Part shown: positions 1 to 64,000 of the stretch, piece by piece
Layout of the letters: the number at the start of each line of letters is the position of its first letter
How positions within the stretch are numbered: the stretch's first letter is position 1
Virus record (IMG/VR): IMGVR_UViG_3300042542_006078
Direction: 5' to 3' (one strand)
Source: a virus
Lineage: Duplodnaviria; Caudoviricetes
Length of the DNA stretch: 64,000 nt
Program-made: the position numbers and the translations under genes
The notes under the pieces: generated by a model
The model's input: the letters and a program-made list of their open reading frames with translations, nothing else
What the model was told of the DNA's origin: nothing
Databases searched by the model: none

Positions 1-121
1 ATAATAATCTCACGATATGTCATGCTTTCAATTGTTTTTCCATAAAATCTTGCCCATTCAATTAAAAGGAGCATAAGCTTATGGTTGTTTATTACTCTAC
101 TGTTTTCACAAGGAGCATTCA

Positions 122-1009
122 ATGAAAATTGTTGCATTGGTCACCGGGGGTACAGGTTTTATAGGATATCACCTTTGCAAGTTTTTGTTTGAAAACGGAT
201 ATCATGTAATGGCAACGGGAGTCCAAGGTGAAAATAATCCTTTTTGTCACAAGCTTTATAGACTACCTTTAGACAATCTCCCCCATCAAGAAATGGGTCA
301 GGTTGATATCTGCTTCCATCAAGCCGCCAACAATAATACTATTGAAAGCGACTTGGACATGATGATTGAATCAAATGTCCAACAACCATCTATACTATTT
401 CGTAAACTTTTGCAAGAAAATAATTGTAAGAATTTTGTCTATGCTTCTTCATGTTCAGTGTATGGAGACCAATCTGTTCCTTTTCACGAGGAAAAGACAA
501 AACCCAATCCTCTTAATGTTTATGCTCAATCTAAATTGTTATTTGAAAGATTTGCAGAAGATTTCGCCTTGAACAATCAAGTTAAAGCAGTTGGCCTAAG
601 ATACACTAATGTTTATGGAAAATATGAAAATCACAAAGAAAAAAGAGCAAGCATGATTTTTCAAATTTTAGAAAAATGTATCAAAAAAGAAACGATAAAA
701 TTGTTCTACAATGGAGAACAGTTAAGAGATTGGGTTCATGTCGATGATGTTGTAAAAGCAAATATAAAAGCTGCCAACTATTCTGGATCAGGTATTTTTA
801 ATGTTGGATATGGAAGATCCTGTTCTTTTAATCATCTGGTCGAAACTATTTCCTACATGATTTCCAAAAATCCAAAAATAAAATATATTCCATGTAATTT
901 CATAAAAAAATACCAATCTCATACTGCTGTTGATCTTTTTAAGTCGAACAATCAACTAGGATTCTATCCAGAAATATCATTGCCAGAAGGAGTTAGACTG
1001 ATGTTATAA
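122..1009 (+). CDS. rfaD: NAD-dependent epimerase, ADP-L-glycero-D-manno-heptose 6-epimerase-like
   Basis: GGTGFIG Rossmann motif, YASSCSVYG, YAQSK (YxxxK), GLRYTNVYG, GEQLRDWVHVDDV. Confidence 0.75.
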   Translation: MKIVALVTGGTGFIGYHLCKFLFENGYHVMATGVQGENNPFCHKLYRLPLDNLPHQEMGQVDICFHQAANNNTIESDLDMMIESNVQQPSILFRKLLQENNCKNFVYASSCSVYGDQSVPFHEEKTKPNPLNVYAQSKLLFERFAEDFALNNQVKAVGLRYTNVYGKYENHKEKRASMIFQILEKCIKKETIKLFYNGEQLRDWVHVDDVVKANIKAANYSGSGIFNVGYGRSCSFNHLVETISYMISKNPKIKYIPCNFIKKYQSHTAVDLFKSNNQLGFYPEISLPEGVRLML

Positions 1010-1038
1010 AAAATGCCATCCTTTCGGATGGCATTTTT
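1009..1038. terminator. Bidirectional intrinsic terminator
   Basis: AAAAATGCCATCC-TTTC-GGATGGCATTTTT between convergent genes. Confidence 0.85.
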
Positions 1039-1059
1039 GGCTAATTAGTAAATTAGAAT

Positions 1060-2379
1060 TTATGGTTCTCTTCTCAATGAAATATAGAGATTATCTTGAT
1101 CGACAGAGGTAAAAAGTGCTTCGCAACCATTGCTGAATTTAGTTGCAGGATTTCCACCTTCTAACATTCCATTAACACTTTTCCACCAATTGGCTTCTTC
1201 TTTGGTAACATGTTTCTTGGAATCGTGCTTTTTGCCATGGTGTTTGCGTTTGCGAAGTTCGGCAAAGTCATGACCAGTAATCTTTCCGTCTGGCTTGCCT
1301 TTTGGTCCTGAAACATCGAGTTTCTTTTGTCCGCCCTTCAGCATCTTTTTCTTTTCAGTCATACCACAGCCCATGTATTTCATCTTTTTCTTTTCAGTCA
1401 TATCAGAGTCCATGCATTTCATCTTTTTCTTTTCAGTCATATCAGAGTCCATGCATTTCATCTTTTTCTTTTCAGTCATATCAGAGTCCATGTATTTCAT
1501 CTTTTTCTCGTCAGTCATACCACAGCCCATGTATTTCATCTTTTTCTTACCATACATTTTGGCTTCCATGCGAGGCATATCTTCTTCTTCATGATCTTCA
1601 TCATCGTGGCTCAACATATCTTCATCACGACCTTCTTTGTCATGACCTAGCATATCATCTTCATCTTCATCTTCATCTTCATCTTCATCTTCGTATTCAT
1701 CTTCATCTTCGTATTCATCTTCATCTTCATCTTCATCTTCATCTTCGTATTCATCTTCGTATTCTTGATCATGGTCTTCGTCGCCATGACCTAGCATATC
1801 ATCTTCATCTTCATCTTCATCTTCATCTTCATCTTCATCTTCATCTTCATCTTCATCTTCATCTTCATCTTCATCTTCGTCATGATCTTCATGGTCGTGA
1901 TCATCTTCATGGTCGTGGCTAATCATTTCTTCGTCTTCGTCCTCGTCTTCGTCACCATGCTGAGTGATCATTTCTTCATCATCCATCATATCTTCGTCAT
2001 CTTGCATTTCTGTGTAATCAAAAGATTCCATCTTGCAGGAATTGCACTTTTTTGTGCCATTCTTTTTAGCCATTGAACCACACTTAGCGCCGCACTTAGA
2101 ACAAGTGCCTTGTTTGTGCTTGCGCTTGCGTTTCTTGCTCTTATGAGGCTTATGATCTTCGGAATCAAGCTCTACATCAACATCTGGCTTGTCTTTTGCC
2201 TCTGCTGGTTCAACTAGATCGGTGTCCTCGCCCTTCATCTTCTTTTTCTTTTTCTTGAACATTCCTTCCTCAAATCCAAACTGAGATTGAATGCCAAGGT
2301 TCGACGGTCTGCCCAATCCTAAATTGAAGCTAGGGAGAACAGATTCATTTACCATTTTCCATTGCTTGTATGACAACAT
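1060..2379 (-). CDS. Acidic low-complexity protein with CTS-like N-terminus (putative head core/internal protein)
   Basis: MLSYKQWKMVNE start, long D/E tract, 13-aa tandem repeats, SD GAGAGGA upstream. Confidence 0.7.
   Translation of the reverse strand: MLSYKQWKMVNESVLPSFNLGLGRPSNLGIQSQFGFEEGMFKKKKKKMKGEDTDLVEPAEAKDKPDVDVELDSEDHKPHKSKKRKRKHKQGTCSKCGAKCGSMAKKNGTKKCNSCKMESFDYTEMQDDEDMMDDEEMITQHGDEDEDEDEEMISHDHEDDHDHEDHDEDEDEDEDEDEDEDEDEDEDEDEDEDDMLGHGDEDHDQEYEDEYEDEDEDEDEDEYEDEDEYEDEDEDEDEDEDDMLGHDKEGRDEDMLSHDDEDHEEEDMPRMEAKMYGKKKMKYMGCGMTDEKKMKYMDSDMTEKKKMKCMDSDMTEKKKMKCMDSDMTEKKKMKYMGCGMTEKKKMLKGGQKKLDVSGPKGKPDGKITGHDFAELRKRKHHGKKHDSKKHVTKEEANWWKSVNGMLEGGNPATKFSNGCEALFTSVDQDNLYISLRREP
1342..1545. 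repeat. 39-bp tandem repeat, five copies plus a partial, encoding MTEKKKMK(Y/C)M(DSD/GCG)
   Basis: Units start at 1342, 1381, 1420, 1459, 1498 and 1537 (partial). Confidence 0.95.
1655..1880. repeat. (TCTTCA)n coding microsatellite encoding poly-(Glu-Asp)
   Basis: Long hexamer runs, with a duplicated DDMLGH segment; approximate bounds. Confidence 0.9.
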
Positions 2380-2388
2380 TGTATTCCT

Positions 2389-2432
2389 CTCACCGTCATT
2401 TGAGGACGGGGCTCACCGTCAAATAATGACGG
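2389..2432 (-). promoter_or_regulatory. Tandem CTCA-CCGTC-N7-GACGG inverted-repeat elements in a 5' leader
   Basis: CCGTC 2393-2397/GACGG 2405-2409 and CCGTC 2416-2420/GACGG 2428-2432, 23-bp period, directly upstream of the SD. Confidence 0.55.
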
Positions 2433-2486
2433 ATAAATGAAACTAATCTATATATGTACAGTTAAAATTTTTTATTCGGTAAAAGC

Positions 2487-3290
2487 ATGAGAAAACTATT
2501 GGTTGCGACTATTATCATCTTTGGTTTTTTATGCATTTATTATTCAATTAAATACAAACATAAAAAAAATATTCAAAATGAAACAAGTTTACCTCATATG
2601 GAAAACAAGAAACCAATTAATAAAAACATTCCAGTTATAAATAAAATCAATGAAAAAAATGCAAAAATTAGATCGGTTTTGCTCAAGTCTATGCCAATCA
2701 AAATCAATAATGGCAATTTTACTTTTAGATTAACTGGTGATTTGGCTCACGAAAAAGAAAAAAACTTTCGTTTCATAGCAACAAGTAAATTAACTGGTAG
2801 GGAAATGGATTTGGGATCAAATAGGGAAATTTTTTGGTTTTGGTCTAAAAGAATCAATCCTCCAGCACTTTACTTTGCCAAGCATGAAGATCTGTCAAAA
2901 ACAAATCTTAAAACCCCATTGAATCCTTCTTGGATGATTGAATCATTGAATGTAGGACTTGTTAATCAAAAAAATATACATGGTTTTACAGAAACTGATA
3001 TTTATCTCCATCTTTTTGAAAAAAGGCTATCTTCTTCTGGGGAAGATTGCATATTCATGACAACAATCAATAAATTAACTGAAAATATTTGTTCTAGAAG
3101 ATTGACAGACAGTAATGGAAAAGTAATAGTAAGCACGGCATATAACGACCATATAACCACGATAGAATGGAAAGATGAAAATGTGACTATGGAATGGGAC
3201 ACGAAGGTCAGACAACTTAATGTTGATCTGCCCGAATCTATGTGGAAAATTCCCGATTATAAAAAGAAAATTAATATGGCGATTGAATGA
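2487..3290 (+). CDS. Hypothetical membrane-anchored/exported protein
   Basis: N-terminal hydrophobic helix; GSNREIFWFWSK..PPALYF motif. Confidence 0.7.
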   Translation: MRKLLVATIIIFGFLCIYYSIKYKHKKNIQNETSLPHMENKKPINKNIPVINKINEKNAKIRSVLLKSMPIKINNGNFTFRLTGDLAHEKEKNFRFIATSKLTGREMDLGSNREIFWFWSKRINPPALYFAKHEDLSKTNLKTPLNPSWMIESLNVGLVNQKNIHGFTETDIYLHLFEKRLSSSGEDCIFMTTINKLTENICSRRLTDSNGKVIVSTAYNDHITTIEWKDENVTMEWDTKVRQLNVDLPESMWKIPDYKKKINMAIE

Positions 3291-3524
3291 TTACTTGTTC
3301 AAAGATTTTCTAATTGCATCTCTTCTGAGAGCCTGAACTTTTCTTCTTTCCAAGTTGACACCTCCAGAATTGACAGGCGTTTGTGGAGGAACAGCCTGAT
3401 TTCTCACTTCGGTAGGAGTTCGGACTGATGCCACTCCTCTTGTTGTGGATCTTGCTGATGTGATAGGCCTAACCATTGGTGTTCTGCTATTGCTTCCAAC
3501 ACCTTTTTTGCAACCACAAGCCAT
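3291..3524 (-). CDS. Small basic protein with N-terminal CGC motif
   Basis: MACGCKK start, SD GGAGG upstream. Confidence 0.65.
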   Translation of the reverse strand: MACGCKKGVGSNSRTPMVRPITSARSTTRGVASVRTPTEVRNQAVPPQTPVNSGGVNLERRKVQALRRDAIRKSLNK

Positions 3525-3538
3525 AGTCCTCCATTTCC

Positions 3539-3748
3539 TTATAAGGGGTTTCTTGAGCGTGTTTTTGAGATTTTGTTCTTTCTTTCATGAACCGCTTTAA
3601 TTAAACTCGCCAACGCTTGCTTTTCTTCCATTAGATTGTCTGGTGGCATATTCATGGGTTGAGAGGGGCCAAAATTTGAGCCTCCTCCACGGCAACCACA
3701 ACCGCCACTTTGCTTGGGAACCGAATCTTGTTTTTGTTCGTTTTCCAT
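3539..3748 (-). CDS. Small protein with GGCGC motif
   Basis: TAAATA box (minus strand, 3753-3758) 4 nt upstream of ATG; tandem with 3291-3524. Confidence 0.6.
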   Translation of the reverse strand: MENEQKQDSVPKQSGGCGCRGGGSNFGPSQPMNMPPDNLMEEKQALASLIKAVHERKNKISKTRSRNPL

Positions 3749-3776
3749 ACTCTATTTATCCTTGGGGAACAGAAAA

Positions 3777-5300
3777 ATGCATTCCGAAGATGAAATACAA
3801 AATCTTGTCAAGACTGCTCTTGATCTAGCTTATAAAAAGTTTCAAGAAAAGAAATTTGAAATAGTTTGTGTCATTGCAGAGCAAATAATCAAGATTATGC
3901 CAAATGAGTACGCCGCCATGCAAATTCTTGGTCTTTCTTACAGCGCACTTCAAAGACACGACGAATCAATTAAAATCCTAAGTGAGTGCCTTGAAAAAAA
4001 CCCAGATAATCCCGAAACACTCAATGATTTAGCATTATGCGAGTCAAATCGTGGCCTTTACGAAAAAGCAATATTATTGCTCGAAAAAGCAATTCAAATA
4101 AATCCTGAAATGTCTGAACTGCATAGCAATTTAGGGCTTCAATATAGACATAAGGAGCAACACGAAAAAGCAATAGAGTGTTTTAATAAAGCCCTCCAAA
4201 TAAAGCCTATTCCAACCACATATGCCATGATGGGAGGCTGTTATGGTGAATTAAAACAACTAGAAAAAGCAAAAAAATACATAAAAAAAGCAATTGAAAT
4301 GAAACCTGATTTCGCTGCTGCCCATGTTGATCTTGCTTCTATTCTAAAGTTGCAAGGAAAATGGCCTGATGGATTCGAGGAATATGAATGGCGATATGAT
4401 GTCCACGATCAATTGCAAGTATGGAAAAAAATATATGACCCAAACAAAAGATGGCATGGAGAAGAAATTAATGGCAAAAGAATAATCATACACACTGAAC
4501 AAGGACATGGAGATGCAATTCACTTTGTTCGTTATTTGAAACCTCTTAAAGACAGAGGTGCCTATGTTATTCTGCACTGCAATGAGATTCTGCAAGGCAT
4601 ATTTTCTTCTTTTGCTGACGAAATATTCACGCAAGAACCAGACAAAATGAGTTCTTGGCAAGAAGGGAACGGAATTCCGAAACATGAATATCATTGCCCG
4701 ATGTTGAGTCTTCCTCATATTTTCAAATCAATTTACACTTATCCATCATACATTAAAGTTGACCGTAAATTTGATCTATCCAATTACAAAGATTTTTACA
4801 AAATTGGCATAGTTTGGGCTGGCAATCCTCAACACCCGAATGACAGACAAAGATCATGCAAACTTGAGTTATTCAGGCAAATTAGTGAAATGCCAAATGT
4901 TAAATTATTTAGTTTAATGAAAGATACAAGAACAAGAGCCTATGTCCATGAAAATAAACCTATCGACTTAACAGATGGCGCAGAAGACATGAAAGTTGTT
5001 GATCTAAGGGACCAAATTCATGATTTTGAAGATACAGCAGCAATTATCAATTCTCTTGATTTAGTGATTGGTGTCGATACAGCAGTAATGCATCTAGTAG
5101 GAGCCATGGGTAAGCCTTCCATTCTTTTACTGCCTTGGAATCCAGATTGGAGATGGGAACTGGAAGGGTCATTCACAATATGGTATGGCAACATGCATAT
5201 AATCAGGCAAAAAACAAAAGGTGATTGGGAACCTGTTTTTGATGAGGCCAAACAAATATTAGAAAATTATTTAATCCGTCATCTTGATGTTATTGATTAA
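3777..5300 (+). CDS. TPR-repeat protein with C-terminal GT-B (GT9-like) glycosyltransferase domain
   Basis: TPR helices, then EQGHGDAIHFVRY, KIGIVWAGNP, LDLVIGVDTAVMHLVGAMGKP, WRW; start moved to MHSEDE. Confidence 0.85.
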   Translation: MHSEDEIQNLVKTALDLAYKKFQEKKFEIVCVIAEQIIKIMPNEYAAMQILGLSYSALQRHDESIKILSECLEKNPDNPETLNDLALCESNRGLYEKAILLLEKAIQINPEMSELHSNLGLQYRHKEQHEKAIECFNKALQIKPIPTTYAMMGGCYGELKQLEKAKKYIKKAIEMKPDFAAAHVDLASILKLQGKWPDGFEEYEWRYDVHDQLQVWKKIYDPNKRWHGEEINGKRIIIHTEQGHGDAIHFVRYLKPLKDRGAYVILHCNEILQGIFSSFADEIFTQEPDKMSSWQEGNGIPKHEYHCPMLSLPHIFKSIYTYPSYIKVDRKFDLSNYKDFYKIGIVWAGNPQHPNDRQRSCKLELFRQISEMPNVKLFSLMKDTRTRAYVHENKPIDLTDGAEDMKVVDLRDQIHDFEDTAAIINSLDLVIGVDTAVMHLVGAMGKPSILLLPWNPDWRWELEGSFTIWYGNMHIIRQKTKGDWEPVFDEAKQILENYLIRHLDVID

Positions 5301-5304
5301 AAAT

Positions 5305-5344
5305 AAAGCAACCCCTGATAAACTTCATGGTCAGGGGCTGCTTT
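5305..5344. terminator. Hairpin terminator between convergent genes
   Basis: AAAGCA-A-CCCCTGA...TCAGGGG-C-TGCTTT. Confidence 0.65.
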
Positions 5345-5362
5345 GATAAATTATTTTTTTAA

Positions 5363-5722
5363 TCAGCGAGATGGGCGAGAAGAAGAGCTAGTGGTCTGGG
5401 TGGTTGCGCTCTGGGCTGGAGTCTTAGCCACTGGATTGGTGACTGGCGACTTCTTTGCGGCCTTCTTCGTAGCGGTTGCAGCAGTCTTCTGCTTGCTGGT
5501 TTGAGTGGTTTCGCCAAAATTAACATCACTGAAGCCATAGGCCTTTGCGAAGTTGCGAGCGGCACCAACTACAGCCGAACGGGTTGGAAACATAGTTGAA
5601 TTGTCGGCCTTGCGAACCAACTTAAAAGGACGACCACCACACATGGTGACAGTTCCTTCAAAAACTTCGGCATCGCTGGTGCCTTTACGACTGGTGATGC
5701 GAACTGGTAGAGTATTACTCAT
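5363..5722 (-). CDS. Hypothetical early protein with Lys/Ala/Thr-rich tail
   Basis: SD AAAGGA, upstream sigma70-like promoter, KKAAKK tail. Confidence 0.75.
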   Translation of the reverse strand: MSNTLPVRITSRKGTSDAEVFEGTVTMCGGRPFKLVRKADNSTMFPTRSAVVGAARNFAKAYGFSDVNFGETTQTSKQKTAATATKKAAKKSPVTNPVAKTPAQSATTQTTSSSSRPSR

Positions 5723-5739
5723 TGCTTGCTGTCCTTTCG

Positions 5740-5756
5740 CCGTCTCAATGTGACGG
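5740..5756 (-). promoter_or_regulatory. CCGTC-N7-GACGG element adjacent to the SD
   Basis: CCGTC-TCAATGT-GACGG, same arms and spacing as at 2393 and 2416. Confidence 0.5.
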
Positions 5757-5799
5757 ATTTCTTCCTAATGCTTGGTGGCAAAATCCACCGAACAGGAAA

Positions 5800-5828
5800 A
5801 TTATAAAAGAATTTAATGGCAGAATCAA
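5800..5828 (-). promoter_or_regulatory. sigma70-like early promoter
   Basis: Minus strand TTGATT-17 bp-TATAAT. Confidence 0.7.
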
Positions 5829-6523
5829 GAATAATTCAAAGATTTCATCATAATTGGATGAAAATTTTTTATTTTGTCATAAGGAAACTTGATGTCTGGA
5901 GGTAAACATTCAAGGAATGTGGGCGACAAAGAGTGTTTGTTGCTTGGTCTTTCACGCTTTTTATGGAATTCGCTTATAGAATTTGCATATTTGGAAAAAA
6001 ACTTGTTGACATCTAAAGAAGGAACATTCTTTTCCAAATCGAAACTATCAACCACACTTTCAATTGTTTCGCAGACAGACTCTAGTTGTATTTTTTTACC
6101 ATCATCTCCGATACGACTGAAGTCAATAAACCACAACATTGTTTCTTCGTCGTACATGAATAATGGATTTCTAAGACCAATTTCTTTATGAGCTTGAATG
6201 TAGTCTTTGATCTGGCAAAACCACATCCTTGGACGGCCATTAAGATAATTTTGAAAATAAAACCAAGCTATTATTGACTTAAAACTTAATATAAGAACAT
6301 TATTTTTTCTTTGGGTTTGAAAAGCATTCCTTAAACAAAACTCACAAAAAAAAGTTGAATCTGGTCCAAGTTTTTTACAATAAGTATAATTTTTTGAATC
6401 ACTTTCGCATTTTTTGAGGCAAAATTCGCAGTAGCGAATAAATAAATCAGATAACTCTCCTGATGATGGCATCAACAGGGTTGACAGTTGAATTTGACTC
6501 ACATTCATAGTTTGTAGTTTCAT
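5825..6523 (-). CDS. Hypothetical protein with CxxC pairs
   Basis: 232-aa ORF; CEFC and FCEFC motifs. Confidence 0.65.
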   Translation of the reverse strand: MKLQTMNVSQIQLSTLLMPSSGELSDLFIRYCEFCLKKCESDSKNYTYCKKLGPDSTFFCEFCLRNAFQTQRKNNVLILSFKSIIAWFYFQNYLNGRPRMWFCQIKDYIQAHKEIGLRNPLFMYDEETMLWFIDFSRIGDDGKKIQLESVCETIESVVDSFDLEKNVPSLDVNKFFSKYANSISEFHKKRERPSNKHSLSPTFLECLPPDIKFPYDKIKNFHPIMMKSLNYS

Positions 6524-6596
6524 GTGTGATAAATTTCACAAACTGCATACATAATAATAAGTGAGTCATCAAAACTCAATATGAGGCAGAAAAATT

Positions 6597-6821
6597 ATGA
6601 ATACATTTGTTAAATGGGCAGAAAAAACCAAAAAAGAACTTCCTGTTTACATGCAGGATGAAGCAACACGCCGTGCTGGCATTGCTTATTGGGCTTATCC
6701 AGATGCGTATGTTCGCAATCAATATCCAGATGCTTGGTTTACTCCATACGCAGCCGATGCTCCATTCAAGCTTGGTTACGGAAAAGGTGGTCCTAAGGCG
6801 AATAAACAGGTGGATGGCTGA
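6597..6821 (+). CDS. Small CTS-like protein, paralog 1 (GIAYWAYPD family)
   Basis: MNTFVKWAE start; SD GAGG; TACATA box at 6548-6553. Confidence 0.75.
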   Translation: MNTFVKWAEKTKKELPVYMQDEATRRAGIAYWAYPDAYVRNQYPDAWFTPYAADAPFKLGYGKGGPKANKQVDG

Positions 6822-7132
6822 TTAAAAGTTTCATTCAATGGGCAACTGACAATAAGTTTGAACTACCAGTTTTTCAAACAGATGAAGGCGGTGGCAGCAC
6901 TGCAAGAGGTGGCATTGCTTATTGGGCATATCCTGATGGATATATCAGAGCGCATTATCCAGATGCTTACTTTATGAGTCGTGCTGCTGATGCCTTATTC
7001 AAGATGCATCCCGGCCCGCCAATCACTAAATACAAACACCATGTCAGTCGTCACATGACATCTCCCAACTATGCGATTGGGCCAGATAGTGAAATTGAGT
7101 ACGAAAAGGAAAAAGATTACGAAACAGAATGA
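6818..7132 (+). CDS. Small CTS-like protein, paralog 2 (missed by ORF track; probable CTG start)
   Basis: Translates (L)IKSFIQWATDNKFELPVF...GGIAYWAYPDGYIRAHYPDAYF...AADALFK, clearly paralogous to 6597-6821; in-frame TAA at 6803-6805, no ATG before the conserved region. Confidence 0.75.
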   Translation: MIKSFIQWATDNKFELPVFQTDEGGGSTARGGIAYWAYPDGYIRAHYPDAYFMSRAADALFKMHPGPPITKYKHHVSRHMTSPNYAIGPDSEIEYEKEKDYETE

Positions 7133-7138
7133 AAACAG

Positions 7139-7167
7139 AAAACCCGCTCTTTTGAGCGGGTTTTTTT
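7139..7167. terminator. Bidirectional intrinsic terminator
   Basis: AAAACCCGCTC-TTTT-GAGCGGGTTTTTTT. Confidence 0.9.
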
Positions 7168-7247
7168 GTTTAGCTTCTTGCAATTTTAATTCGATTTGAC
7201 AGGTATAGAAAAATTTGCATCATGTATTTTTACTTATTCAATATTAA

Positions 7248-7889
7248 TCATTTGTATTCATATGATGATGGATCTATTCTTTCTTTATAAAGATCCATTT
7301 TTGTATTATAGAAGCTTTTGACTTTTGGATTATTTTTTGATATGAAATTATATTCTGCGTGATGTCTTTCTTCAGATCCTTTTGGCAAATCTCCGACTAG
7401 TATGTTTTCAAGAGACTTAATGTAATTAGAATTTGCCCACCAAAAGTTTCCAGCAAATAAAGATATATTATAATATGATATCCATTCTGCGCCACAAACA
7501 TCATATTCGTCAAGAGCATCTATGCAACTTTTGTGTTTGTTTACAACAAAGTATTCTAAATATTTTCTCCAACTTTTTATATTAGAATTATCTTTTCTTA
7601 CTGCGCCTTTTGTGTGAATGTACCAAATCTTACATGGTTCTATTGTTTGACACATTTCATGCATTTTCCTTAATGTCTCATTCTCTCCTTTTTTTATGTT
7701 TTCATTATGTGCAACTATCTTTGCCTTCGGTAATAAATTGATTTTTGGCATTGCTCCAGAAACACCAATATAAACATTTTCAGTGATGTCTAGCAACCCA
7801 GAACTATTTAGCAATTCAACATGTTCTTCATATATCGATTGCCATATTCCTATGTTGCCAATATGGTAAAAACCATTTATTCTACTCAT
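7248..7889 (-). CDS. Putative glycosyltransferase-like protein
   Basis: WYIHTKG, WRKYLEYF and FAGNFWWANSNYI motifs, which I recall from viral GT-like ORFs (unverified). Confidence 0.5.
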   Translation of the reverse strand: MSRINGFYHIGNIGIWQSIYEEHVELLNSSGLLDITENVYIGVSGAMPKINLLPKAKIVAHNENIKKGENETLRKMHEMCQTIEPCKIWYIHTKGAVRKDNSNIKSWRKYLEYFVVNKHKSCIDALDEYDVCGAEWISYYNISLFAGNFWWANSNYIKSLENILVGDLPKGSEERHHAEYNFISKNNPKVKSFYNTKMDLYKERIDPSSYEYK

Positions 7890-8009
7890 AATTCATATTC
7901 TTCAAAAATGTTGAAATTAATCTGAGCCTTATATTATTTGAATGAAAACACCTCTTGGTGTCCTACTCTTTGGTAGGAACTGATTGCCAAGAAGTATTAA
8001 AATTCATCA

Positions 8010-8348
8010 TTAGATCTTCGCTTTTTTGACTCTATTTTTACGATCTTCGTCATTGATGCTTTGGGTGTCATTGGGAACCATTTGTGGAACCCTCTCCCAA
8101 TAGCCCCATTGATCATCGTTTTGCGGGTTCTGGAATACCATTCCTCTCTTCCAATACTTGTTCAATAATTCTTCAACTCTTTCTTTTGATAGTCCAGATT
8201 CTTTGGCAATAGCAGCAACACTTCTCCATTGCCATTTGGGATTCCTAGCCAAAGCGATGAAAAAATCCTGTTCTTCGTCTCCGGCCTTGCATCCCTGCGG
8301 GTAAACATCTGTCCATTTTGGTGGATTTTTCATGATTGCTCCAATCAA
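8010..8348 (-). CDS. Hypothetical protein, possible winged helix-turn-helix
   Basis: WRSVAAIAKESGLSKERVEELLNKYWKRGMV. Confidence 0.6.
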   Translation of the reverse strand: MIGAIMKNPPKWTDVYPQGCKAGDEEQDFFIALARNPKWQWRSVAAIAKESGLSKERVEELLNKYWKRGMVFQNPQNDDQWGYWERVPQMVPNDTQSINDEDRKNRVKKAKI

Positions 8349-8530
8349 ATTATCATTTACAATAATAAGAATGATTTATTGTAATTGTTTGAGTTATTCA
8401 AAAAGTATTTTCTTTACATACTATATTATTATACATGATGGCGAGAAAATAAAAACTCGTAATTTTTGTTTTTAGCAACTTGTTATTCAATAAAGCATCA
8501 TGAGAAAGAAAAACGAAAGAGCGAGGCAAA

Positions 8531-9016
8531 ATGAGATATTCTCCAAAACCCAACCGACTAGAACGCAGAACGATCAATGCCGAAAAACTTGCCAACAATA
8601 TGGGCGGTTCAGGCCTTTACATCTATGAAAACAATACGAACAGCGATCTAAAATTACCAAAGCCAACCGCTTCTGGTGTGCGTGTGGTTGGTCCTCGCAA
8701 ACGATTTCAGGGCGATAGCTATTATTTGATTTGGGTAGGCAGGCCTATGAATCTCCTTCGTTTAATTGAAGAAATCACACCCAAGAAAACAACGCAAGAA
8801 ATTGCTGAGGAAATTGCAAGGAGAAATTCCCCTATGAACGAACAAAAATTGATTTTGGATCAGCCAGATACCATCACATCAAAAGGCAAGATTGAGCATG
8901 TTGTCGATAACGAGCATCCAGTCCAACCTCTGAATGATTCAACAGCATCCAAGCCAGCAGTTGATTTTCTTCTCAATGAGAATCCACTTGATGGTGTTGC
9001 TATCACCAAAGGTTGA
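8531..9016 (+). CDS. Hypothetical protein
   Basis: 161-aa ORF, SD GAGG. Confidence 0.65.
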   Translation: MRYSPKPNRLERRTINAEKLANNMGGSGLYIYENNTNSDLKLPKPTASGVRVVGPRKRFQGDSYYLIWVGRPMNLLRLIEEITPKKTTQEIAEEIARRNSPMNEQKLILDQPDTITSKGKIEHVVDNEHPVQPLNDSTASKPAVDFLLNENPLDGVAITKG

Positions 9017-9069
9017 ATAATCACTTCTTCTTGTTGCTGAAAAAAAGCCATGCAAGGATAAATACCTGC

Positions 9070-9549
9070 ATGGCTCACCGCTGGATCAAGCAGCGGAACG
9101 ATTTCAGTTGCGGCCCCGTTGCTATCATGAATATACTGAAATGGATTGGCGAGTCAGTGACTTATGCCAATGATTATAAATATTGGGTCAACAAGTGCAA
9201 AACAGAAAAATACGGAACATCATTACATGATTTTGTCAGTGTTCTGTATAATCTTGATGGTATCAAGATATCTCCACGAAATGTGCCAAACATAGGCGTT
9301 ATTGACGAAGCCATTCAATCAGGAAAGGCAGTTGTCATGAAGTCTGCCTATGTTATAGATAACACATACGAAGGTCATTATTATCTTATAACAGACCATA
9401 CTGATAAATCATTTTATTGCATAAATCTAAACGATAAACATGGTTGGGTTTCCAAGCCAAGTTTCAAAAATCAATGGCTACAACACCATACTAACTATTG
9501 CCATGAATGCGGAATAGCTCCATACGCTTGGATAATTAGAAAGTGTTAG
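9070..9549 (+). CDS. Papain-fold (C39-like) cysteine peptidase
   Basis: Q-x5-C (QRNDFSCGP) and GHYYL; start moved to MAHRW. Confidence 0.7.
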   Translation: MAHRWIKQRNDFSCGPVAIMNILKWIGESVTYANDYKYWVNKCKTEKYGTSLHDFVSVLYNLDGIKISPRNVPNIGVIDEAIQSGKAVVMKSAYVIDNTYEGHYYLITDHTDKSFYCINLNDKHGWVSKPSFKNQWLQHHTNYCHECGIAPYAWIIRKC

Positions 9550-10037
9550 CTCTTTTTCTCAGAAATCCATTCCGAAAATGATTTGATTTGTGGAAGACGC
9601 TTTTTGATTTTTTCGCAAAAATATGGCCAATTAGAAGAAAATCTTGGATGTAAATTCAACTTGTTAACATCATCCAGTGACACCCATTTTGAATCACTGT
9701 GTTCATCAGATAATCGAACATCAAAAGGTTTATCTATAGCGTAAAAAAATGTATGGAAGTGATGTCTTCCATCTGCATCGTCATAGTGTCCGAACCTATA
9801 ACCGGAAAAATGACCGCATTCTTCTCTTGCTTCCCTTTGGGCAGCATCAATGATGTTTTCACCATTCTCGACTTTGCCGCCCGGTATGCTCCATTTGCCA
9901 AAATGGTCGCCCTTTTCAGCCCTTTTTAATAAAAGAATTTTCTTACCATCGGTAAAAATTATCCCTGCCCCAGCTTTGCCCCAATATTTTTTGCCATCCT
10001 TGCCAAAATGATGATATTGTTCACGCCAATTCATCAT
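9546..10037 (-). CDS. NUDIX hydrolase
   Basis: NUDIX box GGKVENGENIIDAAQREAREE. Confidence 0.9.
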   Translation of the reverse strand: MMNWREQYHHFGKDGKKYWGKAGAGIIFTDGKKILLLKRAEKGDHFGKWSIPGGKVENGENIIDAAQREAREECGHFSGYRFGHYDDADGRHHFHTFFYAIDKPFDVRLSDEHSDSKWVSLDDVNKLNLHPRFSSNWPYFCEKIKKRLPQIKSFSEWISEKKS

Positions 10038-10624
10038 TTTGGCCCTCTTTTCAATGGAACTGGTTTTAATTTTTCACGATGATTGTCTGGCTGATCTTTC
10101 AAGTGATGCATTGTGTTAATCACTTCTTTTGTTATTTCAGAAGCAGAGTTTCCAGAACATTTTTCAGATTTTGTTATGCTTATTGTTTGCCTGTCACGAT
10201 TGTAAATGCCTTTATTTAGAATAAAACATTTATGATCAGGATTCCATGTTACACATCCAGTCCACTCTCCATCATCCCAGTTTCTAGAGGAGATCAAAAG
10301 TCTTAATGGCTTCTCCGTGTAAACATGTTTTGTGTGATATCCCGCTTTTTTCAAGGCTGCGCTTATGTAGCCCAAACAGATCTTTGCAAATCCTTCTAAA
10401 GCTTCTTCTCCAGTAGTTCTGTAATTAACTTCAACTGAATATCTTGATGTCTCAACTGCTTCAATCAGGTTCTCAGACCTGTATTGATGGACAGTTTTCA
10501 TATTGCCACGAATGGCAGAACCAAAATATTCAAGGCAAACATCGAGAAATTGGGGCTTAGTGACAACTTGAATCTGAGTCCCTTCAAGATTTTGCTCTTT
10601 TCTCCAATCATCAAATTTTTTCAT
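10034..10624 (-). CDS. Hypothetical protein with CTS-like N-terminus
   Basis: MKKFDDWRKEQNLE; ATGA coupling to the NUDIX gene. Confidence 0.75.
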   Translation of the reverse strand: MKKFDDWRKEQNLEGTQIQVVTKPQFLDVCLEYFGSAIRGNMKTVHQYRSENLIEAVETSRYSVEVNYRTTGEEALEGFAKICLGYISAALKKAGYHTKHVYTEKPLRLLISSRNWDDGEWTGCVTWNPDHKCFILNKGIYNRDRQTISITKSEKCSGNSASEITKEVINTMHHLKDQPDNHREKLKPVPLKRGPK

Positions 10625-10647
10625 TTTACCCTCATGCTATATATTGT

Positions 10648-11373
10648 ATGTTATACATTAATTTCTCAGAATGGTTGTCTATTCAAGAGAGCTACAACCA
10701 GCCAATAAAAGGCATTCAATCAAGATCGACTGCAAAATACAAAAAGAGCGTAGGCCATTATCAAGAGCAATCGACACTTGGAACAGAGGAAGTTGATGCC
10801 AGACAAGTTATGTCATTATATGGAAGAGTAAAAGAGAGTGTTGAAATGGTAAAGATGTACGATCAGACTCTTCCAGTAAATCAACAATTGCTGCGTGATG
10901 TTTCAACCATAGCAAACTTGAGTGGAGGCTCTGCATTTGGAATGTTTGTCAATAGTGACAACACGAATGTAATAGGCCAAGATGTCATGCAAAAAATTAA
11001 ATTAATTTATCCAAATGATCCAATGATTGATACAAAGATAAAAAAGCTTTCAAGGAAGAAAATATTGGATACTCTACCTGATGATGTGAGAAAACAAATT
11101 GATCCCAGAAAAATACAACCATCAGACATTATAAAAATTGATGTGAAAAAACATCTTGCAAAATATGGAGATAGTGATGCTGCTGTAATAGAAATAGCCA
11201 GCACAATCGTCCATGAGGCGACACATGTTAAGGAATATGTTGAAACAGGAGAAACTTTTGATGGACCCGGCACAGCAGTAGAAAAGGCAGAAGCTTCTTT
11301 CAAAAGCTGGGTCAAGGCTAACTGGCCCACAATATCAAGAAGATTCAATTTCTCAGGTCCATATCCTTTTTGA
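10648..11373 (+). CDS. CTS-like protein with HExxH zincin motif
   Basis: MLYINFSEWLSIQE start; IASTIVHEATH. Confidence 0.7.
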   Translation: MLYINFSEWLSIQESYNQPIKGIQSRSTAKYKKSVGHYQEQSTLGTEEVDARQVMSLYGRVKESVEMVKMYDQTLPVNQQLLRDVSTIANLSGGSAFGMFVNSDNTNVIGQDVMQKIKLIYPNDPMIDTKIKKLSRKKILDTLPDDVRKQIDPRKIQPSDIIKIDVKKHLAKYGDSDAAVIEIASTIVHEATHVKEYVETGETFDGPGTAVEKAEASFKSWVKANWPTISRRFNFSGPYPF

Positions 11374-11398
11374 GTAAAAATAGATAGTTTGTATATGT

Positions 11399-12124
11399 AT
11401 GATAAGGAGAAACATGCAAAAACTTGACGAAATGCAATATTTGGCTGGCGTAATTAATCAGGATCACTTCTACAGCAATGGTTATGACAAGGTTGCGATT
11501 AAAAAAATTACTCGTAGAATCAATAGAATCATTGAAAATATTAATTACACTCTTGAGAATGCCGAAGAACCAACATCTGATGATACAAACAAACAAGCAG
11601 CATCAGCTTCTTCGTTTTTTGAAAAACTTAAAAGCTCGCTTGGAACTCCAACAAATAATAGTCTTCTTAAAAAATCACCTGCTGAAATAGAAAATTTAGG
11701 AAATTTAGCTGAATCTAAAGTCGAAGAATTCAAAAGAAATTTTGAACAAAATTATCCAGAAGCTGCTGCAAAACTGAAAAAAGAAGCTTTGTCTGATGCT
11801 GGCTCTCTCAAAGCAGAACTTCCCCTTACAACAGAAGGCATATTAGGAATGCTTGGTAAGGGCGCAGCCTTGATTGGAGGCGGATTATTGTGGGCGGCAT
11901 GGAAAGTAATTAAATTCATCTTGCTCACAATACTCAAAGTGATCATAAAAATTGCCAAAAATATTTTTACTTCTCATGGCAAAGGTGTTCTTCCTTTTGT
12001 CACAATATGCTTTGCGATAATATTCCCTTGGCTAGGCTTCGTTAAGGAACCAATATTCCTCATCCCTGCTGGCATTTATTACATGGTAATGACAATTGGG
12101 GCTTTAATGAAAGTTGGCGAATAA
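11399..12124 (+). CDS. Hypothetical protein with C-terminal transmembrane helices
   Basis: Hydrophobic C-terminal third; TAGATA box at 11381-11386 and SD AAGGAG (start may be the ATG at 11414). Confidence 0.7.
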   Translation: MIRRNMQKLDEMQYLAGVINQDHFYSNGYDKVAIKKITRRINRIIENINYTLENAEEPTSDDTNKQAASASSFFEKLKSSLGTPTNNSLLKKSPAEIENLGNLAESKVEEFKRNFEQNYPEAAAKLKKEALSDAGSLKAELPLTTEGILGMLGKGAALIGGGLLWAAWKVIKFILLTILKVIIKIAKNIFTSHGKGVLPFVTICFAIIFPWLGFVKEPIFLIPAGIYYMVMTIGALMKVGE

Positions 12125-12150
12125 TTATAAAACTTGAATCACAATTCAAA

Positions 12151-12897
12151 TTAATGATATTGGCCATCATTGATTTCCCACCAAATCTTGTTTATTTCAG
12201 TATTGTTTCTTTTCTTCCAAGGTTTCTCAAGAGTGAAATGAAGAATGCAAACATCATTCTTCATTTCACGCCACTTATGAGGAGCGACATCATAAACTCT
12301 TCTGGTGAAGTTATAAATTGGTTTTAGTCTATGCCATCTATTTGCAAAATAATGATTAAGCAAGCCTTGATCAGATGGGTCTTTAGGTGTTTCAACTAAG
12401 TCTTTGGCCTCAAGCAATTCTTGATATACTTTTGAAGAAGGAGTTAGAACCATTACTCCCGAATTAAAATAATCACCTCTCCATCCAGCCCTCAAAGCTT
12501 TTCCTGTTTCCGTGGAGAATGTTGTTTGAAAACTAGAACCCGCTGCAAATTCATGCTCTAAGTCAAAAAGATGATCGACATTCTTGATGACAACCACATC
12601 AGCGTCAAAATAAATTATTTTTTCAAATTCTTGATTCCAAAGATGAATCTTATTGTAGCAATTATTGGCAAAATTTGGATTGTCTCGATAGTTCTGAGGC
12701 TTGCATGTTTTTGAACCAAGGTATTCAGTATCAATTACCTTACATCCGACAGATTGAAGCAAAGACTTATTTTCAGCCGAAATGTCAATTCCTATCACAT
12801 GTAAATTGCTACTTCCAACATTGGAAAGTGACCTTGCAAGACAATAAGCTCCCGGCACATAATCATTACTGGCTACTGTGAAATAAGCGTTTTTCAT
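12151..12897 (-). CDS. Glycosyltransferase family 8 (glycogenin-like)
   Basis: YFDADVVV, YFNSGVMVL, DQGLLN, HFTLEKPW. Confidence 0.88.
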   Translation of the reverse strand: MKNAYFTVASNDYVPGAYCLARSLSNVGSSNLHVIGIDISAENKSLLQSVGCKVIDTEYLGSKTCKPQNYRDNPNFANNCYNKIHLWNQEFEKIIYFDADVVVIKNVDHLFDLEHEFAAGSSFQTTFSTETGKALRAGWRGDYFNSGVMVLTPSSKVYQELLEAKDLVETPKDPSDQGLLNHYFANRWHRLKPIYNFTRRVYDVAPHKWREMKNDVCILHFTLEKPWKKRNNTEINKIWWEINDGQYH

Positions 12898-12984
12898 AGT
12901 AAAGTTTTCTCGCCTTCAAGTTGCAGAAACAACTTCTGAATAAGCAATTATAAGAGTTTGTTTCATATTCAAAAGGAGCGGCAA

Positions 12985-13080
12985 ATGACAGAAATTCAAA
13001 TTTTGACAGTCATCATTTTTTTTAATTTAATTGCAGCTTATCTTTTAATCAAGACATGGAATTACCTTACAGAAAGTTAA
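12985..13080 (+). CDS. 31-aa single-pass membrane peptide
   Basis: SD AAGGAG; MTEIQILTVIIFFNLIAAYLLIKTWNYLTES. Confidence 0.45.
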   Translation: MTEIQILTVIIFFNLIAAYLLIKTWNYLTES

Positions 13081-13185
13081 ATAAATCATGTAAAATATTT
13101 TTCTGTGGGTTTTTATATAAGCGGTAAAAATCAACAAATTCTTCATGAAAATTAAATTATTTCGTTAAAGATTTTGCCAAAAATA

Positions 13186-14073
13186 TTACATCATCTTGAT
13201 TGGAAGCAAATCTCCGAATCTTACGAGCAATCTTTCTTCAAAATCCTTCTTGTCTTGTATTCCTTCTGCGAGTATAGCGGCTCCATCAAGTTGAACTCCA
13301 CCACCGGGTCCGGGTGGATTGGCGATTCTTGATCGTATTCTTCCAAGAATAATTTTAGCAAAAGCAAGAGCGCCTTCTTGCATAGCTTGTGTAACGAGTT
13401 GAAAATCCGGTTTTCTTTGAAGATATCTGACAACTACAGGATAAGTTCTGTATGGAACTGGATACAACTTGACATGGCGATAACCACCTAAATATTCCCA
13501 ACCACCTTGCTGTCCTGATATGCGGTTGTACATATCTTCATATTGTTTGTAAAGAATCCAGTCTCCCATTTTGCCCCACACAGGCTGTTGTGGGTTGATA
13601 CCACCAGCGATTGAACCATAAGCTCCAGCACCCATGTATTCCAAAGGAATTACACCACCAAGGTCTGATGCCGAAAATGCGTAATTAGCAGTTTCTTTAT
13701 AAGAAATTTGACGAATGAATCCTACATCTGCTGGCATTTCGTAAACACTTTGGCCGGGAACTGTATAAAAGCTGTAGTACTGGAAATACTCAGAAGGAGC
13801 ATAATCCTCAAAAATCTGAAGAGCGAAATCTATGCTGTTTTCAAGTTGTTGATCGTCTAATTCCAAAGGAAGAACAGGAGCGCCGAGCATTGTAAGGACA
13901 TAATCTTTAATTTGTTCTCTGACTTTTTCTCTATTTCTTCTAGCACCGATTGAAATTAAAGGATCAGTAGGTCCAAGACTTCCGCCTCCATTACAACCAG
14001 AACCGCATGATCCACAGGAAAGCTGATTGTATTGATCTTGGGTAGGCCTAGGTATGTAAATGTTATTATTCAT
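13186..14073 (-). CDS. Neck protein, T4 gp13-like
   Basis: LGAPVLPLELDDQQLENSIDFALQIF; C-terminal PGGGVQLDGAAILAEG. Confidence 0.8.
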   Translation of the reverse strand: MNNNIYIPRPTQDQYNQLSCGSCGSGCNGGGSLGPTDPLISIGARRNREKVREQIKDYVLTMLGAPVLPLELDDQQLENSIDFALQIFEDYAPSEYFQYYSFYTVPGQSVYEMPADVGFIRQISYKETANYAFSASDLGGVIPLEYMGAGAYGSIAGGINPQQPVWGKMGDWILYKQYEDMYNRISGQQGGWEYLGGYRHVKLYPVPYRTYPVVVRYLQRKPDFQLVTQAMQEGALAFAKIILGRIRSRIANPPGPGGGVQLDGAAILAEGIQDKKDFEERLLVRFGDLLPIKMM

Positions 14074-14181
14074 GCTGCCCTGCTAAAAAAATGATCGATG
14101 TTATTTTATATATTATGAAGGTTGGATTTAACTAATATCCAAATCCCCAATATTATTGGTTGAAGAGCAAAAAGGAAATAA

Positions 14182-17064
14182 ATGTTGAAGTCATTCAGAG
14201 ATTATCTAAAAGTCGAGTACAAAAAATTACCCATTCTGATTGATTTTGATCGATTTGATGAAATGGCCCAGCAGAGACAGGTTGTTAGAAAGCCTGTCAA
14301 TCTTGACGAGGATGATATTAATTTTTTGAATCAATTTGATTACAGCAAGTGGGGAGACGCAATCCACCAAAGATACAATCTTCTTTTTGATGAAATTGAT
14401 AGATTGCATAAGGTAAAACATGCGAGAGATTTTAAGGTGTTAATTGATGGAATCAAAAACTTTTTGAAAGATAGGTCTAAGGAAAATGTAGATTTCTTAA
14501 AGAGAATACAAGAACCATTTGACATGAGCCAAGATGAAATCGAAGAAATTGCAAACAGACAACCTTTGAGTGATATTGAAGAACTAAGCGATCATGAAAT
14601 AGAAGCTTTGGCAGAAAAGTATGCTCAAGATCATTTTGATAATAAAAACGAAGATAATGTAGGCATCATTAATGATCCTGATTATCATGATTTTGTGTTT
14701 TCTGGAAAAACACGCATTCCGGTAGAGGGTTCTCCTGCACAAACTATTGGTTCAGGAAGAAGCGCAAAAATTACCGTTCAAGCAAAGCCATACATTTTAA
14801 GGCTTTATCATAAGTTGGAAAGAACTGAGGGCGAGGAACACCTTCGTGGATCTGGATTAGAAGGTCTCAAAGCAAAATACGGTTATGAACTAAGCCATCC
14901 TGTTCGTGGAATTGGGGAAGACCCCCATGTTACAAGAGGCATGACATTCCCAACATTGAAACAATCAAGGGAAGTAGCCAAAAGGTTTATGGAACTAAAT
15001 GCTCATCGCATGTTTGGCGAATATGGACCAGATGTCAAGTGGATGGATTCTGGTTTTGAAGATTCTTTTACAAGAGAAGAAGCAATTAGAAAGTATAAAA
15101 AAATTGTAAAACAAAGTAAAGGTTGTCCATCAACAGGTTCAAAATTGGAATTAGGCCAATCAACTGACATAGATGCCGATCTTATTGAAAGAGAAGCAAT
15201 TAAATGTTTAGTCGCCGACATGAAAGCTGGTAAAAAATTTAATGGACCTCCTTATCCTCCTGATCATCGAGATGGTTTACCTCTCACTATTGGCGTAAGA
15301 ACCGTAAAGGGCGAGAGAAGAGAAGATGTTTTCGGACCTCCTCTTTATTTGCCTTTTAAGAAAAATGAAAAAGACGAATGGAAACCAGTTGTCAAGCCAG
15401 CATATTTTTATAGAAGGGCGAATGTTGAAGACAGAGTTTCTAAAGAAGCAAGAATAGGTCATAACAAAGAATACATAAAAATGCAGGATGTTGATGATCC
15501 AACTGGGGAGGAGATCAGCAAAGATGCTGCTCTAAATATAAACCAAAATACGACAAAGAGATTGCGACTTATAAAAGCCACTCCAGAATACAAAGAAGCA
15601 TACAAAAACATTATGCAAAGCCAGATTAGGGCCGAATTTACCTTTGATCGTTCGGGCGAGATAGTTGTAATGCCTAACAACAATGGTAAAATGTTTTATC
15701 GGATTTTGTTAGGTGTTGCTAAATGCATAAACAGCAAACATTGCGGCGGTAAGACAACCCACGAAATGTCCATCATGAAGAGAAATATTCCAGCCATTTA
15801 TGATTTTGCTTATAAGTATGTTGAAGATCAATTTGGAAGTGAAAAATTTTTTAGCAAAAAGACTAATCAGTTCTTAAGTGTTCCCCAGCTTCATCGTGCT
15901 GCTGAAAAATTAGCACACACAGCAACCAATTTACTTTCTCAAAAGCAACAAACTGTTGGAGGAGGAACAAGAAGAAGGAGAGCTAAATCAGAAGAAATGA
16001 GAAAGGAAAGAGAAGAGAGGCCTCTATTCCCAACAAGAATACAGTATACTGGAGATTATCTTAATTTCTCTTATGATCCTGAAAATTTTGGAAAATATTT
16101 GACTGATTTGCACAATTTGGAAGCAGAGGCTAGAGAAGAAGAATCTGTAGCAAACCAAATCAAATCAAAAAGAACTGATACCATTATCGGTAAAAATGAA
16201 CTCGGCACACTTCTGAGAAATACTATCAACAAAGAAAACGCCATTGTTGAAGATATATTACAGATACTTATAGCAGCAATAAGGAGTGTCAACAGACTAT
16301 CTCCAGAAATATCAAGACAAAATGCAGAATCACAAATCAAGGAATGGGAAAAAGAACTTCTCACTCCCGCCGCAATGATTGATAGGATGAAAGATTTGCC
16401 AGTAATCAAAAAAATGATGGAGGAGTCAAAATCTCAGATTAAAACCAGAGGTGTGGCAAACATGCCAAATATTATTGTTCAAAGAGAAATTAATGATGCA
16501 AAATCAGAATTGGATAATGATTTAACATCACATGATGCAGATAGTGCTTTCATTAAGGGAAAATATGGTCCTGCTTTTCCTCCTCCTTATGGTCCTCAGG
16601 AGCAGGAAAATCAATATGGCACATATGTTAGAAACATGGCTCAGGAATTGCAAAGCGATCCATCTTTGACTGGAGACGCAGCGGGATTTAACTATGTTTT
16701 GCAACAAGTTCAAAAATATATCAATCAAAGATTGGGAATAGGTGAAGTACAAACTCCACCAAAAGATCTCACTCCAACTCCAAATGCGAATTGGGTAAAT
16801 TTAATGAACAAAGAGCAAAATCCTCAGAATTTGTTCGATATTGTATCTGATCCTAATTTTGCCAAAAATGCCATGGATAACATGACTGCAAAATTAAAGG
16901 GTAGAATTGATAAAATCAAAAATAAATTTACTCAGAATGATTATGAAAAGATGATGAAAATTTTAGATGATACTGGAAAAAGAGCGCAATCTGATGAAAA
17001 ACTTGCTGGCGATTATAGAATAAGATTTAGGCCCAGAACATCAACTAAAGACGAGGATGAATAA
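14182..17064 (+). CDS. 960-aa hypothetical protein with CTS-like N-terminus
   Basis: MLKSFRDYLKVE; no recognisable domain. Confidence 0.8.
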   Translation: MLKSFRDYLKVEYKKLPILIDFDRFDEMAQQRQVVRKPVNLDEDDINFLNQFDYSKWGDAIHQRYNLLFDEIDRLHKVKHARDFKVLIDGIKNFLKDRSKENVDFLKRIQEPFDMSQDEIEEIANRQPLSDIEELSDHEIEALAEKYAQDHFDNKNEDNVGIINDPDYHDFVFSGKTRIPVEGSPAQTIGSGRSAKITVQAKPYILRLYHKLERTEGEEHLRGSGLEGLKAKYGYELSHPVRGIGEDPHVTRGMTFPTLKQSREVAKRFMELNAHRMFGEYGPDVKWMDSGFEDSFTREEAIRKYKKIVKQSKGCPSTGSKLELGQSTDIDADLIEREAIKCLVADMKAGKKFNGPPYPPDHRDGLPLTIGVRTVKGERREDVFGPPLYLPFKKNEKDEWKPVVKPAYFYRRANVEDRVSKEARIGHNKEYIKMQDVDDPTGEEISKDAALNINQNTTKRLRLIKATPEYKEAYKNIMQSQIRAEFTFDRSGEIVVMPNNNGKMFYRILLGVAKCINSKHCGGKTTHEMSIMKRNIPAIYDFAYKYVEDQFGSEKFFSKKTNQFLSVPQLHRAAEKLAHTATNLLSQKQQTVGGGTRRRRAKSEEMRKEREERPLFPTRIQYTGDYLNFSYDPENFGKYLTDLHNLEAEAREEESVANQIKSKRTDTIIGKNELGTLLRNTINKENAIVEDILQILIAAIRSVNRLSPEISRQNAESQIKEWEKELLTPAAMIDRMKDLPVIKKMMEESKSQIKTRGVANMPNIIVQREINDAKSELDNDLTSHDADSAFIKGKYGPAFPPPYGPQEQENQYGTYVRNMAQELQSDPSLTGDAAGFNYVLQQVQKYINQRLGIGEVQTPPKDLTPTPNANWVNLMNKEQNPQNLFDIVSDPNFAKNAMDNMTAKLKGRIDKIKNKFTQNDYEKMMKILDDTGKRAQSDEKLAGDYRIRFRPRTSTKDEDE

Positions 17065-17342
17065 TGAGTTGGATGAACATGATGATGAACCCAAAAGTTC
17101 ATAACTTAAAAAAAGCTTTGTTTGAAATTCTTAAAGAGAGATACGCTCAAAATGACAATATTATTGAGCGTGTTGGCGCTTCTCTTGTAACTGATTCTGA
17201 CATGAAGGATTTTATGACATTAGTTACAAGCATATATGAAACAGCATATATGAAATGCGTAAATGATCATCGTGAGCAGTTAAAGAAGGCTGGATTGGTT
17301 GCAAATATAGTTGCCAATAATCAATTTTCAAAAGATGGCTGA
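17064..17342 (+). CDS. Hypothetical protein
   Basis: Start overlaps the upstream stop (TAATG). Confidence 0.65.
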   Translation: MSWMNMMMNPKVHNLKKALFEILKERYAQNDNIIERVGASLVTDSDMKDFMTLVTSIYETAYMKCVNDHREQLKKAGLVANIVANNQFSKDG

Positions 17343-17923
17343 TAATCTGAAAGGATGCAGCTAAGAATCCAGCCATTTGCCTTTTGATCTTTCTTTTTAA
17401 CTCTCCACCATCTTTTGTTGCCAGTTTTTGGGAAAAGGACTGATCCCAAATTAATTGTATTTGTGTCTGTCCATATTTCGTAGATTAGGTCATTTTCATT
17501 TAATAAAACTGCTTCAAAACTTGTTGGTTTTTCGTATTGGATTGTCTGGTATGTTTCTCCATATAGATCATCCGTTTTTGTTCTCAAGATTGCTGGAAGA
17601 CAATGAACGAAAATCTTTTGGATTTCTGGTTTTGTTTCTTCTTCTATTCTTTGATTGTCGGGAGCGGTTATCACTTTCCTTTCAAATACTGGTTCTTCAT
17701 TTTTTTCTTCTGGTTTAGTTTCCTTTAATTCATCAACAAAATTATCTTGAACTACCAAATCAGACTGAATTGGCGTTAATTCTGTTTTATCTTCGGCTAT
17801 TTCTGCCGTCCACTTCATATTATGAAGAATGAATTTTTCATTTGCCCAAAGGCTTTGTTCTTTCATAGCGGGATTAGGCTTTTGCAGTTTATATGTGCTG
17901 CCATCTTTGTTTTTAAGAGCCAT
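17321..17923 (-). CDS. Second gp14-like (head-completion fold) protein
   Basis: MALKNKDGSTYKL matches the N-terminus of 21207; DDLYGE and GSVLFP..WW segments; start moved to 17923. Confidence 0.5.
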   Translation of the reverse strand: MALKNKDGSTYKLQKPNPAMKEQSLWANEKFILHNMKWTAEIAEDKTELTPIQSDLVVQDNFVDELKETKPEEKNEEPVFERKVITAPDNQRIEEETKPEIQKIFVHCLPAILRTKTDDLYGETYQTIQYEKPTSFEAVLLNENDLIYEIWTDTNTINLGSVLFPKTGNKRWWRVKKKDQKANGWILSCILSDYQPSFEN

Positions 17924-17998
17924 AAAATATAGTAGTGATGAAAAACTATGATTTTTTGAATCACACTCTATATAACTTTGACGCAAGACGAGGTTTTT

Positions 17999-18427
17999 AT
18001 GGCTTTAGTTGTTCCTAATACTGGCGATGTGCTGATGTTGAAATATATAGTCAACCAATTAGCACAAGATGGCGGCTCTGGTCCTGTTGGGGGACAAAGA
18101 GTTTTGCGTCTCTTTACCAACAATCTTGCTCCGTCAAAGTCAACAGTCATTGGTGACATAACGGAAACTGCCATTGCCGGTTATACTGCGGTAACCCTTG
18201 CGGGTACAAGCTGGACAGTTGCTACTTCTACGGCAGGAACTAATTCAGCAGTTTATAGTGAGCAGGCATTTAACTTTTCAACCGCAGCTACTATTTACGG
18301 TTATTACATTACTACAACAGAAATGAGTCCTAGCTTATTGTGGGTGGAAAGATTTTCCACGGCTCCGTTCACCTTACCAGCCGGTGGTGGCGAGATCGCA
18401 ATTACCCCACGACTTACATTAGATTAA
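17999..18427 (+). CDS. Putative virion structural protein (beta-rich)
   Basis: MALVVPNTG..LRLFTNNLAP..GYTAVTL..YGYY; SD GAGG; TATATA at 17969-17974. Confidence 0.6.
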   Translation: MALVVPNTGDVLMLKYIVNQLAQDGGSGPVGGQRVLRLFTNNLAPSKSTVIGDITETAIAGYTAVTLAGTSWTVATSTAGTNSAVYSEQAFNFSTAATIYGYYITTTEMSPSLLWVERFSTAPFTLPAGGGEIAITPRLTLD

Positions 18428-18454
18428 AATTACATTGAAAATTCTTACTATAAG

Positions 18455-18488
18455 AAACCTCAACATATTTTATGTTGAGGTTTTTTTT
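18455..18488 (+). terminator. Intrinsic terminator
   Basis: AAACCTCAACATA-TTT-TATGTTGAGGTTT plus T-run. Confidence 0.85.
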
Positions 18489-18542
18489 ATAAAATCTGAT
18501 TAAAAATTAAATTTTTCAAGTAAATAAAACAAGAGGTAAATT

Positions 18543-21185
18543 ATGATTACATTCGACTATTTGAATTTTATTTTGTCTGAGGCCAAGAAAAGTAAAAAAT
18601 TTGTTGGGCCAAGAATGAGTGGCAGCTATGACAGATATTTTCTGCCATTTCATGCAGACATTGAATCAAAGTGGGAAAAATTTAATGATGAATATAAAAA
18701 AAGCTTTAATTCAAGCCTTACTCCTCCAGAGTCCACTGAGCGTATCTGGACAAGCGACGATGAGAGAGAACGCAGGCAAGGCGTGGCAGGCAAGAAGGTA
18801 AAACAAGCCCAGCCAAGAGGAAAAGGATCAGGCACAAAAGGAAAAGATTTAGAAGCTTCTTATGGAGTTAAGTTTAAGAACAAATTTAACAAATTAATTG
18901 CCAATACTCTAGGATTTTTCAGCTTTGATGCTAAAGGTAAAAAAAATTATGCAAACATCAATTTTTACGGACAATTGATGGCAATTTGTTCAAACCAAGC
19001 AAAGATACTAAATTCAAGACTCAAGTTTGATGTGCCATTGGTTTTCGGAGGCATGGCAACAAGACTATGGTCTACTGAGAGACAAGAAGTCAGTCGTGGA
19101 GTCGAAGGTGGCGCTGGTATTCTTAATCCAGAATCAGAACAAAACAAAGAAATCAAGTCAAAATGGATAGTATCCAAAGATTCTAGCGGTAGACAAGTAG
19201 GACATCTTGATCCAAAAGATTTTAATGATGTGGCTGATACGCTGAGGGCTAATGCAAGGAATGCCGCTAAAAACTTTATTGAAAACGAAGACTTAAGGTT
19301 TAGGAGAGAAAGTGGATATTCTCAGGACTCTAAGGGAAGGGATGTCGAACTTGATCCAAGTTCTAAGATAACCGGAGAAAGAGAATCGATTGGAAAAGTT
19401 GAATTGGCTCATAACATGTATGAGCTATTCAAAAAATACATCGACACAAGAGATGAAAAATTCTATGATGATGCCAAGAATCTTTGGGACAACATCAAGT
19501 CCAGAGAAAGATTAAAATTTAGGTATTCTGGGGAATGGCAGAGATTTATAGATGAAGTTAAAGGTTATCCAAAAAAAATAGCCAACGAAAAATTAGCTGA
19601 ACTATCTCGTCTTGGAATGGGAGCGGGTACTGAATTCAAAACAGGATATGGATCAAGAAGAGCAGAAGTTGCCCATCGGGCTTTTATCGACAAAGTAAAG
19701 CGTAGGATGGAAAGTTATGTAAACTTTTATGAACTAATTTCTGATCCTAATTTTTATAATGAAGTCCAGAAAATGGCTATTGATAATTATGAAGAAATGA
19801 AAGTTTACAATTCTGGTCCAACAATTCGGTACAAATTCCTATCTAACGATAAGAACCCAATAAGTAATTATGTCAGAATAGATTTTGTGAATGCATTACT
19901 CAAAAAATATCCGATTTTCTCCCAAGTGGACTATTCTGAACCTTTGAATCTAATTAAGAACTTTGTTCAAGAATCGTTGAATGACTATGCAGCAGGTGCA
20001 AAAAAGCTGCCTAAAATGAGCGGTAACGCTTTGAGAGGATATAAGCAAACAATCGAAAAATTCAAAGAAGCAGGTGAAATTGCAGATATAGTTTTGAGCA
20101 AGGGGGAAGGACAAGAATTATCAGCTTCAGAATTAGTAAAGCGTTCTGTTGTTCTTGGCAAGCCAATGAAACTAGACAGGGCAACTGAGCTTGTAACCTT
20201 GGTTGGAAAAATACAATCTCAGACTGAAATAAACGCAGAAGATTTGATTCCGGGTGACTTTGAAGTTCCAGAAAAACCATCTTATAAGCCACAAGTGGAA
20301 ATCGATCCAGACTACGACACTCAATTTGCTGATATTCAGGCTAAGGCAAAAGAGGCCGAAGCCAAAGAGCAAGAAAAAATCAATAAACAATATAATGCTG
20401 ATATTGAAAAGGTTCAAGAACTTGAAAAAGAAGATGATGAAAGAGAAAAAAAAGGTGAGCCCAGAATGTATGTCAGGGACAAAAACTTGCCTCTTAGTCA
20501 GCGTGGAGATGATATTGACCTTGGTAAAAGAGGAACTTATCTTGGCGACTTGAGTAATTTTGGAGTCCCTGTTGAGCCATTGGCGACTCTTCGCAAAAGA
20601 ATCAAAGCCCTTGGCCATTTAGTTGTTTATGGCCCAAGCGCAATTTATGGCACAACTATAGATTATGGCCAAGAAAAAAGAGGCGACTATGAATCTGGAC
20701 CAGAAGTAGAATTCGGTCCAAGTTTTGGAAAACGAGGACCAAAATTGCTTTATTCGCCAACTGATCCAGAATACAAAACGGGCGCTTACACTATGGAACC
20801 GGCTAAGTATTATCCCGGTGGCAAAGCAAGAACTTCTGAATACAAACCAAGAAAAGTATTAGGTATGGCTCGCAAATATGACAACATCATGAGAGATTTG
20901 CCTGATCCAGTTATGACAAAGCCGCCAACTACTTTGACTACTACAGTTACTCCTCCAAGAGGAAAATTTAGTTGGTCTGATGTTTCTTTGAGGCCTAAAA
21001 CTTCGATTGAACCAATAGGATCTATAGAAAAAACTACTGGACCTGAAAAAAATGTGCCTATTCCGGGCAAAGCAATCGATGATCCTCTCCGATTTACTAG
21101 ATTTGAAGGTTATCGTAATGCACAGGCCAAATGGAAGCCTTTGCTTGAACACATCGTTGATTCAAAATTTCCTTGGATGAGGTAA
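18543..21185 (+). CDS. 880-aa hypothetical protein with CTS-like N-terminus
   Basis: MITFDYLNFILSE; TAAATA at 18521-18526; SD GAGG. Confidence 0.8.
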   Translation: MITFDYLNFILSEAKKSKKFVGPRMSGSYDRYFLPFHADIESKWEKFNDEYKKSFNSSLTPPESTERIWTSDDERERRQGVAGKKVKQAQPRGKGSGTKGKDLEASYGVKFKNKFNKLIANTLGFFSFDAKGKKNYANINFYGQLMAICSNQAKILNSRLKFDVPLVFGGMATRLWSTERQEVSRGVEGGAGILNPESEQNKEIKSKWIVSKDSSGRQVGHLDPKDFNDVADTLRANARNAAKNFIENEDLRFRRESGYSQDSKGRDVELDPSSKITGERESIGKVELAHNMYELFKKYIDTRDEKFYDDAKNLWDNIKSRERLKFRYSGEWQRFIDEVKGYPKKIANEKLAELSRLGMGAGTEFKTGYGSRRAEVAHRAFIDKVKRRMESYVNFYELISDPNFYNEVQKMAIDNYEEMKVYNSGPTIRYKFLSNDKNPISNYVRIDFVNALLKKYPIFSQVDYSEPLNLIKNFVQESLNDYAAGAKKLPKMSGNALRGYKQTIEKFKEAGEIADIVLSKGEGQELSASELVKRSVVLGKPMKLDRATELVTLVGKIQSQTEINAEDLIPGDFEVPEKPSYKPQVEIDPDYDTQFADIQAKAKEAEAKEQEKINKQYNADIEKVQELEKEDDEREKKGEPRMYVRDKNLPLSQRGDDIDLGKRGTYLGDLSNFGVPVEPLATLRKRIKALGHLVVYGPSAIYGTTIDYGQEKRGDYESGPEVEFGPSFGKRGPKLLYSPTDPEYKTGAYTMEPAKYYPGGKARTSEYKPRKVLGMARKYDNIMRDLPDPVMTKPPTTLTTTVTPPRGKFSWSDVSLRPKTSIEPIGSIEKTTGPEKNVPIPGKAIDDPLRFTRFEGYRNAQAKWKPLLEHIVDSKFPWMR

Positions 21186-21206
21186 TTAATTTTCCTAGGA
21201 GGGAAA

Positions 21207-21749
21207 TTGGCTCTTTGCAATCTTGATGGAACACCATATCAATTAAGAGGAAGTGTTCAAATGTTTGATCCTCTGGATCGAACATTTGACCTTTTCAATT
21301 TATGGGATCAGGAGGCAATAAAAAGAGGTGGATCGCCAATTTACTACTATGAAGTTGTAATCACACAAGACATGATTGACCCGATTTATTTGGAGGCTAG
21401 GAACAAATTATTTTCCAATAATCCTGTTGAACTTTGGTGTACATATGAGCCTATTCCATCTCAAAATCTTTTGAATCAGTTTGGAATTGATGCTCCAGAT
21501 GAAATGAAGTTTGAATTGAATTATAGGGCTGTTTTGCAAAACCTAGGCCATCCTCCAAAAATTGGTTCAAGATTGTTTACTCCTCACCTTAGAGAAAACT
21601 GGGTTATTGTTCAGAGAAACCTAGGCGAATTCAAGATGTGGGGCGCTTTGAGAATAGAATTGATTTGTCAGAGATTTCAGGAAGATGTTGTTACAGGTGA
21701 CGGCAAAGTCACTCAGAAACAACCGGATCTTAAAATTAAAATTGTATGA
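21207..21749 (+). CDS. Neck/head-completion protein, T4 gp14-like
   Basis: QEAIKRGGSPIYYY, DPIYLE, NQFGIDAPDE; TTG start with SD AGGAGG. Confidence 0.75.
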   Translation: MALCNLDGTPYQLRGSVQMFDPLDRTFDLFNLWDQEAIKRGGSPIYYYEVVITQDMIDPIYLEARNKLFSNNPVELWCTYEPIPSQNLLNQFGIDAPDEMKFELNYRAVLQNLGHPPKIGSRLFTPHLRENWVIVQRNLGEFKMWGALRIELICQRFQEDVVTGDGKVTQKQPDLKIKIV

Positions 21750-21758
21750 GGTGATATT

Positions 21759-22121
21759 ATGAAGTCTTTTTATGAGTTTTATCTTCAGATTCAAAGAGAA
21801 AATGCCGCTGCTCCTGCCGCCGGTGCTGCCCCTGCTGCTGCTCCTGCCGCTGCCCCTGCTGCTGGTGCGGCCCCTGCTGCTGGTGCTGCTCCTGCTGCTG
21901 GTGCTGCCCCTGCTGCTGGTGCGGCTCCTGCTGCTGGTGCGGCTCCTGCTGCTGCTGGCACAGCGAAGCCTGTTCCTCCACAAGACCCGGGAGTTGCTGC
22001 TTTCATAACTGCTGTTGGCAAAAACACAAAGGTTTATCAGGATGCATTGTCCCAAATTAAAGATCCCAAGTTAGCGCCAGCAGCGAAAGCGATATCTGCT
22101 CTTCTTAATCCTCAAAAATAA
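21759..22121 (+). CDS. CTS-like protein with (AAPAAG)n linker
   Basis: MKSFYEFYLQIQRE followed by 18-bp Ala/Pro/Gly repeats (about 21805-21955). Confidence 0.75.
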   Translation: MKSFYEFYLQIQRENAAAPAAGAAPAAAPAAAPAAGAAPAAGAAPAAGAAPAAGAAPAAGAAPAAAGTAKPVPPQDPGVAAFITAVGKNTKVYQDALSQIKDPKLAPAAKAISALLNPQK

Positions 22122-22234
22122 ATTCTTGTTTCTCGTACAAATTTGGCTTGTTAATTTTTATAAAATACCACAATGGCAATTTTGGTTTTTTGAATTGAGT
22201 GATGGGTTCTCCTGCGATATAAGGGACGAACCTA

Positions 22235-23089
22235 TCACTTCTTTTCTTTATTTTGTATGATTTCATTTTTTTTCTTTGGGAAAAATAATTTCTTTTTGAT
22301 AATCTTGCATTTTTCCATGTTTTGGTTTGAAACACTTTTTAAGAATGTGCGGATTCCTTCCTTGCCTTCTTTCGTGAATATATTATTCAATATCTTATAT
22401 TTGTCATCAAAGTTATTTCCCTTGTAATCAAACCAACTATTCTTGACAAATTTTTTATTTAGTGTTTCTATGCCGTCCTCAAGTAATGCTCTGGCAGAGC
22501 TTTCTCCAGATGTCATTTCCCTGATTTCATATTGCATTTTTCTTGGAAGTATAATTATTTGTGCATATGGTTCATTTTTTCGGAAAATATATGTTTGTCC
22601 CGGCATCGGATTTTTGAATACAACAAAAAATATTTTGGGCCACATGCTTGTGTTGAGATGGCCGGGAATGGCTAGTGGAACGGTGTATGTTTCATCTGTG
22701 TAAAACCTTGGATGCGGTTCTATGCGAAGAATGTAGTCTTCAGGAGCTTCGATGTCCAAACAAGATGTCATTCCAAAGTGACCGGGAGCAAAGCTAGAAA
22801 ATGGAGGAGTGACACTTTTGGGTATTTTCTTGCTTTCTTCCGAAAAATCACCAAAAAATTTCACTTCACCCTCAACCATTTTGACATGACATTCGGTGTC
22901 AAAAGCGTAAAAAAGCTCAAGACCGTATGTTGAACCTTCAACAAAAGGTATGCAATGCCAAGGTTGTGGAACATCGCCGTTTCTATGTTGATTTTGTTCT
23001 CCAGACCATCCCGGTATCTGGAGACGAATTGGTCTAGGTGGCTCACCCTGATACCAAGATCTGTATTTAAGCAACATTTTTTCCATCAA
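22235..23089 (-). CDS. Hypothetical protein, possibly dUTPase-like beta fold
   Basis: WHCIPFVEGSTYGLEL and FRKNEPYAQIIILPR; weak. Confidence 0.55.
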   Translation of the reverse strand: MMEKMLLKYRSWYQGEPPRPIRLQIPGWSGEQNQHRNGDVPQPWHCIPFVEGSTYGLELFYAFDTECHVKMVEGEVKFFGDFSEESKKIPKSVTPPFSSFAPGHFGMTSCLDIEAPEDYILRIEPHPRFYTDETYTVPLAIPGHLNTSMWPKIFFVVFKNPMPGQTYIFRKNEPYAQIIILPRKMQYEIREMTSGESSARALLEDGIETLNKKFVKNSWFDYKGNNFDDKYKILNNIFTKEGKEGIRTFLKSVSNQNMEKCKIIKKKLFFPKKKNEIIQNKEKK

Positions 23090-23116
23090 TAAAACCTACA
23101 TAAATAAGGAGAAAAG

Positions 23117-24103
23117 ATGAAACCAGATTCAGGATCACATCAACAACGACCTTACGATCAATGCAATGAAATTGCAAGTGTTCCCGATCCCATTCTAGAT
23201 CAACCGCCACCTTTTTGCGATCCCGATTCCAATCCAAATCTGAGAAGTGTAAATGATGAAAGCATGAACTGGCTTAAAGACCAGACTATGAAAAAAACAG
23301 GTTTCGGGGCAAATGCAAATAGCGATCCAATGCAAAAGGGTAAAATACTCAATGACCCGGATGCAAATAATCGTGCTGTACTTTATCGCTATTCAAGAGG
23401 TCTTCGTGGAAGCGACGAGGCCATGCTGGACCTTTTCAGGAATGTCATTGTGATTGACGAAGACGGCAAGGCTTGGCCAGTACCAATAATGCTTGGTCCT
23501 CCTGAAAAAGCTGTTGCTGCTATGATTCAGGAAAATGTAAGAAAAGATGAAACTCTTGTTGTTAACCGTATTAGACTTCCAATGATGGCAATGACACAAA
23601 CCAACATTGAATATGATATTAATAGATACACATATCATAAGGCTCTCAATTATTTCTTGGACGAAGAAGGAAAACCGTCAATAACACAGAGCGAAAGATA
23701 CAAAAAAGATACAATTTTTGGATTTGCGAGGGGTATTCCTGTCAATATGGGGTACACCGTAACTGCTTGGACACTGTATAGAGAAGACATGAACCAAATA
23801 GTAGAGCAAATAATGACAAAATTTAGCCAAGTCGCATATATAAGAGTGACTGGTGTACCATGGGAAGTGATTGTCAAATTAGACTCTGTTGCCAACAACC
23901 TGAACAATGAGCCGGGAGATCAGCAAATTAGAGTAATAAAATATGAATTTAATATGACGGCACAAACATATATACCACAACCAATCGAACGCAAGAAGGC
24001 TGTTCTGAGTGCTAAAGTTGATTTTGTTGACGGATTGACAGATGAAACTGTAACAGAAGTTTTGGCGAGAATTGAACAGTCAGTAAAGGAATTAGAATGC
24101 TAG
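23117..24103 (+). CDS. Tail terminator/sheath stabiliser, T4 gp15-like
   Basis: VPIMLGPPEK, RIRLPMMAM..IEYD..R, PVNMGYTVTAW..EDMNQIVEQI; directly upstream of the sheath. Confidence 0.8.
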   Translation: MKPDSGSHQQRPYDQCNEIASVPDPILDQPPPFCDPDSNPNLRSVNDESMNWLKDQTMKKTGFGANANSDPMQKGKILNDPDANNRAVLYRYSRGLRGSDEAMLDLFRNVIVIDEDGKAWPVPIMLGPPEKAVAAMIQENVRKDETLVVNRIRLPMMAMTQTNIEYDINRYTYHKALNYFLDEEGKPSITQSERYKKDTIFGFARGIPVNMGYTVTAWTLYREDMNQIVEQIMTKFSQVAYIRVTGVPWEVIVKLDSVANNLNNEPGDQQIRVIKYEFNMTAQTYIPQPIERKKAVLSAKVDFVDGLTDETVTEVLARIEQSVKELEC

Positions 24104-24318
24104 AAATAACGAATAAGAAAAGGCATCCTGTGCAATTGATCATTAGGTCTAGGAGAGCCATTAAATCTTTCACTACATTAAACCTTCCCGGCGTTGGTGC
24201 AGGAAAAAATGTTTTAGTTTTGGAAGATGAAAGATCAACACCATATATAGATAGAGCAGAAAAAGATGGATTGATTTCCATAAGGCATATAACAAACAAG
24301 TTACGAAAGGGAGAATAA
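24097..24318 (+). CDS. Small hypothetical protein
   Basis: Overlaps the gp15-like stop, within the tail operon. Confidence 0.6.
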   Translation: MLEITNKKRHPVQLIIRSRRAIKSFTTLNLPGVGAGKNVLVLEDERSTPYIDRAEKDGLISIRHITNKLRKGE

Positions 24319-24322
24319 GACT

Positions 24323-26683
24323 ATGGCAATTCTTAAAGGTTTTCCACCATCTAACACTATCAGCCCAAGCGTTAGAATTGCAGAAAAAGACCTGAGCTTC
24401 ATTGCGCCTGAGCAATCTACACATGTTGCTGGTTTGGTTGGTTTCGCCTCTAAGGGTCCAATCAACCTTCCCATTTCTGTTAGCACCTCTCGCCAATTGC
24501 ACACTATATTTGGCAATCCTCATCCTGATACCAGCGATCCATTTCTTCTTTATGCAGCAGACCAGTATCTTTTGGTTTCCAATACCCTTTATGTGGTTCG
24601 TGTTGCTGATACAGATCCGGTAAGCGATGAGCAAGCTCTCACCGCTAGTGTTGATGTGCCTGCTGCTGGTACAATTATCGAAATTATATCTGACACTGCT
24701 GGCCCATACACTTTTGATGAAGACAGCTTCTTCCGATGGAAACTCAACGATTCTCTCTCAGATAAGACTCTTGTTGTTTTGGCAGGAATTTACTCTGTGA
24801 CTGAATTGGTTTCCGAGTTGAACAATCAGATTGATACGCAATTAGACGGAATTGAATTCTACGAGAGCGACACCAATACAATCGCTGTTCAAACCGTTTG
24901 GGCCTATGGTCCAGATGCCAGCTTGGAATTTGTGTCAATTCAAAACGCCATCTACGGTGGCGCTGTTTCTGACGGCTTATCAATTCGTGACAACCCAACT
25001 GGTTTGGGCACTGGTATGACCCGTGCCTCTGTGACCGGATCAGCAGATCGTTATCCAGCAAACGGCTATACCGCTTCTGGACACTACGATCTATCAGGAT
25101 TCACAGATCCTGTTATCGAGATCGTGATTGACGGTACTGACAACATTCTGATTGATCAGGTTGTTCAGACAATCACTTTCGCTGCTGGCGCAAACTATTC
25201 AAATATCGGTGACATCGTGACTGATATCAACGATCAGAAAACTGAAAACGGCGGTACACTACCCGGTGGTTGGACAGCAGTTGCTTCAGGATTCTCTTTG
25301 AGATTTGTTACAAATGCTCACGGTGCCGATTCTCGACTCTACATTAAGCCAGCAAGCGTTTCTGCTTTCGGCCTCAGCACCACCACCAAGTCAGGAACAA
25401 CTCCTTCCGGCGAAAGTGGCGCAATTGATATTGAAACTTTGGGTTTGGTAACTGGCGGTGCAAATACAGGTGGCGATGTAACATTCACCATCAACGCTGA
25501 TTCTCCCGGTATCGATGGGAATGACACTCAGGTTGTAATTAAAAACGATATCTATGACAACAATTTCACAGTTGAGATTTATACCAATTCTGTGCAAGTT
25601 GAATCATGGGGAGGCCTTACCAAGGATGATGCAAGCCGCTTCTATGTTGAAACCTATCTTGCTCTAGTAAGCGATTATATCAGAGTATTGGACGACACTG
25701 CAATTGCAGCCGCTCCCGCAGATGGCACCTACACCTTGACAGGTGGATCAGATGGTATCCCCGCTGACCCAGATCAACAAGATGTTCTCCTGATGGGAAG
25801 CCCTGTTGGCTTCACAGGCATCTATACCTTGAGCGAACCAGAACAGGTTAACATCGACCTTATCGCTGTTCCCGGTCACTCAAGCACAGCAGTCGTTCAG
25901 GAACTTCTCGCTTTCTGCCGTGATTATCGTCAGGATTGCCTAGCAATTATCGACGCACCATTCGGCTTGACTGTGAAAGAAGTTGTATCGTGGCAGAACG
26001 GCGCACATCCTCTTAACAATGTTCGCTTTGATAGCGACTTTGGCGCACTTTACTGGCCATGGGTTAAGATTTATGACTCCTACAACAAGGTTGATGTTTG
26101 GTGTCCTCCTAGTGGCTCCATCATGGCTGTTATCGCTCGTAGCGATTTTCTTGGCGCTCCTTGGTTTGCCCCAGCCGGTTTGACCCGTGGTATTGTCCCC
26201 AATATTACCGATGTCTACAATCGTCCAACTTTGGAAGAGCGTGACCTTATGTACGGCAATCGCAACTGCGTGAACCCAATCGTTCAGTTCCCTGATGTGA
26301 ATGGTTTCGTGGTCTTCGGACAGAAGACTTTGCAGCGTATGCCGACTGCTCTGGACCGAGTAAATGTTCGTCGTCTCATGTTTTACATCGAGAAGGCAAT
26401 TCGCACCGCAAGCCGTGCTTTGCTGTTTGATCCAAATGATGAAGTTTTCCGCTCAAGGTTCGTGTCTTTGGCCGACAATATCTTGAAAAATGTTCAAGTT
26501 GGTCGTGGCCTAACTGCTTATATCATTAAGGCCGATGCCGAATTGAACACGCCGGATGTCGTTGACCGAAATGAATTCCGTGCAAGAATTGGTATTCAAC
26601 CAACCCGTGCCGCTGAATTTATGTTTATTGAGTTTTCAATCCATAGAACTGGCAGCTTCGCAGCAGGAGCCGAAACATTCTAA
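24323..26683 (+). CDS. Contractile tail sheath protein, T4 gp18-like
   Basis: SPSVRIAEKDLS, GFASKGP, WFAPAGLTRG, RVNVRRLM, IQPTRAAEFMFIEF. Confidence 0.95.
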   Translation: MAILKGFPPSNTISPSVRIAEKDLSFIAPEQSTHVAGLVGFASKGPINLPISVSTSRQLHTIFGNPHPDTSDPFLLYAADQYLLVSNTLYVVRVADTDPVSDEQALTASVDVPAAGTIIEIISDTAGPYTFDEDSFFRWKLNDSLSDKTLVVLAGIYSVTELVSELNNQIDTQLDGIEFYESDTNTIAVQTVWAYGPDASLEFVSIQNAIYGGAVSDGLSIRDNPTGLGTGMTRASVTGSADRYPANGYTASGHYDLSGFTDPVIEIVIDGTDNILIDQVVQTITFAAGANYSNIGDIVTDINDQKTENGGTLPGGWTAVASGFSLRFVTNAHGADSRLYIKPASVSAFGLSTTTKSGTTPSGESGAIDIETLGLVTGGANTGGDVTFTINADSPGIDGNDTQVVIKNDIYDNNFTVEIYTNSVQVESWGGLTKDDASRFYVETYLALVSDYIRVLDDTAIAAAPADGTYTLTGGSDGIPADPDQQDVLLMGSPVGFTGIYTLSEPEQVNIDLIAVPGHSSTAVVQELLAFCRDYRQDCLAIIDAPFGLTVKEVVSWQNGAHPLNNVRFDSDFGALYWPWVKIYDSYNKVDVWCPPSGSIMAVIARSDFLGAPWFAPAGLTRGIVPNITDVYNRPTLEERDLMYGNRNCVNPIVQFPDVNGFVVFGQKTLQRMPTALDRVNVRRLMFYIEKAIRTASRALLFDPNDEVFRSRFVSLADNILKNVQVGRGLTAYIIKADAELNTPDVVDRNEFRARIGIQPTRAAEFMFIEFSIHRTGSFAAGAETF

Positions 26684-26712
26684 GTTGAAATAATTTTTAC
26701 AAGGAGAATAAG

Positions 26713-27306
26713 ATGGCTATAATTGGTGGAAATATGGGCCTTGATAAAATCGGCGGGCCAGCGATTGTTTTCAAGCGCAAGTACAGATGGACATTTGATG
26801 TTCAATGGAACAACCAAATTGTTCCCAGTGCATTCGTGAAAGTTGCAAGCCGCCCCAATCTCACGATTGAGGAAACTGAAATTAACTATCTTCACGGCAA
26901 GATGTGGATTCCCGGCAAAGGTAGTTGGGAATCTATCACCGTGACCTACTATGATATCGGTGGTGCTGGCGCTGGTGGTATGCAGACTCTGTGGAACTGG
27001 CTTGCATCCGTTTACAACTTCACCGACCCTAATAGCCTTTCGCAGACATCACGAAGAGGCAATGACGGAACAGAAGGTGGTTGGGCTGCTGTTGGCACAT
27101 TGAGTATGTACGATGGTACTGGTGCGACTATGGAAACATGGGAATTAAAGAACATGTGGCCAACCGCTGTTAACTTTGGCGACCTCGACTATAGTAGCTC
27201 CGAAGAAGCAAGTCTTGAGTTGACTCTCAGATTTAGCGAAGCTAGATACACACCATCTTGCGGAATCAACAGACCAGTTCCAAGCAAGATCGGTTGCAAC
27301 GCCTAA
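26713..27306 (+). CDS. Tail tube protein 1, gp19-like
   Basis: Follows sheath; WESITVTYYD, WELKNMWPTAVNFGDLDYSSSE. Confidence 0.9.
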   Translation: MAIIGGNMGLDKIGGPAIVFKRKYRWTFDVQWNNQIVPSAFVKVASRPNLTIEETEINYLHGKMWIPGKGSWESITVTYYDIGGAGAGGMQTLWNWLASVYNFTDPNSLSQTSRRGNDGTEGGWAAVGTLSMYDGTGATMETWELKNMWPTAVNFGDLDYSSSEEASLELTLRFSEARYTPSCGINRPVPSKIGCNA

Positions 27307-27331
27307 ATATAAAACTAAAATTTCGATTTTG

Positions 27332-27361
27332 GGCCTCGTATATAAAGTACGAGGCCTTTTT
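27332..27361 (+). terminator. Terminator hairpin containing a TATATA box
   Basis: GGCCTCGTA-TATAAAG-TACGAGGCC plus T-run. Confidence 0.75.
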
Positions 27362-27378
27362 TATTTATTGGGGTTTTA

Positions 27379-27888
27379 ATGGCTCAACAAATGGGTTGGT
27401 TTGACGATTTTGGTTTATCGCAAGCTGATGGATGTTTCAAAAGAAAAAATAGATGGCTGCTTAAAATCGATAACATAAGCGCACAAGGAATTAATGCTTT
27501 GCCTCCTCAAAAGGCTTCTAGGCCATCTGTTTCCTTCAAAGAGCTTTCAATGGAGCATTTGAATGAGACTATTTATTATCCCGGCAAACCCGAGTGGAAG
27601 CCGATTACATTGACTCTTTATGACCTTAAAAAAAATAGCAACCCAGTTCTTGGTTGGATTAATCAAATTTATGACACGGGCACAGAGCAGTGGAATGCAT
27701 CAGCAGATGGTTTCAAAAAAGATGCTTATTTAGAATTGTATGATGGTACTGGAGAAACATTAGAGTCTTGGCTTCTTGTGGCCGCTTGGCCACAAGACAT
27801 CAATTTTGGTGATCTAGACATGGGAACAAGCGAGGTTGTAACTGTTGATGTCACATTAAGATATGACAGGGCCGTCTCATTGGTTTAA
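27379..27888 (+). CDS. Tail tube protein 2, gp19-like paralog
   Basis: FKRKNRW, WKPITLTLYD, WPQDINFGDLDMGTSE..LRYDRA. Confidence 0.85.
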   Translation: MAQQMGWFDDFGLSQADGCFKRKNRWLLKIDNISAQGINALPPQKASRPSVSFKELSMEHLNETIYYPGKPEWKPITLTLYDLKKNSNPVLGWINQIYDTGTEQWNASADGFKKDAYLELYDGTGETLESWLLVAAWPQDINFGDLDMGTSEVVTVDVTLRYDRAVSLV

Positions 27889-28178
27889 TCTTCTTCTAAA
27901 ATTTCAACTTTAAGTTCTGATTTCAATATTTCTTGACACGCCTTCAGAGAATCTTCAAGTTCTTTGGGTTTGCACTTTAGAACCCTACATGCACCACTTT
28001 TATTGAGACGACCTTTCTTGGTGTATACCTTTGCATCATGTAGAAGGAATGCATCAACTATTTTTCCATAACCAGAGTCAATCAGTTTTTGTATCAATTC
28101 TTGATTTTCTATCTGATCAAATAGACTTTTACCTTGATTTGTCATATAACCTGCTTTTTCAAAAAAAATAAGAGACAA
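27885..28178 (-). CDS. Hypothetical protein
   Basis: 97-aa ORF downstream of the sigma gene; KKGRLNKSGACRVL. Confidence 0.6.
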   Translation of the reverse strand: MSLIFFEKAGYMTNQGKSLFDQIENQELIQKLIDSGYGKIVDAFLLHDAKVYTKKGRLNKSGACRVLKCKPKELEDSLKACQEILKSELKVEILEED

Positions 28179-28206
28179 AATATTTTATAAAAATTGATGA
28201 CGAATA

Positions 28207-28752
28207 TCAAGGATCACTAACGATATTGTGTCTTTTATACAAATTTTTTGTTTTAATGGGTGGTAATTTTTGATCAAGTTGAATTTGTATGAAGTCAAGA
28301 TATTTTCTTTTTAGTTCATTGTAGTTTCTTGCAGTCCTGTAAAGTTGACGGAAATGATTTAGAATACATGTTGTCATATAATTAAAAGCTTTGCCTTTTT
28401 CTGGATCAAAACGATCAATCTTTTCAAAACAGATCATGACTCCTTCCTGCACGGCATCATCTTGATCTATAAGATTAAACTTGGCATATCTGACTATATT
28501 TTCAGATAATGTATAAAAAGCTATTGCTAGTTGGTCCTGTGATTCTTGAAATTCGGATGAAATAATCTTAAATTCTTTTTCGGTCAATAACCAAGATTCA
28601 GGTTTTTTATATTTATCTTTTTTACCAACTCTGTTTTGCGTTTCTATAATATCATCCATGAAAAGTTGATATTTAACTCTTTCCTTTTTTGTTTTTTGGA
28701 AATGGACGATAAGCGATTCAAATGTCTTGTTATTCAAATATTCTGTCGCCAT
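28207..28752 (-). CDS. Late-transcription sigma factor, T4 gp55-like
   Basis: YLNNK, DDAVQEGVMICFEKIDRFDPEKG, AFNYMTTCILNHF; region-2-only size. Confidence 0.8.
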   Translation of the reverse strand: MATEYLNNKTFESLIVHFQKTKKERVKYQLFMDDIIETQNRVGKKDKYKKPESWLLTEKEFKIISSEFQESQDQLAIAFYTLSENIVRYAKFNLIDQDDAVQEGVMICFEKIDRFDPEKGKAFNYMTTCILNHFRQLYRTARNYNELKRKYLDFIQIQLDQKLPPIKTKNLYKRHNIVSDP

Positions 28753-28782
28753 TTATCTCCTTTATAGTGCTTATAATATTTT

Positions 28783-29001
28783 ATGGAAATATCACAAATT
28801 TTTGCTTCCATGTTGGACAAACCAGATGCTCCCAAATTTTATAGGGAACTTCAATCGTACTATCAAAAAAAGAACTTGAATGACGAAGCGTTAGCCATAG
28901 GTTTTTTATTAGAGAACAAATTTGGAAAAAATAATGAACAGTCCTCTGACGGTGAACATGTTAGTGAGGAACAATCAAGAAACAATTCAGAATTTTCTTG
29001 A
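28783..29001 (+). CDS. Hypothetical protein
   Basis: TATAAT at 28772-28777, 5 nt before ATG. Confidence 0.55.
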   Translation: MEISQIFASMLDKPDAPKFYRELQSYYQKKNLNDEALAIGFLLENKFGKNNEQSSDGEHVSEEQSRNNSEFS

Positions 29002-29899
29002 TTCAACCAAAGAAATTAAATTCAATTTATTGGTTGGCGATTTAGGTTCGTCAGACAAAACAATTGATATATTGGCTCAAAAAGGCGCAAAAATAATTAA
29101 ATTGGCAGGATGCGAAGATTTTGCAAAAGCTCGAAATGAATTAATTTCCCAGACAAAAACAGATTGGATTCTACAATTAGAACCATATGAAAGTTTTCTT
29201 TCTGGATTAGAAATTATAAAAAATGCTGTTGCTGGCCCTGCTTATTCTTATAACTTTGGTGTCATGCAGGGTGATATAATAACAAGACAAACCAGATTGT
29301 GGCACAAATCAATTGGACTCAAATTTACTAACCCTGTGTATGAAACCATCGAAAATGAATCGAATTTTATAAATGTTTTCTTATCTTCTGCAAATAATCA
29401 AAACTATTCTTACATTAAAGAATTGACTAAAAAATGGCATGAAAGACAACCTTTGTTGCCAGACCCTGTCTATTATATGGCTTGCAATGAATTGCTAGAT
29501 AAAAATTGGGACTCATTTATAAATTATGCTGATTTATATTTACACCAACAAAAAAAACCAACAATATCATACTATATGACTCATTACTATATGTCAATGG
29601 TTCTGTGTTACATGAAAAAAGACTATAAAAATTCTTTGAATCACATAGTAAACTGTATTATAAAAAAGCCTACAATGGCTGAATTTTGGTGTATGCTGGC
29701 AGATATATTTTACGCAATTAAACAATATGACAAGGCTTTTTCTTTCTATAATAACGCAAAAATACTTGGCTCAAGAAGATTGGCAGCATGCGATTGGCCA
29801 ATGGAAATATCCAAGTATGATCAATACCCTACCAAAATGATTGATTCATGTAAAAAAATGATGAAAAATACAACTTTGTATTACAAAAATTCAGAATAA
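28922..29899 (+). CDS. GT2-like glycosyltransferase with TPR-like C-terminus (degenerate DxD)
   Basis: GDLGSSDKT, DFAKARN, WILQLEPYE where LDADE is expected. Confidence 0.7.
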   Translation: MEKIMNSPLTVNMLVRNNQETIQNFLDSTKEIKFNLLVGDLGSSDKTIDILAQKGAKIIKLAGCEDFAKARNELISQTKTDWILQLEPYESFLSGLEIIKNAVAGPAYSYNFGVMQGDIITRQTRLWHKSIGLKFTNPVYETIENESNFINVFLSSANNQNYSYIKELTKKWHERQPLLPDPVYYMACNELLDKNWDSFINYADLYLHQQKKPTISYYMTHYYMSMVLCYMKKDYKNSLNHIVNCIIKKPTMAEFWCMLADIFYAIKQYDKAFSFYNNAKILGSRRLAACDWPMEISKYDQYPTKMIDSCKKMMKNTTLYYKNSE

Positions 29900-30271
29900 A
29901 ACATCAAGCTCGTTAACAATAACTGTCACCATGTCTTCATATCGTGCAATAGCAATTTGTTTCCGACCGCTTGGAAGTTTTTTGAGTTCCTTTTCCAAAT
30001 CTTCGGCTTTGCAATTAATTACACGCCAATTGTTTTCGGCAAGTTTCTTAGCTTCATCGTCAAGATTTGCGACAGATCGATTTGGAAAGTATTGCTGCAA
30101 TTGCTCCTTGGCCTCAGACATGACCTTTTTATAGATTGGAACATTGCAAGCGCAACCGGGATTGTTCAGATATTTTTGAATATCTGATGTAAAACTAGGA
30201 GGCAAGCTCTCACGGAACCTACTGTCACGGAGAGCTTGCTTTACATCCATTAGTCCAATTGGTCTACTCAT
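29891..30271 (-). CDS. Hypothetical protein
   Basis: 126-aa ORF, NNPGCACN. Confidence 0.65.
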   Translation of the reverse strand: MSRPIGLMDVKQALRDSRFRESLPPSFTSDIQKYLNNPGCACNVPIYKKVMSEAKEQLQQYFPNRSVANLDDEAKKLAENNWRVINCKAEDLEKELKKLPSGRKQIAIARYEDMVTVIVNELDVLF

Positions 30272-30572
30272 TTTTTTCTTCTATTTCCTCTTCTATTTCC
30301 TCTTCTACATTTTCAACTTTATAAGCCTTGACTGTGAAGCCGCAATTTGGGCATTTGAACATTTTTGTTCTTTTTTTATTTGGTGCGTTAACAGATTTTT
30401 TTTTCACAATATCAAGTTTTGGTATGTTTCTTGGTATGTCGCTTTGCTTTATTTGCAACAAATCACCGATGTCGTTTCCTTTGGAGAAACGCTTAAAGTG
30501 GCATTTGTTGCAATGCAAAACATATAGATTAGGATTTTCCTTCATTTGTCTCTTCAGATGGTAGATTGACAA
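30264..30572 (-). CDS. Zinc-ribbon protein
   Basis: CNKC...CPNC. Confidence 0.65.
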   Translation of the reverse strand: MSIYHLKRQMKENPNLYVLHCNKCHFKRFSKGNDIGDLLQIKQSDIPRNIPKLDIVKKKSVNAPNKKRTKMFKCPNCGFTVKAYKVENVEEEIEEEIEEKNE

Positions 30573-30879
30573 TAGTTGCTGATTCTATCCAGTTCATAAT
30601 GACTGCTGCGAAGTTTGAAATGAAACCTCCTGCACAGCCACAGGCAAATATTTCAAATAGATTATTTGAAAGCCAAACCCAGCCCATAAAGAAGCCGCAC
30701 CAAGTGCCGCAACACAAGTAGCAATCGACTACTCCTCCAAGTTTTGGAACACGCATTTTGATTGAAATGCTTTTGACAAGATCCCGAAACCATTGAAGTA
30801 TTGATCCGTCCACAATGATATGTGACATTCCAATGGTGCTAATTAAAAACATAAAAAGTTCAACAAAATTCATGGTCAT
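30529..30879 (-). CDS. Small membrane protein, DUF1360-like
   Basis: Hydrophobic helices with CYLCCGTW; start at ATGA overlap. Confidence 0.6.
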   Translation of the reverse strand: MTMNFVELFMFLISTIGMSHIIVDGSILQWFRDLVKSISIKMRVPKLGGVVDCYLCCGTWCGFFMGWVWLSNNLFEIFACGCAGGFISNFAAVIMNWIESATIVNLPSEETNEGKS

Positions 30880-31241
30880 CTCCAAAATGTTGCCACAACT
30901 CCATCTTTGTTCATTGTGATACAGAAGTCCTTGAATTCTGTATACTTGCAAAGATCGTCGTGTTGTTCATTTGTAAAATTATAATGTTCGACTATGTTGG
31001 CATTCAACCTGCCAACAAATACTTGTTTTCCAAAATGATCTGTTAATCTTTGCAATTGTTCTTTTTCCAATCCATTCAGAACATTCATCAAACTTTTTTG
31101 TCCCAGTTGTCTAAGACCGGGAGACATTTGTGAAATTCTCCATGAATCAAAATCGTTTCTGAACTCAGGCAATAGTTCCCGAACATTTTTGTCAAGAAAA
31201 AACATTTCTTCTATATTCTGAAAGTTAATTTCCATGTACAA
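30876..31241 (-). CDS. Hypothetical protein
   Basis: 121-aa ORF, translationally coupled cluster. Confidence 0.6.
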   Translation of the reverse strand: MYMEINFQNIEEMFFLDKNVRELLPEFRNDFDSWRISQMSPGLRQLGQKSLMNVLNGLEKEQLQRLTDHFGKQVFVGRLNANIVEHYNFTNEQHDDLCKYTEFKDFCITMNKDGVVATFWR

Positions 31242-31337
31242 CTCTTAAAAAAATATTTCTTATACTATAATAGTAACGAAAACTAGACAATCCGTCACTA
31301 AATGCAGGACGGGCGAACAAAAATCAGGAGTAAAAAA

Positions 31338-32441
31338 ATGGCAGATGAAAGTTTCCGCATGAGAAGGCCAAGCGATCAGAGTCAAGATACCGCACAATCA
31401 TCAGCGCCCCTAGATTCAGTCAATCAGATTCGTCAACAAGTTGCAGCCGAATCGGGAGACCCCATTGATGCTTCGACTGCTGGAATTCCAATCTCAGGGA
31501 ACATTCCTCCCGCTTTTGCTGCTGCGTTAGCAGCGGCAAAATCTACCACTCAGCCAAAGCGTGGCCTAAACAATATGAGTTCTGTCAGCGAAAATAATTC
31601 GTACACAACGCCGTCCAACACACTTTCTGGCTCAAATGCATCTGGCCACCTCAAGGAGCTTCTTGAAGGTCTTCGTGGCTCAACAACCGTATTTGAAGAG
31701 ATTGAATTGCCATCCAAAGGTAAGTTCTATGATGGCGAAAATGGACCAAGCAATGGCATTGTGTCTTTGAGGCCTATGACTGGCGAAGAAGAGCAGATTT
31801 TGGCTACTCCTCGATTTGTTAAGAAGGGTCAAGCCATCAACATGATTTTTCAAAAGTGCTTGAAGGAAAACTTCCGCACAGAAAATCTGCTCACTATCGA
31901 CAGAACATATTTGCTTATCTATCTTCGTGGCATCAGTTATGGGCCAAGTTACGATGTGGAAATCAAGTGCCCTGAATGTGAAACAAAGTTCTCAACAAGT
32001 ATTGACCTTAATAGTTTGTATGTGGAATACACTCCCGACGATTTCGGCCCAGAACTTCGTGATGTCCTTCCGACATCCAAGCTGCCATTCAGCTATCGAC
32101 TTTCAAGTGGAAAGGACGAGCAAGAAATTCAAGACCATCGTGACAGAAGAATCAAGGCTTTTGGCGACAATGGTGTAGATGACACTTTGATCTACAGAAC
32201 AGCGCAATTGCTAAATGATATTGATGGGATTGTAAATAAGAATGAATTGCAGATCCTTCTAAAGAATTTGCCAATTAATGATGTTTCTTACATCAGAAAC
32301 TTGATTAACGAACCTCCATTTGGAGTAAACACAGATGTAGATATTGTTTGTCCAAGCTGCTTGGCCGAATTCAACATCGATCTGCCACTTGAAGCAAATT
32401 TTTTCTTCCCTCGGCGAAAGAAGGCCAAGACCCAAGCATAG
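31338..32441 (+). CDS. Baseplate hub assembly/tail chaperone, T4 gp26-like
   Basis: IELPSKGKFY, LRPMTGEEEQIL, DRTYLLIYLRGISYG, CPEC/CPSC; SD AGGAG. Confidence 0.8.
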   Translation: MADESFRMRRPSDQSQDTAQSSAPLDSVNQIRQQVAAESGDPIDASTAGIPISGNIPPAFAAALAAAKSTTQPKRGLNNMSSVSENNSYTTPSNTLSGSNASGHLKELLEGLRGSTTVFEEIELPSKGKFYDGENGPSNGIVSLRPMTGEEEQILATPRFVKKGQAINMIFQKCLKENFRTENLLTIDRTYLLIYLRGISYGPSYDVEIKCPECETKFSTSIDLNSLYVEYTPDDFGPELRDVLPTSKLPFSYRLSSGKDEQEIQDHRDRRIKAFGDNGVDDTLIYRTAQLLNDIDGIVNKNELQILLKNLPINDVSYIRNLINEPPFGVNTDVDIVCPSCLAEFNIDLPLEANFFFPRRKKAKTQA

Positions 32442-32629
32442 GTCTTTGGGAACAATTAGCCGAGGAAATATTCTTCTTTCAGTATCACATGCAGATGGAC
32501 ATGACTATGTCTATGAGACTGCCTATCAATCTTAGAAAATGGCTGATTGAAAGATTCATACAGCAAAAAGAAAATGAAAAGCAGGCCGCAGACGCACAAC
32601 AAAGAAAAGGCAGACAGAGGTCTAAATGA
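32393..32629 (+). CDS. gp51/T-like domain in the -1 frame of the gp26-like gene (no own start; missed by ORF track)
   Basis: Open from the TGA at 32390-32392 to the TGA at 32627-32629; LWEQLAEEIFFFQYHMQM..LPINLRKWLIERF; its stop overlaps the next ATG. Confidence 0.7.
   Translation, partial: SKFFLPSAKEGQDPSIGLWEQLAEEIFFFQYHMQMDMTMSMRLPINLRKWLIERFIQQKENEKQAADAQQRKGRQRSK
32396..32465 (+). other. Predicted -1 programmed ribosomal frameshift signal
   Basis: In-frame slippery heptamers A_AAT_TTT (32396-32402) and T_TTT_TTC (32399-32405); stem CCTCGGC 32409-32415/GCCGAGG 32459-32465 enclosing AAGACC/GGTCTT. Confidence 0.7.
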
Positions 32630-33366
32630 GCAAGGAAAGATACCAAAGCCCTGTATGCGGAGACACAGTAAACCTGAGATTGTTTACATATAACTCCAAT
32701 AACAGGTCTAATGTTTCGAGTATTAGCAAAGTTAGCATCTTTACCATAGATGATTCTTTGAAAAGTGCTGAAAATCCTGAAGGATTAAGATTGGTCGAAG
32801 AAATTGACGGAAGTCAGATTCAATTAGCTGAAACTGGTGAATACATCCTGCCTTTGTATATCAACCCAGATTTATATGGTGTTGGTCAACACTATGACTT
32901 CTGGTCAGTAGTTTTTGAAAATGGAACATGTGCAAACGACGATATAAGAAACGCATTCAAGATTGCTCCTGATCTTTGGTTTACCAGTCCAAGCCCTATT
33001 CTTTACGACTTTAATTTTCAGTTCAGGCCAAATCGAGTTAGAAAAGGAAGCAAGAGGTATATCCTCATTAAAGTCACGCCTAATGTTCCACAAGGTGCCG
33101 ATCTAGTATCCTATTATGAAAATATTGCCATAGTCTCCGATATTAGGGTATCCATGGAAATCGCCTGCGGAGAATGTGTACCCGCAGAAACCGATCTAAG
33201 GCTCGTTGTAGATCGGCACCTTGTGGAATATAGGCAAGATAGCTACGCATATTGGTTTATAGATACAACTCAACTTGATGAGGGCATCTATAATGTTTGG
33301 TTTGAAACAACTCTTGGGGAAAGCACTTTCGTCTCTGAAAAATACGCTCTTCAGATTTACTCTTGA
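32626..33366 (+). CDS. Hypothetical, probable structural beta-sandwich protein
   Basis: ATGA-coupled to the hidden ORF; GEYIL..GQHYDFW, EGIYNVWF. Confidence 0.65.
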   Translation: MSKERYQSPVCGDTVNLRLFTYNSNNRSNVSSISKVSIFTIDDSLKSAENPEGLRLVEEIDGSQIQLAETGEYILPLYINPDLYGVGQHYDFWSVVFENGTCANDDIRNAFKIAPDLWFTSPSPILYDFNFQFRPNRVRKGSKRYILIKVTPNVPQGADLVSYYENIAIVSDIRVSMEIACGECVPAETDLRLVVDRHLVEYRQDSYAYWFIDTTQLDEGIYNVWFETTLGESTFVSEKYALQIYS

Positions 33367-33378
33367 TGTATTTTACTT

Positions 33379-33414
33379 AAAAGCACAGACAGGATATTAC
33401 CTGTCTGTGCTTTT
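33379..33414 (+). terminator. Intrinsic terminator
   Basis: AAAAGCACAGACAGG-ATATTA-CCTGTCTGTGCTTTT. Confidence 0.9.
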
Positions 33415-33485
33415 TCGTTTCAATAAACATTCAATCATATTGCTGTTTATTGTGTTGAGTCAAATACCATCATAGAGGTAATGTA

Positions 33486-35066
33486 ATGAGCGTTTCTCAG
33501 GCAAAAATTGACTTCTGGATTAAAAACAACTTCAATGTAATGTTCGTTGGTCGTCATGGTGTTGGTAAAACAGCTATGGTCACCGATGCCTTTGATCGCC
33601 ACAAATTGAGGTGGCGTTACTTTTCTGCATCAACGATGGACCCTTGGTGCGACTTCATCGGCGTTCCCAAAGAAAAAATTGACAATCCCTTGTGCGAACA
33701 AATGCAACTTGTTCGCCAAATTGCTGAAGTTAATTTCAGCACAGCGGTTTCATACATTCAGCAAAATTGGAAGTTGACAGATAAAAACGCTGCTGAAGAA
33801 CTTGTCAATCACGCCATGCGTGATAATGGCCCAGCATATCTTGAACTTGTAAGGCCGCAAGATTTTGCTAATGACCAAATCGAAGCCTTGTTCTTCGATG
33901 AATTCAATCGTAGCCCCAAGAAGATTCGCAACGCTGTTATGGAACTAATTCAATTCAAAAGCATTAATGGCAAGAAATTTTCCAACCTAAAAATCGTTTG
34001 GTGTGCCATCAATCCAGATAATGATGAAGCACTCAAGTATGATGTTGAAACACTTGACTCTGCACAAACTGACCGTTTTCAAGTTTCGGTAAACATTCCA
34101 TACAAACCAAACAAGGATTGGTTCCGTGCCACCTATGGCCAAAAGTTTGCTGATTCTGCAATCATGTGGTGGGAAAATCTGAACGAAGAGACTAAAAATG
34201 TTGTGAGCCCACGCAGGCTCCAATATGCATTGGACTGCTTTGTTGCCAAGGGTGACCCTAGGGATATTTTGCCAGCAAGCAGCAATGTGAATAAGTTGAT
34301 TGCAACTTTGAAAAATGGTCCAATCACGGATCAGGTTGAAGAGATCTTCAAGAACAAGGATAAGCAAGCTGCCAAAGATTTTATTCAGAATGAAAATAAT
34401 TTCTTTGATGCCATCAATCACATCCTTAAGTCTGTCACTATGACAAACTTCTTCGCCCCGACTATGGCAAAGGAGAAGATTACAAGCTTGATGTCGTCTG
34501 ATGAAAAGTTTTGTAAACATGTTATAGAAAATCTCGATGTTGTTCCAGTTTTTCATGGAATCTGCAAAGAAATTCTGAAAGCTAATCTTGATGCCGTGCT
34601 TGTCAAGAAGATCAGAAAAACTCTGACCGAAAATGAGAAGATCCAGAAGGCCTTTATCAAGGATTCAATTGAGGAGCCTAAAAGCTCAGTTGCCCCTCAT
34701 TTCAACAAAAACAAGCTGGACTGGGGCGTTGAGTTAACAAGTTTGGAATCAATGCCATTAAATAATTCGCACGACAAGATTATCATTTATGACAAGATAA
34801 TCAAAAACATACCTGAAAAATTAGATTTCGGTTCTGCCATGAGAACTTTGAAATTGATTTGCAAAGTTGTCGAGCCATTTCACAACAACTTGATTGAACT
34901 TGATAAGATGTTTGGGACAGTCAACCATTGTTTGGTTTCTATTCAGAAGGAAAAAAAAGTTTCCTTCCAAGAAATCTACAAAATGCAAGTAGATGAATTC
35001 AATATTTTGCTTAACAAGATTCGCCAACAAGAACTCGATTGGAAGATGGTGCGTGATGAGCAATAA
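33486..35066 (+). CDS. MoxR-like AAA+ ATPase
   Basis: Walker A GRHGVGKT, Walker B LFFDEFNR, CAINP, DSAQTDRF, SPRRL. Confidence 0.88.
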   Translation: MSVSQAKIDFWIKNNFNVMFVGRHGVGKTAMVTDAFDRHKLRWRYFSASTMDPWCDFIGVPKEKIDNPLCEQMQLVRQIAEVNFSTAVSYIQQNWKLTDKNAAEELVNHAMRDNGPAYLELVRPQDFANDQIEALFFDEFNRSPKKIRNAVMELIQFKSINGKKFSNLKIVWCAINPDNDEALKYDVETLDSAQTDRFQVSVNIPYKPNKDWFRATYGQKFADSAIMWWENLNEETKNVVSPRRLQYALDCFVAKGDPRDILPASSNVNKLIATLKNGPITDQVEEIFKNKDKQAAKDFIQNENNFFDAINHILKSVTMTNFFAPTMAKEKITSLMSSDEKFCKHVIENLDVVPVFHGICKEILKANLDAVLVKKIRKTLTENEKIQKAFIKDSIEEPKSSVAPHFNKNKLDWGVELTSLESMPLNNSHDKIIIYDKIIKNIPEKLDFGSAMRTLKLICKVVEPFHNNLIELDKMFGTVNHCLVSIQKEKKVSFQEIYKMQVDEFNILLNKIRQQELDWKMVRDEQ

Positions 35067-36372
35067 CAAGATTTCCAACGAAGAATGGCTTGAGATTTCC
35101 AATGAGTTGGAACCACACCATGCTGTTTTTTACAAAGTTTGGCAGATGGGAAGGCCTGTTTTTGATGAAAGCATTACCACAGCCTGTGTTCAATTTGACA
35201 AGGATGGTAATTTTATTGTCTTTCGTTTCAATCCTTCTTTTTGGAATTCTTTGGACCTATATAACAAACTGTTTGTGATTTGCCATGAGGCTCTTCACAT
35301 TGTTCTGAATCATGGAATCAGGGCAAAAGACTCAGGTTGTAATCAGCAAGCCACAAATGTGGCCATGGACATTGTTGTAAATCACACACTTGTCCGTGGT
35401 TTTGGGTTTTCAAGGAAGCTTATTGAAAACTCTGAGGACTATTGTTGGGTTGACACTGTATTCAAAAAACATGATCCCTTGCCATCCGATAATGAGAACT
35501 TTGAATATTATTACAACCTCTTTGAACAAGAGTTTGGCAACAACGGTATGGGTTCGGAAAAAGGCGAAAAGGGAAGTTCTCAGCATCCTTCAACTGTTGA
35601 CGATCACTCTGGTCTTGGAGACCAATCTTCTGATTGGGAAGAGGTTATTGATCAACTCAGCAATGAACTCTCTGATGAAGAAAAGAAAACACTCGAATCA
35701 ACGATTAAAAAACATTTCCAAAAAAAATCTGATCCAAATGAACAAAGCGATAAGATTGCAGGCTCTGGTACTGGAGGACAATGGGTTTTTATTTCTGGAG
35801 AAAGGCCTAAAAAGAAAAAGAAATGGGAGACTTGTATCAAGAAATGGGCTATGAAATCTGTTAAAAACGACGATATTGAAACAGAACAATGGGTCAAGCT
35901 TAATAGGCGCATGTCCTTGCTTGGAAGAAACCTACTAGTTCCTTCCGACATGGAAACAGAAGATAGGAATCAAGAACTAAAGAAGATTGATGTGTGGTTC
36001 TTTCTCGACACAAGTGGTAGCTGTTGGAATTTGAAAGATAGATTTTTTGCAGCAGCCGAATCGCTTCCAGAAGAGCAATTCGCAATAAGGCTTTTCTGTT
36101 TCGACACTACTGTTCAGGAAACCAATTTGAAAGATAGAAAAGTATATGGTGGTGGAGGAACATCATTCTTGATTATTGAGAATCATATCAAAAATGTGAT
36201 CAAGAAAGAAAGTTGTAAATACCCATCATCAGTTTGGATTATTACTGATGGTTTTGGAGACGGTGTTAAACCACAACATCCAGATAGATGGAATTGGTTC
36301 TTGACAGAAGACGGATATGATCGATTCATTCCAGCAGAATCATTGAAATACAAACTCAAGGATTATGAGTGA
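35056..36372 (+). CDS. DUF2201-like metallopeptidase plus VWA domain protein
   Basis: CHEALH, NVAMDIVVN, DTSGS MIDAS, GGGTSF, ITDG; start moved to MSNNK. Confidence 0.85.
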   Translation: MSNNKISNEEWLEISNELEPHHAVFYKVWQMGRPVFDESITTACVQFDKDGNFIVFRFNPSFWNSLDLYNKLFVICHEALHIVLNHGIRAKDSGCNQQATNVAMDIVVNHTLVRGFGFSRKLIENSEDYCWVDTVFKKHDPLPSDNENFEYYYNLFEQEFGNNGMGSEKGEKGSSQHPSTVDDHSGLGDQSSDWEEVIDQLSNELSDEEKKTLESTIKKHFQKKSDPNEQSDKIAGSGTGGQWVFISGERPKKKKKWETCIKKWAMKSVKNDDIETEQWVKLNRRMSLLGRNLLVPSDMETEDRNQELKKIDVWFFLDTSGSCWNLKDRFFAAAESLPEEQFAIRLFCFDTTVQETNLKDRKVYGGGGTSFLIIENHIKNVIKKESCKYPSSVWIITDGFGDGVKPQHPDRWNWFLTEDGYDRFIPAESLKYKLKDYE

Positions 36373-36947
36373 TTATCCTTTGATTCTTGCATCAATATGT
36401 CTTTGTCGAAGAAGAAATCATCACCCAACTTCAGCAGATGCTCTAATGCTACTGCTGTCCACTTTCCATATTTCATGGAATATTTGAATTCATGATCAGA
36501 CAATTCATTAGTAAGAACAAAAGCAAGCCAAGGTTTTCTTGTCTTTTTCCAACACATAATTGGTTTTCTGCCACACCTTTTACTGTCGCTCATAGCTTGA
36601 TCAAGGAAGCCGTCTATTTCGCTATTTCCACGAACAAAAATAGAATTCATATCAATTCCATCGTATCCACCTTTGGATTCAATCACAAACTTGAATGCCT
36701 TGGGCACAACCAAATCACCACTAAAAACTTCTCTGGCGTGTTTTGGCAAATTATCAACTTGAGACCAGCGGTTACCCGATCCAACTGATCTTGAGAAACT
36801 TTGACCAAATCTTTCGGTAAGAATTTTTGAAAGGTCAAGCTCCGTTCGGCTTCCTTTCTTTTTACCATTTACTTTTTTCTTAATTTTCTTTTTATTGACT
36901 ATATCATCTGATATAAAATCATCGAAATCTTCAAATTCGTGTGTCAT
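36363..36947 (-). CDS. Holliday-junction resolvase-like PD-(D/E)xK nuclease
   Basis: KKKGSRTEL, RSVGSG, GDL, FVIESK, WKKTRKPWL. Confidence 0.75.
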   Translation of the reverse strand: MTHEFEDFDDFISDDIVNKKKIKKKVNGKKKGSRTELDLSKILTERFGQSFSRSVGSGNRWSQVDNLPKHAREVFSGDLVVPKAFKFVIESKGGYDGIDMNSIFVRGNSEIDGFLDQAMSDSKRCGRKPIMCWKKTRKPWLAFVLTNELSDHEFKYSMKYGKWTAVALEHLLKLGDDFFFDKDILMQESKDNHS

Positions 36948-36966
36948 GTAATAGATGAGTAAAAAA

Positions 36967-38106
36967 TCAACGATTTATAATTACGCTCATTTCTTCCAAT
37001 TCTTTTTTCTTGCTTTCCAGATCGGCTAGCAATTCTTCAAATTCTAAAGAACCTATTGAATTTTCTTGAGCCAATTGTTCTGCATATTGCCTAATATTAT
37101 TGACGATATCAATTATTTGATCGCATTTCCTATCAAGAAGATCGAGTCTCAAATTAGAAGAAACAACAACAGCGGGTTTTTCAACTTTTTTCAATCTTTC
37201 GTTCTCATCTAGTTCAGTTATAAATTTACAAGAATGTTCAGATTGTTTGATTTCATATCTAACCCCATCAAATGTCCAAGGAACAGCCTCAGATTTGACA
37301 ACATCATATTTCAATACAGAATTGACATGAAAATTTTCCGAGTCGGTTTTGAAACACCAAACTTGTCCATCGGGTATTTCAATTAATTTCTGAGATCTAG
37401 AAAATCCTTTAATGGTATTGCATTCTTTAATTGCTTCTTCCCATATTGCTGGCTCAGAAATGAAAAATATTTGACCTAATGATTCCCTTGTATCAACTAC
37501 CCATAGTGGTCGGTGTTGATTGCGAAAAAGCCAAAGCCATCTTTCTCCATTTGATCCTCTTTTACCGACAGCTACAGCCATGTGTCCTTCATTAATCAAT
37601 GAAAAAATATCTTTAATTCCAGAAGTCACTTCCTGAGGCATGATGTCATCAAATTTTTCAATCATGCTTGCGTTTTCAAGTATTCTAAGAAGAATTTCAG
37701 AATCACAGTTAGATTTGACAGCGTATTTTTGTTTCAGGTTATTGTATTCAATATCATCAACTCTGCCATTGTGTACAAGGCATAATGACTTGTCTTGGCT
37801 GATAAAAGGATGATTGTTGGCATTTATTGCTGGTTCTCCAACTCCTTTTGAAGCTCCTCTGGTGTGGCACAAAATCATGTTGAATTCATAATTGCTCAAA
37901 TCACGCCAAACATCTTTTTTTACAAATTCTTTTGATCTTGTTGGTTCTTTGTGGAATAAAACGGCTCCATCAGCACCTTTTTCTGTGCCGTAAAAACCGC
38001 TTGCGTCTACTCCTCTTGATTCACTTTTTTCAAAAATTTTAGATAAAATATGAAAAGAAATTATAGGCTTTTTAGATTGGCCTATAAATCCAGCTAATCC
38101 ACAAAT
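36967..38106 (-). CDS. Class II (Ntn) glutamine amidotransferase-like protein with ATT start
   Basis: Frame extends 69 codons beyond the ORF track to ATT-TGT-GGA-TTA-GCT-GGA (MCGLAG); RGVDASG, HTRGAS, NNHPF, HNG, CDSE. Confidence 0.8.
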   Translation of the reverse strand: MCGLAGFIGQSKKPIISFHILSKIFEKSESRGVDASGFYGTEKGADGAVLFHKEPTRSKEFVKKDVWRDLSNYEFNMILCHTRGASKGVGEPAINANNHPFISQDKSLCLVHNGRVDDIEYNNLKQKYAVKSNCDSEILLRILENASMIEKFDDIMPQEVTSGIKDIFSLINEGHMAVAVGKRGSNGERWLWLFRNQHRPLWVVDTRESLGQIFFISEPAIWEEAIKECNTIKGFSRSQKLIEIPDGQVWCFKTDSENFHVNSVLKYDVVKSEAVPWTFDGVRYEIKQSEHSCKFITELDENERLKKVEKPAVVVSSNLRLDLLDRKCDQIIDIVNNIRQYAEQLAQENSIGSLEFEELLADLESKKKELEEMSVIINR

Positions 38107-38120
38107 ATATCACCTCTCAA

Positions 38121-38690
38121 TCAAAAAGCATCCAAAGGTCCAGAACTGCCTCCAAGTGGTGGTGCTGCCATATCTTGTCCCGTGCTTCCTGTAGGAGGAG
38201 TTCCTTGCGGAGTTGCTTCCATTGTTTCAGGAGAGGCTGGGGCTCCTGCCGCAGCAGGAGGAGGTGCTGGTTCGGCTTTCTGGGGCTTGTTTTCTGTGCC
38301 AGCAGTTGTTTTTGCATCCTTGGTCTGGTCTTTTGGAGATTCAGTTGGAGCTAATTTGTTGATTGGCGCACCTAAGTCCGAAACTAATTTCTCAAGAAGT
38401 CCCACAACAGCAGAAACAGTACCGGGAAGATCACTTTTTTCATCGATAGCTTTCATCAATGCTACACCAGCCTTTTGCAAAGTCAAAAGATTTGGCTGTT
38501 CATCTTTAGGCCAACTACTATGCAAAATTCTACGAATAAGGTTGACAATACGCATGGAGTATTGCGTTAAATCTCTTGTGCCCATATTAGGAGCATCATC
38601 ACGCAATTCCTGTAAAGCGGCGAGTATGTCGCCTACTTTTTGGGCCAAATAAACCCTGTTTTCGTTAAGTAAAAAATCTTTGAATCTCAT
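38121..38690 (-). CDS. CTS-like protein with Pro/Ala-rich tail
   Basis: MRFKDFLLNE; TAGATA (minus strand, 38695-38700) 4 nt upstream. Confidence 0.75.
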   Translation of the reverse strand: MRFKDFLLNENRVYLAQKVGDILAALQELRDDAPNMGTRDLTQYSMRIVNLIRRILHSSWPKDEQPNLLTLQKAGVALMKAIDEKSDLPGTVSAVVGLLEKLVSDLGAPINKLAPTESPKDQTKDAKTTAGTENKPQKAEPAPPPAAAGAPASPETMEATPQGTPPTGSTGQDMAAPPLGGSSGPLDAF

Positions 38691-40327
38691 ATTTTATCTA
38701 TAGTTGCGACATTTGTTTTATTTTTCATAGCAGCCGCTACTAATCCCTTAAAAAGAGGCGAAGCTGATAACAAACGAGACTTAAATTCAGGATGTGCCTG
38801 AGTACCAATAAAATAAGGATGAATAGACTTATCCATCTCCATGATCTCTACCAGCCCCGATCCTACACTTACTCCAGAAACAAAAAATCCTTTTTTGGCA
38901 TATTGTTCAATATAATTTGGATTAACTTCGTAACGATGACGGTGTCTTTCATAAATTATCTTTTTGCCATAAAGATTAAAAGCTAAACTATCCTTATTAA
39001 GCTCGCATTCATATGCTCCCAATCTCATGTTCGCAGATTTCTTTTGCAATTTCTCTTGTCCATCAACAAAATGAACAACTGGATTAGAAGTGTTTTTATC
39101 AAACTCAAGACTGTTTGCATCTGCCATTCCACAAACATTTCTAGCAAATTCAACAACAGCCATTTGAAGACCAAGACAAATTCCTAAAAATGGAATTTTT
39201 CTTTCACGGCAATACTGGATTGCTTTTATTTTACCTTCAGTACCCCTGTTATCAAAACCGCCGGGAATAATTACACCATCTAAACCTTCAAAATATTTAT
39301 GAAGACTACATATATCTTTGTATTTTTCAATTTCTTCTGCCTTAATCCAACGAATATTTACCTTTACATCATTCGCTACACCAGCATGAATTAAAGCTTC
39401 TTTAAGGCTCATGTAAGCTTCATCGCAATTGTCATACTTGCCAAATACACCAATTTCAATTGCTTTTTCATGATTGCCAACATATTTCTCTACAACATCA
39501 CGATACTTGTGAATGCGACAAGAGCTTCTGTTAAGTCTAAATAAGTCAACAAACAAATCATCAACATGACGATTGTAAAATTCCAAAGGAACCTGATAAA
39601 TGCTTGAAACATCAGGAGCCTCAAAAATACATTCTCTTTTTACATTCGTAAGTTGGCTTACCTTATTCAGAATTTTTTCTGGAACATGTTTATCTACACG
39701 ACAGAAAATAGCATCTGGCTGTAAACCATGTCTCTGTAATTCTTTCACAGCGTTCTGCAATGGTTTTGATTTGAACTCTTTGATTGTATTTACCCAGAGA
39801 ATAGGGGCAACCATTACAACAAGGACATCGTCCTTCAATTTCTGTTTGAATTGTCTCATGGCCTCAAAAAAGGCGTAGCTTTCGCTGTCTCCAACTGTGC
39901 CTCCTATTTCGGCAATCACAATATCCTTTTCTTTGCCGAGATCAAGAAGTCTTTCGTGTACCTTATCGGTGATGTGAGGACTAAGCTGTATTGTTTGGCC
40001 AAGATATTTGCCTGTTTCTTGTTCTTCAATTAATTCTTTGTACAAAGTGCCGCTTGTGCATATGTTCGATTTACTCATGTTGATACCGGCAATTCGCTCA
40101 TAATGGCCAAGATCAAGATCGGTTTCAGTACCGTCATCACAAAGGAAGCATTCTCCGTGTTCCCTTGGAGCAAGAATACCAGCATTCGTATTCAAATATG
40201 GATCAAACTTGATTAAATCGATTCTGTGTCCACGAAATTTGAGCAGCAAACCAATACTAGCAGCCGATACACCCTTACCTGTGCCGCTGATTACACCGCC
40301 AACGACAATTATATATTTGCACGACAT
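38687..40327 (-). CDS. pyrG: CTP synthase
   Basis: GKGVSAASIG, KFDPYLN, DLDLGHYER, GICLGLQ, ERHRHRYEVN, AHPEF. Confidence 0.97.
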   Translation of the reverse strand: MSCKYIIVVGGVISGTGKGVSAASIGLLLKFRGHRIDLIKFDPYLNTNAGILAPREHGECFLCDDGTETDLDLGHYERIAGINMSKSNICTSGTLYKELIEEQETGKYLGQTIQLSPHITDKVHERLLDLGKEKDIVIAEIGGTVGDSESYAFFEAMRQFKQKLKDDVLVVMVAPILWVNTIKEFKSKPLQNAVKELQRHGLQPDAIFCRVDKHVPEKILNKVSQLTNVKRECIFEAPDVSSIYQVPLEFYNRHVDDLFVDLFRLNRSSCRIHKYRDVVEKYVGNHEKAIEIGVFGKYDNCDEAYMSLKEALIHAGVANDVKVNIRWIKAEEIEKYKDICSLHKYFEGLDGVIIPGGFDNRGTEGKIKAIQYCRERKIPFLGICLGLQMAVVEFARNVCGMADANSLEFDKNTSNPVVHFVDGQEKLQKKSANMRLGAYECELNKDSLAFNLYGKKIIYERHRHRYEVNPNYIEQYAKKGFFVSGVSVGSGLVEIMEMDKSIHPYFIGTQAHPEFKSRLLSASPLFKGLVAAAMKNKTNVATIDKI

Positions 40328-40399
40328 TATCTTTACCTCTTGCTTAAGAGAGTATCGTAGCAAAAATCAGAGAATTTTACAAGAAAAGAATGATGGAAT

Positions 40400-41035
40400 T
40401 CAGTTCAATCTTGCGTAAATCATGTAGCAGCAAGTGTCTATATGCAGCTTTTCGAGTACACATTCATATCCTAATTTTTTGAATCTGTCTAAAATTGCAA
40501 GAGTAAAATAACATTCTTGTAATCTATCAGCAAAAAATCCGCATGAGTGTGTTTCAATAGCCCATTGTTTTACTTTCAGGATATTATCATCAGATTCATT
40601 CAAAATGAAAGCAAACTCAAAACCTTCAACATCTAATTTAAGAAAATCAATATTTTTTAACTCGTATTTTTTCAATATTTTTGCCAAATCAACTTGTTCT
40701 TTTGGCGTATTATCGCTTAAATATTTTATATCTCTATTATTTACAAGCGCATTTACAGGTACAATTTTTTTAATTTTTTTGGAATTTTTGACAAGATACT
40801 CATAAACACTTGGATCAAATTCAAAACTTATGATCTTTTTGGCTTTTTTACTTGCTGCAAGTAGACTGAAGATTCCAATACTTGCTCCACAGTCTACTAC
40901 AACATCTCCTTCTTTTATGTTCAGACCATGACGGAAATACTCTTGGTCTTCCCATATTTCTTTGTGAAATTTTTTATACATTTCAACAGTTTGCTCGCCC
41001 CAAGAGGGATTGAGCTTAAAATCTGAAAATTCCAT
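40400..41035 (-). CDS. FkbM-family methyltransferase
   Basis: VVDCGASIGIFS, IDFLKLDVEGFE. Confidence 0.85.
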   Translation of the reverse strand: MEFSDFKLNPSWGEQTVEMYKKFHKEIWEDQEYFRHGLNIKEGDVVVDCGASIGIFSLLAASKKAKKIISFEFDPSVYEYLVKNSKKIKKIVPVNALVNNRDIKYLSDNTPKEQVDLAKILKKYELKNIDFLKLDVEGFEFAFILNESDDNILKVKQWAIETHSCGFFADRLQECYFTLAILDRFKKLGYECVLEKLHIDTCCYMIYARLN

Positions 41036-41049
41036 AAGTATTTCCTTCC

Positions 41050-42693
41050 TTACTGGCAACTCTTACATTCAAGAATATTTCTTGCAAAAACTTGAGCCGC
41101 ATTTACAGACATCTGATAATATAAAGACTTAATTCCAAGTTTCCAAGCCTCTACCAATAAAGCATTTACATCCTTAGTTGGGACACTTGGGTGAATCATT
41201 AAATTCAAAGACTGACCCTGATCGATATATTGCTGTCTCTGTGCAGCCTGAATAATAATTTCTTTTGGACTAATTTCGGCAAAAGTCTTGAATACATCCT
41301 TTTCCTTTTCTGAAAGGAAATCAAGATGCTGGACACTTCCTCCGTTCATGAGGATGCTCTTCCAAACATCATCAGTGTCTTTGCCCTTTTCCTTCAATAA
41401 CTTCTCAAGTTCAACATTCTTAATCGTGAATTTGCCTTTCTGCAAATCCTTGATGTAATAATTTGTACGATGAGGCTCAATACCTTCTGAAACTTGGCCA
41501 AGAATAAATGCAGACGACTTGGTTGGAGCAATTGCCATCAAAGTTGTATTGCGACGACCATAGCCTTTGCAAACTTCTGGCTCACCATATTCCTGAGCCA
41601 ACTTTGCACTCGCAGCATATGCCTTTTCTTTGATATTCATAGCAATCTGCACATTTTCAAATTTGGCTTCCATGCTTTCCCAAGGAATCATCTTGCTTTG
41701 CAAATAACTGTGCCATCCTAGCCAGCCAATTCCCAAAGCACGATGTCTTTCTGCAAAACGAACAGGTCTTTCCATGAACTTGATATTCTTAGCCTTATCA
41801 ATGAACTCAGTCATCACAGCATCTAGAAGATACACCAATAGCTCAACAGCATCTGTATCTTTCCATTCATCATAGTAAAGAATATTCATACTACTGAGGT
41901 CGCAAACAAAAGATTCTTCTTCGTTGTTTGCCAAAAAAATCTCACAGCATAAGTTGCTATGTGTTATTTTCATTCCTTTATCTTTATAACAATCAGCAGT
42001 ATTATTGTTAGCATTGTCTGTAAAGATGATATATGGATATCCAAGATTAGCACGGGTTTCTAAAACCTTGGCCCAAATCTTACGCTTTTCTGAATCGCCA
42101 TCGACCATTTCTTGCATCCAGTAATCTGGTACGCACACACCATAAGAAAGGTCTTGAATTGGAAAGCCTTCTGTTCTTAATTGAAGAAATTCCATGATGT
42201 CAGGATGATCAATTGGAAGATAAGCTGCAAAGTTGCCACGGCGAGTCTTGCCCTGACTGACAACATTGATGAGATTATCAAAAGCTTGCATAAAATGTAC
42301 AGAACCAGAACTTTCGCCGTTCTGTTTGATTTTAGCGCCACGGGGTCTTAAGTTGCCAAAATATCCACTTGTTCCCCCTCCATGCTTAGTCATCATGGCG
42401 ACTTCAGACCAAGTGAATGCAATTGATTCCATAGAATCACTTATAAAAGACCCGAAACAAGAAATCGGCAATCCTCGATCATTGCCGAAGTTTGTCCAAA
42501 TCGGAGTGGAAAAGCTATACCAACCCTTTTTGAAATTGTCTTGGAAACGCTTTGCGAATCCCGGTTTGTTCAATATTTTTTCTGCTGCGTTGCAAATCTC
42601 TGAAACACGATCATCAACACTTTGACCATCGACGAGATAATCTCTTTCGAGAAAAATACGGGAAAGGTCGGTGAGCCATCTGTAATCTGACAT
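41050..42693 (-). CDS. nrdA: Ribonucleotide reductase class I alpha subunit (no ATP cone)
   Basis: STPIW, PISCF, RRGNFAAY, SNLCCE, AIAPTKSS, DQGQSLNL, C-terminal CKSCQ. Confidence 0.95.
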   Translation of the reverse strand: MSDYRWLTDLSRIFLERDYLVDGQSVDDRVSEICNAAEKILNKPGFAKRFQDNFKKGWYSFSTPIWTNFGNDRGLPISCFGSFISDSMESIAFTWSEVAMMTKHGGGTSGYFGNLRPRGAKIKQNGESSGSVHFMQAFDNLINVVSQGKTRRGNFAAYLPIDHPDIMEFLQLRTEGFPIQDLSYGVCVPDYWMQEMVDGDSEKRKIWAKVLETRANLGYPYIIFTDNANNNTADCYKDKGMKITHSNLCCEIFLANNEEESFVCDLSSMNILYYDEWKDTDAVELLVYLLDAVMTEFIDKAKNIKFMERPVRFAERHRALGIGWLGWHSYLQSKMIPWESMEAKFENVQIAMNIKEKAYAASAKLAQEYGEPEVCKGYGRRNTTLMAIAPTKSSAFILGQVSEGIEPHRTNYYIKDLQKGKFTIKNVELEKLLKEKGKDTDDVWKSILMNGGSVQHLDFLSEKEKDVFKTFAEISPKEIIIQAAQRQQYIDQGQSLNLMIHPSVPTKDVNALLVEAWKLGIKSLYYQMSVNAAQVFARNILECKSCQ

Positions 42694-43667
42694 TAGAATA
42701 AATCCTCCGCTGTAAATGACTTGGTGAACTTGGAATAAGTGACAGGTTTCTTGTGAAAGAAATCAGTGTTCACTTCGGCATGAATTTCGTCTTCAAACCA
42801 TTTTAGGTTGATCAGTTTTTTCATATCAACATCAAAATGTTTCTTTGCGCCAATCATTTCAAGACTTTCATTGAAACGATGCTTGACGAATTCCTTTACC
42901 GAATCCTTGGCGAGAAATGATAATTCGCCATTTTCAAAAATCCAATCAACAATTTTTGATTCAGATTCATAAGCTTTGGCGCAGGCTCTTTGGAGCTTCT
43001 CATAAAAATCATCATTAAACCAATCTGGATATTCTTTTTTAATTTGTTTAATTATATAAACACCAAGAAGAGCATGAATCGCCTCTTCTTTTTGAGTAGC
43101 TTGCACAACATTGTCGATATCTTTCAAGCAATTCATGTGTTTATTGAAAGATTTGATGATCAAAAACTGAGAAAACAAACTTACATTCTCGATAAATATA
43201 CTGAACAATGCCAATGTAAGAGTGTATTTTTCGTTGCTATTATCTGAAGCGCCTTTCAGATACTTTGTAAGATAATCAACTCTACCTTGTATGACAGGAT
43301 TCTGGAGTAATTGATCGAATTCATTGTTCATCCCAAGAACTTCGAGAAGGTGGGAGTATGCATCGGCATGACGAACTTCTGATTCGCCAAATGTAACGCC
43401 AACTTGTTCAAATTCGGCCTTGGGAAATCGATCACCAAGTCTGGTCCAGAACTTCTTGACTGATATTTCAATCTGCGAGATGGCGAGCATTGCGTTCTTA
43501 AGAACACTTTTTTGAACATCGTTCAATTTAACATTGAAATCATGAATGTCAGAAATGAAGTTCCATTCACTCACAAGCCAATAGCTGTGATTGATTGCAT
43601 TCTTATATTCAATAATTTCAGGATACTCAAAAGGCTTAAATGCCACTCTTTTGTCGAAAATACTCAT
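42693..43667 (-). CDS. nrdB: Ribonucleotide reductase class I beta subunit
   Basis: KPFEYP, ESEVRHADAY, ENVSLFSQF, EEAIH, DFF. Confidence 0.95.
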   Translation of the reverse strand: MSIFDKRVAFKPFEYPEIIEYKNAINHSYWLVSEWNFISDIHDFNVKLNDVQKSVLKNAMLAISQIEISVKKFWTRLGDRFPKAEFEQVGVTFGESEVRHADAYSHLLEVLGMNNEFDQLLQNPVIQGRVDYLTKYLKGASDNSNEKYTLTLALFSIFIENVSLFSQFLIIKSFNKHMNCLKDIDNVVQATQKEEAIHALLGVYIIKQIKKEYPDWFNDDFYEKLQRACAKAYESESKIVDWIFENGELSFLAKDSVKEFVKHRFNESLEMIGAKKHFDVDMKKLINLKWFEDEIHAEVNTDFFHKKPVTYSKFTKSFTAEDLF

Positions 43668-43695
43668 TTTTTTCCTTCCTCACCCAAACGATGAG

Positions 43696-43724
43696 TTTAT
43701 AACAATACCGGGAAGTTATCTAAA
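43696..43724 (-). promoter_or_regulatory. Possible sigma70-like promoter for nrdBA
   Basis: Minus strand TTTAGA-17-TATAAA with extended TG. Confidence 0.4.
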
Positions 43725-43756
43725 CAGCAATCAGAAAAATTTTGAAAAATATTTTG

Positions 43757-45820
43757 CTAAACAACCAATTTCGTGAACCCATTTTCGTGCATAAGTTTCA
43801 ATGTGTCAGCGGTTTGCAACATTCTGATTAAATCGTGATCGTGCGTGGTAACAAACACTTGTCTTTCTTCTGCCAATTCGCAAATCATATTATAAATGCC
43901 TTGAACTCCCAACGGGTCAACATTGGTGCTTACTTCATCTAAAAAAACTATAGATGGTATAGATCCTGAACTTAGCATCATGATGTGAGCGAAGCTTTGG
44001 CTGACAGCTAAGTTTAATCTTCTTCTCTGTCCTGTTGACATGGCATGATAAACATAAGGATTGCCATCAATAGGATTTCTTTCAATAATTTCATTTAATT
44101 CATTGTCAAACTTAAGCGTGATTCTATTGTCAATCAAAAACTGAAGCCAGTAGTTGATACGATTGTTGAGTTCTGGAATTACTCCATCAACAACCCACTT
44201 GCGAATACCATTGTCGCCAAAGCCTGTGATCCAGTAATCGTAATAAGGAAGTTCTGCTTCAAGATCTTTAACTTCTTTTTCTTTATCGGACACTTTTTCT
44301 ATCGCCTTGTTTAATTCTGTCTTGTCATTTTCAAGTATTTCCTTAAATGGAGTGTCGCCTTTTATCTCTTTTGCCTTGTCTTCAATTTGCTTTTTGAAAT
44401 TTTCAATCTTTTCCTGAAGCAACGCTTCGCTATTGTCAACTTTTGGTTCACGAACTTGAGATGATTTAACAAGTTCGTTTCTTAAGGAACTGAGTTCTTT
44501 ATCTAAGGCACTAATGTTTGAAACAAAATTATCGATAAACTTTTTTATTTTTTCTTGTTTCTCTTTGATGGAATCAGCCTTCTTTTGGACTTCTTTTCCG
44601 CTATCGACAATTTCCTTTAATTCATTATTAATTAGAACAATTTCAGAGTTCAACTTTTCAATATATTCGCTGAGATTTTCTTCGTTTATTTCGCCTTTGC
44701 ACTTATCACATTTTGTTCCCGGTATGTTTGATTTTAAGTTCTTAATCTCTTGTTCTTTAATTTGCCTGTTTGCAACGAGATTTTTTGCTTTCTTAGATAC
44801 TTCTTGATAATCTTCACCTACAATCTGGGCCTCTGTTTTAATTTCGTTTTCTTTGTTTCTGGCAAGAGCAAGTTTTTCTTCAGATTCTTTTTTAGACTTT
44901 TCCTTTTCAGGCATGATTTCGTTGATTTCTTTGATTTTTTCTTGTGCTTTTTGATAGGCCAACAATGCTGCGCCATTGTCTGACTGGCCTAGCATTTCTG
45001 TGAATTTCTGGCTACTTTTGATCAATATTTCAAGTTCATTCTTCTTGTCTTCCTTCCATTTGTTTTCCTTTTGTTTTGTTAAATCCAGCCTTCTAACTGC
45101 ATCATCTTTACTATTGATTAGCAGAGCATATTCTTTAGATTTGATATCAATTTTTGACTTAATTTCTTTTCTAAGATTCTTGGCATTTTCAGACCATTCT
45201 CTATAGATTCCAAGAGACAACATGTTCTCAACTATTTCTTTTTTCTGTTTGTTTTCGCATTCTAAAAAACAAGCTCTCTGATCATCTGTGAAAACAGACA
45301 TATTGATGAATGCTTCGTAAGAAAGGCCGATTATTTCTTCGATTTTTTTTTGAGTAAGAGACATTGTTCCCTGTGTGATTTCATTTTGTTTGTCCCAAAC
45401 TCCCTCTTTGCTTTCCCACAATCGAAGTGAATTTTTGGTGTCTTTGCCACCTTCTTTCCTAGTTCTAATGATTCTAAAATCATCGAAAATCAATTCCACT
45501 TTGGCATCTTTTCCTACTTTATTGTGTACCACATCATTTGCTCCGAGCTTTTCTGGTCTTTTTACCGTTTTGCCAAAAAGACCATAAGTGATAATTTCTT
45601 GTATGCTGCTTTTACCAGTACCATTACTGCTGACTTTCATTTCTTCTGATTGAACGATTGCATCGCCAATTAGATTTTTGGATTCAACCGATTTTGCGTC
45701 TTTATTTTCGCCACGAACAAGAACTATATTTTTGTATTTATCAAAATGCAGTTCTATGCCTTCGGGACCAAAAGGGAGAAAGTTGTATGCTGCTGCAAAC
45801 TTGAAGCGAAGATTCTTCAT
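43757..45820 (-). CDS. SbcC/Rad50/gp46-like recombination ATPase
   Basis: SNGTGKS, central coiled coil with CDKC hook, MSTGQRRR, FLDE, VTTH. Confidence 0.93.
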   Translation of the reverse strand: MKNLRFKFAAAYNFLPFGPEGIELHFDKYKNIVLVRGENKDAKSVESKNLIGDAIVQSEEMKVSSNGTGKSSIQEIITYGLFGKTVKRPEKLGANDVVHNKVGKDAKVELIFDDFRIIRTRKEGGKDTKNSLRLWESKEGVWDKQNEITQGTMSLTQKKIEEIIGLSYEAFINMSVFTDDQRACFLECENKQKKEIVENMLSLGIYREWSENAKNLRKEIKSKIDIKSKEYALLINSKDDAVRRLDLTKQKENKWKEDKKNELEILIKSSQKFTEMLGQSDNGAALLAYQKAQEKIKEINEIMPEKEKSKKESEEKLALARNKENEIKTEAQIVGEDYQEVSKKAKNLVANRQIKEQEIKNLKSNIPGTKCDKCKGEINEENLSEYIEKLNSEIVLINNELKEIVDSGKEVQKKADSIKEKQEKIKKFIDNFVSNISALDKELSSLRNELVKSSQVREPKVDNSEALLQEKIENFKKQIEDKAKEIKGDTPFKEILENDKTELNKAIEKVSDKEKEVKDLEAELPYYDYWITGFGDNGIRKWVVDGVIPELNNRINYWLQFLIDNRITLKFDNELNEIIERNPIDGNPYVYHAMSTGQRRRLNLAVSQSFAHIMMLSSGSIPSIVFLDEVSTNVDPLGVQGIYNMICELAEERQVFVTTHDHDLIRMLQTADTLKLMHENGFTKLVV

Positions 45821-45914
45821 GTTGTAATCCTGAAATTGACCGTAGATCTGGAAGACGGACTTTGTGCTTAATGTGAGCTACTTTAACAGGATTTCAGGAC
45901 CAAGTCAAATAAGA

Positions 45915-46637
45915 TTAATTTTCAGATTCTTGAGAGAGTCTAATATTCTTTACCAGTCTTCTCGACACACCAACTTTCTTGTTATGTGCGTATTTTTCAA
46001 ACAATTCTTTGTGTTTTTCGGAAAACAACAAGCTCTTGTTTTGGCACAGTTTTTTAAGTATTCCGGTTGGATGTATTGCAAGCTGTTCGATATCGTGAAA
46101 AATCAAATTATTTTTATTGTCTTTGAGGTCTGGTAAATTTATAAAATTATATTTGTTGTCTATAAAACTTATTTCAGATTCAAAAAATTTCAACATACAT
46201 TCTGTTTTGTTGTGATCTTTTAGGACGGCTGTCATATTGTGAACTGTGCCGTATTTCTTCCAAGAGATACTATTGCCGCCTACAAAACCGGGGTTTTTGT
46301 TTTTAGTCATCAACAAATTGTCTTCAATCATATCAAAAACTTCATCAATTGGTTTTTGAAACCAAACATCGGCATCGTAATAAACAAAATTTCCATCAAT
46401 TTCATTGGCCAATTTAGCAATCGTGTTAAGAGAAGCATTTCTGATTGTTGAATCTTTATTGCCTTCGTGAATGATTGCATCAAAGCTTTTTATTTTTTCT
46501 TTTGTGGCATAACTTAAGCCAAAATCTATGATTACGGGTTTGCTTTGTGTTTGGGCCAAATCACGCAATGAGGCAAGCCAAGAAATACCCCAAGGATTCC
46601 AATATTTTTCATTCAGCCCTGTTATGATGAAATTCAA
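45915..46637 (-). CDS. GT-A-like glycosyltransferase (putative)
   Basis: VIIDFGLS, YYDADVWF, KYNF. Confidence 0.55.
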   Translation of the reverse strand: MNFIITGLNEKYWNPWGISWLASLRDLAQTQSKPVIIDFGLSYATKEKIKSFDAIIHEGNKDSTIRNASLNTIAKLANEIDGNFVYYDADVWFQKPIDEVFDMIEDNLLMTKNKNPGFVGGNSISWKKYGTVHNMTAVLKDHNKTECMLKFFESEISFIDNKYNFINLPDLKDNKNNLIFHDIEQLAIHPTGILKKLCQNKSLLFSEKHKELFEKYAHNKKVGVSRRLVKNIRLSQESEN

Positions 46638-46640
46638 GTT

Positions 46641-47696
46641 TTACTCCGTTTTGATGCATATTTTTTCGCCTATTGCGAGAAGTTTTTTAAGGTCGAGGCC
46701 ATCGTGTCCAACCTGATCCGCATACTTAGCAAGCATTTCATTGCCTTTATATAGAATAGCTTTTGCGTCTTGAATAATATGTTCATCAATTAATTTTTTC
46801 TGCTGTTTGATTTCCAAGCTCGCAAGAGTCTTGTTTTCCATTATTTCTTTCTTGACATTTATCAAATCAGTAGCACCTATATTATCAACTTTAATCTGGA
46901 CATAGTTTCCTTCAAGTTGATATTTGTCTTTATCGGCATAATTGACTACAAGATGCTTAGGGCTGAAATTATTTTCGATGTATTCTTTTTCACACTTTTC
47001 CTGATCAAACAAAATGATGTGTTTAGTTTGGAAAGCTTCTCCAAAACTTAACTGCAAAGGCGATCCTATGTACTCAACTTTCTTGTTAACCCTTTGTTCG
47101 GCATGATAGTGCCCCAAAAATGTGTATTTGTAGTGATCGAAAAGTGATGCGCTGATGTTTACCATGTCGCCATCATGTTCAATTGTGACATCGCTGTGTT
47201 GATTTCCATGCAATACTGCGCCATCAAGAGCAAGGTGTCCAAGAGCATATTCCATCGTACTGTGAAGATTTTTTAATTGTTCAAGAGATTCAATTGGATT
47301 ATGAGTATAAGGAATAAAGTCCCAATTGTGTCCATCGATATCTATTCTTGATGGCTTGCCGATGACTGTGATGTTTGGCAAAACAGAGAGAGGCATAACG
47401 CTACTTATGTTTGTCTTGTCATTAAACCATAAGTCATGATTGCCAAGAAGTAAATAAACATGAAATTTGTTCTTTTTTGAGTATTCTGCAAATATTTCAA
47501 ATGCTTTTTGGTAAGTGTAAATTTCTATCTTTTGACGATCATGGAAAAGATCGCCTCCAAATAGAACATAATTAATTCCTTTTTCTATGGCAGTATCAAA
47601 AACCCATCTTAATGCCGTGAGGCAATCTTCAAGTCTTTGATTGCTTCTCTTATGGGGATGGATATGCAAATCGCTAAACAACAGTAACTTTGACAT
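46641..47696 (-). CDS. SbcD/Mre11/gp47-like nuclease
   Basis: FSDLH, GGDLFH, GNHD, GHL, LGHYH, YIGSP. Confidence 0.93.
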   Translation of the reverse strand: MSKLLLFSDLHIHPHKRSNQRLEDCLTALRWVFDTAIEKGINYVLFGGDLFHDRQKIEIYTYQKAFEIFAEYSKKNKFHVYLLLGNHDLWFNDKTNISSVMPLSVLPNITVIGKPSRIDIDGHNWDFIPYTHNPIESLEQLKNLHSTMEYALGHLALDGAVLHGNQHSDVTIEHDGDMVNISASLFDHYKYTFLGHYHAEQRVNKKVEYIGSPLQLSFGEAFQTKHIILFDQEKCEKEYIENNFSPKHLVVNYADKDKYQLEGNYVQIKVDNIGATDLINVKKEIMENKTLASLEIKQQKKLIDEHIIQDAKAILYKGNEMLAKYADQVGHDGLDLKKLLAIGEKICIKTE

Positions 47697-47840
47697 GTGG
47701 CTCTCCTTTATTTGGTATTCTGCTAAAAAACAAAGAAAAAGCAATAGCGAATAATCATTTGCCTCAGAAATGTGCCAACAAAGGGACAAATGAACCTGAT
47801 TTGTAAGCTAAAATTAAACAACTCGATGATAAATAATGCA

Positions 47841-48335
47841 ATGATTAGCTTTTCTAGATTTCTTGATGCAAAAATCCTGTTAGAACAGGATGCTCCTCCC
47901 GGTGGTCCTCCCGGTGGCGGTCCTCCTCCCGGTGGTCCTCCCGGTGGCGGTCCTCCTCCCGGTGGTGCCCCACCAATGCCTATGCCTCCCGGTGGAGGAG
48001 GTGGTCCTCCCGGCGCTGGTCCAGCACCCGGTGGAGCAGGAGGTCAGGGTCCATCCAAGAAGCTAAAAGCAGTCAACCTTTGGGATGTTCTCCAAGACAT
48101 GTTTGATTCCGATTCAAAGGAAGGCGAAGAGGGTTCAGAAGACAAGGAAAAACAAGGCGAAGAAGATTCTAATCAAGATGGAGAAAAATCGCCAGATAAA
48201 GAGCTTCCTGATTCATCGGGGCCTGCCTTTGGGATGGCGGAGCCAGCAGCAGGCATGGATACGAGCATGGGTGCCTCTCCAGTTGGCTCTGCACCTGCTG
48301 CTCCAAGCGGCCAAGCTTCTCCCGGTATGGCATAA
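47841..48335 (+). CDS. CTS-like Pro/Gly-rich low-complexity protein
   Basis: MISFSRFLDAKILLE then PPGG repeats; TAAATA at 47830-47835. Confidence 0.7.
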   Translation: MISFSRFLDAKILLEQDAPPGGPPGGGPPPGGPPGGGPPPGGAPPMPMPPGGGGGPPGAGPAPGGAGGQGPSKKLKAVNLWDVLQDMFDSDSKEGEEGSEDKEKQGEEDSNQDGEKSPDKELPDSSGPAFGMAEPAAGMDTSMGASPVGSAPAAPSGQASPGMA

Positions 48336-48392
48336 TTTTTTTTGGTGATGCTGGATATAATTATTTAATTCAAAAACCTGTCACGAACCACC

Positions 48393-48842
48393 ATGAAAAA
48401 CTGTCTATCTATTGAACAAATCGAGTTTGTGTGCGAGTCTCTTAAAAACTGGTTTGATATTTGCCAAAAGAATGGCAAACAGATTAGTTCATCCACGATT
48501 GAAAACTCATCTCTTTTGAGAAGAATTCTTTCTGGTAAAAATCCTCATCCAGAAGCGCCTCCTTACAGGTTTGGATTTCCAGATTGGGAATTACTTGAAA
48601 ATGAAGAAATCCAGATTCAAGATTTATATGAAAACAACGATTTAATCACCATCGACAAGCATGATGGTTATATTTGGTTTGACAAAAGCAAAAAATTAAT
48701 TAGTTATCCTCGTCTGAATCTTACATTTGAATACATTGAGAAAGAAATAATTCCCGACCAAAGTTGTATTGTCGAAGGTTCTGATCCAACAGAATATAAA
48801 TACATTGCAAAATTCCTAAAGAGAATCCTAAATAATTCATGA
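48393..48842 (+). CDS. Hypothetical protein
   Basis: 149-aa ORF. Confidence 0.6.
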   Translation: MKNCLSIEQIEFVCESLKNWFDICQKNGKQISSSTIENSSLLRRILSGKNPHPEAPPYRFGFPDWELLENEEIQIQDLYENNDLITIDKHDGYIWFDKSKKLISYPRLNLTFEYIEKEIIPDQSCIVEGSDPTEYKYIAKFLKRILNNS

Positions 48843-49450
48843 ATTCTTTTTCTGAATATGTCAAAATGCGAGAAGGCTTTGGCCCTTACATTGGACCTTG
48901 CATTGATACTGATAATTATCAGGTTCAAGGAGCTTGCAGCCAGTTGAACACGGATAAAAAAAATAAAAAAATAAGTTCTGGTGAATACAAACACAAGAAA
49001 AAGAAATCTCGCCAATTTTCAGAACAAGCATCCACGCCATCTTCCAGCATTCAGGCTCCTGCCGCCGCAACTCCAGCGATAGCTGGACAACAAACTCCTA
49101 TTCTTGCCACATCTCCAGATGAATCTAAAAAGAAATGGAGCGCAAGCAAGAAAGACATCATGAATTTTTGGAAAACTATCGATGCAAACAAACCCATTAC
49201 TGCTAAACCAATCAAATATGGCTTCAAAGGTTCAACATATAGTGAAGATGGCATCAGAATCACAGGAAGCCCTCAATTTATAACAACTGTTATAAGCCAT
49301 TTGAAAGATTTCCTTGCATACGAGAATCCACAAAGCAAACTTGCTGTTTCTTACAGAGAAACAGAATCGCCAAGTAAAATAACTTCTGGACAAAACAAAA
49401 CAAGTTTTGTATTCTATATCGCCGTTAAAGAAAGAGGCGACAAAGGATAA
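48839..49450 (+). CDS. CTS-like hypothetical protein
   Basis: MNSFSEYVKMRE; TAAATA at 48829-48834; GSTYSEDGIRITGS. Confidence 0.75.
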   Translation: MNSFSEYVKMREGFGPYIGPCIDTDNYQVQGACSQLNTDKKNKKISSGEYKHKKKKSRQFSEQASTPSSSIQAPAAATPAIAGQQTPILATSPDESKKKWSASKKDIMNFWKTIDANKPITAKPIKYGFKGSTYSEDGIRITGSPQFITTVISHLKDFLAYENPQSKLAVSYRETESPSKITSGQNKTSFVFYIAVKERGDKG

Positions 49451-49454
49451 AACC

Positions 49455-49556
49455 ATGGAATATTTTGTTTGGGGTGCAATTACCGGAATCTGTTTTACAG
49501 TCGCCATGATTTCATGTATTTTCTGGTGGTTGCTGAGTAAGAAAAAAACACAGTAG
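49455..49556 (+). CDS. 33-aa membrane peptide
   Basis: MEYFVWGAITGICFTVAMISCIFWWLLSKKKTQ; SD AGGA. Confidence 0.45.
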   Translation: MEYFVWGAITGICFTVAMISCIFWWLLSKKKTQ

Positions 49557-49561
49557 AAGCG

Positions 49562-49933
49562 ATGGAAAAAGCCATGATGGCAATTCTATGTTCAGATGGA
49601 CAACTTAAAATTAATGATATCGTGAAGGAATGTGTATCCCACAAATGGATACCACTACTGACATACAGATATAAAGATGAATCAGAAATATATCTACCTA
49701 TATTCAGCATTCAAGATACTGCTAAAGATTTTATCAAACGAAATTTGCCCAAAGAGTGGCTTAAGGCTTGCATATATCTTTCGGTCGATGATATTGAAAC
49801 GATCAATTCTTTGAAATGGAGAGTTGAACATTTCAGTTTTCCCAGAAAGATTGTTCAAAACCCAAATATTATTTTAGGTTTTGAAATTTTTGAATTCCAA
49901 GAAGAACCAAATTTTCTTTGCAGCAAGTTTTGA
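49562..49933 (+). CDS. Hypothetical protein
   Basis: 123-aa ORF. Confidence 0.6.
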   Translation: MEKAMMAILCSDGQLKINDIVKECVSHKWIPLLTYRYKDESEIYLPIFSIQDTAKDFIKRNLPKEWLKACIYLSVDDIETINSLKWRVEHFSFPRKIVQNPNIILGFEIFEFQEEPNFLCSKF

Positions 49934-49978
49934 AGCTTGAAGTTCACCTTTTGAATTAGGTGATAACAAAGGATATTC

Positions 49979-51070
49979 ATGCAACTATCTAACGAACAGA
50001 AAGACATTGTCAGGAATATCCTGAAGTCTTTTGAAAGCAATCAAGTCATTACGATGGGTGGTTATGCTGGCACCGGGAAAAGCACTATCATTTCTACATT
50101 GAATCAAGCATTAAAAAACAAGGGTCTTGATTTTGCTGTGGGAGCATATACTGGCAAAGCAACTAATGTTCTAAGAAAAAAAGGTTTGAATGCAAATACA
50201 ATTCATAGCATGATATATCGACCCATGACTGATTCAAAAGGAGAAACTACTTGGAGTTTGATGAATCGTTATGAAATGCCAATTAGAATGGATGGTTTTA
50301 TAATCGATGAATCCAGCATGGTTTCCAAGGAAATCCACGATGACCTTTTATCTTTTGGAATACCAATCATTTATGTCGGAGATCATGGACAACTTGAGCC
50401 TATTGGAAGCAAGTTTAATTTAATGGAAGAGCCAATGTTTAGGCTTGAAACTGTTCACAGGAACGCTGGCGAGATAGCTCATTTTGCTGAACATCTAAGG
50501 AAAGGCAATCCTGCCAGAACATTTGAAACAACAAAATCTGTTCAAATAGTAGAAGATAGTGTTGTTGAAGATAAGCATTTGGCAGCAGTTGATCAAATCA
50601 TTGTAGCTTTCAACAAAACCAGAGTGAAATTAAATAATCGTGTCAGAAAAGAAAAAAAGATTGATTTTACATTTATTGCCAAAGGAGAAAAAATAATTTG
50701 CTTGAGAAATAACAGGCCTCTTGGTCTTTTCAATGGCATGCAAGGATATGTAACCAAAATACATAAAAATGAGAGAATAGACTTCACATCGGACGGACTT
50801 GGTTTCGGTCTTATCAAATACGATCCAGACCAATTCGGAAAAGAAACAAACCAATTTGAATTTAAGCAAGAGGCTAACCCTTTTGATTATGGGTATGCAA
50901 TTACTTGCCACAAGGCGCAAGGAGATCAATTTGGCAATGTAATTGTTTATGAGCAAAAATGTGAAAATTGGGACCATGTTAGATGGTCATATACTGCTGC
51001 AAGCAGAGCTATCAACGGATTGATATGGGTTAAATCCGCAGAGTTCCATCCTCATTACCTATTGCCTTAA
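49979..51070 (+). CDS. RecD/Dda-like SF1B helicase
   Basis: GYAGTGKST, AYTGKA, TIHS, IIDESSMV, GDHGQLEPI, YAITCHKAQG, YTAASRA. Confidence 0.93.
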   Translation: MQLSNEQKDIVRNILKSFESNQVITMGGYAGTGKSTIISTLNQALKNKGLDFAVGAYTGKATNVLRKKGLNANTIHSMIYRPMTDSKGETTWSLMNRYEMPIRMDGFIIDESSMVSKEIHDDLLSFGIPIIYVGDHGQLEPIGSKFNLMEEPMFRLETVHRNAGEIAHFAEHLRKGNPARTFETTKSVQIVEDSVVEDKHLAAVDQIIVAFNKTRVKLNNRVRKEKKIDFTFIAKGEKIICLRNNRPLGLFNGMQGYVTKIHKNERIDFTSDGLGFGLIKYDPDQFGKETNQFEFKQEANPFDYGYAITCHKAQGDQFGNVIVYEQKCENWDHVRWSYTAASRAINGLIWVKSAEFHPHYLLP

Positions 51071-51096
51071 AGCTAATTTTTTTGTAAATTACATGG

Positions 51097-51477
51097 GTGA
51101 AAGCGCACATCATTCATGTTACAGACCATGCTCTCGTTCGTTGGAAAGAAAGGGTTTCCAACGACCCATACCTTCGTGTCTATACCATTATCGATATTGT
51201 TAAAAAAGCGACAGTCTTGAAAAAAGACGAACCATTACCATACAAAACTCCCAGACAAAAAAATACTCTTTATGTGATATACGATGATATGCTTTTCATC
51301 TTGGAATCTGTTTCTATTGAAGAACACAACTTAATTACTGTCATTACCAACAACATGTCTCATGTGCAAGTTATCAAATCTCCAAGAAAAATTCGTGTTC
51401 GGTTTCAACCTGAATCAAAAAAGAAAAGACAAAAAATGCCCGCAAGAAACAAAAAAGTTTCTCTTGACGATGATTAA
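51097..51477 (+). CDS. Hypothetical protein, possible RelE-like fold
   Basis: IHVTDHALVRWKERV...LITVI; GTG start. Confidence 0.5.
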   Translation: MKAHIIHVTDHALVRWKERVSNDPYLRVYTIIDIVKKATVLKKDEPLPYKTPRQKNTLYVIYDDMLFILESVSIEEHNLITVITNNMSHVQVIKSPRKIRVRFQPESKKKRQKMPARNKKVSLDDD

Positions 51478-52349
51478 GGCATATCTCCATTTGACTTATT
51501 AATCACATCAACAAGTTGTTCTCTTCTAGTTGTCCAATAATTCAGGGCCAAACTTTTCGCCTCCGAAAGATCAATCAAGTCTACTATTTCCCACAAACTA
51601 TTCAATCTGTCTTCAACAATATTTGAGTTGATTATTTTTGTAACCAATACAGGTGTGATTATTCCTCTTTTTGCTGTAATTTTATCATAATATATTTGGC
51701 CCAATATTATATTCACTTGTTGACCTAAAGATTGTATTTTTACATCTGATTTGTGTATTCTTGTTGCAATTCTTTGTTCATATTCCCAAATTAATTGATT
51801 TGCTTCATTTTCGTTTACTAAGTCTTCTTCGTTCCACATTGAATTCAATTTATCTAGATAAAGTCTTGGCTTAGGACTTGAAGCAATCATAACCTTTTCG
51901 AGTTGACCTTTGATTGCCGAACTGAATGAATACATCATGCTATTATTTGCATATTTTGCAACATGTTTCTTTGGCAATTCAATTTTTTCTTCTGCTCTGA
52001 CATTTTGAACTTTAACTTCTAGCATGAAAAGACCAATGATCTCTTGAGCTTCCTGTAAAGTTAAAAGTTCATCTTCTCTATAAAGGCTGTGCAAGGCATC
52101 TTCGTAAAAGTTGACAGTTTTGTAAAAAGTCTTTGTTGTGTTTTTCATGTAGACTTTTTGAATAACTATTCTCTGAAGCTTTCCTTTCAATGCTTCACTT
52201 TTCAAATAAGCAATTTCCTTATTGCCAAATCTTTTTTGAGAAGAACGCTCAAACTTCCTGTAGAAATACAAACTTGCATGTTGCTTGGCGCTGCCAAGAA
52301 CTTTTATTTCGCCGCCACCATAATATGTGTAATTCATAATTTTATGCAC
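51474..52349 (-). CDS. Hypothetical protein with three internal repeats
   Basis: Three copies of D.L.S(L/M)(Y/W)...L....EA. Confidence 0.65.
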   Translation of the reverse strand: MHKIMNYTYYGGGEIKVLGSAKQHASLYFYRKFERSSQKRFGNKEIAYLKSEALKGKLQRIVIQKVYMKNTTKTFYKTVNFYEDALHSLYREDELLTLQEAQEIIGLFMLEVKVQNVRAEEKIELPKKHVAKYANNSMMYSFSSAIKGQLEKVMIASSPKPRLYLDKLNSMWNEEDLVNENEANQLIWEYEQRIATRIHKSDVKIQSLGQQVNIILGQIYYDKITAKRGIITPVLVTKIINSNIVEDRLNSLWEIVDLIDLSEAKSLALNYWTTRREQLVDVINKSNGDMP

Positions 52350-52836
52350 TCAAGTTGGCTATATTTCGATCAATTATTGATAACTGCGTTTGATAGTAAA
52401 TGCTTCTATCTAGATAAACAAAAGATTCTGGAACAAATATTGTTTCATTATAATTGGTGATCTCATAAGTAAGCTCTTTGTCCATATTCCAGAAAAAACC
52501 AAGAACCATGTATTGCAAACCATTGGATGTATAAACAGTATCACCAAGACTGTAAGGGATTATGTTTCTAAGTATGGAATTAAATTCCGCAAACGCTTCT
52601 CCGTTTAGCTCCACTCCACCAGTGAAAGATGAATTGAATTCACTTTGAGAAGGCGAAAAACCATCAATTATCACGCCATCCAATGATTTTATGACGATTG
52701 AATCACTTGTTCCTGATATTTCTACTCCACCAGAACCAGCAAGATTTACGAGTTTTTTAACTAGAGCTACGCCATCTATAACCACACCTTGACTAGTGGG
52801 TTGTAAATTTTGCATAATCCATTGAATAAGTGGCAT
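52342..52836 (-). CDS. Hypothetical protein
   Basis: TATATA at 52842-52847, 5 nt upstream of ATG. Confidence 0.65.
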   Translation of the reverse strand: MPLIQWIMQNLQPTSQGVVIDGVALVKKLVNLAGSGGVEISGTSDSIVIKSLDGVIIDGFSPSQSEFNSSFTGGVELNGEAFAEFNSILRNIIPYSLGDTVYTSNGLQYMVLGFFWNMDKELTYEITNYNETIFVPESFVYLDRSIYYQTQLSIIDRNIANLSA

Positions 52837-52890
52837 AATTTTATATATTGAACAACTCTATTAGGTTGATAAAAGATCAGAGGCAAAACC

Positions 52891-53685
52891 ATGAATTTGA
52901 TAAAAAAGTGTCGTTATGGAATTATGATTTACAACAACAGCGACATATGGATTGGCCGTTCAATTGAAAGATATGGTGAATTTTCTGAATCAGAAGTTCA
53001 ACTTTTTCGTGACTGCATTAAGCCGGGATTCGCAGTTCTTGATATTGGTGCTAATATTGGTTGTCACACAATAGCTCTAAGTCGATTGGTTGAAGGAAAC
53101 GGGGTTGTTTTCGCATATGAGCCTGAAAGAAATAATTTCACCACACTATGCGGCAATATCTCAATCAACAACATAAGAAATGTTTATGCCTTCCAAAAGG
53201 CAATAGGATCAGGAAGTGGATTAATTGCCGTTCCAGAACTTGACTTGGAAAGAACTGTTAACTTTGGCGGTTTGTCTTTAGATTATGATTATTCTAGCGG
53301 TGTTCACTATCCTGTTCCACTAATTACTTTAGATGAATGTAATTTCTTAAAATGTGATTTTATCAAAATGGATATTGAAGGCATGGAAAAAATAGCACTT
53401 ATGGGTGCTGAAAAAATGATCAATAAATGCAAGCCTTTGCTTTATGTAGAAAATGATAGAGATGATAAATCTAAAGATTTGCTTGAATATATAATTTCAC
53501 TTGATTATGTGATTTATAAACACATGGCACCTCTTTACAATCCAAATAACTACTACAACGAAAAAGAAAATGTTTTTATAAATGATCAAGGAATACAGAT
53601 AGTTTCTGGTAATGTTTTTTGTCATCATAAGAGCGTTACTTGTCCGATTGATACCAAAAAGTTTGCAATGGAAAAATTAAATTGA
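52891..53685 (+). CDS. FkbM-family methyltransferase
   Basis: LDIGANIG, AYEPE, FIKMDIEGME, YVEN. Confidence 0.9.
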   Translation: MNLIKKCRYGIMIYNNSDIWIGRSIERYGEFSESEVQLFRDCIKPGFAVLDIGANIGCHTIALSRLVEGNGVVFAYEPERNNFTTLCGNISINNIRNVYAFQKAIGSGSGLIAVPELDLERTVNFGGLSLDYDYSSGVHYPVPLITLDECNFLKCDFIKMDIEGMEKIALMGAEKMINKCKPLLYVENDRDDKSKDLLEYIISLDYVIYKHMAPLYNPNNYYNEKENVFINDQGIQIVSGNVFCHHKSVTCPIDTKKFAMEKLN

Positions 53686-54575
53686 TTACAACAATTTTAG
53701 CATTTTTAATTTTTGCACAAAATCCCGCTCCTGTCGGTCTTCCATTTGACAGAAACGAGAATAACTTAGCTTTGCTTTTTACAATGACAAACGAGGAAGG
53801 AAGGCTTGAAAATATTCAACTTATGGAGAGTATTTTCAAGGACGGAAGCCTTGGTTTTAAGTCTCAAAGCTACCACAATGTTTCCTCCCCTCTCATCTAT
53901 AGTAAACTTACAGAAGGAGCAAAAGCTGTCGGAGAAGCAGGAACTCTTCTTTTTTATGTCAACAGTCATGGAGGAGGTAGCTGGAAAAATTTCAGTATGG
54001 AAGCATTAGGAGGAGATTTCAAGTTCACAAAAGCTCTGCAAGCAATCGCAAAAGGCAACAAAGTTCAAAGACTTGTAATTTTTATTGACACATGTCACGC
54101 AGAGGGAGGAATACAAGAAGGATTCCAAGAAGGCGGAAAGCCAATTCTCAATATTAGAACAGGTCTTGAAGAACTTCCAACCGCTTACAGAGTTTCAAAT
54201 CCAAACAAATTTTTTGATGATGAGCAAATTGAAGTAAACTATGGACAAGATATTGGCGCTTACAAAGAATGTCTTATACTTGCTTCCACCAATATCAATA
54301 CTTTATCAACAAGAACAATATTCCCAACCAAGATGAAATCTACTTTGCAAAAAGTAAAAGGTGATAAAACAATAACTGTAGCACAATTTCTTAAAAAGTT
54401 TGCAGAATCACATAACGATGTTTACCAGAAACCACTTTATAAAGTCCTACCAAATGAAAAGATGCTAGATGAACCATTATTCAACAATATTCCTGCTCGT
54501 GCAATAATGATAAAAGACAGAACTGGCTCTGATACCAAGATTTCAAGCACTTATATTTTATTGCCTTCAGAATAA
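53682..54575 (+). CDS. Exported caspase/legumain-fold cysteine peptidase-like protein
   Basis: N-terminal signal-like helix; YVNSHG and IDTCHA His/Cys dyad motifs. Confidence 0.6.
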   Translation: MITTILAFLIFAQNPAPVGLPFDRNENNLALLFTMTNEEGRLENIQLMESIFKDGSLGFKSQSYHNVSSPLIYSKLTEGAKAVGEAGTLLFYVNSHGGGSWKNFSMEALGGDFKFTKALQAIAKGNKVQRLVIFIDTCHAEGGIQEGFQEGGKPILNIRTGLEELPTAYRVSNPNKFFDDEQIEVNYGQDIGAYKECLILASTNINTLSTRTIFPTKMKSTLQKVKGDKTITVAQFLKKFAESHNDVYQKPLYKVLPNEKMLDEPLFNNIPARAIMIKDRTGSDTKISSTYILLPSE

Positions 54576-54610
54576 ATAATTCTGAAAATTGAAACTTTCT
54601 CTAAATAATC

Positions 54611-55279
54611 ATGCTTAAACATCTGTCAAACTTCATGATTTTTGCTCATCCACGAAGCGGTTCGAGTCAACTACAAAAAATCTTCACTATCAACGGGTTA
54701 AATTCAATTTACGAACCGTTCAACTCAGATATTAAGGTTGCTAAATATTATCCAATATTTGCGGAAAAAGGTATTAAAGAATCTTTGCGCTTGATACAAC
54801 AGGAGGCTCTTGGATTCAAGCATATTTGGCAACATTTGGATTACCTGAATAATGATTTTCTACTAGCCAATGTACCAACGATTTTCTTGTGGAGAGAGAA
54901 TACTGTGGATGTCGCTATCAGCTATTGGATAGCTTTACAGACTCGTGTATGGAATGGAATAGGCGTGAAATACTCATCGAAGATTGTATTGAGTCCTCAT
55001 CGCATCTCTGCTTATATTGATGAATTGACCCAAGAATTAGAAAGATATAAGCGTAAGGCAGTGGGAGCTTTTCATTTGACTTATGAGCAAATATTTGGAC
55101 AAGACGGGTTGGATAGAGTTGAAGCTGCTTTACAATTTGCTGGCGGTCACATCAAGAATTTAGAAGAAACTCGTCTTTTATTGAAGCCTGAACTTCGCCA
55201 AAATCAAAATCCATGGTCCGAGGTGGTCAATAACTGGGATGATTTAATTGCCCACTTAAGCAAAAAAAAGTTAAATTAA
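54611..55279 (+). CDS. Sulfotransferase (Stf0-like)
   Basis: HPRSGSS 5'-PSB loop, YEPF, LWRENTVDVAISY, LTYEQI. Confidence 0.75.
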   Translation: MLKHLSNFMIFAHPRSGSSQLQKIFTINGLNSIYEPFNSDIKVAKYYPIFAEKGIKESLRLIQQEALGFKHIWQHLDYLNNDFLLANVPTIFLWRENTVDVAISYWIALQTRVWNGIGVKYSSKIVLSPHRISAYIDELTQELERYKRKAVGAFHLTYEQIFGQDGLDRVEAALQFAGGHIKNLEETRLLLKPELRQNQNPWSEVVNNWDDLIAHLSKKKLN

Positions 55280-55297
55280 CATTTTTATTAGCTATAA

Positions 55298-56656
55298 TCA
55301 AGGAAGAGCTTCCACAACCTCTTTAATTAAATTAGACCAACTTGTTTTATAACGGAAAATTTTCATAGAAGGATACCAAGGAGTTGTATCGGCATTGTCC
55401 ATCCAACGCCAATCAGTTTCACTTCCAATTAGTAACCATGTGGGTTTTCCCATTGCTCCAGCCAAATGAGCAAGACCAGTATCTACAGTAATAACCAAAT
55501 CCATCGCATCTATTGCAGAGGCCAAATCATCAAAATTTTGTATCTTGTCTTCTAAATTAATGACATTCATATTACTAAGACCAGTACTCAAATCTACTTT
55601 TCCATCTGGCCAACTTCTTTTTGACGGTACACCTTTTAATAAGCCATAGCATTGAATCTTCTTGTTTTCTGTCAAAGGCTTGAACGAAGACACATATGTT
55701 GATCTCGTGTGATCTCTCTTGTGGTCTGGATTGCCACACCAACAAATACCTACTTTTAATTTTTTGCCAACACTTTTTAACTTCATTTTGTTTTTTGGCT
55801 TGATGTAAGGATCATGTAGTATTTTTTCTTTGTTGTCGATTTTCAGAACTTTTGGCAAACTGCAAACAGAAATGCAATAATCAGATTCAGGAGCCTTTGG
55901 CCAATCATTATTGTTTGCTCTTGGCAAAACAACATCTACATTAAAATTGTCACGAACAATATTTACAAGAGGTTCTTGTACTTCAACAATAACTTTTTCA
56001 CCAAGAGATTTAGCTTTTTCAATAAATCTGCTGAAAAGAATGAAATCTCCAAGACCTTGTTCACTATAGATTAAAAGACTCTTTTTCTTAAATTTCCTGC
56101 CATCCCAATGATCTTGTAGAAATCTTTCTTTGAATCTTTTCGTTATATCTGACGACTTAAATCGCCAATCGTACATGTTAAATCCTTCAGCATATTTACC
56201 TTGTCGCAATAATACTAAAGCAAGATTAAATGAAGCCGTAGCATGGCTTGGATTTAATTCCAAAGCTAATTTGTACATTTTTTCAGATTCTTCAAGTCTT
56301 CCCAGATTCGCCAGCACAACACCAGAGTTGTAATAAGGATCAAAAGCTTGGCCCCTTGCAAATTTTATTGCCTCATTTGCAGCTATGACAGCTTTTTCGT
56401 TTTGGCCAGTTAAACTGAAAACATGAACAATATTTGACCACAAATGCCAATTACCGGGATCAATTTTCAAAGCACGATAAAAACAATCAAGTGCTTTTTT
56501 GTGATATTTGTAATTTGTGCTATAAACGAGGCCAAGACAGTTAAGTGATTGTACTGTAAGGTGTTCGGCAATATAAATCGATTCGTGAAAACGGCCATTA
56601 TTGCTCATGTCCCATGTTTCAGAATGGAAATTAGAAAGAAAACGATCTAAGTTCAT
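55298..56656 (-). CDS. TPR plus GT9-like glycosyltransferase, paralog of 3777-5300
   Basis: SEQGLGDFILFSRF, KVGICWCGNP, DLVITVDTGLAHLAGAMGKP, WRW. Confidence 0.85.
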   Translation of the reverse strand: MNLDRFLSNFHSETWDMSNNGRFHESIYIAEHLTVQSLNCLGLVYSTNYKYHKKALDCFYRALKIDPGNWHLWSNIVHVFSLTGQNEKAVIAANEAIKFARGQAFDPYYNSGVVLANLGRLEESEKMYKLALELNPSHATASFNLALVLLRQGKYAEGFNMYDWRFKSSDITKRFKERFLQDHWDGRKFKKKSLLIYSEQGLGDFILFSRFIEKAKSLGEKVIVEVQEPLVNIVRDNFNVDVVLPRANNNDWPKAPESDYCISVCSLPKVLKIDNKEKILHDPYIKPKNKMKLKSVGKKLKVGICWCGNPDHKRDHTRSTYVSSFKPLTENKKIQCYGLLKGVPSKRSWPDGKVDLSTGLSNMNVINLEDKIQNFDDLASAIDAMDLVITVDTGLAHLAGAMGKPTWLLIGSETDWRWMDNADTTPWYPSMKIFRYKTSWSNLIKEVVEALP

Positions 56657-56736
56657 GTGTGTTATCCAAAATTTTGATTAAATTGTTATAAATAAATTAG
56701 TTTTGACATTGAAAATAAAATAAAAAGGTAATTTTT

Positions 56737-56976
56737 ATGGCGGACTTATTTAGCAGCAACATGGATTTGACAATCATGCGCCATGAGCATATTAAACTTG
56801 TTGCTCAGGCTAATATTCAAGCAAAACAAATTAGAATCATTGAATTGCAAGAAGAGATTGCTCGTTGTGGCAATGACATTGAAGCGCAGAACAAAGTAAT
56901 TGTCGAAGCAGAAAAAAACATCAGGATTCACAAAGAAGCAAAAGAAGCAAAAGAGAAAGAAAATTCATCAGGATGA
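56737..56976 (+). CDS. Small coiled-coil protein
   Basis: TATAAATA at 56687-56694; SD AAGG. Confidence 0.6.
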   Translation: MADLFSSNMDLTIMRHEHIKLVAQANIQAKQIRIIELQEEIARCGNDIEAQNKVIVEAEKNIRIHKEAKEAKEKENSSG

Positions 56977-57002
56977 TTTCCAAGAAAAAATAGGAGACAC
57001 AA

Positions 57003-58940
57003 ATGGCAGATATCCAAACACAACTTCCAGTTAAATTAACAGACAACACTAATACAGCCGCAATTACTGCTGGAAGTGCGCTTAAAGTTGACAACTCAAG
57101 CGTCACACAACCTGTTTCAGGTACTGTTGTTGCTTCTCCTACCGGAACTTATACCGTTACTGGTAATCTTACAGCAACATCAGGTGGAACACAAACTGTT
57201 ACAGGTCTTGGCGTTGCTGGCACTGCTGATACTGGAGTTGTAACAATCCAAGGTATTTCTGGAGGTGTTGAAGTTCCTGTTTCTGGAACAGTTACTGCCA
57301 CTCCGAATGGAACATATACTGTTGACGGCACAGTTACCGTTGGTAACTTCCCAGCCACACAAACTGTTGATGGTACTGTTGTTGCATCCCCAACTGGAAC
57401 ATACACAGTTGATGGTACTGTTACAACTAGCCCAAGCGGCACACAAACTGTTGATGGTACAGTTACCGTTGGTAACTTCCCTGCCACACAAACTGTTGAT
57501 GGTACTGTTGTTGCATCGCCAACTGGAACATACACAGTTGCTGGTTCGGTGACAACTAGCCCAAGCGGCACACAAACTGTTGATGGTACAGTTACTATTG
57601 GTAACTTCCCCGCCACACAAACTGTTGACGGCACTGTTGTTGCATCGCCAACTGGAACATACACAGTTGCTGGTTCGGTGACAACTAGCCCAAGCGGCAC
57701 ACAAACTGTTGATGGTACAGTTACCGTTGGTAACTTCCCCGCCACACAAACTGTTGACGGCACAGTTGTTGCATCCCCAACTGGCACTTATACTGTTGCT
57801 GGTTCGGTGACAACTAGCCCAAGCGGCACACAAACTGTTGATGGTACAGTTACCGTTGGCAACTTCCCCGCCACACAAACTGTTGACGGTACAGTTACTG
57901 CTTCACCAACTGGAACATACACAGTTGATGGTACTGTTACTGCAACTCCAACTGGCACTTATACTGTTGCTGGTTCGGTAACAACTAGCCCAAGCGGCAC
58001 ACAAACTGTTGATGGTACAGTTACTGCATCCCCAACTGGAACATACACAGTTGATGGTACAGTTACTGCAACTCCAACTGGCACTTATACTGTTGATGGT
58101 ACAGTTACAACTATCCCAAGCGGCACACAAACTGTTGACGGCACAGTTACTGCTTCACCAACTGGAACATACACAGTTGATGGTACTGTTACTGCAACTC
58201 CAACTGGCACTTATACTGTTGATGGTACAGTTACAACTATCCCAAGCGGCACACAAACTGTTGACGGCACAGTTACCATTGGTAACTTCCCTGCCACACA
58301 AACTGTTGACGGCACAGTTACCGTTGGTAACTTCCCTGCCACACAAACTGTTGATGGTACTGTTGTTGCATCCCCAACTGGAACATACACAGTTGATGGT
58401 ACTGTTACAACTAGCCCAAGCGGCACACAAACTGTTGACGGCACAGTTACTGCTTCGCCAACTGGAACATACACAGTTGCTGGTTCTGTAACCACAAATC
58501 CTAGCGGGACGCAAACTGTTACTGGATCTGGTTCTGCTGGCACTGCTGCTTCTGGCGTAGTAAGCGTACAAGGCATCAACAATGCTTTCCCTCTAAATGT
58601 AAGTGTTCTTTCCCAAACTGGAATTGTTGTTAATTATCAAACTTCTGCCAATGTTGCAAATACCAGCACAGCAACTCTCTCGTATACTGTAACAGCCGGA
58701 AAAACATTGTATGTTAAAGGTGTAATAGCAAGCTCGTCGGGCGCACCTTGCAAAGTTATTGTTGATGGGCCTAGCTCAACTTATGGAGTTGGTTTCTATT
58801 CTGCCGCAATGCCTTATCTTGCTATGAATTTCGTGCAACCTCCAATAGCTACTGCTGGAACAGTTGTGAGCATAAAGATTCAAAATAACGCTGGTTCCGC
58901 ACAAGATGTTTATTGCACAATGATGGGCGAAGAACGCTAA
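57003..58940 (+). CDS. Thr/Val-rich repeat protein, putative virion fibre or decoration
   Basis: About 28 modules such as TVDGTVTVGNFPATQ, TVDGTVVASPTGTY and TVAGSVTTSPSGTQ; SD AGGAG. Confidence 0.75.
   Translation: MADIQTQLPVKLTDNTNTAAITAGSALKVDNSSVTQPVSGTVVASPTGTYTVTGNLTATSGGTQTVTGLGVAGTADTGVVTIQGISGGVEVPVSGTVTATPNGTYTVDGTVTVGNFPATQTVDGTVVASPTGTYTVDGTVTTSPSGTQTVDGTVTVGNFPATQTVDGTVVASPTGTYTVAGSVTTSPSGTQTVDGTVTIGNFPATQTVDGTVVASPTGTYTVAGSVTTSPSGTQTVDGTVTVGNFPATQTVDGTVVASPTGTYTVAGSVTTSPSGTQTVDGTVTVGNFPATQTVDGTVTASPTGTYTVDGTVTATPTGTYTVAGSVTTSPSGTQTVDGTVTASPTGTYTVDGTVTATPTGTYTVDGTVTTIPSGTQTVDGTVTASPTGTYTVDGTVTATPTGTYTVDGTVTTIPSGTQTVDGTVTIGNFPATQTVDGTVTVGNFPATQTVDGTVVASPTGTYTVDGTVTTSPSGTQTVDGTVTASPTGTYTVAGSVTTNPSGTQTVTGSGSAGTAASGVVSVQGINNAFPLNVSVLSQTGIVVNYQTSANVANTSTATLSYTVTAGKTLYVKGVIASSSGAPCKVIVDGPSSTYGVGFYSAAMPYLAMNFVQPPIATAGTVVSIKIQNNAGSAQDVYCTMMGEER
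57290..58530. repeat. Mosaic 42/45-bp tandem repeat array
   Basis: Near-identical DNA units in shuffled order; approximate bounds. Confidence 0.9.
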
Positions 58941-58964
58941 AAGTTGAAAAATAATCTATTACAG

Positions 58965-58995
58965 AAGACCCGTGAATAATTTACGGGTCTTTTTG
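58965..58995 (+). terminator. Intrinsic terminator
   Basis: AAGACCCGTGA...TTACGGGTCTT plus T-run. Confidence 0.8.
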
Positions 58996-59030
58996 TTTAA
59001 TTCTTTCCAAAAAACTCTAAATACAATATC

Positions 59031-59597
59031 ATGGGTGACTTATCAAGAGTTCAAAATTCAATACCAGTTCAACTTGTAGATGCTAATGATTTACAAGTTG
59101 TAGATATTACCACTAATACCCCTAGTGGAACAGAATCTGGTATTGTTGTCAGAAATATTCCAAGCGGAACACAAACTGTCGGAGGAACCATAACTGCTTC
59201 TCCAACAGGAACTTACACGGTTGCCGGATCAGTAACAGCAGTTCCATCTGGAACACAGACTGTAGCAGGGACTGTGACTGCAAGTCCTACTGGCACTTAC
59301 ACAGTAACTCTCGATACAACGAGTTATAAAAGCAAAGGGCTGAACACCTTAAGCACAGTTGCTCCAAATGGAACTGCAACTTCAGTTGTGGCTGTTAATG
59401 CTAATAGAGCAAGTTTATTGATTTATAATTCTGGTTCTGTGACTGTTTATCTTGGACAATCGAATATTGTAACTACATCAGATGGCATCCCTTTACTGCC
59501 AAACGCAAGTCTTGAAGACACAGAAAGCAAAGACTCTTGGTATGCAATAACCGGAGGTTCTACTGGCAATCTTCGTGTTGTAGAAACATCAATCTAA
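59031..59597 (+). CDS. Short paralog carrying the same T/V repeat modules
   Basis: PSGTQTVGGTITASPTGTYTVAGSVT; TAAATA at 59018-59023. Confidence 0.7.
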   Translation: MGDLSRVQNSIPVQLVDANDLQVVDITTNTPSGTESGIVVRNIPSGTQTVGGTITASPTGTYTVAGSVTAVPSGTQTVAGTVTASPTGTYTVTLDTTSYKSKGLNTLSTVAPNGTATSVVAVNANRASLLIYNSGSVTVYLGQSNIVTTSDGIPLLPNASLEDTESKDSWYAITGGSTGNLRVVETSI

Positions 59598-59609
59598 GTA
59601 GGAAAAAAG

Positions 59610-62264
59610 ATGCGAATAAATCAACCACCACTATTTTCAGGGGCAGTAGTCAGCGGATTTATAGGTGACTCTGCTGTAGTTTCTGGTAGTATTGCATCTG
59701 GAAGCATTGGCACCAATCACTTAGCTTCTGGAGTTGTTGTTGGCTTTTTGAATTCTGGAGTTATAACCTCTGGAATGATTGGTGCTGGCGCTGTATTCAA
59801 TAATAATATTGCATCTGGTGGTGTTTTAAGTGGGAAATTAGGCAATAGTTCTGTCCTTTCTGGAAGCATTGGGTCAGGTCAAATAGGAAGAAATCATGTT
59901 TCTTCTGGTGTTTTAGTTCCAACTTATATTTCTGGAACAGCAAATCAAATTCTTGGAATCAATGCTGGAGCAACAGCAAATGAATACAAAACAATTGCTG
60001 CTGCTGGGAATATATCAATCACAAATAATCCAAATCTAGTAACAATTGGAACAACAGGCGATGTTCCTCTTGGATACTACATTTCAGCATATTCAGATGT
60101 AACGCAAACTAATGTTGGATTAGCTTCTGGCAATTTAATGACATACAATAATGTTGCCGAAGCAAATGGAATTTCAGTTAGATCTGGGTCGAATATCGTA
60201 TTTGGATACCCCGGAACTTATAATATTCAGTTTTCAGCACAACTTGAAAAGACAGATGGCGGTTCGGATGATATTGACATTTGGTTAAAATTAAATGGCG
60301 CAAATTTTTTAGATAGCAATACACAAATAACTTTGCCCGTAAATAACGCAAAACTTGTAGCAGCATGGAACTGGGTTTTATCTGTTTCTTCAGGTGATTA
60401 TACAGAAATTGCTTGGTATTCCGCAGATGCTAATACGAGAATACTTGCACAAAATAAAAGCGGAACAATATTACCTGATACTCCTTCTGTCATTTTAACT
60501 GCTGTTCAGGTAATGAACACAAGTGCTTATGGCACAGTGACTAATGTTGATTTAAGTTTGCCTAATCAATTTGTTGTAAGTGGTAATCCAGTAGTTTCTT
60601 CTGGAATATTAAGTGCTGCATGGGCATATCAACCACAAAATACATTCTTAGCTGCTCCTGCAAATACTAGTGGAACTCCAAGTTTCAGAGTTATTTCCTC
60701 TGGTGATCTTATTTCTGGACAAGTAATGTCTGGAAGTATTAGCAGTGGTCAGGTTGGTTCTGTTCATTTAGCTTCGGGAGTTGTTGTTGGATTTTTGACT
60801 TCTGGAGTCATAACCTCTGGAATGATTGGTGCTGGTGCTGTATTCAATAATAATATAGCATCAGGTGGTGTTGGTAGTGGCAAATTATCTGACGGCTCTG
60901 TTTATAATAATATAATTTCATCAGGTGGAATTGGTAGTGGAAAATTAGGAAATGCATCTATAGTTTCTGGAAGTATTGCAAGCGGTCAGGTTGGTTTATT
61001 CCACTTAGCAAGTGGAACTGTATTCTCTGGCACATTCGTTGGTTCTGGAACTGTTCAAAGTGGATCATTAGGAAATTCTTCTGTCTTATCGGGAAGCATC
61101 GCAAGCGGTGTTATTGGTTCTTTTCATTTTGCTGACGGTGCCGTCCTTTCTGGAGATATATCTTCTGGTCAAATTGGTAGAATGCATCTAAGTTCAGGTG
61201 CTGTCAATAGTGGACATTTGGCTACAAATAGTGTTGTTTCTGGAAATATTGCTAGTGGAACAATAACTGGTGGTTCTTCAGGTCAAATTCAGATAAATAA
61301 TGGTGCAGCATTAAATGGTTCATCTAGTTTGACATGGGATGGCACAATTTTAAGTGCAAATCAACTCACACTAACAAACTCAGTGGGAGATGAAGGTGGA
61401 GAAATACTATTAGCTAAAGCACAGACCAACACAACATTAAGTGGTACTGGTGTTACTATAGATCTTTATCAAGATAGATTAAGATTTTTTGAACAAGGTG
61501 GTAGTGCTAGAGGTTTTTATCTTCAAATTACAAGCGGCGGTGGTGGTGTTAGCACAAACATCATGGGAGGCGGCGCTGTTGTGCTACAAAGCGGACAAGT
61601 AACATCTGGATTTATTGGCAATGCCGCTGTAGTAAGCGGAAGCATTGGTAGTGGCAGCATTGGTGTTAATCATTTAATTTCTGGGTTAATTACAACATTA
61701 ACTCTTGGAAGCGGACAAGTAAATAGCGGCAATATTGCTAGTGGCGTAGTTTTCAGATTACTTTCAGGAAATATTACTTCTGGATTTATTGGCGATAATG
61801 CTGTGGTAAGTGGCAGTATCGCAAGTGGGCAGATTGGACAATATCATTTATCAAATAATTCTGTTTTTTCTGGTCATATATCCTCAAGTGAAATTGGTAG
61901 TGTTCATCTTAATTCTGGCGCAGCAATTGGCAATTTATCATCTGGATCAATCAAAAGCGGTGGATGGATACTTGGCGATGGTGTAGTTCAATCTGGCAAT
62001 GTTGCTAGTGGTCTTTTATCTAATTTTACAATAAGTTCAGGATCAATTACTTCTGGTTTAATTGGAAACGCCGCTATTGTAAGCGGAAGCATCGCTAGTG
62101 GACAAATTGGCAAATACAGTTTAACAAGTGGTCTTGTTCCATCTTTTACAATCAATGCAAGCGCCCCATCTAGCCCACTTTATGGTGACAGATGGTTCGA
62201 CACAAATACAGGAACATTACTAACTTATCTTTATGATGGTGCTACAGCACAATGGGTCCAGTAA
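59610..62264 (+). CDS. Ser/Gly-rich repeat fibre protein
   Basis: Repeats of AVVSGSIASGQIG.xHLASG; YNIQFSAQL..VAAWN beta domain; C-terminal GDRWFDT..YLYDG..QWV. Confidence 0.75.
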   Translation: MRINQPPLFSGAVVSGFIGDSAVVSGSIASGSIGTNHLASGVVVGFLNSGVITSGMIGAGAVFNNNIASGGVLSGKLGNSSVLSGSIGSGQIGRNHVSSGVLVPTYISGTANQILGINAGATANEYKTIAAAGNISITNNPNLVTIGTTGDVPLGYYISAYSDVTQTNVGLASGNLMTYNNVAEANGISVRSGSNIVFGYPGTYNIQFSAQLEKTDGGSDDIDIWLKLNGANFLDSNTQITLPVNNAKLVAAWNWVLSVSSGDYTEIAWYSADANTRILAQNKSGTILPDTPSVILTAVQVMNTSAYGTVTNVDLSLPNQFVVSGNPVVSSGILSAAWAYQPQNTFLAAPANTSGTPSFRVISSGDLISGQVMSGSISSGQVGSVHLASGVVVGFLTSGVITSGMIGAGAVFNNNIASGGVGSGKLSDGSVYNNIISSGGIGSGKLGNASIVSGSIASGQVGLFHLASGTVFSGTFVGSGTVQSGSLGNSSVLSGSIASGVIGSFHFADGAVLSGDISSGQIGRMHLSSGAVNSGHLATNSVVSGNIASGTITGGSSGQIQINNGAALNGSSSLTWDGTILSANQLTLTNSVGDEGGEILLAKAQTNTTLSGTGVTIDLYQDRLRFFEQGGSARGFYLQITSGGGGVSTNIMGGGAVVLQSGQVTSGFIGNAAVVSGSIGSGSIGVNHLISGLITTLTLGSGQVNSGNIASGVVFRLLSGNITSGFIGDNAVVSGSIASGQIGQYHLSNNSVFSGHISSSEIGSVHLNSGAAIGNLSSGSIKSGGWILGDGVVQSGNVASGLLSNFTISSGSITSGLIGNAAIVSGSIASGQIGKYSLTSGLVPSFTINASAPSSPLYGDRWFDTNTGTLLTYLYDGATAQWVQ

Positions 62265-62280
62265 AAATTTAGGATAAAAA

Positions 62281-64000
62281 ATGCCAATTAGTTTTCCATC
62301 ATCGCCAACTTCAGGACAGCGTTATGAATTCAGCTTTAATGCTTGGATTTATAATGGTACTTTCTGGCGTTCTACCAACGCCTCTGGCAGCATTACAAGC
62401 GGTCAGTTGGGCGACAATGTTATATTCAGCGGTAATATCGCCTCTGGGCAGATAGGGCAATATCATCTTGCTAGTGGAGTAGGTGGTGGTGGAGGTAGCC
62501 TTACCTCTGGACAAGTACAATCAGGAAATATAGGTAATAATGCTGTCACAAGTGGCAATATCAGTTCTGGTCAGGTGGGACAGTACCACATTGCCAGTGG
62601 AGCAATTGTTCTTTCTTCTGGTCAAGTCCAGTCGGGGAATATTGGCAATAATGCAATATTAAGCGGAAACATCGCTTCGGGTCAAATCAGTTCTTTTCAC
62701 TTAGCAAGTGGAACACTTGAATTAAGTTCTGGGCAGGTCACAAGTGGCGAAATTGGCAATAATGCAGTCTTGAGCGGCAACATCGCTTCTGGTCAGGTGG
62801 GACAATTTCATATTGCAAGCGGAGCAATTGTTTTATATTCTGGACAAATTCAGTCTGGCAATGTGGGCGATAATGCTATATTAAGCGGAAATATCGCTTC
62901 TGGTCAAATTGGTTTTTTTCATGTATCGAGTGGAGCTATTACTGTTTCCTCTGGTCAAGTTCAAAGTGGAAATATTGGCAACAATGCAGTCCTGAGTGGT
63001 TCAATTTCTTCAGGTCAGATAGGTCAATTTCATCTTTCCAGCGGTTCTGTGACAAGTGGAGCCATAGCCTCTGGTCAAATTTTCTCGTTTCACATTGGAA
63101 GCGGCGCTGTTCAAAGTGGACAATTAGGTAGCGGACAAGTAGGATATCCTCACATTGCCTCAGGAGCAATCACATCAGGCAAGCTGGCGGCAGGCGCTGT
63201 GCTGAGTGGAAACTTGGCTTCTGGTCAATTCGGCGGTTTGCATCTTGTCAGTGGCGCTGTGCAGAATTTTCACATACAGTCAGGTCAAATTTTTGATTAT
63301 CATATTTTGTCTGGCGCTGTCATAAGTGGAAAATTATCATTAAACGCAGTTTTAAGTGGAAACATTGCTTCGGGAAATATCGACTGGATTCATATTGCCA
63401 ATGCTGGTGTGAGAAGCGGAAACATAGCCAGTGGTCAAATCGGCGCTCCTCACCTAGCAAGCGGTGCAGTCAGAAGCGGAGCCATAGCATCAGGTCAAAT
63501 TGGACAATTTCACATTTCGTCGGGAGCAATCTCAAGTGGTAAAATAAGTTCAGGATCTATTCTTAGTGGAAATATAGCAAGTGGTCAAATCGGTAGCGGT
63601 CACCTAGCGGCAAGTGTCGTCCTTGGGGCTAATATAAAATCAGGCGATATTAAGTCAGGCATGGTTGCTGACGGCGCTGTATTTAATTTTAACATTGCAT
63701 CAGGTCAAATATTCAACAACAACATAGCATCAGGCGTTATCTTTAACACAAATTTGGGATCAGGTTCTGTAACAAGCGGTGCCATAGCATCTGGTCAAAT
63801 TGGACAATTTCATCTTGCCAACAACTCTGTTAGAAGTGGAAATATTGCCAGCGGTCAGGTCGGTGGTTTCCATATTTCATCAGGAACTTTTATAAGCGGT
63901 GTAATTGCAAGTGGAATTATAGGGTCGATTCACCTAAGTTCAGGAGCCTTGTCAAGTGGTCAAATCGGCAGTGGTCAGATAGGTACATTCCATCTTGCGA
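62281..64000 (+). CDS. Ser/Gly-rich repeat fibre protein, truncated by the window end
   Basis: MPISFPSSPTSGQRY..W.YNGTFW start, then AVLSGNIASGQIGQFH(L/I)ASG repeats; no stop seen, so absent from the ORF track. Confidence 0.75.
   Translation, partial: MPISFPSSPTSGQRYEFSFNAWIYNGTFWRSTNASGSITSGQLGDNVIFSGNIASGQIGQYHLASGVGGGGGSLTSGQVQSGNIGNNAVTSGNISSGQVGQYHIASGAIVLSSGQVQSGNIGNNAILSGNIASGQISSFHLASGTLELSSGQVTSGEIGNNAVLSGNIASGQVGQFHIASGAIVLYSGQIQSGNVGDNAILSGNIASGQIGFFHVSSGAITVSSGQVQSGNIGNNAVLSGSISSGQIGQFHLSSGSVTSGAIASGQIFSFHIGSGAVQSGQLGSGQVGYPHIASGAITSGKLAAGAVLSGNLASGQFGGLHLVSGAVQNFHIQSGQIFDYHILSGAVISGKLSLNAVLSGNIASGNIDWIHIANAGVRSGNIASGQIGAPHLASGAVRSGAIASGQIGQFHISSGAISSGKISSGSILSGNIASGQIGSGHLAASVVLGANIKSGDIKSGMVADGAVFNFNIASGQIFNNNIASGVIFNTNLGSGSVTSGAIASGQIGQFHLANNSVRSGNIASGQVGGFHISSGTFISGVIASGIIGSIHLSSGALSSGQIGSGQIGTFHLA

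Follow-up and report, generated by a model that had tools for sequence, protein, structure and literature searches.

Why do so many unrelated genes in the window, by which we mean the whole 64-kb stretch of phage DNA analysed here, begin with nearly the same short peptide? An earlier note had placed 11 such N-termini in it, and all 11 were recovered at the same coordinates and on the same strands. The peptide is likely the counterpart, in this lineage, of the T4 capsid targeting sequence, serving to load cargo into the head. The tagged set comprises 10, perhaps 11, proteins that together amount to ~3,570 aa and 17% of the window. Among them are a zincin-like protease and a 960-aa protein with no recognised fold; others are highly charged or rich in Ala, Pro, and Gly, and still others are small and conserved. 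Because the tag on these 10–11 proteins matches the T4 head-loading tag, this uncultured giant lake phage probably carries, alongside the DNA in its head, an unusually large and diverse set of proteins, including a zinc protease.

Enrichment of the motif and its likeness to the T4 signal

Matches were counted with the regular expression ^M.{1,4}[FY]..[FWY].{1,8}E, i.e., M-x(1-4)-[FY]-x-x-[FWY] followed by a Glu. In the window, 11 of ~75 N-termini matched against 0.95 expected from internal positions in the same proteins (P = 3e-9), so that about one chance match is expected and the pattern stands well over background. The related contigs G006, G002, and G003 (56% GC), all kept out of the motif definition, had 18, 25, and 39 matches versus 1.5, 3.6, and 5.3 expected, respectively (P = 1e-13 to 1e-21); across the window and these relatives, the enrichment over internal controls was 7- to 12-fold. 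With the same expression, phage T4 gave 6 matches versus 4.2 expected, i.e., no enrichment, and the motif is thus not a general N-terminal bias. One of the 39 matches in G003, where chance alone would give 5.3, falls on the large terminase, a protein that ought not to enter the head, and this counts against the targeting reading. The motif persists from 36% to 56% GC with codons that track the usage of each genome, and within the leader codon choice follows genome GC (31% to 49%) while the peptide is conserved, indicating that selection acts on the peptide.

A scoring matrix trained solely on the relatives was applied to the window and to 238 T4 N-termini. The window split cleanly, with eight N-termini, besides that of the ATT-start paralogue described below, scoring at least 8 (null fraction <3e-4). 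Among the T4 N-termini, those of IPII, IPIII, and IPI ranked 2nd, 3rd, and 9th, respectively; by arithmetic, three given genes would all fall within the top nine with a probability of ~4e-5. The N-termini of T4 Alt, gp24, gp67, and gp68 ranked 93 to 196 of 238 and are unlike the aromatic-pair tag. The most informative columns were the aromatic pair (4.2 and 4.0 bits), followed by Leu at +4 and Glu at +5 to +8, with Trp (TGG) as the most frequent second aromatic. Mutagenesis of T4 IPIII maps targeting to residues 4 and 7 (Tyr and Phe) and processing to residues 8 and 10 (Ile and Glu) (PMC9026906); the two strongest columns of the matrix coincide with the targeting residues, and the Leu and Glu columns stand at the processing residues. 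Given these ranks and columns, the proposed likeness to T4 capsid targeting is an objective one. A Glu within 10 residues after the aromatic pair was present in 74–92% of cases versus ~50% in controls, and [LIVM]-x-E in 31–50% versus 12%; the Glu that had been noticed there is enriched, and so is hydrophobic-x-Glu. The spacing from pair to Glu varies, and the strict [LIVM]-x-E occurs in only ~40% of tags.

The tagged proteins and their genomic context

The gene at 1060..2379 (minus strand; matrix score 10.6) encodes a polyampholyte protein of 439 aa with the tag MLSYKQWKMVNE followed by S. It continues with a conserved block of 30 aa and a run of Lys, then Cys knuckles, long tracts of Asp/Glu, and repeats of Met, Lys, and Cys; Asp and Glu make up 33% of the protein. 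Searches of Pfam, PHROG, and NCBIfam gave no match, and orthologues in G002, G006, and G003 keep ML[SG]Y..WK..NES. The 74-aa protein at 6597..6821 (plus strand; score 12.6) reads MNTFVKWAE followed by KTKKELPVY and then a conserved AGIAYWAYPDAY body, and has orthologues in all three relatives, each with a tagged paralogue alongside. In the window, the corresponding frame (6818..7132, plus strand; 103 aa; score 12.4) reads CTG(6818) ATT(6821) AAA AGT TTC and is open to 7132; it could start at the ATT at 6821 (giving MKSFIQW), which has AGGTGGA 6–7 nt upstream, or at the CTG at 6818. It is 74–76% identical to G002 49908 and G006 40922, both of which begin with ATG (ATG-MKSFIQW in the G002 orthologue), and the N-terminus read there does belong to a real paralogue of 6597–6821 with a non-canonical start. 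Apart from this pair, the bodies are unrelated to one another, as had been stated.

The tagged zincin-like metalloprotease (10648..11373, plus strand; 241 aa; score 15.4) consists of the tag MLYINFSEWLSIQE, a variable basic linker, T-L-G-T-E, and an HExxH domain (H189, E190, and H193). Among 93 homologues, the tag is kept in 82 (down to 34% identity) and HExxH in all; F6, H189, E190, and H193 are invariant in the alignment, and the linker ranges from 0 to ~50 aa. In the AF2 model (pLDDT 87), residues 24–41 are disordered. The best VIA-align rows were nearly all zincins (Wss1, Z 8.3; YbeY, 8.2; deuterolysin, 7.6), and Atlas features pointed to M85/PipA-type zinc proteases (score 0.90). The invariant HExxH and the zincin-like predicted fold bear out the earlier assignment as a zincin. 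The conserved [LVI]-G-T-E site of the family does not fit the T4 L/I-x-E rule. Divergent from this gene, across a 23-bp gap containing a TATATA palindrome, lies a tagged 196-aa protein (10034..10624, minus strand; MKKFDDWRKEQNLE followed by G; score 10.5) with orthologues at 54–82% identity.

Adjoining a gp13-like neck or head-tail adaptor gene (13186..14073, minus strand; phrog_211, E = 1.4e-14) is the tagged 960-aa protein (14182..17064, plus strand; score 8.0), which runs from the tag MLKSFRDYL through a variable stretch and F-D-E27, followed by M-A, into a folded body. It has 93 representative homologues; nearly all full-length members of the family start with [ST]-F-[KR]-[DE]-[FY] and share hydrophobic-x-E-M-A, and E27 is kept in 55 of 56. 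In the AF2 model (pLDDT 85), residues 16–27 fall below 50 and the fold begins at ~residue 31, so that this site, behind a segment of variable length, stands at the border of the disordered and folded parts. The 880-aa orphan at 18543..21185 (plus strand; MITFDYLNFILSE followed by A), whose N-terminus the earlier note had called looser, matched the matrix weakly (0.7) and is accordingly a loose variant, its membership of the tagged set being uncertain. Its homologues form only four clusters, each at ≥74% identity and all beginning MITFDYL[ND]FILSEA, one with a deletion immediately after this N-terminus. The syntenic G002 gene has an unrelated body and a strong tag, MLDFRSWLLFTE; upstream of 18543 are GTAAATAAAA and an RBS. 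Both of these ~900-aa proteins were rightly described as unknowns; for the 960-aa protein, fold searches of PDB, BFVD, AFDB clusters, and VIA wide gave no match.

After its tag (MKSFYEFYLQIQRE followed by N), the 120-aa protein at 21759..22121 (plus strand; score 12.8) has ~55 aa of Ala/Pro/Gly repeats (linker entropy 1.3 bits) before it ends in a short C-terminal domain; MKSFY[EQ]FY is retained by the G002 and G003 orthologues. The 164-aa protein at 47841..48335 (plus strand; MISFSRFLDAKILLE followed by Q; score 5.1) has a Pro/Gly-rich linker (1.9 bits) and an acidic tail. It starts at an internal Met of the longest ORF, where the G002 orthologue also begins, and GATAAATAAT ends 5 nt upstream of the ATG. 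The low-complexity linker said often to come next holds for ~4 of the 11 proteins (extreme in these two, and with Lys runs in 1060 and 48839), but not for the remainder. The 189-aa protein at 38121..38690 (minus strand; MRFKDFLLNE followed by N; score 11.2) is without a linker, and its start overlaps the end of a CTP-synthase gene. F-L-L-x-E is kept in four of four orthologues, and the G006 orthologue has CATAAATAAAAC against its ATG where the window has CTATAGATAAAAT. A weak PHROG match was the only one found, with none among PDB sequences. Since the gene is coupled to a nucleotide-metabolism operon and is linkerless, its N-terminus could be part of the fold.

The 203-aa protein at 48839..49450 (plus strand; MNSFSEYVKMRE followed by G; score 12.3), with CTAAATAATTC abutting its ATG, has two domains, which in G006 are split between two separately tagged genes: 78785 (MISFKEWLKSIEE) matches residues 1–56 and 78967 (MKSFRDFIAEQE) residues 87–200. 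G003 125835 carries domain 2, again with its own tag. Overall, 93 tagged proteins fell into 70 body families, and the tag was found in relatives on FMN reductase, radical SAM, nucleotidyltransferase, Acb1/LigT-like, and caspase-like domains. The unrelated bodies, the split gene with a tag on each half, and the unrelated tagged gene at the G002 place of 18543 indicate that the tag is portable.

Genes for tail completion (gp15-like), the tail sheath, and two tail tube proteins occupy 23117..27888 (plus strand; phrog_227, phrog_23, and phrog_4542), with CATAAATAAGGAG upstream of 23117; the tagged genes at 14–22 kb thus lie inside a structural module. A T4-late-like NTAAATA element precedes some tagged genes and structural genes too. 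The claim that the tagged genes are mostly late-promoter-driven held in part, with a canonical NTAAATA near the ATG of three of the 11 (18543, 47841, and 48839) and TATA variants at three others (10034, 10648, and 38121), but no such element within 45 nt of the remaining five. Relatives G003–G006 encode a T4-type Peptidase_S77 prohead protease and a gp23 capsid gene. The G006 order (portal, protease, scaffold-position gene, capsid) is that of T4; a tagged gene of 115 aa separates the portal gene from a 584-aa gene preceding the protease, and the capsid protein has several hydrophobic-x-Glu-type motifs in its N-terminal region.

A proposed route into the head and its alternatives

The tag would form a short amphipathic helix (consensus M-K-[ST]-F-[KR]-[EQ]-W-L-x(1-3)-E) with two aromatics three positions apart. 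By analogy with T4, this pair would bind the scaffolding core during prohead assembly, the variable and often disordered or low-complexity linker observed here connecting the tag with arbitrary cargo. Once the prohead was complete, the T4-type serine protease (Peptidase_S77, found in the relatives) would cut after a Glu preceded by a hydrophobic residue and free the mature cargo within the head, from which it would exit with the DNA at infection. We infer packaging, cleavage, and ejection in this way, and some tagged proteins may instead serve in the core or scaffold and not be ejected as effectors.

The shared signal could instead be real but address another machine (a modifying enzyme, a protease or degron, a chaperone, or non-capsid sorting), with the T4 likeness convergent. 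Two aromatics on a short amphipathic helix make for a simple motif, and strict T4-type cleavage spacing is not universal among the tags; however, the relatives-trained matrix picks the T4 internal proteins out of 238 N-termini, the conserved columns match experimentally mapped determinants, the relatives have a T4-type head protease and core layout, and tagged genes lie among structural genes behind late-like promoters, which makes this reading unlikely. It is somewhat less probable still that targeting to the prohead core is real while most tagged proteins are scaffold, core, or charge-buffering components, of the type of T4 gp67, gp68, and gp22, that are degraded or left behind and not delivered to the host. 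Several members are low-complexity or extremely charged (1060–2379, 21759, and 47841) and so resemble core proteins and internal peptides more than enzymes, and the tagged 115-aa gene sits among the G006 head genes, but the window has at least one enzyme-like member, the zincin, and the tagged enzyme domains of the relatives (FMN reductase, radical SAM, and others) have no obvious role in assembly. We give very little credence to a by-product of composition, start-codon context, or constraints on leaderless-mRNA initiation. AT-rich second and third codons (Lys, Asn, Ile, and Phe) are favoured near starts and some tagged genes appear leaderless; against this stand the 7- to 12-fold enrichment, the preference for Trp (TGG), the conserved peptide with GC-following codons, and the lack of enrichment in T4 overall.

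Comparison with known packaged proteins

Like the tag, the capsid targeting sequence of T4 IPI, IPII, and IPIII (Mullaney & Black 1996; reviewed in PMC9026906 and PMC3012670) is 10–19 residues long, follows Met directly, and has aromatics at positions 4 and 7, then a hydrophobic residue (position 8) and, slightly further along, a Glu. Both are borne by unrelated, fast-evolving proteins of phages whose protease is of the gp21 type and whose head is of the gp22/gp23 type (here seen in relatives). In contrast to the three internal proteins of T4, 10–11 tagged proteins occur in 64 kb and dozens per related contig; the second aromatic is mostly Trp instead of Phe, the Glu stands mostly at +8 instead of +6 from the first aromatic, linkers in the big families are long and variable, with a second Glu site further downstream, and the putative cargo includes a zincin and proteins of up to 960 aa. 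In T4, Alt and other head proteins processed by gp21 (gp23, gp24, gp67, gp68, and gp22), among them large packaged enzymes, are trimmed at L/I-x-E, which the 960-aa family resembles in its nearly invariant hydrophobic-x-E followed by M-A; no sequence homology was found between these proteins and those of the window.

In phage P1, an N-terminal segment of DarB (≤~30 residues) suffices for a large protein, or a reporter, to enter a myovirus head and be delivered to the host (PMC9024508), a role that the tag would share. Unlike the tagged set, DarB is a single known client chain, with stepwise Dar assembly and without a separate scaffold, and its signal has no sequence motif in common with the tag. 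PhiKZ-like giant phages such as SPN3US likewise package many different proteins, including ejection (E) proteins, with the DNA in a giant myovirus head, and several with propeptides are cut by the prohead protease (PMC7411985, PMC5694885, and PMC10052503). They differ in phage lineage and protease family. To our knowledge, no common N-terminal address tag has been described in them. Their cleavage motif has a small residue (A/S/G) at P3, and the G-T-E site of the zincin family would fit this rule better than that of T4.

The shared N-terminal motif in the window and its relatives

All eleven N-termini reported in the earlier note, which had described about ten unrelated ORFs sharing a peptide like the T4 capsid targeting sequence (CTS) as head-packaged cargo, were found in place (genes 1060, 6597, 6818/6821, 10034, 10648, 14182, 18543, 21759, 38121, 47841, and 48839, named by coordinate). 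The gene set consisted of approximately 75 window genes called from codon statistics and ribosome-binding sites, and the motif was not used in calling. A pattern of Met, one to four residues, Phe/Tyr, any two residues, Phe/Trp/Tyr, and a Glu after one to eight further residues occurred at 11 of these N-termini, where internal positions of the same proteins predict 0.95 (P = 3e-9). The first aromatic lay at residue 3–6 in every window member, and the motif was not enriched internally. Because the pattern had been defined on the window after the data were seen, we tested relatives; related contigs were found via the sheath protein, and three were fetched in full. The pattern was observed 18 times versus 1.5 expected in G006 (86 kb; sheath 78% identical), 25 versus 3.6 in G002 (226 kb; sheath 81% identical), and 39 versus 5.3 in G003 (343 kb; sheath 61% identical; 56% GC against 36–38%), with P values of 1e-13 to 1e-21. 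The corresponding count in T4 was 6 versus 4.2 expected; thus, N-termini in general are not tag-like. The shared N-terminal tag is a confirmed observation.

A position scoring matrix was trained on 82 motif-bearing N-termini from the three relatives only, giving the consensus M-K-[ST]-F-[KR]-[EQ]-W-L-x-x-x-E. Its two most informative columns were the aromatic pair at i and i+3 (F/Y, 4.2 bits, and W/F/Y, 4.0 bits), and Lys at −2, Ser/Thr at −1, Glu/Gln at +2, Leu at +4, and Glu at +8 were informative outside the defining pattern. The first aromatic was residue 4 in 44 of the 82 training leaders and 6 of the 11 window members. Eight window members scored 8 to 15.4, where the null fraction was below 3e-4, followed by the ATT-start paralogue at 6821 (12.4), 47841 (5.1), and 18543 (only 0.7); the next gene was at background. 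About one chance match to the pattern is expected in the window and about five in G003, where the large terminase (263951–265759) starts MDLKNFSKW and matches, probably by chance, which calls for caution with single hits. A membership rule admitting every matrix score of at least 5 was rejected in view of this terminase match, and also because the matrix lets in starts lacking the second aromatic, such as MITFSQRL in G006, on a protein of 707 aa that had no match in Pfam.

The bodies behind the tag were unrelated among window members except for the 6597/6821 pair, and the 93 tagged proteins of the window and relatives fell into 70 body families. The 48839–49450 gene is a single two-domain gene in the window and in G002 and corresponds to two overlapping genes in G006 (78785–79419), a natural fission or fusion event; both G006 halves carry their own tag, as does domain 2 in G003. 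At the syntenic place of 18543, G002 encodes a 957-aa protein that is unrelated but strongly tagged. Leader GC content was 31% versus 49% between genomes, with TTT/AAA/GAA replaced by TTC/AAG/GAG and the peptide retained. An explanation of the motif at the RNA level was ruled out, since the peptide is conserved while the codons follow each genome.

Resemblance to the T4 capsid targeting sequence

The three internal proteins of T4 (IPI, IPII, and IPIII) are the standard example of proteins that travel with the phage DNA and disarm the host. Their tag, about 10–19 residues at the extreme N-terminus directly behind the initiator Met, is well known, as is the diversity of the internal proteins that carry it. 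Among 238 T4 N-termini from the first 150 kb of AF158101, the relatives-only matrix ranked IPII 2nd, IPIII 3rd, and IPI 9th; by our own arithmetic, the chance of three given genes all falling within the top nine of 238 is approximately 4e-5. The other gp21 substrates Alt, gp24, gp67, and gp68 did not score under the matrix, so the likeness is specific to the internal-protein tag. Ranked first was gp61.1 (18966–19130 of AF158101), a 54-aa hypothetical protein starting MKTFKEFIKED, which outscored the known internal proteins and may be an unrecognised CTS-bearing T4 protein.

One review (PMC9026906, citing Mullaney and Black 1996) attributes targeting by the IPIII tag, MKTYQEFIAE, mainly to residues 4 and 7 (Tyr and Phe), and its processing to residues 8 and 10. 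The T4-mapped residues 4, 7, 8, and 10 correspond to the aromatic pair, Leu, and Glu conserved in this lineage (e.g., MKSFYEFYLQIQRE, and MKTFVEYLAE in G006), and the rules known from T4, with aromatics at 4 and 7 and cutting at Glu, would be conserved across a very large evolutionary distance. The lineage consensus departs from the T4 CTS: position 7 is Trp, the Glu comes later, linkers are long, and there is a second site. The G006 example, nearly letter-for-letter the T4 tag, begins an FMN-reductase/flavodoxin-like protein (12547–13410) whose gene lies on the opposite strand to the capsid gene, approximately 3 kb downstream of it.

In T4, the hydrophobic residue at 8 and the Glu at 10 form the L/I-x-E cut by gp21, and a possible cleavage-site signal accompanied the aromatic pair here. 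Leu was present at +4 in 38 of 82 leaders, and Glu was enriched at +5 to +8. Among N-termini with the aromatic pair, selected without requiring Glu, Glu occurred within ten residues of the pair in 74–92% versus approximately 50% of controls, and [LIVM]-x-E followed the pair, with varying spacing, in 31–50% versus 12% of controls. The head genes were read in the relatives G003–G006; the head region is missing from G002 and from the nearest record, G001, both of which are fragments. In each of G003, G004, G005, and G006, Peptidase_S77 (PF03420, the T4 gp21 family) and a gp23-type capsid protein (PF07068) were encoded side by side. The order in G006 was portal, a 584-aa gene, protease (5051–5728), a 300-aa gene in the scaffold position (acidic and coiled-coil-like), and capsid, and tagged small genes surrounded these head genes. 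A complex prediction for the G006 scaffold-position protein and a 74-aa tagged protein gave a score of 0.00 with a poorly folded partner and speaks neither for nor against their association. The 584-aa G006 gene (3282–5036) occupies the place of T4 core genes 67 and 68 between portal and protease, had no PHROG hit, and starts MKRKLISFDAFKKIEE, with a tag-like motif shifted by four residues. Overall, the shared N-terminus is best explained, in our view quite probably, as a T4-type capsid targeting sequence, and we infer that the tagged proteins are packaged, cleaved, and ejected.

Tagged families and the range of cargo

The earlier note had listed a zincin and two proteins of approximately 900 aa among the cargo. 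The zincin call for 10648–11373 was borne out by an invariant HExxH and by VIA-align neighbours that were almost all zincin-fold enzymes (48,161 chains; Wss1, Z 8.3, rmsd 3.5, 108 aligned; YbeY, 8.2; deuterolysin, 7.6; AsaP1, 7.0), with middling Z values. The model had no Foldseek match at E ≤ 0.001, and the fold assignment relies on VIA-align and HExxH; a language-model atlas suggested, with a borderline score, zinc proteases of the small effector type. The protein had no Pfam, PHROG, or NCBIfam match and was assigned to no curated peptidase family; as Foldseek and the curated libraries found nothing, it is an uncurated family of at least 93 metagenomic clusters. HExxH was found in 93 of 93 homologues, with H189, E190, and H193 invariant across the 39 aligned. 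Of the 93 homologues, 82 retained the tag, at identities as low as 34%, and most of those without it are mis-called starts or fragments. In the alignment, F6 was invariant and W9 nearly so, followed by a basic insert of 0 to approximately 50 residues, T-[LVI]-G-T-E, and the conserved body. The AF2 model (pLDDT 87) showed a short helix at 6–16, disorder at 24–41, and confident structure from about residue 50 (first helix at 52), with HExxH within helix 177–200. The conserved site [LVI]-G-T-E does not fit the T4 L/I-x-E rule.

The 960-aa protein (14182–17064) belongs to another tagged family. Nearly all full-length members among 93 representative homologues begin [ST]-F-[KR]-[DE]-[FY], followed by a stretch of variable length and a shared hydrophobic-x-Glu-Met-Ala, with Glu27 present in 55 of 56. 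Short members have both elements fused into ten to fourteen T4-like residues (e.g., MNFKEFFEQRILVE directly before MA). In the AF2 model (pLDDT 85), residues 16–27 are disordered and the protein is folded from about residue 31. From sequence and model, this N-terminus has the look expected of a propeptide that is cleaved at an L/I-x-E site of the T4 type; the possible alternative is that the same near-invariant Glu-Met-Ala is kept for structural reasons.

Both large proteins proved to be as described. The 960-aa protein represents a widespread lineage-specific family without a recognisable fold: searches of the whole model (PDB Foldseek, BFVD, AFDB clusters, and VIA wide) returned only generic helical-bundle rows at residues 630–950, and effectively probed that region rather than residues 30–620 as separate domains, while the atlas search was empty. 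The 880-aa protein (18543) had only four homologue clusters, all very close. Ten window proteins had no match in Pfam, PHROGs, or NCBIfam, except for a weak PHROG row for 38121, whose PDB sequence search was empty. One caveat on 38121 is its overlap with the gene for CTP synthase, and no linker follows its tag. The 47841 start is a Met inside the longest ORF, and the orthologue in a related contig begins at exactly the same Met. The 6818–7132 frame, an intact paralogue of 6597–6821, is open to 7132 without an ATG, GTG, or TTG start; it reads CTG ATT AAA AGT TTC, overlaps the upstream TGA, and has AGGTGGA 6–7 nt ahead of the ATT (6821), the candidate start, with the CTG at 6818 as the alternative. 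Its orthologues in G002 and G006 start with ATG (MKSFIQW), and the window gene has either a rare AUU start or a recently lost start codon. The 1060–2379 product is an extreme polyampholyte with a Lys run, CxxC knuckles, approximately 150 residues of Asp/Glu/His tracts, and a Met/Lys/Cys repeat in five copies; in relatives, its conservation is limited to the N-terminal 40 and C-terminal 90 residues.

Reviews already suggest that the T4 tag evolved as a way to package varied proteins (PMC3012670; PMC9026906); P1 DarB and the ejection proteins known from phiKZ-like phages are analogous systems unrelated to it. Compared with T4, this lineage differs in scale, with approximately one gene in ten tagged, and in cargo, which includes the zincin, the 960-aa machine, polyampholytes, and, in relatives, other domains (FMN reductase, radical SAM, nucleotidyltransferase, Acb1/LigT-like, and caspase-like). 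A limited literature search found no paper in which CTS-tagged proteins are described as expanded among giant or metagenomic T4-like phages. As a tentative proposal, which we hold to be possible and somewhat doubtful, the capsid address tag became a general export label in giant T4-related lake phages. Since roughly one gene in ten carries the tag, judging from the window and its relatives, on the order of 50–100 proteins would be tagged per genome (that of the window being at least 434 kb), and the virion would deliver a pre-made toolkit of proteases, redox and nucleotide enzymes, and large unknown machines before gene expression, with the packaged proteome readable from sequence. If giant uncultured phages do bear the tag on approximately 10% of their genes, their injected arsenal would be predictable from sequence, and dozens of orphan families could be tested as candidate effectors of anti-defence or takeover, among them the tagged zincin of the window and the Acb1-like, FMN-reductase, and radical-SAM proteins of relatives. 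The leaders would also offer naturally occurring variants of tag and linker to those engineering T4-type capsids for protein delivery.

Upstream sequences and other genes of the window

The T4 late promoter is TATAAATA. The earlier note's description of the tagged genes as mostly late-promoter-driven held in part: a canonical element was found at 18543, 47841, and 48839 and TATA variants at 10034, 10648, and 38121, and the other five had none within 45 nt. In the AT-rich genomes, TAAATA/AAATAA preceded 23 of 54 tagged genes versus 45 of 409 (P = 7e-8), often 3–5 nt from the ATG, and the G006 orthologue of 38121 has a late-like element against its ATG. NTAAATA lay within 40 nt upstream of eight window starts versus 1.3 expected, including that of the gp15-like gene, a placement that fits a T4-like late promoter. 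At 10624–10648, two tagged genes diverge over a 23-bp gap centred on TATATA (CAATATATAG / CTATATATTG), an arrangement kept in G002 and G006; the gap may act as a compact promoter in both directions, which would leave the plus-strand gene with practically no leader. Just ahead of the start at 2379, in the stretch 2380–2430, two copies of GACGGTGAG lie within 35 nt and overlap the ribosome-binding site.

In searches of a phage collection, nothing matched 33486–36372 at the DNA level or the 960-aa protein (14182–17064) at the protein level, and the tail sheath was at most 36% identical to that of any deposited phage; these searches thus gave no close relative of this uncultured phage, and no cultured relative with proteomics. 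Structural genes of the window encode a neck adaptor (13186–14073), a gp15-like tail completion protein, the sheath, and two tube proteins. In our own reading of the sequence, further genes resemble gp46/gp47-like nuclease subunits, and others have N-termini that look like those of ribonucleotide reductase and CTP synthase. The two tail-tube paralogues lie in tandem behind the sheath gene (26713–27306 and 27379–27888), separated by a hairpin terminator-like element with TATATAAAG.

Follow-up and report, generated by a model that had tools for sequence, protein, structure and literature searches.

Introduction

In Escherichia coli the dnaX gene gives two forms, tau and gamma, in a set ratio: ribosomes slip by -1 at a homopolymeric heptamer of the X_XXY_YYZ type, which has a Shine-Dalgarno-like stimulator upstream and a stem-loop downstream, and the shifted product is the shorter one. 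Among phages, P2 E/E+E' is a myophage example of the tail-chaperone frameshift. Nearly all long-tailed phages shift frame in their chaperone genes; to our knowledge, T4-type and giant myophages have seemed to depart from this rule, and T4 gp26 and gp51 have for decades been described as hub assembly chaperones whose mode of action is unclear. The gpG/gpGT pair of phage lambda is the product of a conserved tail assembly chaperone frameshift (Levin et al. 1993; Xu, Hendrix & Duda 2004; summarised in PMC5009743). T4 gp26 and gp51 are listed as baseplate hub assembly chaperones, gp51 being absent from particles (PMC3004832, Table 2).

Here we analyzed a stretch of DNA of 64,000 nucleotides (hereafter, the window) in which, as judged from its sequence, one tail-assembly gene of an uncultured giant lake phage very likely gives a short and a long protein by a -1 slip at TTTTTTC. 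An earlier note on this DNA had proposed that the phage makes a gp26-like protein and a fusion of it in the style of G/GT; such a pair is supported by the invariant, in-phase T_TTT_TTC, by a conserved start-less -1 frame and by a natural in-frame fusion, P0148, which has the predicted junction. We found no report in the literature of a frameshift in gp26 or in a baseplate-hub gene, and baseplate genes are unmentioned in a 2016 recoding review and in the PRFect paper.

The locus resembles lambda G/GT in that one gene would have two products with a common N-terminal body, in that ribosomes slipping close to the 3' end are predicted to enter an overlapping ORF that lacks a start and to make the long form, and in that virions are expected to contain neither product. 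The slip sites are different (G_GGA_AAG in lambda, U_UUU_UUC in the window) and the PF12322 core is much larger than gpG. With dnaX the window would share a bacterial-type -1 slip, an X_XXY_YYZ heptamer and two forms of one protein, whereas no conserved stimulator was found for it and its predicted shifted product is the longer one.

Results and discussion

The PF12322 gene and its neighbours

The gene under study (31302/31338-32441, plus strand) encodes in its zero frame the short form, a gp26-like baseplate-hub assembly chaperone of 379 aa if read from ATG 31302 and of 367 aa from ATG 31338. The latter is the more likely start, with an AGGAG 8 nt upstream, and homologues align from residues 7-13 of the protein onward. 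The gp26-like identity given to this gene in the earlier note was confirmed by Pfam, where PF12322 (T4_baseplate) matched residues 136-362 of the zero-frame product with an E value of 3.8e-20 and a score of 73 bits (curated cut-off, 24.5), covering profile positions 9-212 of 219; phrog_150, a baseplate hub family, matched with E = 1.6e-23. The PF12322 core is a domain of ~230 residues bearing a zinc-ribbon. The predicted model of a fused relative had BFVD fold matches to baseplate hub proteins, with E values down to 2.6e-16; it gave nothing significant against AlphaFold DB Swiss-Prot, from which viral proteins are largely absent, and no match at E <= 0.001 in the PDB. The likeness to T-type chaperones that had also been suggested found no counterpart in these searches, as neither Pfam nor PHROGs showed similarity to known tail-chaperone families and the HK97 chaperone 2ob9 reached only E = 1.9 in the PDB fold search.

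The order of genes in the window is two tube paralogues, 3.4 kb, the PF12322 gene, a 246-aa protein, an AAA ATPase and a DUF2201_N protein; no tape-measure gene was detected by Pfam or PHROGs among the genes that follow the PF12322 gene, and no second PF12322 gene was found by tblastn within the 64 kb. The 246-aa gene (32626-33366, plus strand) belongs to no family and is syntenic in relatives, homologous genes of 244-254 aa lying downstream in contigs L001 and L062.

The proposed slip site and its conservation

Near its 3' end the zero frame reads GAA GCA AAT TTT TTC TTC CCT CGG ... GCA TAG, with the stop at 32439-32441, and the protein ends in ..EANFFFPRRKKAKTQA; the ending ..FFFPRRKK.KTQA is found in all 120 homologues among the matches listed. 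The two overlapping heptamers that had been noticed before are both present on the plus strand in X_XXY_YYZ phase: T_TTT_TTC at 32399-32405, which we propose as the -1 slip site, and A_AAT_TTT at 32396-32402, a possible second one. A slip at either would lead to the same protein.

T_TTT_TTC was invariant, synonymous positions included, in 42/42 distinct related loci of 50-78% protein identity, a count which, as the loci share kinship, overstates their independence. A_AAT_TTT was present in most relatives and replaced in others by the variants AAG_T (L019/L029), C_AAT (L027/L050) and G_AAT (L015); the conservation that the earlier note had proposed to look for was thus seen for the downstream heptamer and was lost in several relatives for the upstream one. 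The 12-nt block TTTTTTCTTCCC (32399-32410, plus strand), which spans the slip site and the first codons read in both frames, is fully conserved, with identities at codon positions 1/2/3 of 1.0/0.99/0.99 versus 0.83/0.91/0.55 upstream. Wobble positions 32399, 32402, 32405 and 32408 were 98-100% conserved among the 42 loci versus a mean of 55% at upstream wobble positions; since all four are near-invariant against that background, the slip site is conserved beyond chance or coding need. The codon before the T run was AAT, AGT or GGT, ending in T in every one of the 42 loci, and elsewhere in the same genes TTT accounts for 52% of Phe codons and AAT for 56% of Asn codons. LR756511, Atu_ph07 and PA5oct also have this heptamer, in identical phase.

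RNA contigs from three lake or freshwater metatranscriptome runs and one other matched the window at 32036-32341 and 32423-32673, the stretch with the slip site (32342-32422) being uncovered; rare indels do not show up in contigs.

The -1 reading frame

The -1 frame behaves as the earlier note had described: it opens after TGA 32390-32392, ahead of the slip site, and runs for 78 codons (32393-32629, plus strand) to a TGA at 32627-32629 which overlaps ATG 32626 of the next gene (ATGA), and no canonical start precedes ATG 32489. Its translation is SKFFLPSAKEGQDPSIGLWEQLAEEIFFFQYHMQMD..LPINLRKWLIERFIQQKE.., of which 74 aa (32405-32626) would be translated after the slip, giving a long form of 430 aa from ATG 31338 or 442 aa from ATG 31302. 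In the dual-coding overlap (32405-32441, plus strand) the zero frame encodes the basic tail (F)FPRRKKAKTQA and the -1 frame an acidic linker, LPSAKEGQDPSI; both reading frames are under constraint there. The -1 frame is open in 42/42 related loci. Between 32444 and 32488, upstream of the first ATG, conservation tracks the -1 codon positions (0.81/0.91/0.61), the variability of -1-type third positions beginning directly after the gp26 stop, 45 nt ahead of that ATG. All 38 members of the extension family matched phrog_20255, and a search with the extension profile retrieved 239 ORFs, mostly small and with ragged N-termini.

ORFs of this kind are listed by gene callers and annotators, and the extension could be a separate small gene, expressed by termination-reinitiation, from the non-canonical ATA 32438 overlapping the TAG, or from ATG 32489, the T run being kept for Phe-Phe only. 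Several relatives do offer canonical starts at or near the gp26 stop: TAATG in L001 and LR756511, ATGA in L050 and Atu_ph07, GTG in L054, a TTG two codons past the stop in 8 loci and, in HSE3, an ATG just ahead of the conserved W; in addition, standalone versions of the extension with their own N-terminus exist (P0140, P0144, P0154 and P0178). Nevertheless, ATG, GTG and TTG are all absent before the invariant EE.FFF motif in 26/41 loci. In the window, ATG 32489 lies downstream of the conserved LW..LAEEIFFFQYH, so that the six invariant residues (E, E, FFF and Y) all precede it, and no Shine-Dalgarno sequence was found 5-10 nt upstream of it. Moreover, a need for Phe-Phe leaves unexplained that the codons are TTT and then TTC in 42/42 loci each and that the Asn, Ser or Gly codon before them always ends in T. 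The natural fusion P0148 joins exactly at FF/LP (see below). We therefore consider a separate gene very unlikely. The normal start in homologues that the earlier note had set against its own reading is found in 15/41 loci, being ATG in only 3, and the slip site is nonetheless kept in all of these; at this minority of loci separate initiation could contribute.

A natural fusion and duplicated genes

Contig L062, whose downstream synteny is that of the window, carries two tandem PF12322 genes which are 65% identical to each other. The short gene ends in GFFFPIAKRETEEK, while the second one, P0148, is an in-frame fusion with the junction ..ETGFF/LPSPDSEKG.., exactly at the FF/LP predicted for the window. 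Neither gene keeps an intact T6 run (GGG TTC TTT TTC and GGG TTT TTC TTG), and from these sequences L062 has evidently replaced the frameshift signal by two tandem genes, one short and one fused. In the structural model of P0148 the linker is predicted to be disordered (pLDDT < 50). Exactly one PF12322 gene is present in each of a 532-kb relative rated 100% complete, LR756511 (595 kb), Atu_ph07 and SP-15, and T4 has two, gp26 and gp51.

On a reading with no recoding, the -1 ORF would be silent and the whole arrangement would result from misassembly or from a decaying gene; homopolymers do attract sequencing indels, and the lone fusion could be such an error. This reading is exceedingly improbable, as the same arrangement of frames is common to 57 viral contigs from many samples and to isolate genomes, the -1 ORF has the codon-position conservation typical of coding sequence, and the run in P0148 was altered by substitutions and not by an indel alone, with a short paralogue adjoining.

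Stem-loop and phase of the T run

The stem reported in the earlier note is present in the window as a two-tier stem-loop (32409-32465, plus strand), in which CCTCGGC (32409-32415) pairs with GCCGAGG (32459-32465) and, inside it, AAGACC (32427-32432) pairs with GGTCTT (32441-32446); it begins 3 nt past T_TTT_TTC and 6 nt past A_AAT_TTT, and its minimum free energy is -25.3 kcal/mol (z = -2.2 versus shuffles). A stimulatory structure would be expected 5-9 nt downstream of a slip site, and the short distance to the conserved heptamer counts against the frameshift reading. It does not extend to the relatives: across 38 of them the pairing is kept in only 52% of cells and no helix is retained, and folding downstream of the site in 42 loci gave a mean z of -0.8, with z < -2 in only 9/42. 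No conserved downstream stimulatory structure was found in the relatives by alignment pairing, RNAalifold or folding z-scores, and no conserved upstream Shine-Dalgarno-like element was seen in the related loci. The stem-loop is lineage-specific and not a stimulator kept among the relatives; in the window it may act as a local one. RNAalifold also paired UUUCUUC of the slip site with a GAAGAAA ~60 nt downstream (~80 alignment columns), a candidate that we rejected, both sides being fixed by coding and showing no covariation.

As strict conservation was seen for the homopolymer alone and the search for a conserved RNA stimulator found none, the long form might come from transcriptional slippage, RNA polymerase adding one U in T6 and the U7 transcripts being translated into it. 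Giant phages often have RNA polymerases of their own, whose behaviour on such runs may be different. For bacterial-type polymerases efficient slippage usually takes 8-9 or more residues, so that a run of six is short. The phase of the run bears on this question as well: all -1 lineages have T_TTT_TTC in X_XXY_YYZ phase, whereas UUU_UUU_N or UUU_C is found in five +1 lineages; the direction of the shift follows the phase of the run. PA5oct and Atu_ph07 belong to the -1 class and SP-15 to the +1 class. Transcription has no cause to keep a codon phase, which counts against slippage of the polymerase; in addition, the C closing the heptamer is invariant, and HSE3, a member of the +1 class, has at its shift site only TTC TTT C, with just three T's in the run. 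Slippage during transcription thus seems to us highly improbable, and a slip of the ribosome remains the preferred reading.

Proposed mechanism

Under ribosomal slippage, the majority of ribosomes would read straight to TAG 32439 and make the short form with its basic tail FFFPRRKKAKTQA. A fraction would slip by -1 with tRNA-Phe on UUU and UUC of U_UUU_UUC (32399-32405), the P-site UUU and the A-site UUC re-pairing to UUU UUU, or possibly on the overlapping A_AAU_UUU instead. The slipped ribosomes would run in the -1 frame to TGA 32627, producing a long form with the junction ..LPLEANFF/LPSAKEG.., made of the shared core, the acidic flexible linker and a helical C-terminal domain of ~60 residues. 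By analogy with lambda gpG/gpGT and T4 gp26/gp51, both forms would be required, at a fixed ratio to each other; the shared core would act on the tape-measure/hub complex, and the extension would provide an extra contact for the long form.

Relationship to T4 gp26 and gp51

T4 gp26 and gp51 belong to the same core family, PF12322, as the window gene; T4 does without recoding and has two genes, which have diverged and are transcribed divergently, whereas the window has one gene. T4 gp26 and the zero-frame product end at the same position of the PF12322 profile, and gp26 stops 3 residues past Phe-Phe (..KEFFELL), like the short form. In gp51, PF12322 covers residues 1-201 and is followed by a 48-residue tail; its first 200 residues are, at the sequence level, a gp26 paralogue, and its C-terminal domain is PF28602 in precomputed annotations. 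The gp51 tail has a long helix, a short helix, a Pro and a final helix, and the same order is seen in the extension.

Thus the gp51-like domain of the earlier note is narrowed down: by position and helix pattern the extension would correspond to the ~48-residue tail of gp51 only, and at the sequence level the match is marginal. With broad profiles, extension and gp51 tail gave an hhalign P of 0.014 (probability 3%), and an HMM match to the Atu_ph07 ORF had E = 0.017, also marginal; a narrow profile gave no match to gp51 by hhalign or HMM, and neither phrog_634 nor the end of phrog_150 matched the extension. Whole-protein profiles of the T4 and window families themselves align poorly (probability 17%), so this comparison is insensitive here, and the homologue search limited to the gp51 tail yielded only 4 proteins.

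In SP-15, HSE3, LIS04, Flavobacterium phage immuto and Microcystis phage Mel-JY01, a PF12322 gene with an out-of-frame extension was found with the tail tube gene on one side and the tape measure gene on the other. These five are distant myophages, and the slot is the one that G/GT occupy; in the window, 3.4 kb separate the gene from the tube genes upstream. Together with a gp51 made of a gp26-type core plus a tail, this supports a link between the hub chaperones of T4 and the frameshift of tail chaperones. A broader proposal, for which we see even chances, is that PF12322 is the tail assembly chaperone family (the G/GT equivalent) of T4-like, SP-15-like and giant myophages, that recoding at the C-terminal Phe-Phe is ancestral (-1 on U_UUU_UUC, or +1 on UUU_UUU_N or UUU_C), and that T4 and L062 switched independently to gene duplication.

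A conserved frameshift in PF12322 would give gp26 and gp51 a testable role, that of a short and long chaperone pair on the tape measure, and we take the hard-wired duplicates as a sign that both forms are needed. It would also add a class of recoding sites, U_UUU_UUC with no obvious stimulator. Annotation pipelines miss the long form: after a gene annotated as "baseplate hub" they call small ORFs with ragged ends, or no ORF at all.

As to the ends of the two predicted products, the zero-frame peptide of the short form is ANFFFPRRKKAKTQA, versus the junction peptide ANFFLPSAKE (Glu-C) for the long form.

Slip site and start-less reading frame at the end of the gp26-like gene

The gp26-like gene of the window (31302-32441, plus strand) encodes a product of 379 residues (P0001) that matches PF12322 T4_baseplate, the T4 gp26/gp51 family, over residues 136-362 (E 3.8e-20) and phrog_150 ('baseplate hub'). 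Its true start is likely to be ATG 31338 (MADESF..) rather than ATG 31302, as AGGAG is located 8 nt upstream of the former, homologues align from residues 7-13 on and the proteins of several relatives are 365-367 aa long. The 3' end of the gene reads GAA GCA AAT TTT TTC TTC CCT CGG ... GCA TAG; therefore the two overlapping heptamers pointed out in the earlier note, A_AAT_TTT (32396-32402) and T_TTT_TTC (32399-32405), are both in X_XXY_YYZ phase. The -1 frame was likewise found to behave as described there: it opens after TGA 32390-32392, close to the slip site, and runs for 78 codons (32393-32629, plus strand) to TGA 32627-32629, which overlaps the ATG of the next gene (32626), its earliest ATG, GTG or TTG in the window being ATG 32489. 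Slipping on either heptamer predicts an identical junction, ..LPLEANFF|LPSAKEGQDPSIGLWEQLAEEIFFF.., and the short and long forms counted from ATG 31338 would have 367 and 430 residues.

The best explanation, and in our judgement a probable one, is a programmed -1 ribosomal frameshift in which a slip at U_UUU_UUC would yield a long gp26/gp51-family chaperone beside the short form. This agrees with the gp26 and long-fusion pair first proposed from the sequence, and is carried by the invariance of T_TTT_TTC, the start-less coding in the -1 frame and the junction of a natural fusion, P0148; that the pattern is an artefact is hardly credible. Literature searches turned up no description of frameshifting in genes for gp26 or baseplate-hub proteins: recoding of tail chaperones is an established theme, and the variant seen here falls in a family for which such recoding is not known.

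Conservation of the slip site and of both products

A scan of viral contigs provided 57 loci, most of them encoding a gp26-like protein with 50-78% identity to that of the window, and LR756511 (595 kb, 'uncultured phage') was a further relative. TTTTTTC showed no variation across 42 distinct sequences and was preceded by AAT (38), AGT (2) or GGT (2), thus by a T-ended codon in 42/42. The Phe codons of the site were TTT and then TTC in every one of the 42; in the rest of these genes TTT accounts for 52% of Phe codons and AAT for 56% of Asn codons. Mean column identity at zero-frame codon positions 1/2/3 was 0.83/0.91/0.55 upstream of the site versus 1.0/0.99/0.99 in 32399-32410. Of the two heptamers, then, T_TTT_TTC is the conserved one, A_AAT_TTT being lost in relatives as AAG_T (loci L019 and L029), C_AAT (L027 and L050) or G_AAT (L015). 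The short zero-frame tail FFFPRRKK.KTQA ends all 120 homologues listed, so that selection acts on the short form as well.

Past the gp26 stop and ahead of the first ATG (32444-32488), the periodicity moves to the -1 frame (0.81/0.91/0.61), which stays free of stops for 200 nt or more in 42/42 loci; 5/42 have an open +1 frame. Separate initiation of the downstream ORF would be an improbable source of its product, since a canonical start before the EE.FFF motif is absent in 26 of 41 loci; such starts as are present are mostly TTG at a conserved Leu position, with ATG in only three, and all residues invariant in the extension (E, E, FFF and Y) are N-terminal to the first start in the window. The extension matches phrog_20255 (no assigned function; 38/38 members) rather than phrog_634. 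Its profile, built from 38 sequences, gave 239 matches among 1.84 billion representative proteins, almost all of them ORFs of 32-120 residues with ragged starts at profile positions 1 to 37, which is the gene-caller output expected for a domain without a start. Four metagenomic proteins of 115-123 aa (P0140, P0144, P0154 and P0178) are standalone extension domains with their own start codon and a ~45-residue N-terminus of their own, sharing a C-terminal ..ERTRNG motif.

A natural fusion

One of the 239 matches, P0148 (327 aa), has a PF12322 core joined in frame to the extension, and its junction, ..LPFETGFF|LPSPDSEKG.., is that predicted from a -1 slip. It is encoded on L062, a Logan contig (SRR17828886) with tandem PF12322 genes (2883-4984) showing 65% mutual identity and ~50% identity to the window protein. 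The short gene (371 residues, ending GFFFPIAKRETEEK*; DNA GGG TTC TTT TTC) retains a long disordered N-terminus, which the fused long copy lacks (junction DNA GGG TTT TTC TTG CCA). Neither copy retains an intact T6 run. This lineage has swapped the recoding signal for one short and one long gene, which argues for a requirement for both forms and for retention of the run only where a slip is required.

Shift direction in distant phages

In Bacillus phages HSE3 and SP-15, Listeria phage LIS04, Flavobacterium phage immuto and Microcystis phage Mel-JY01, the sheath and then the tube gene precede the PF12322 gene, and the tape measure, or a large gene at that position, comes after it, across a stretch that carries a tiny annotated ORF or no annotation. 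A broad extension HMM matched a stop-to-stop ORF over the 3' end of the PF12322 gene in all five (23-43 bits), and more weakly in Atu_ph07 and PA5oct. These last two (CAT TTT TTC and AGT TTT TTC) resemble the window in having the ORF in the -1 frame and T_TTT_TTC in phase; the five other phages carry it in the +1 frame, at GAA TTT TTT CAC, GAG TTT TTT AGT, AAC TTT TTT TGG, AGC TTT CTT and TTC TTT CGT. The +1 ORF is unannotated in LIS04 (locus L067, 2117-2422) and annotated only as a truncated small ORF in SP-15 (L060, 3150-3473), immuto (L066, 2132-2434), Mel-JY01 (L068, 2207-2494) and HSE3 (L059, 3201-3425). Located between genes annotated as 'baseplate hub' and as tape measure, the extension ORFs at these UUU_UUU_N or UUU_C sites look like a +1 counterpart of the same recoding. 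Transcriptional slippage, in which the polymerase would shift on the run, seems improbable here: it is indifferent to phase, whereas the shift direction matches the phase perfectly, and the HSE3 site has T3 only, both favouring tRNA-Phe slipping on the ribosome.

Relationship to T4 gp26 and gp51

T4 gp26 and gp51 are listed as hub assembly chaperones, gp51 being absent from particles (T4 tail review, PMC3004832); a gp51 homologue of Acinetobacter phage Berthold is named 'tape measure protein assembly chaperone' in its GenBank record. T4 gene 26 (208 aa, ending ..KEFFELL*) and gene 51 (249 aa; residues 1-201) both match PF12322 across the full profile, while phrog_150 is covered to position 280/282 by gp51 and only to ~235 by gp26 and the window zero-frame product; therefore gp51 consists of a gp26-type core extended by a tail of 48 residues, the latter being PF28602 in precomputed annotations. 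No second PF12322 copy was found within the 64-kb window, and exactly one is present in each of a relative rated 100% complete (532 kb), LR756511, Atu_ph07 and SP-15.

AlphaFold2 models of P0148 (mean pLDDT 87; disordered linker 252-261, helices 263-287, 291-294 and 299-326) and of a T4-type gp51 (mean pLDDT 92; helices 208-221, 226-231 and 234-249) have an identical order of elements past the last zinc-ribbon strands, a Pro before the final helix and similar motifs, (D/E)E(I/Q)(F/L)xF and P..ER. For the gp51-like nature proposed for the extension, helix order agrees and sequence support is marginal: hhalign of broad profiles in the models' register gave P = 0.014, and the top rank of a gp51-tail HMM was the Atu_ph07 -1 ORF (E = 0.017). 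Such comparisons have little power here, because even whole-protein profiles of the extension-bearing and gp51 groups align poorly. An architectural equivalence of the extension and the gp51 tail is plausible from the models.

Downstream RNA structure

The stem described in the earlier note exists in the window (MFE -25.3 kcal/mol, z = -2.2), starting 6 nt past A_AAT_TTT and 3 nt past T_TTT_TTC, but does not characterise the family: among 38 relatives 52% of its cells are paired, each helix is disrupted in the majority of sequences and the stem is common only to near-identical contigs. It may tune efficiency locally. Folding of the 66 nt past the heptamer in 42 loci gave a mean z of -0.8 (9/42 below -2), and an RNAalifold search for a stimulator returned only a pairing that involves the slip site itself and is fixed by coding. 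The slip-site UUUCUUC (32402-32408) can pair with GAGGAAA (32462-32468; GAAGAAA in most relatives) ~55 nt downstream, a pairing whose covariation cannot be judged because both sides are coding-fixed, as FF(F/L) and EE(I/V).

Genomic neighbourhood

The gp26-like gene sits in a tail module, with a sheath stabiliser (23117-24103), the sheath (24323-26683) and two adjacent tail-tube paralogues (26713-27306 and 27379-27888; phrog_4542, E 5e-25 and 3e-31). Between the latter and the gp26-like gene there are ~3.4 kb of other genes, among them a gp55-like late sigma factor (28207-28752, minus strand), and no tape measure gene follows it in the window. Its 3' side is occupied by a conserved string (window 32626-36372; locus L001 of LR756511, 4187-4951; L062 5002-8483, after the tandem pair) of a 244-254 aa protein (244 aa in L062) that belongs to no family of Pfam or PHROG, an AAA/MoxR-like ATPase (526 aa; 33486-35066) and a DUF2201_N putative metallopeptidase (459 aa; 34993-36372), the last two genes overlapping by 74 nt in the window. 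These proteins may also take part in tail or hub assembly.
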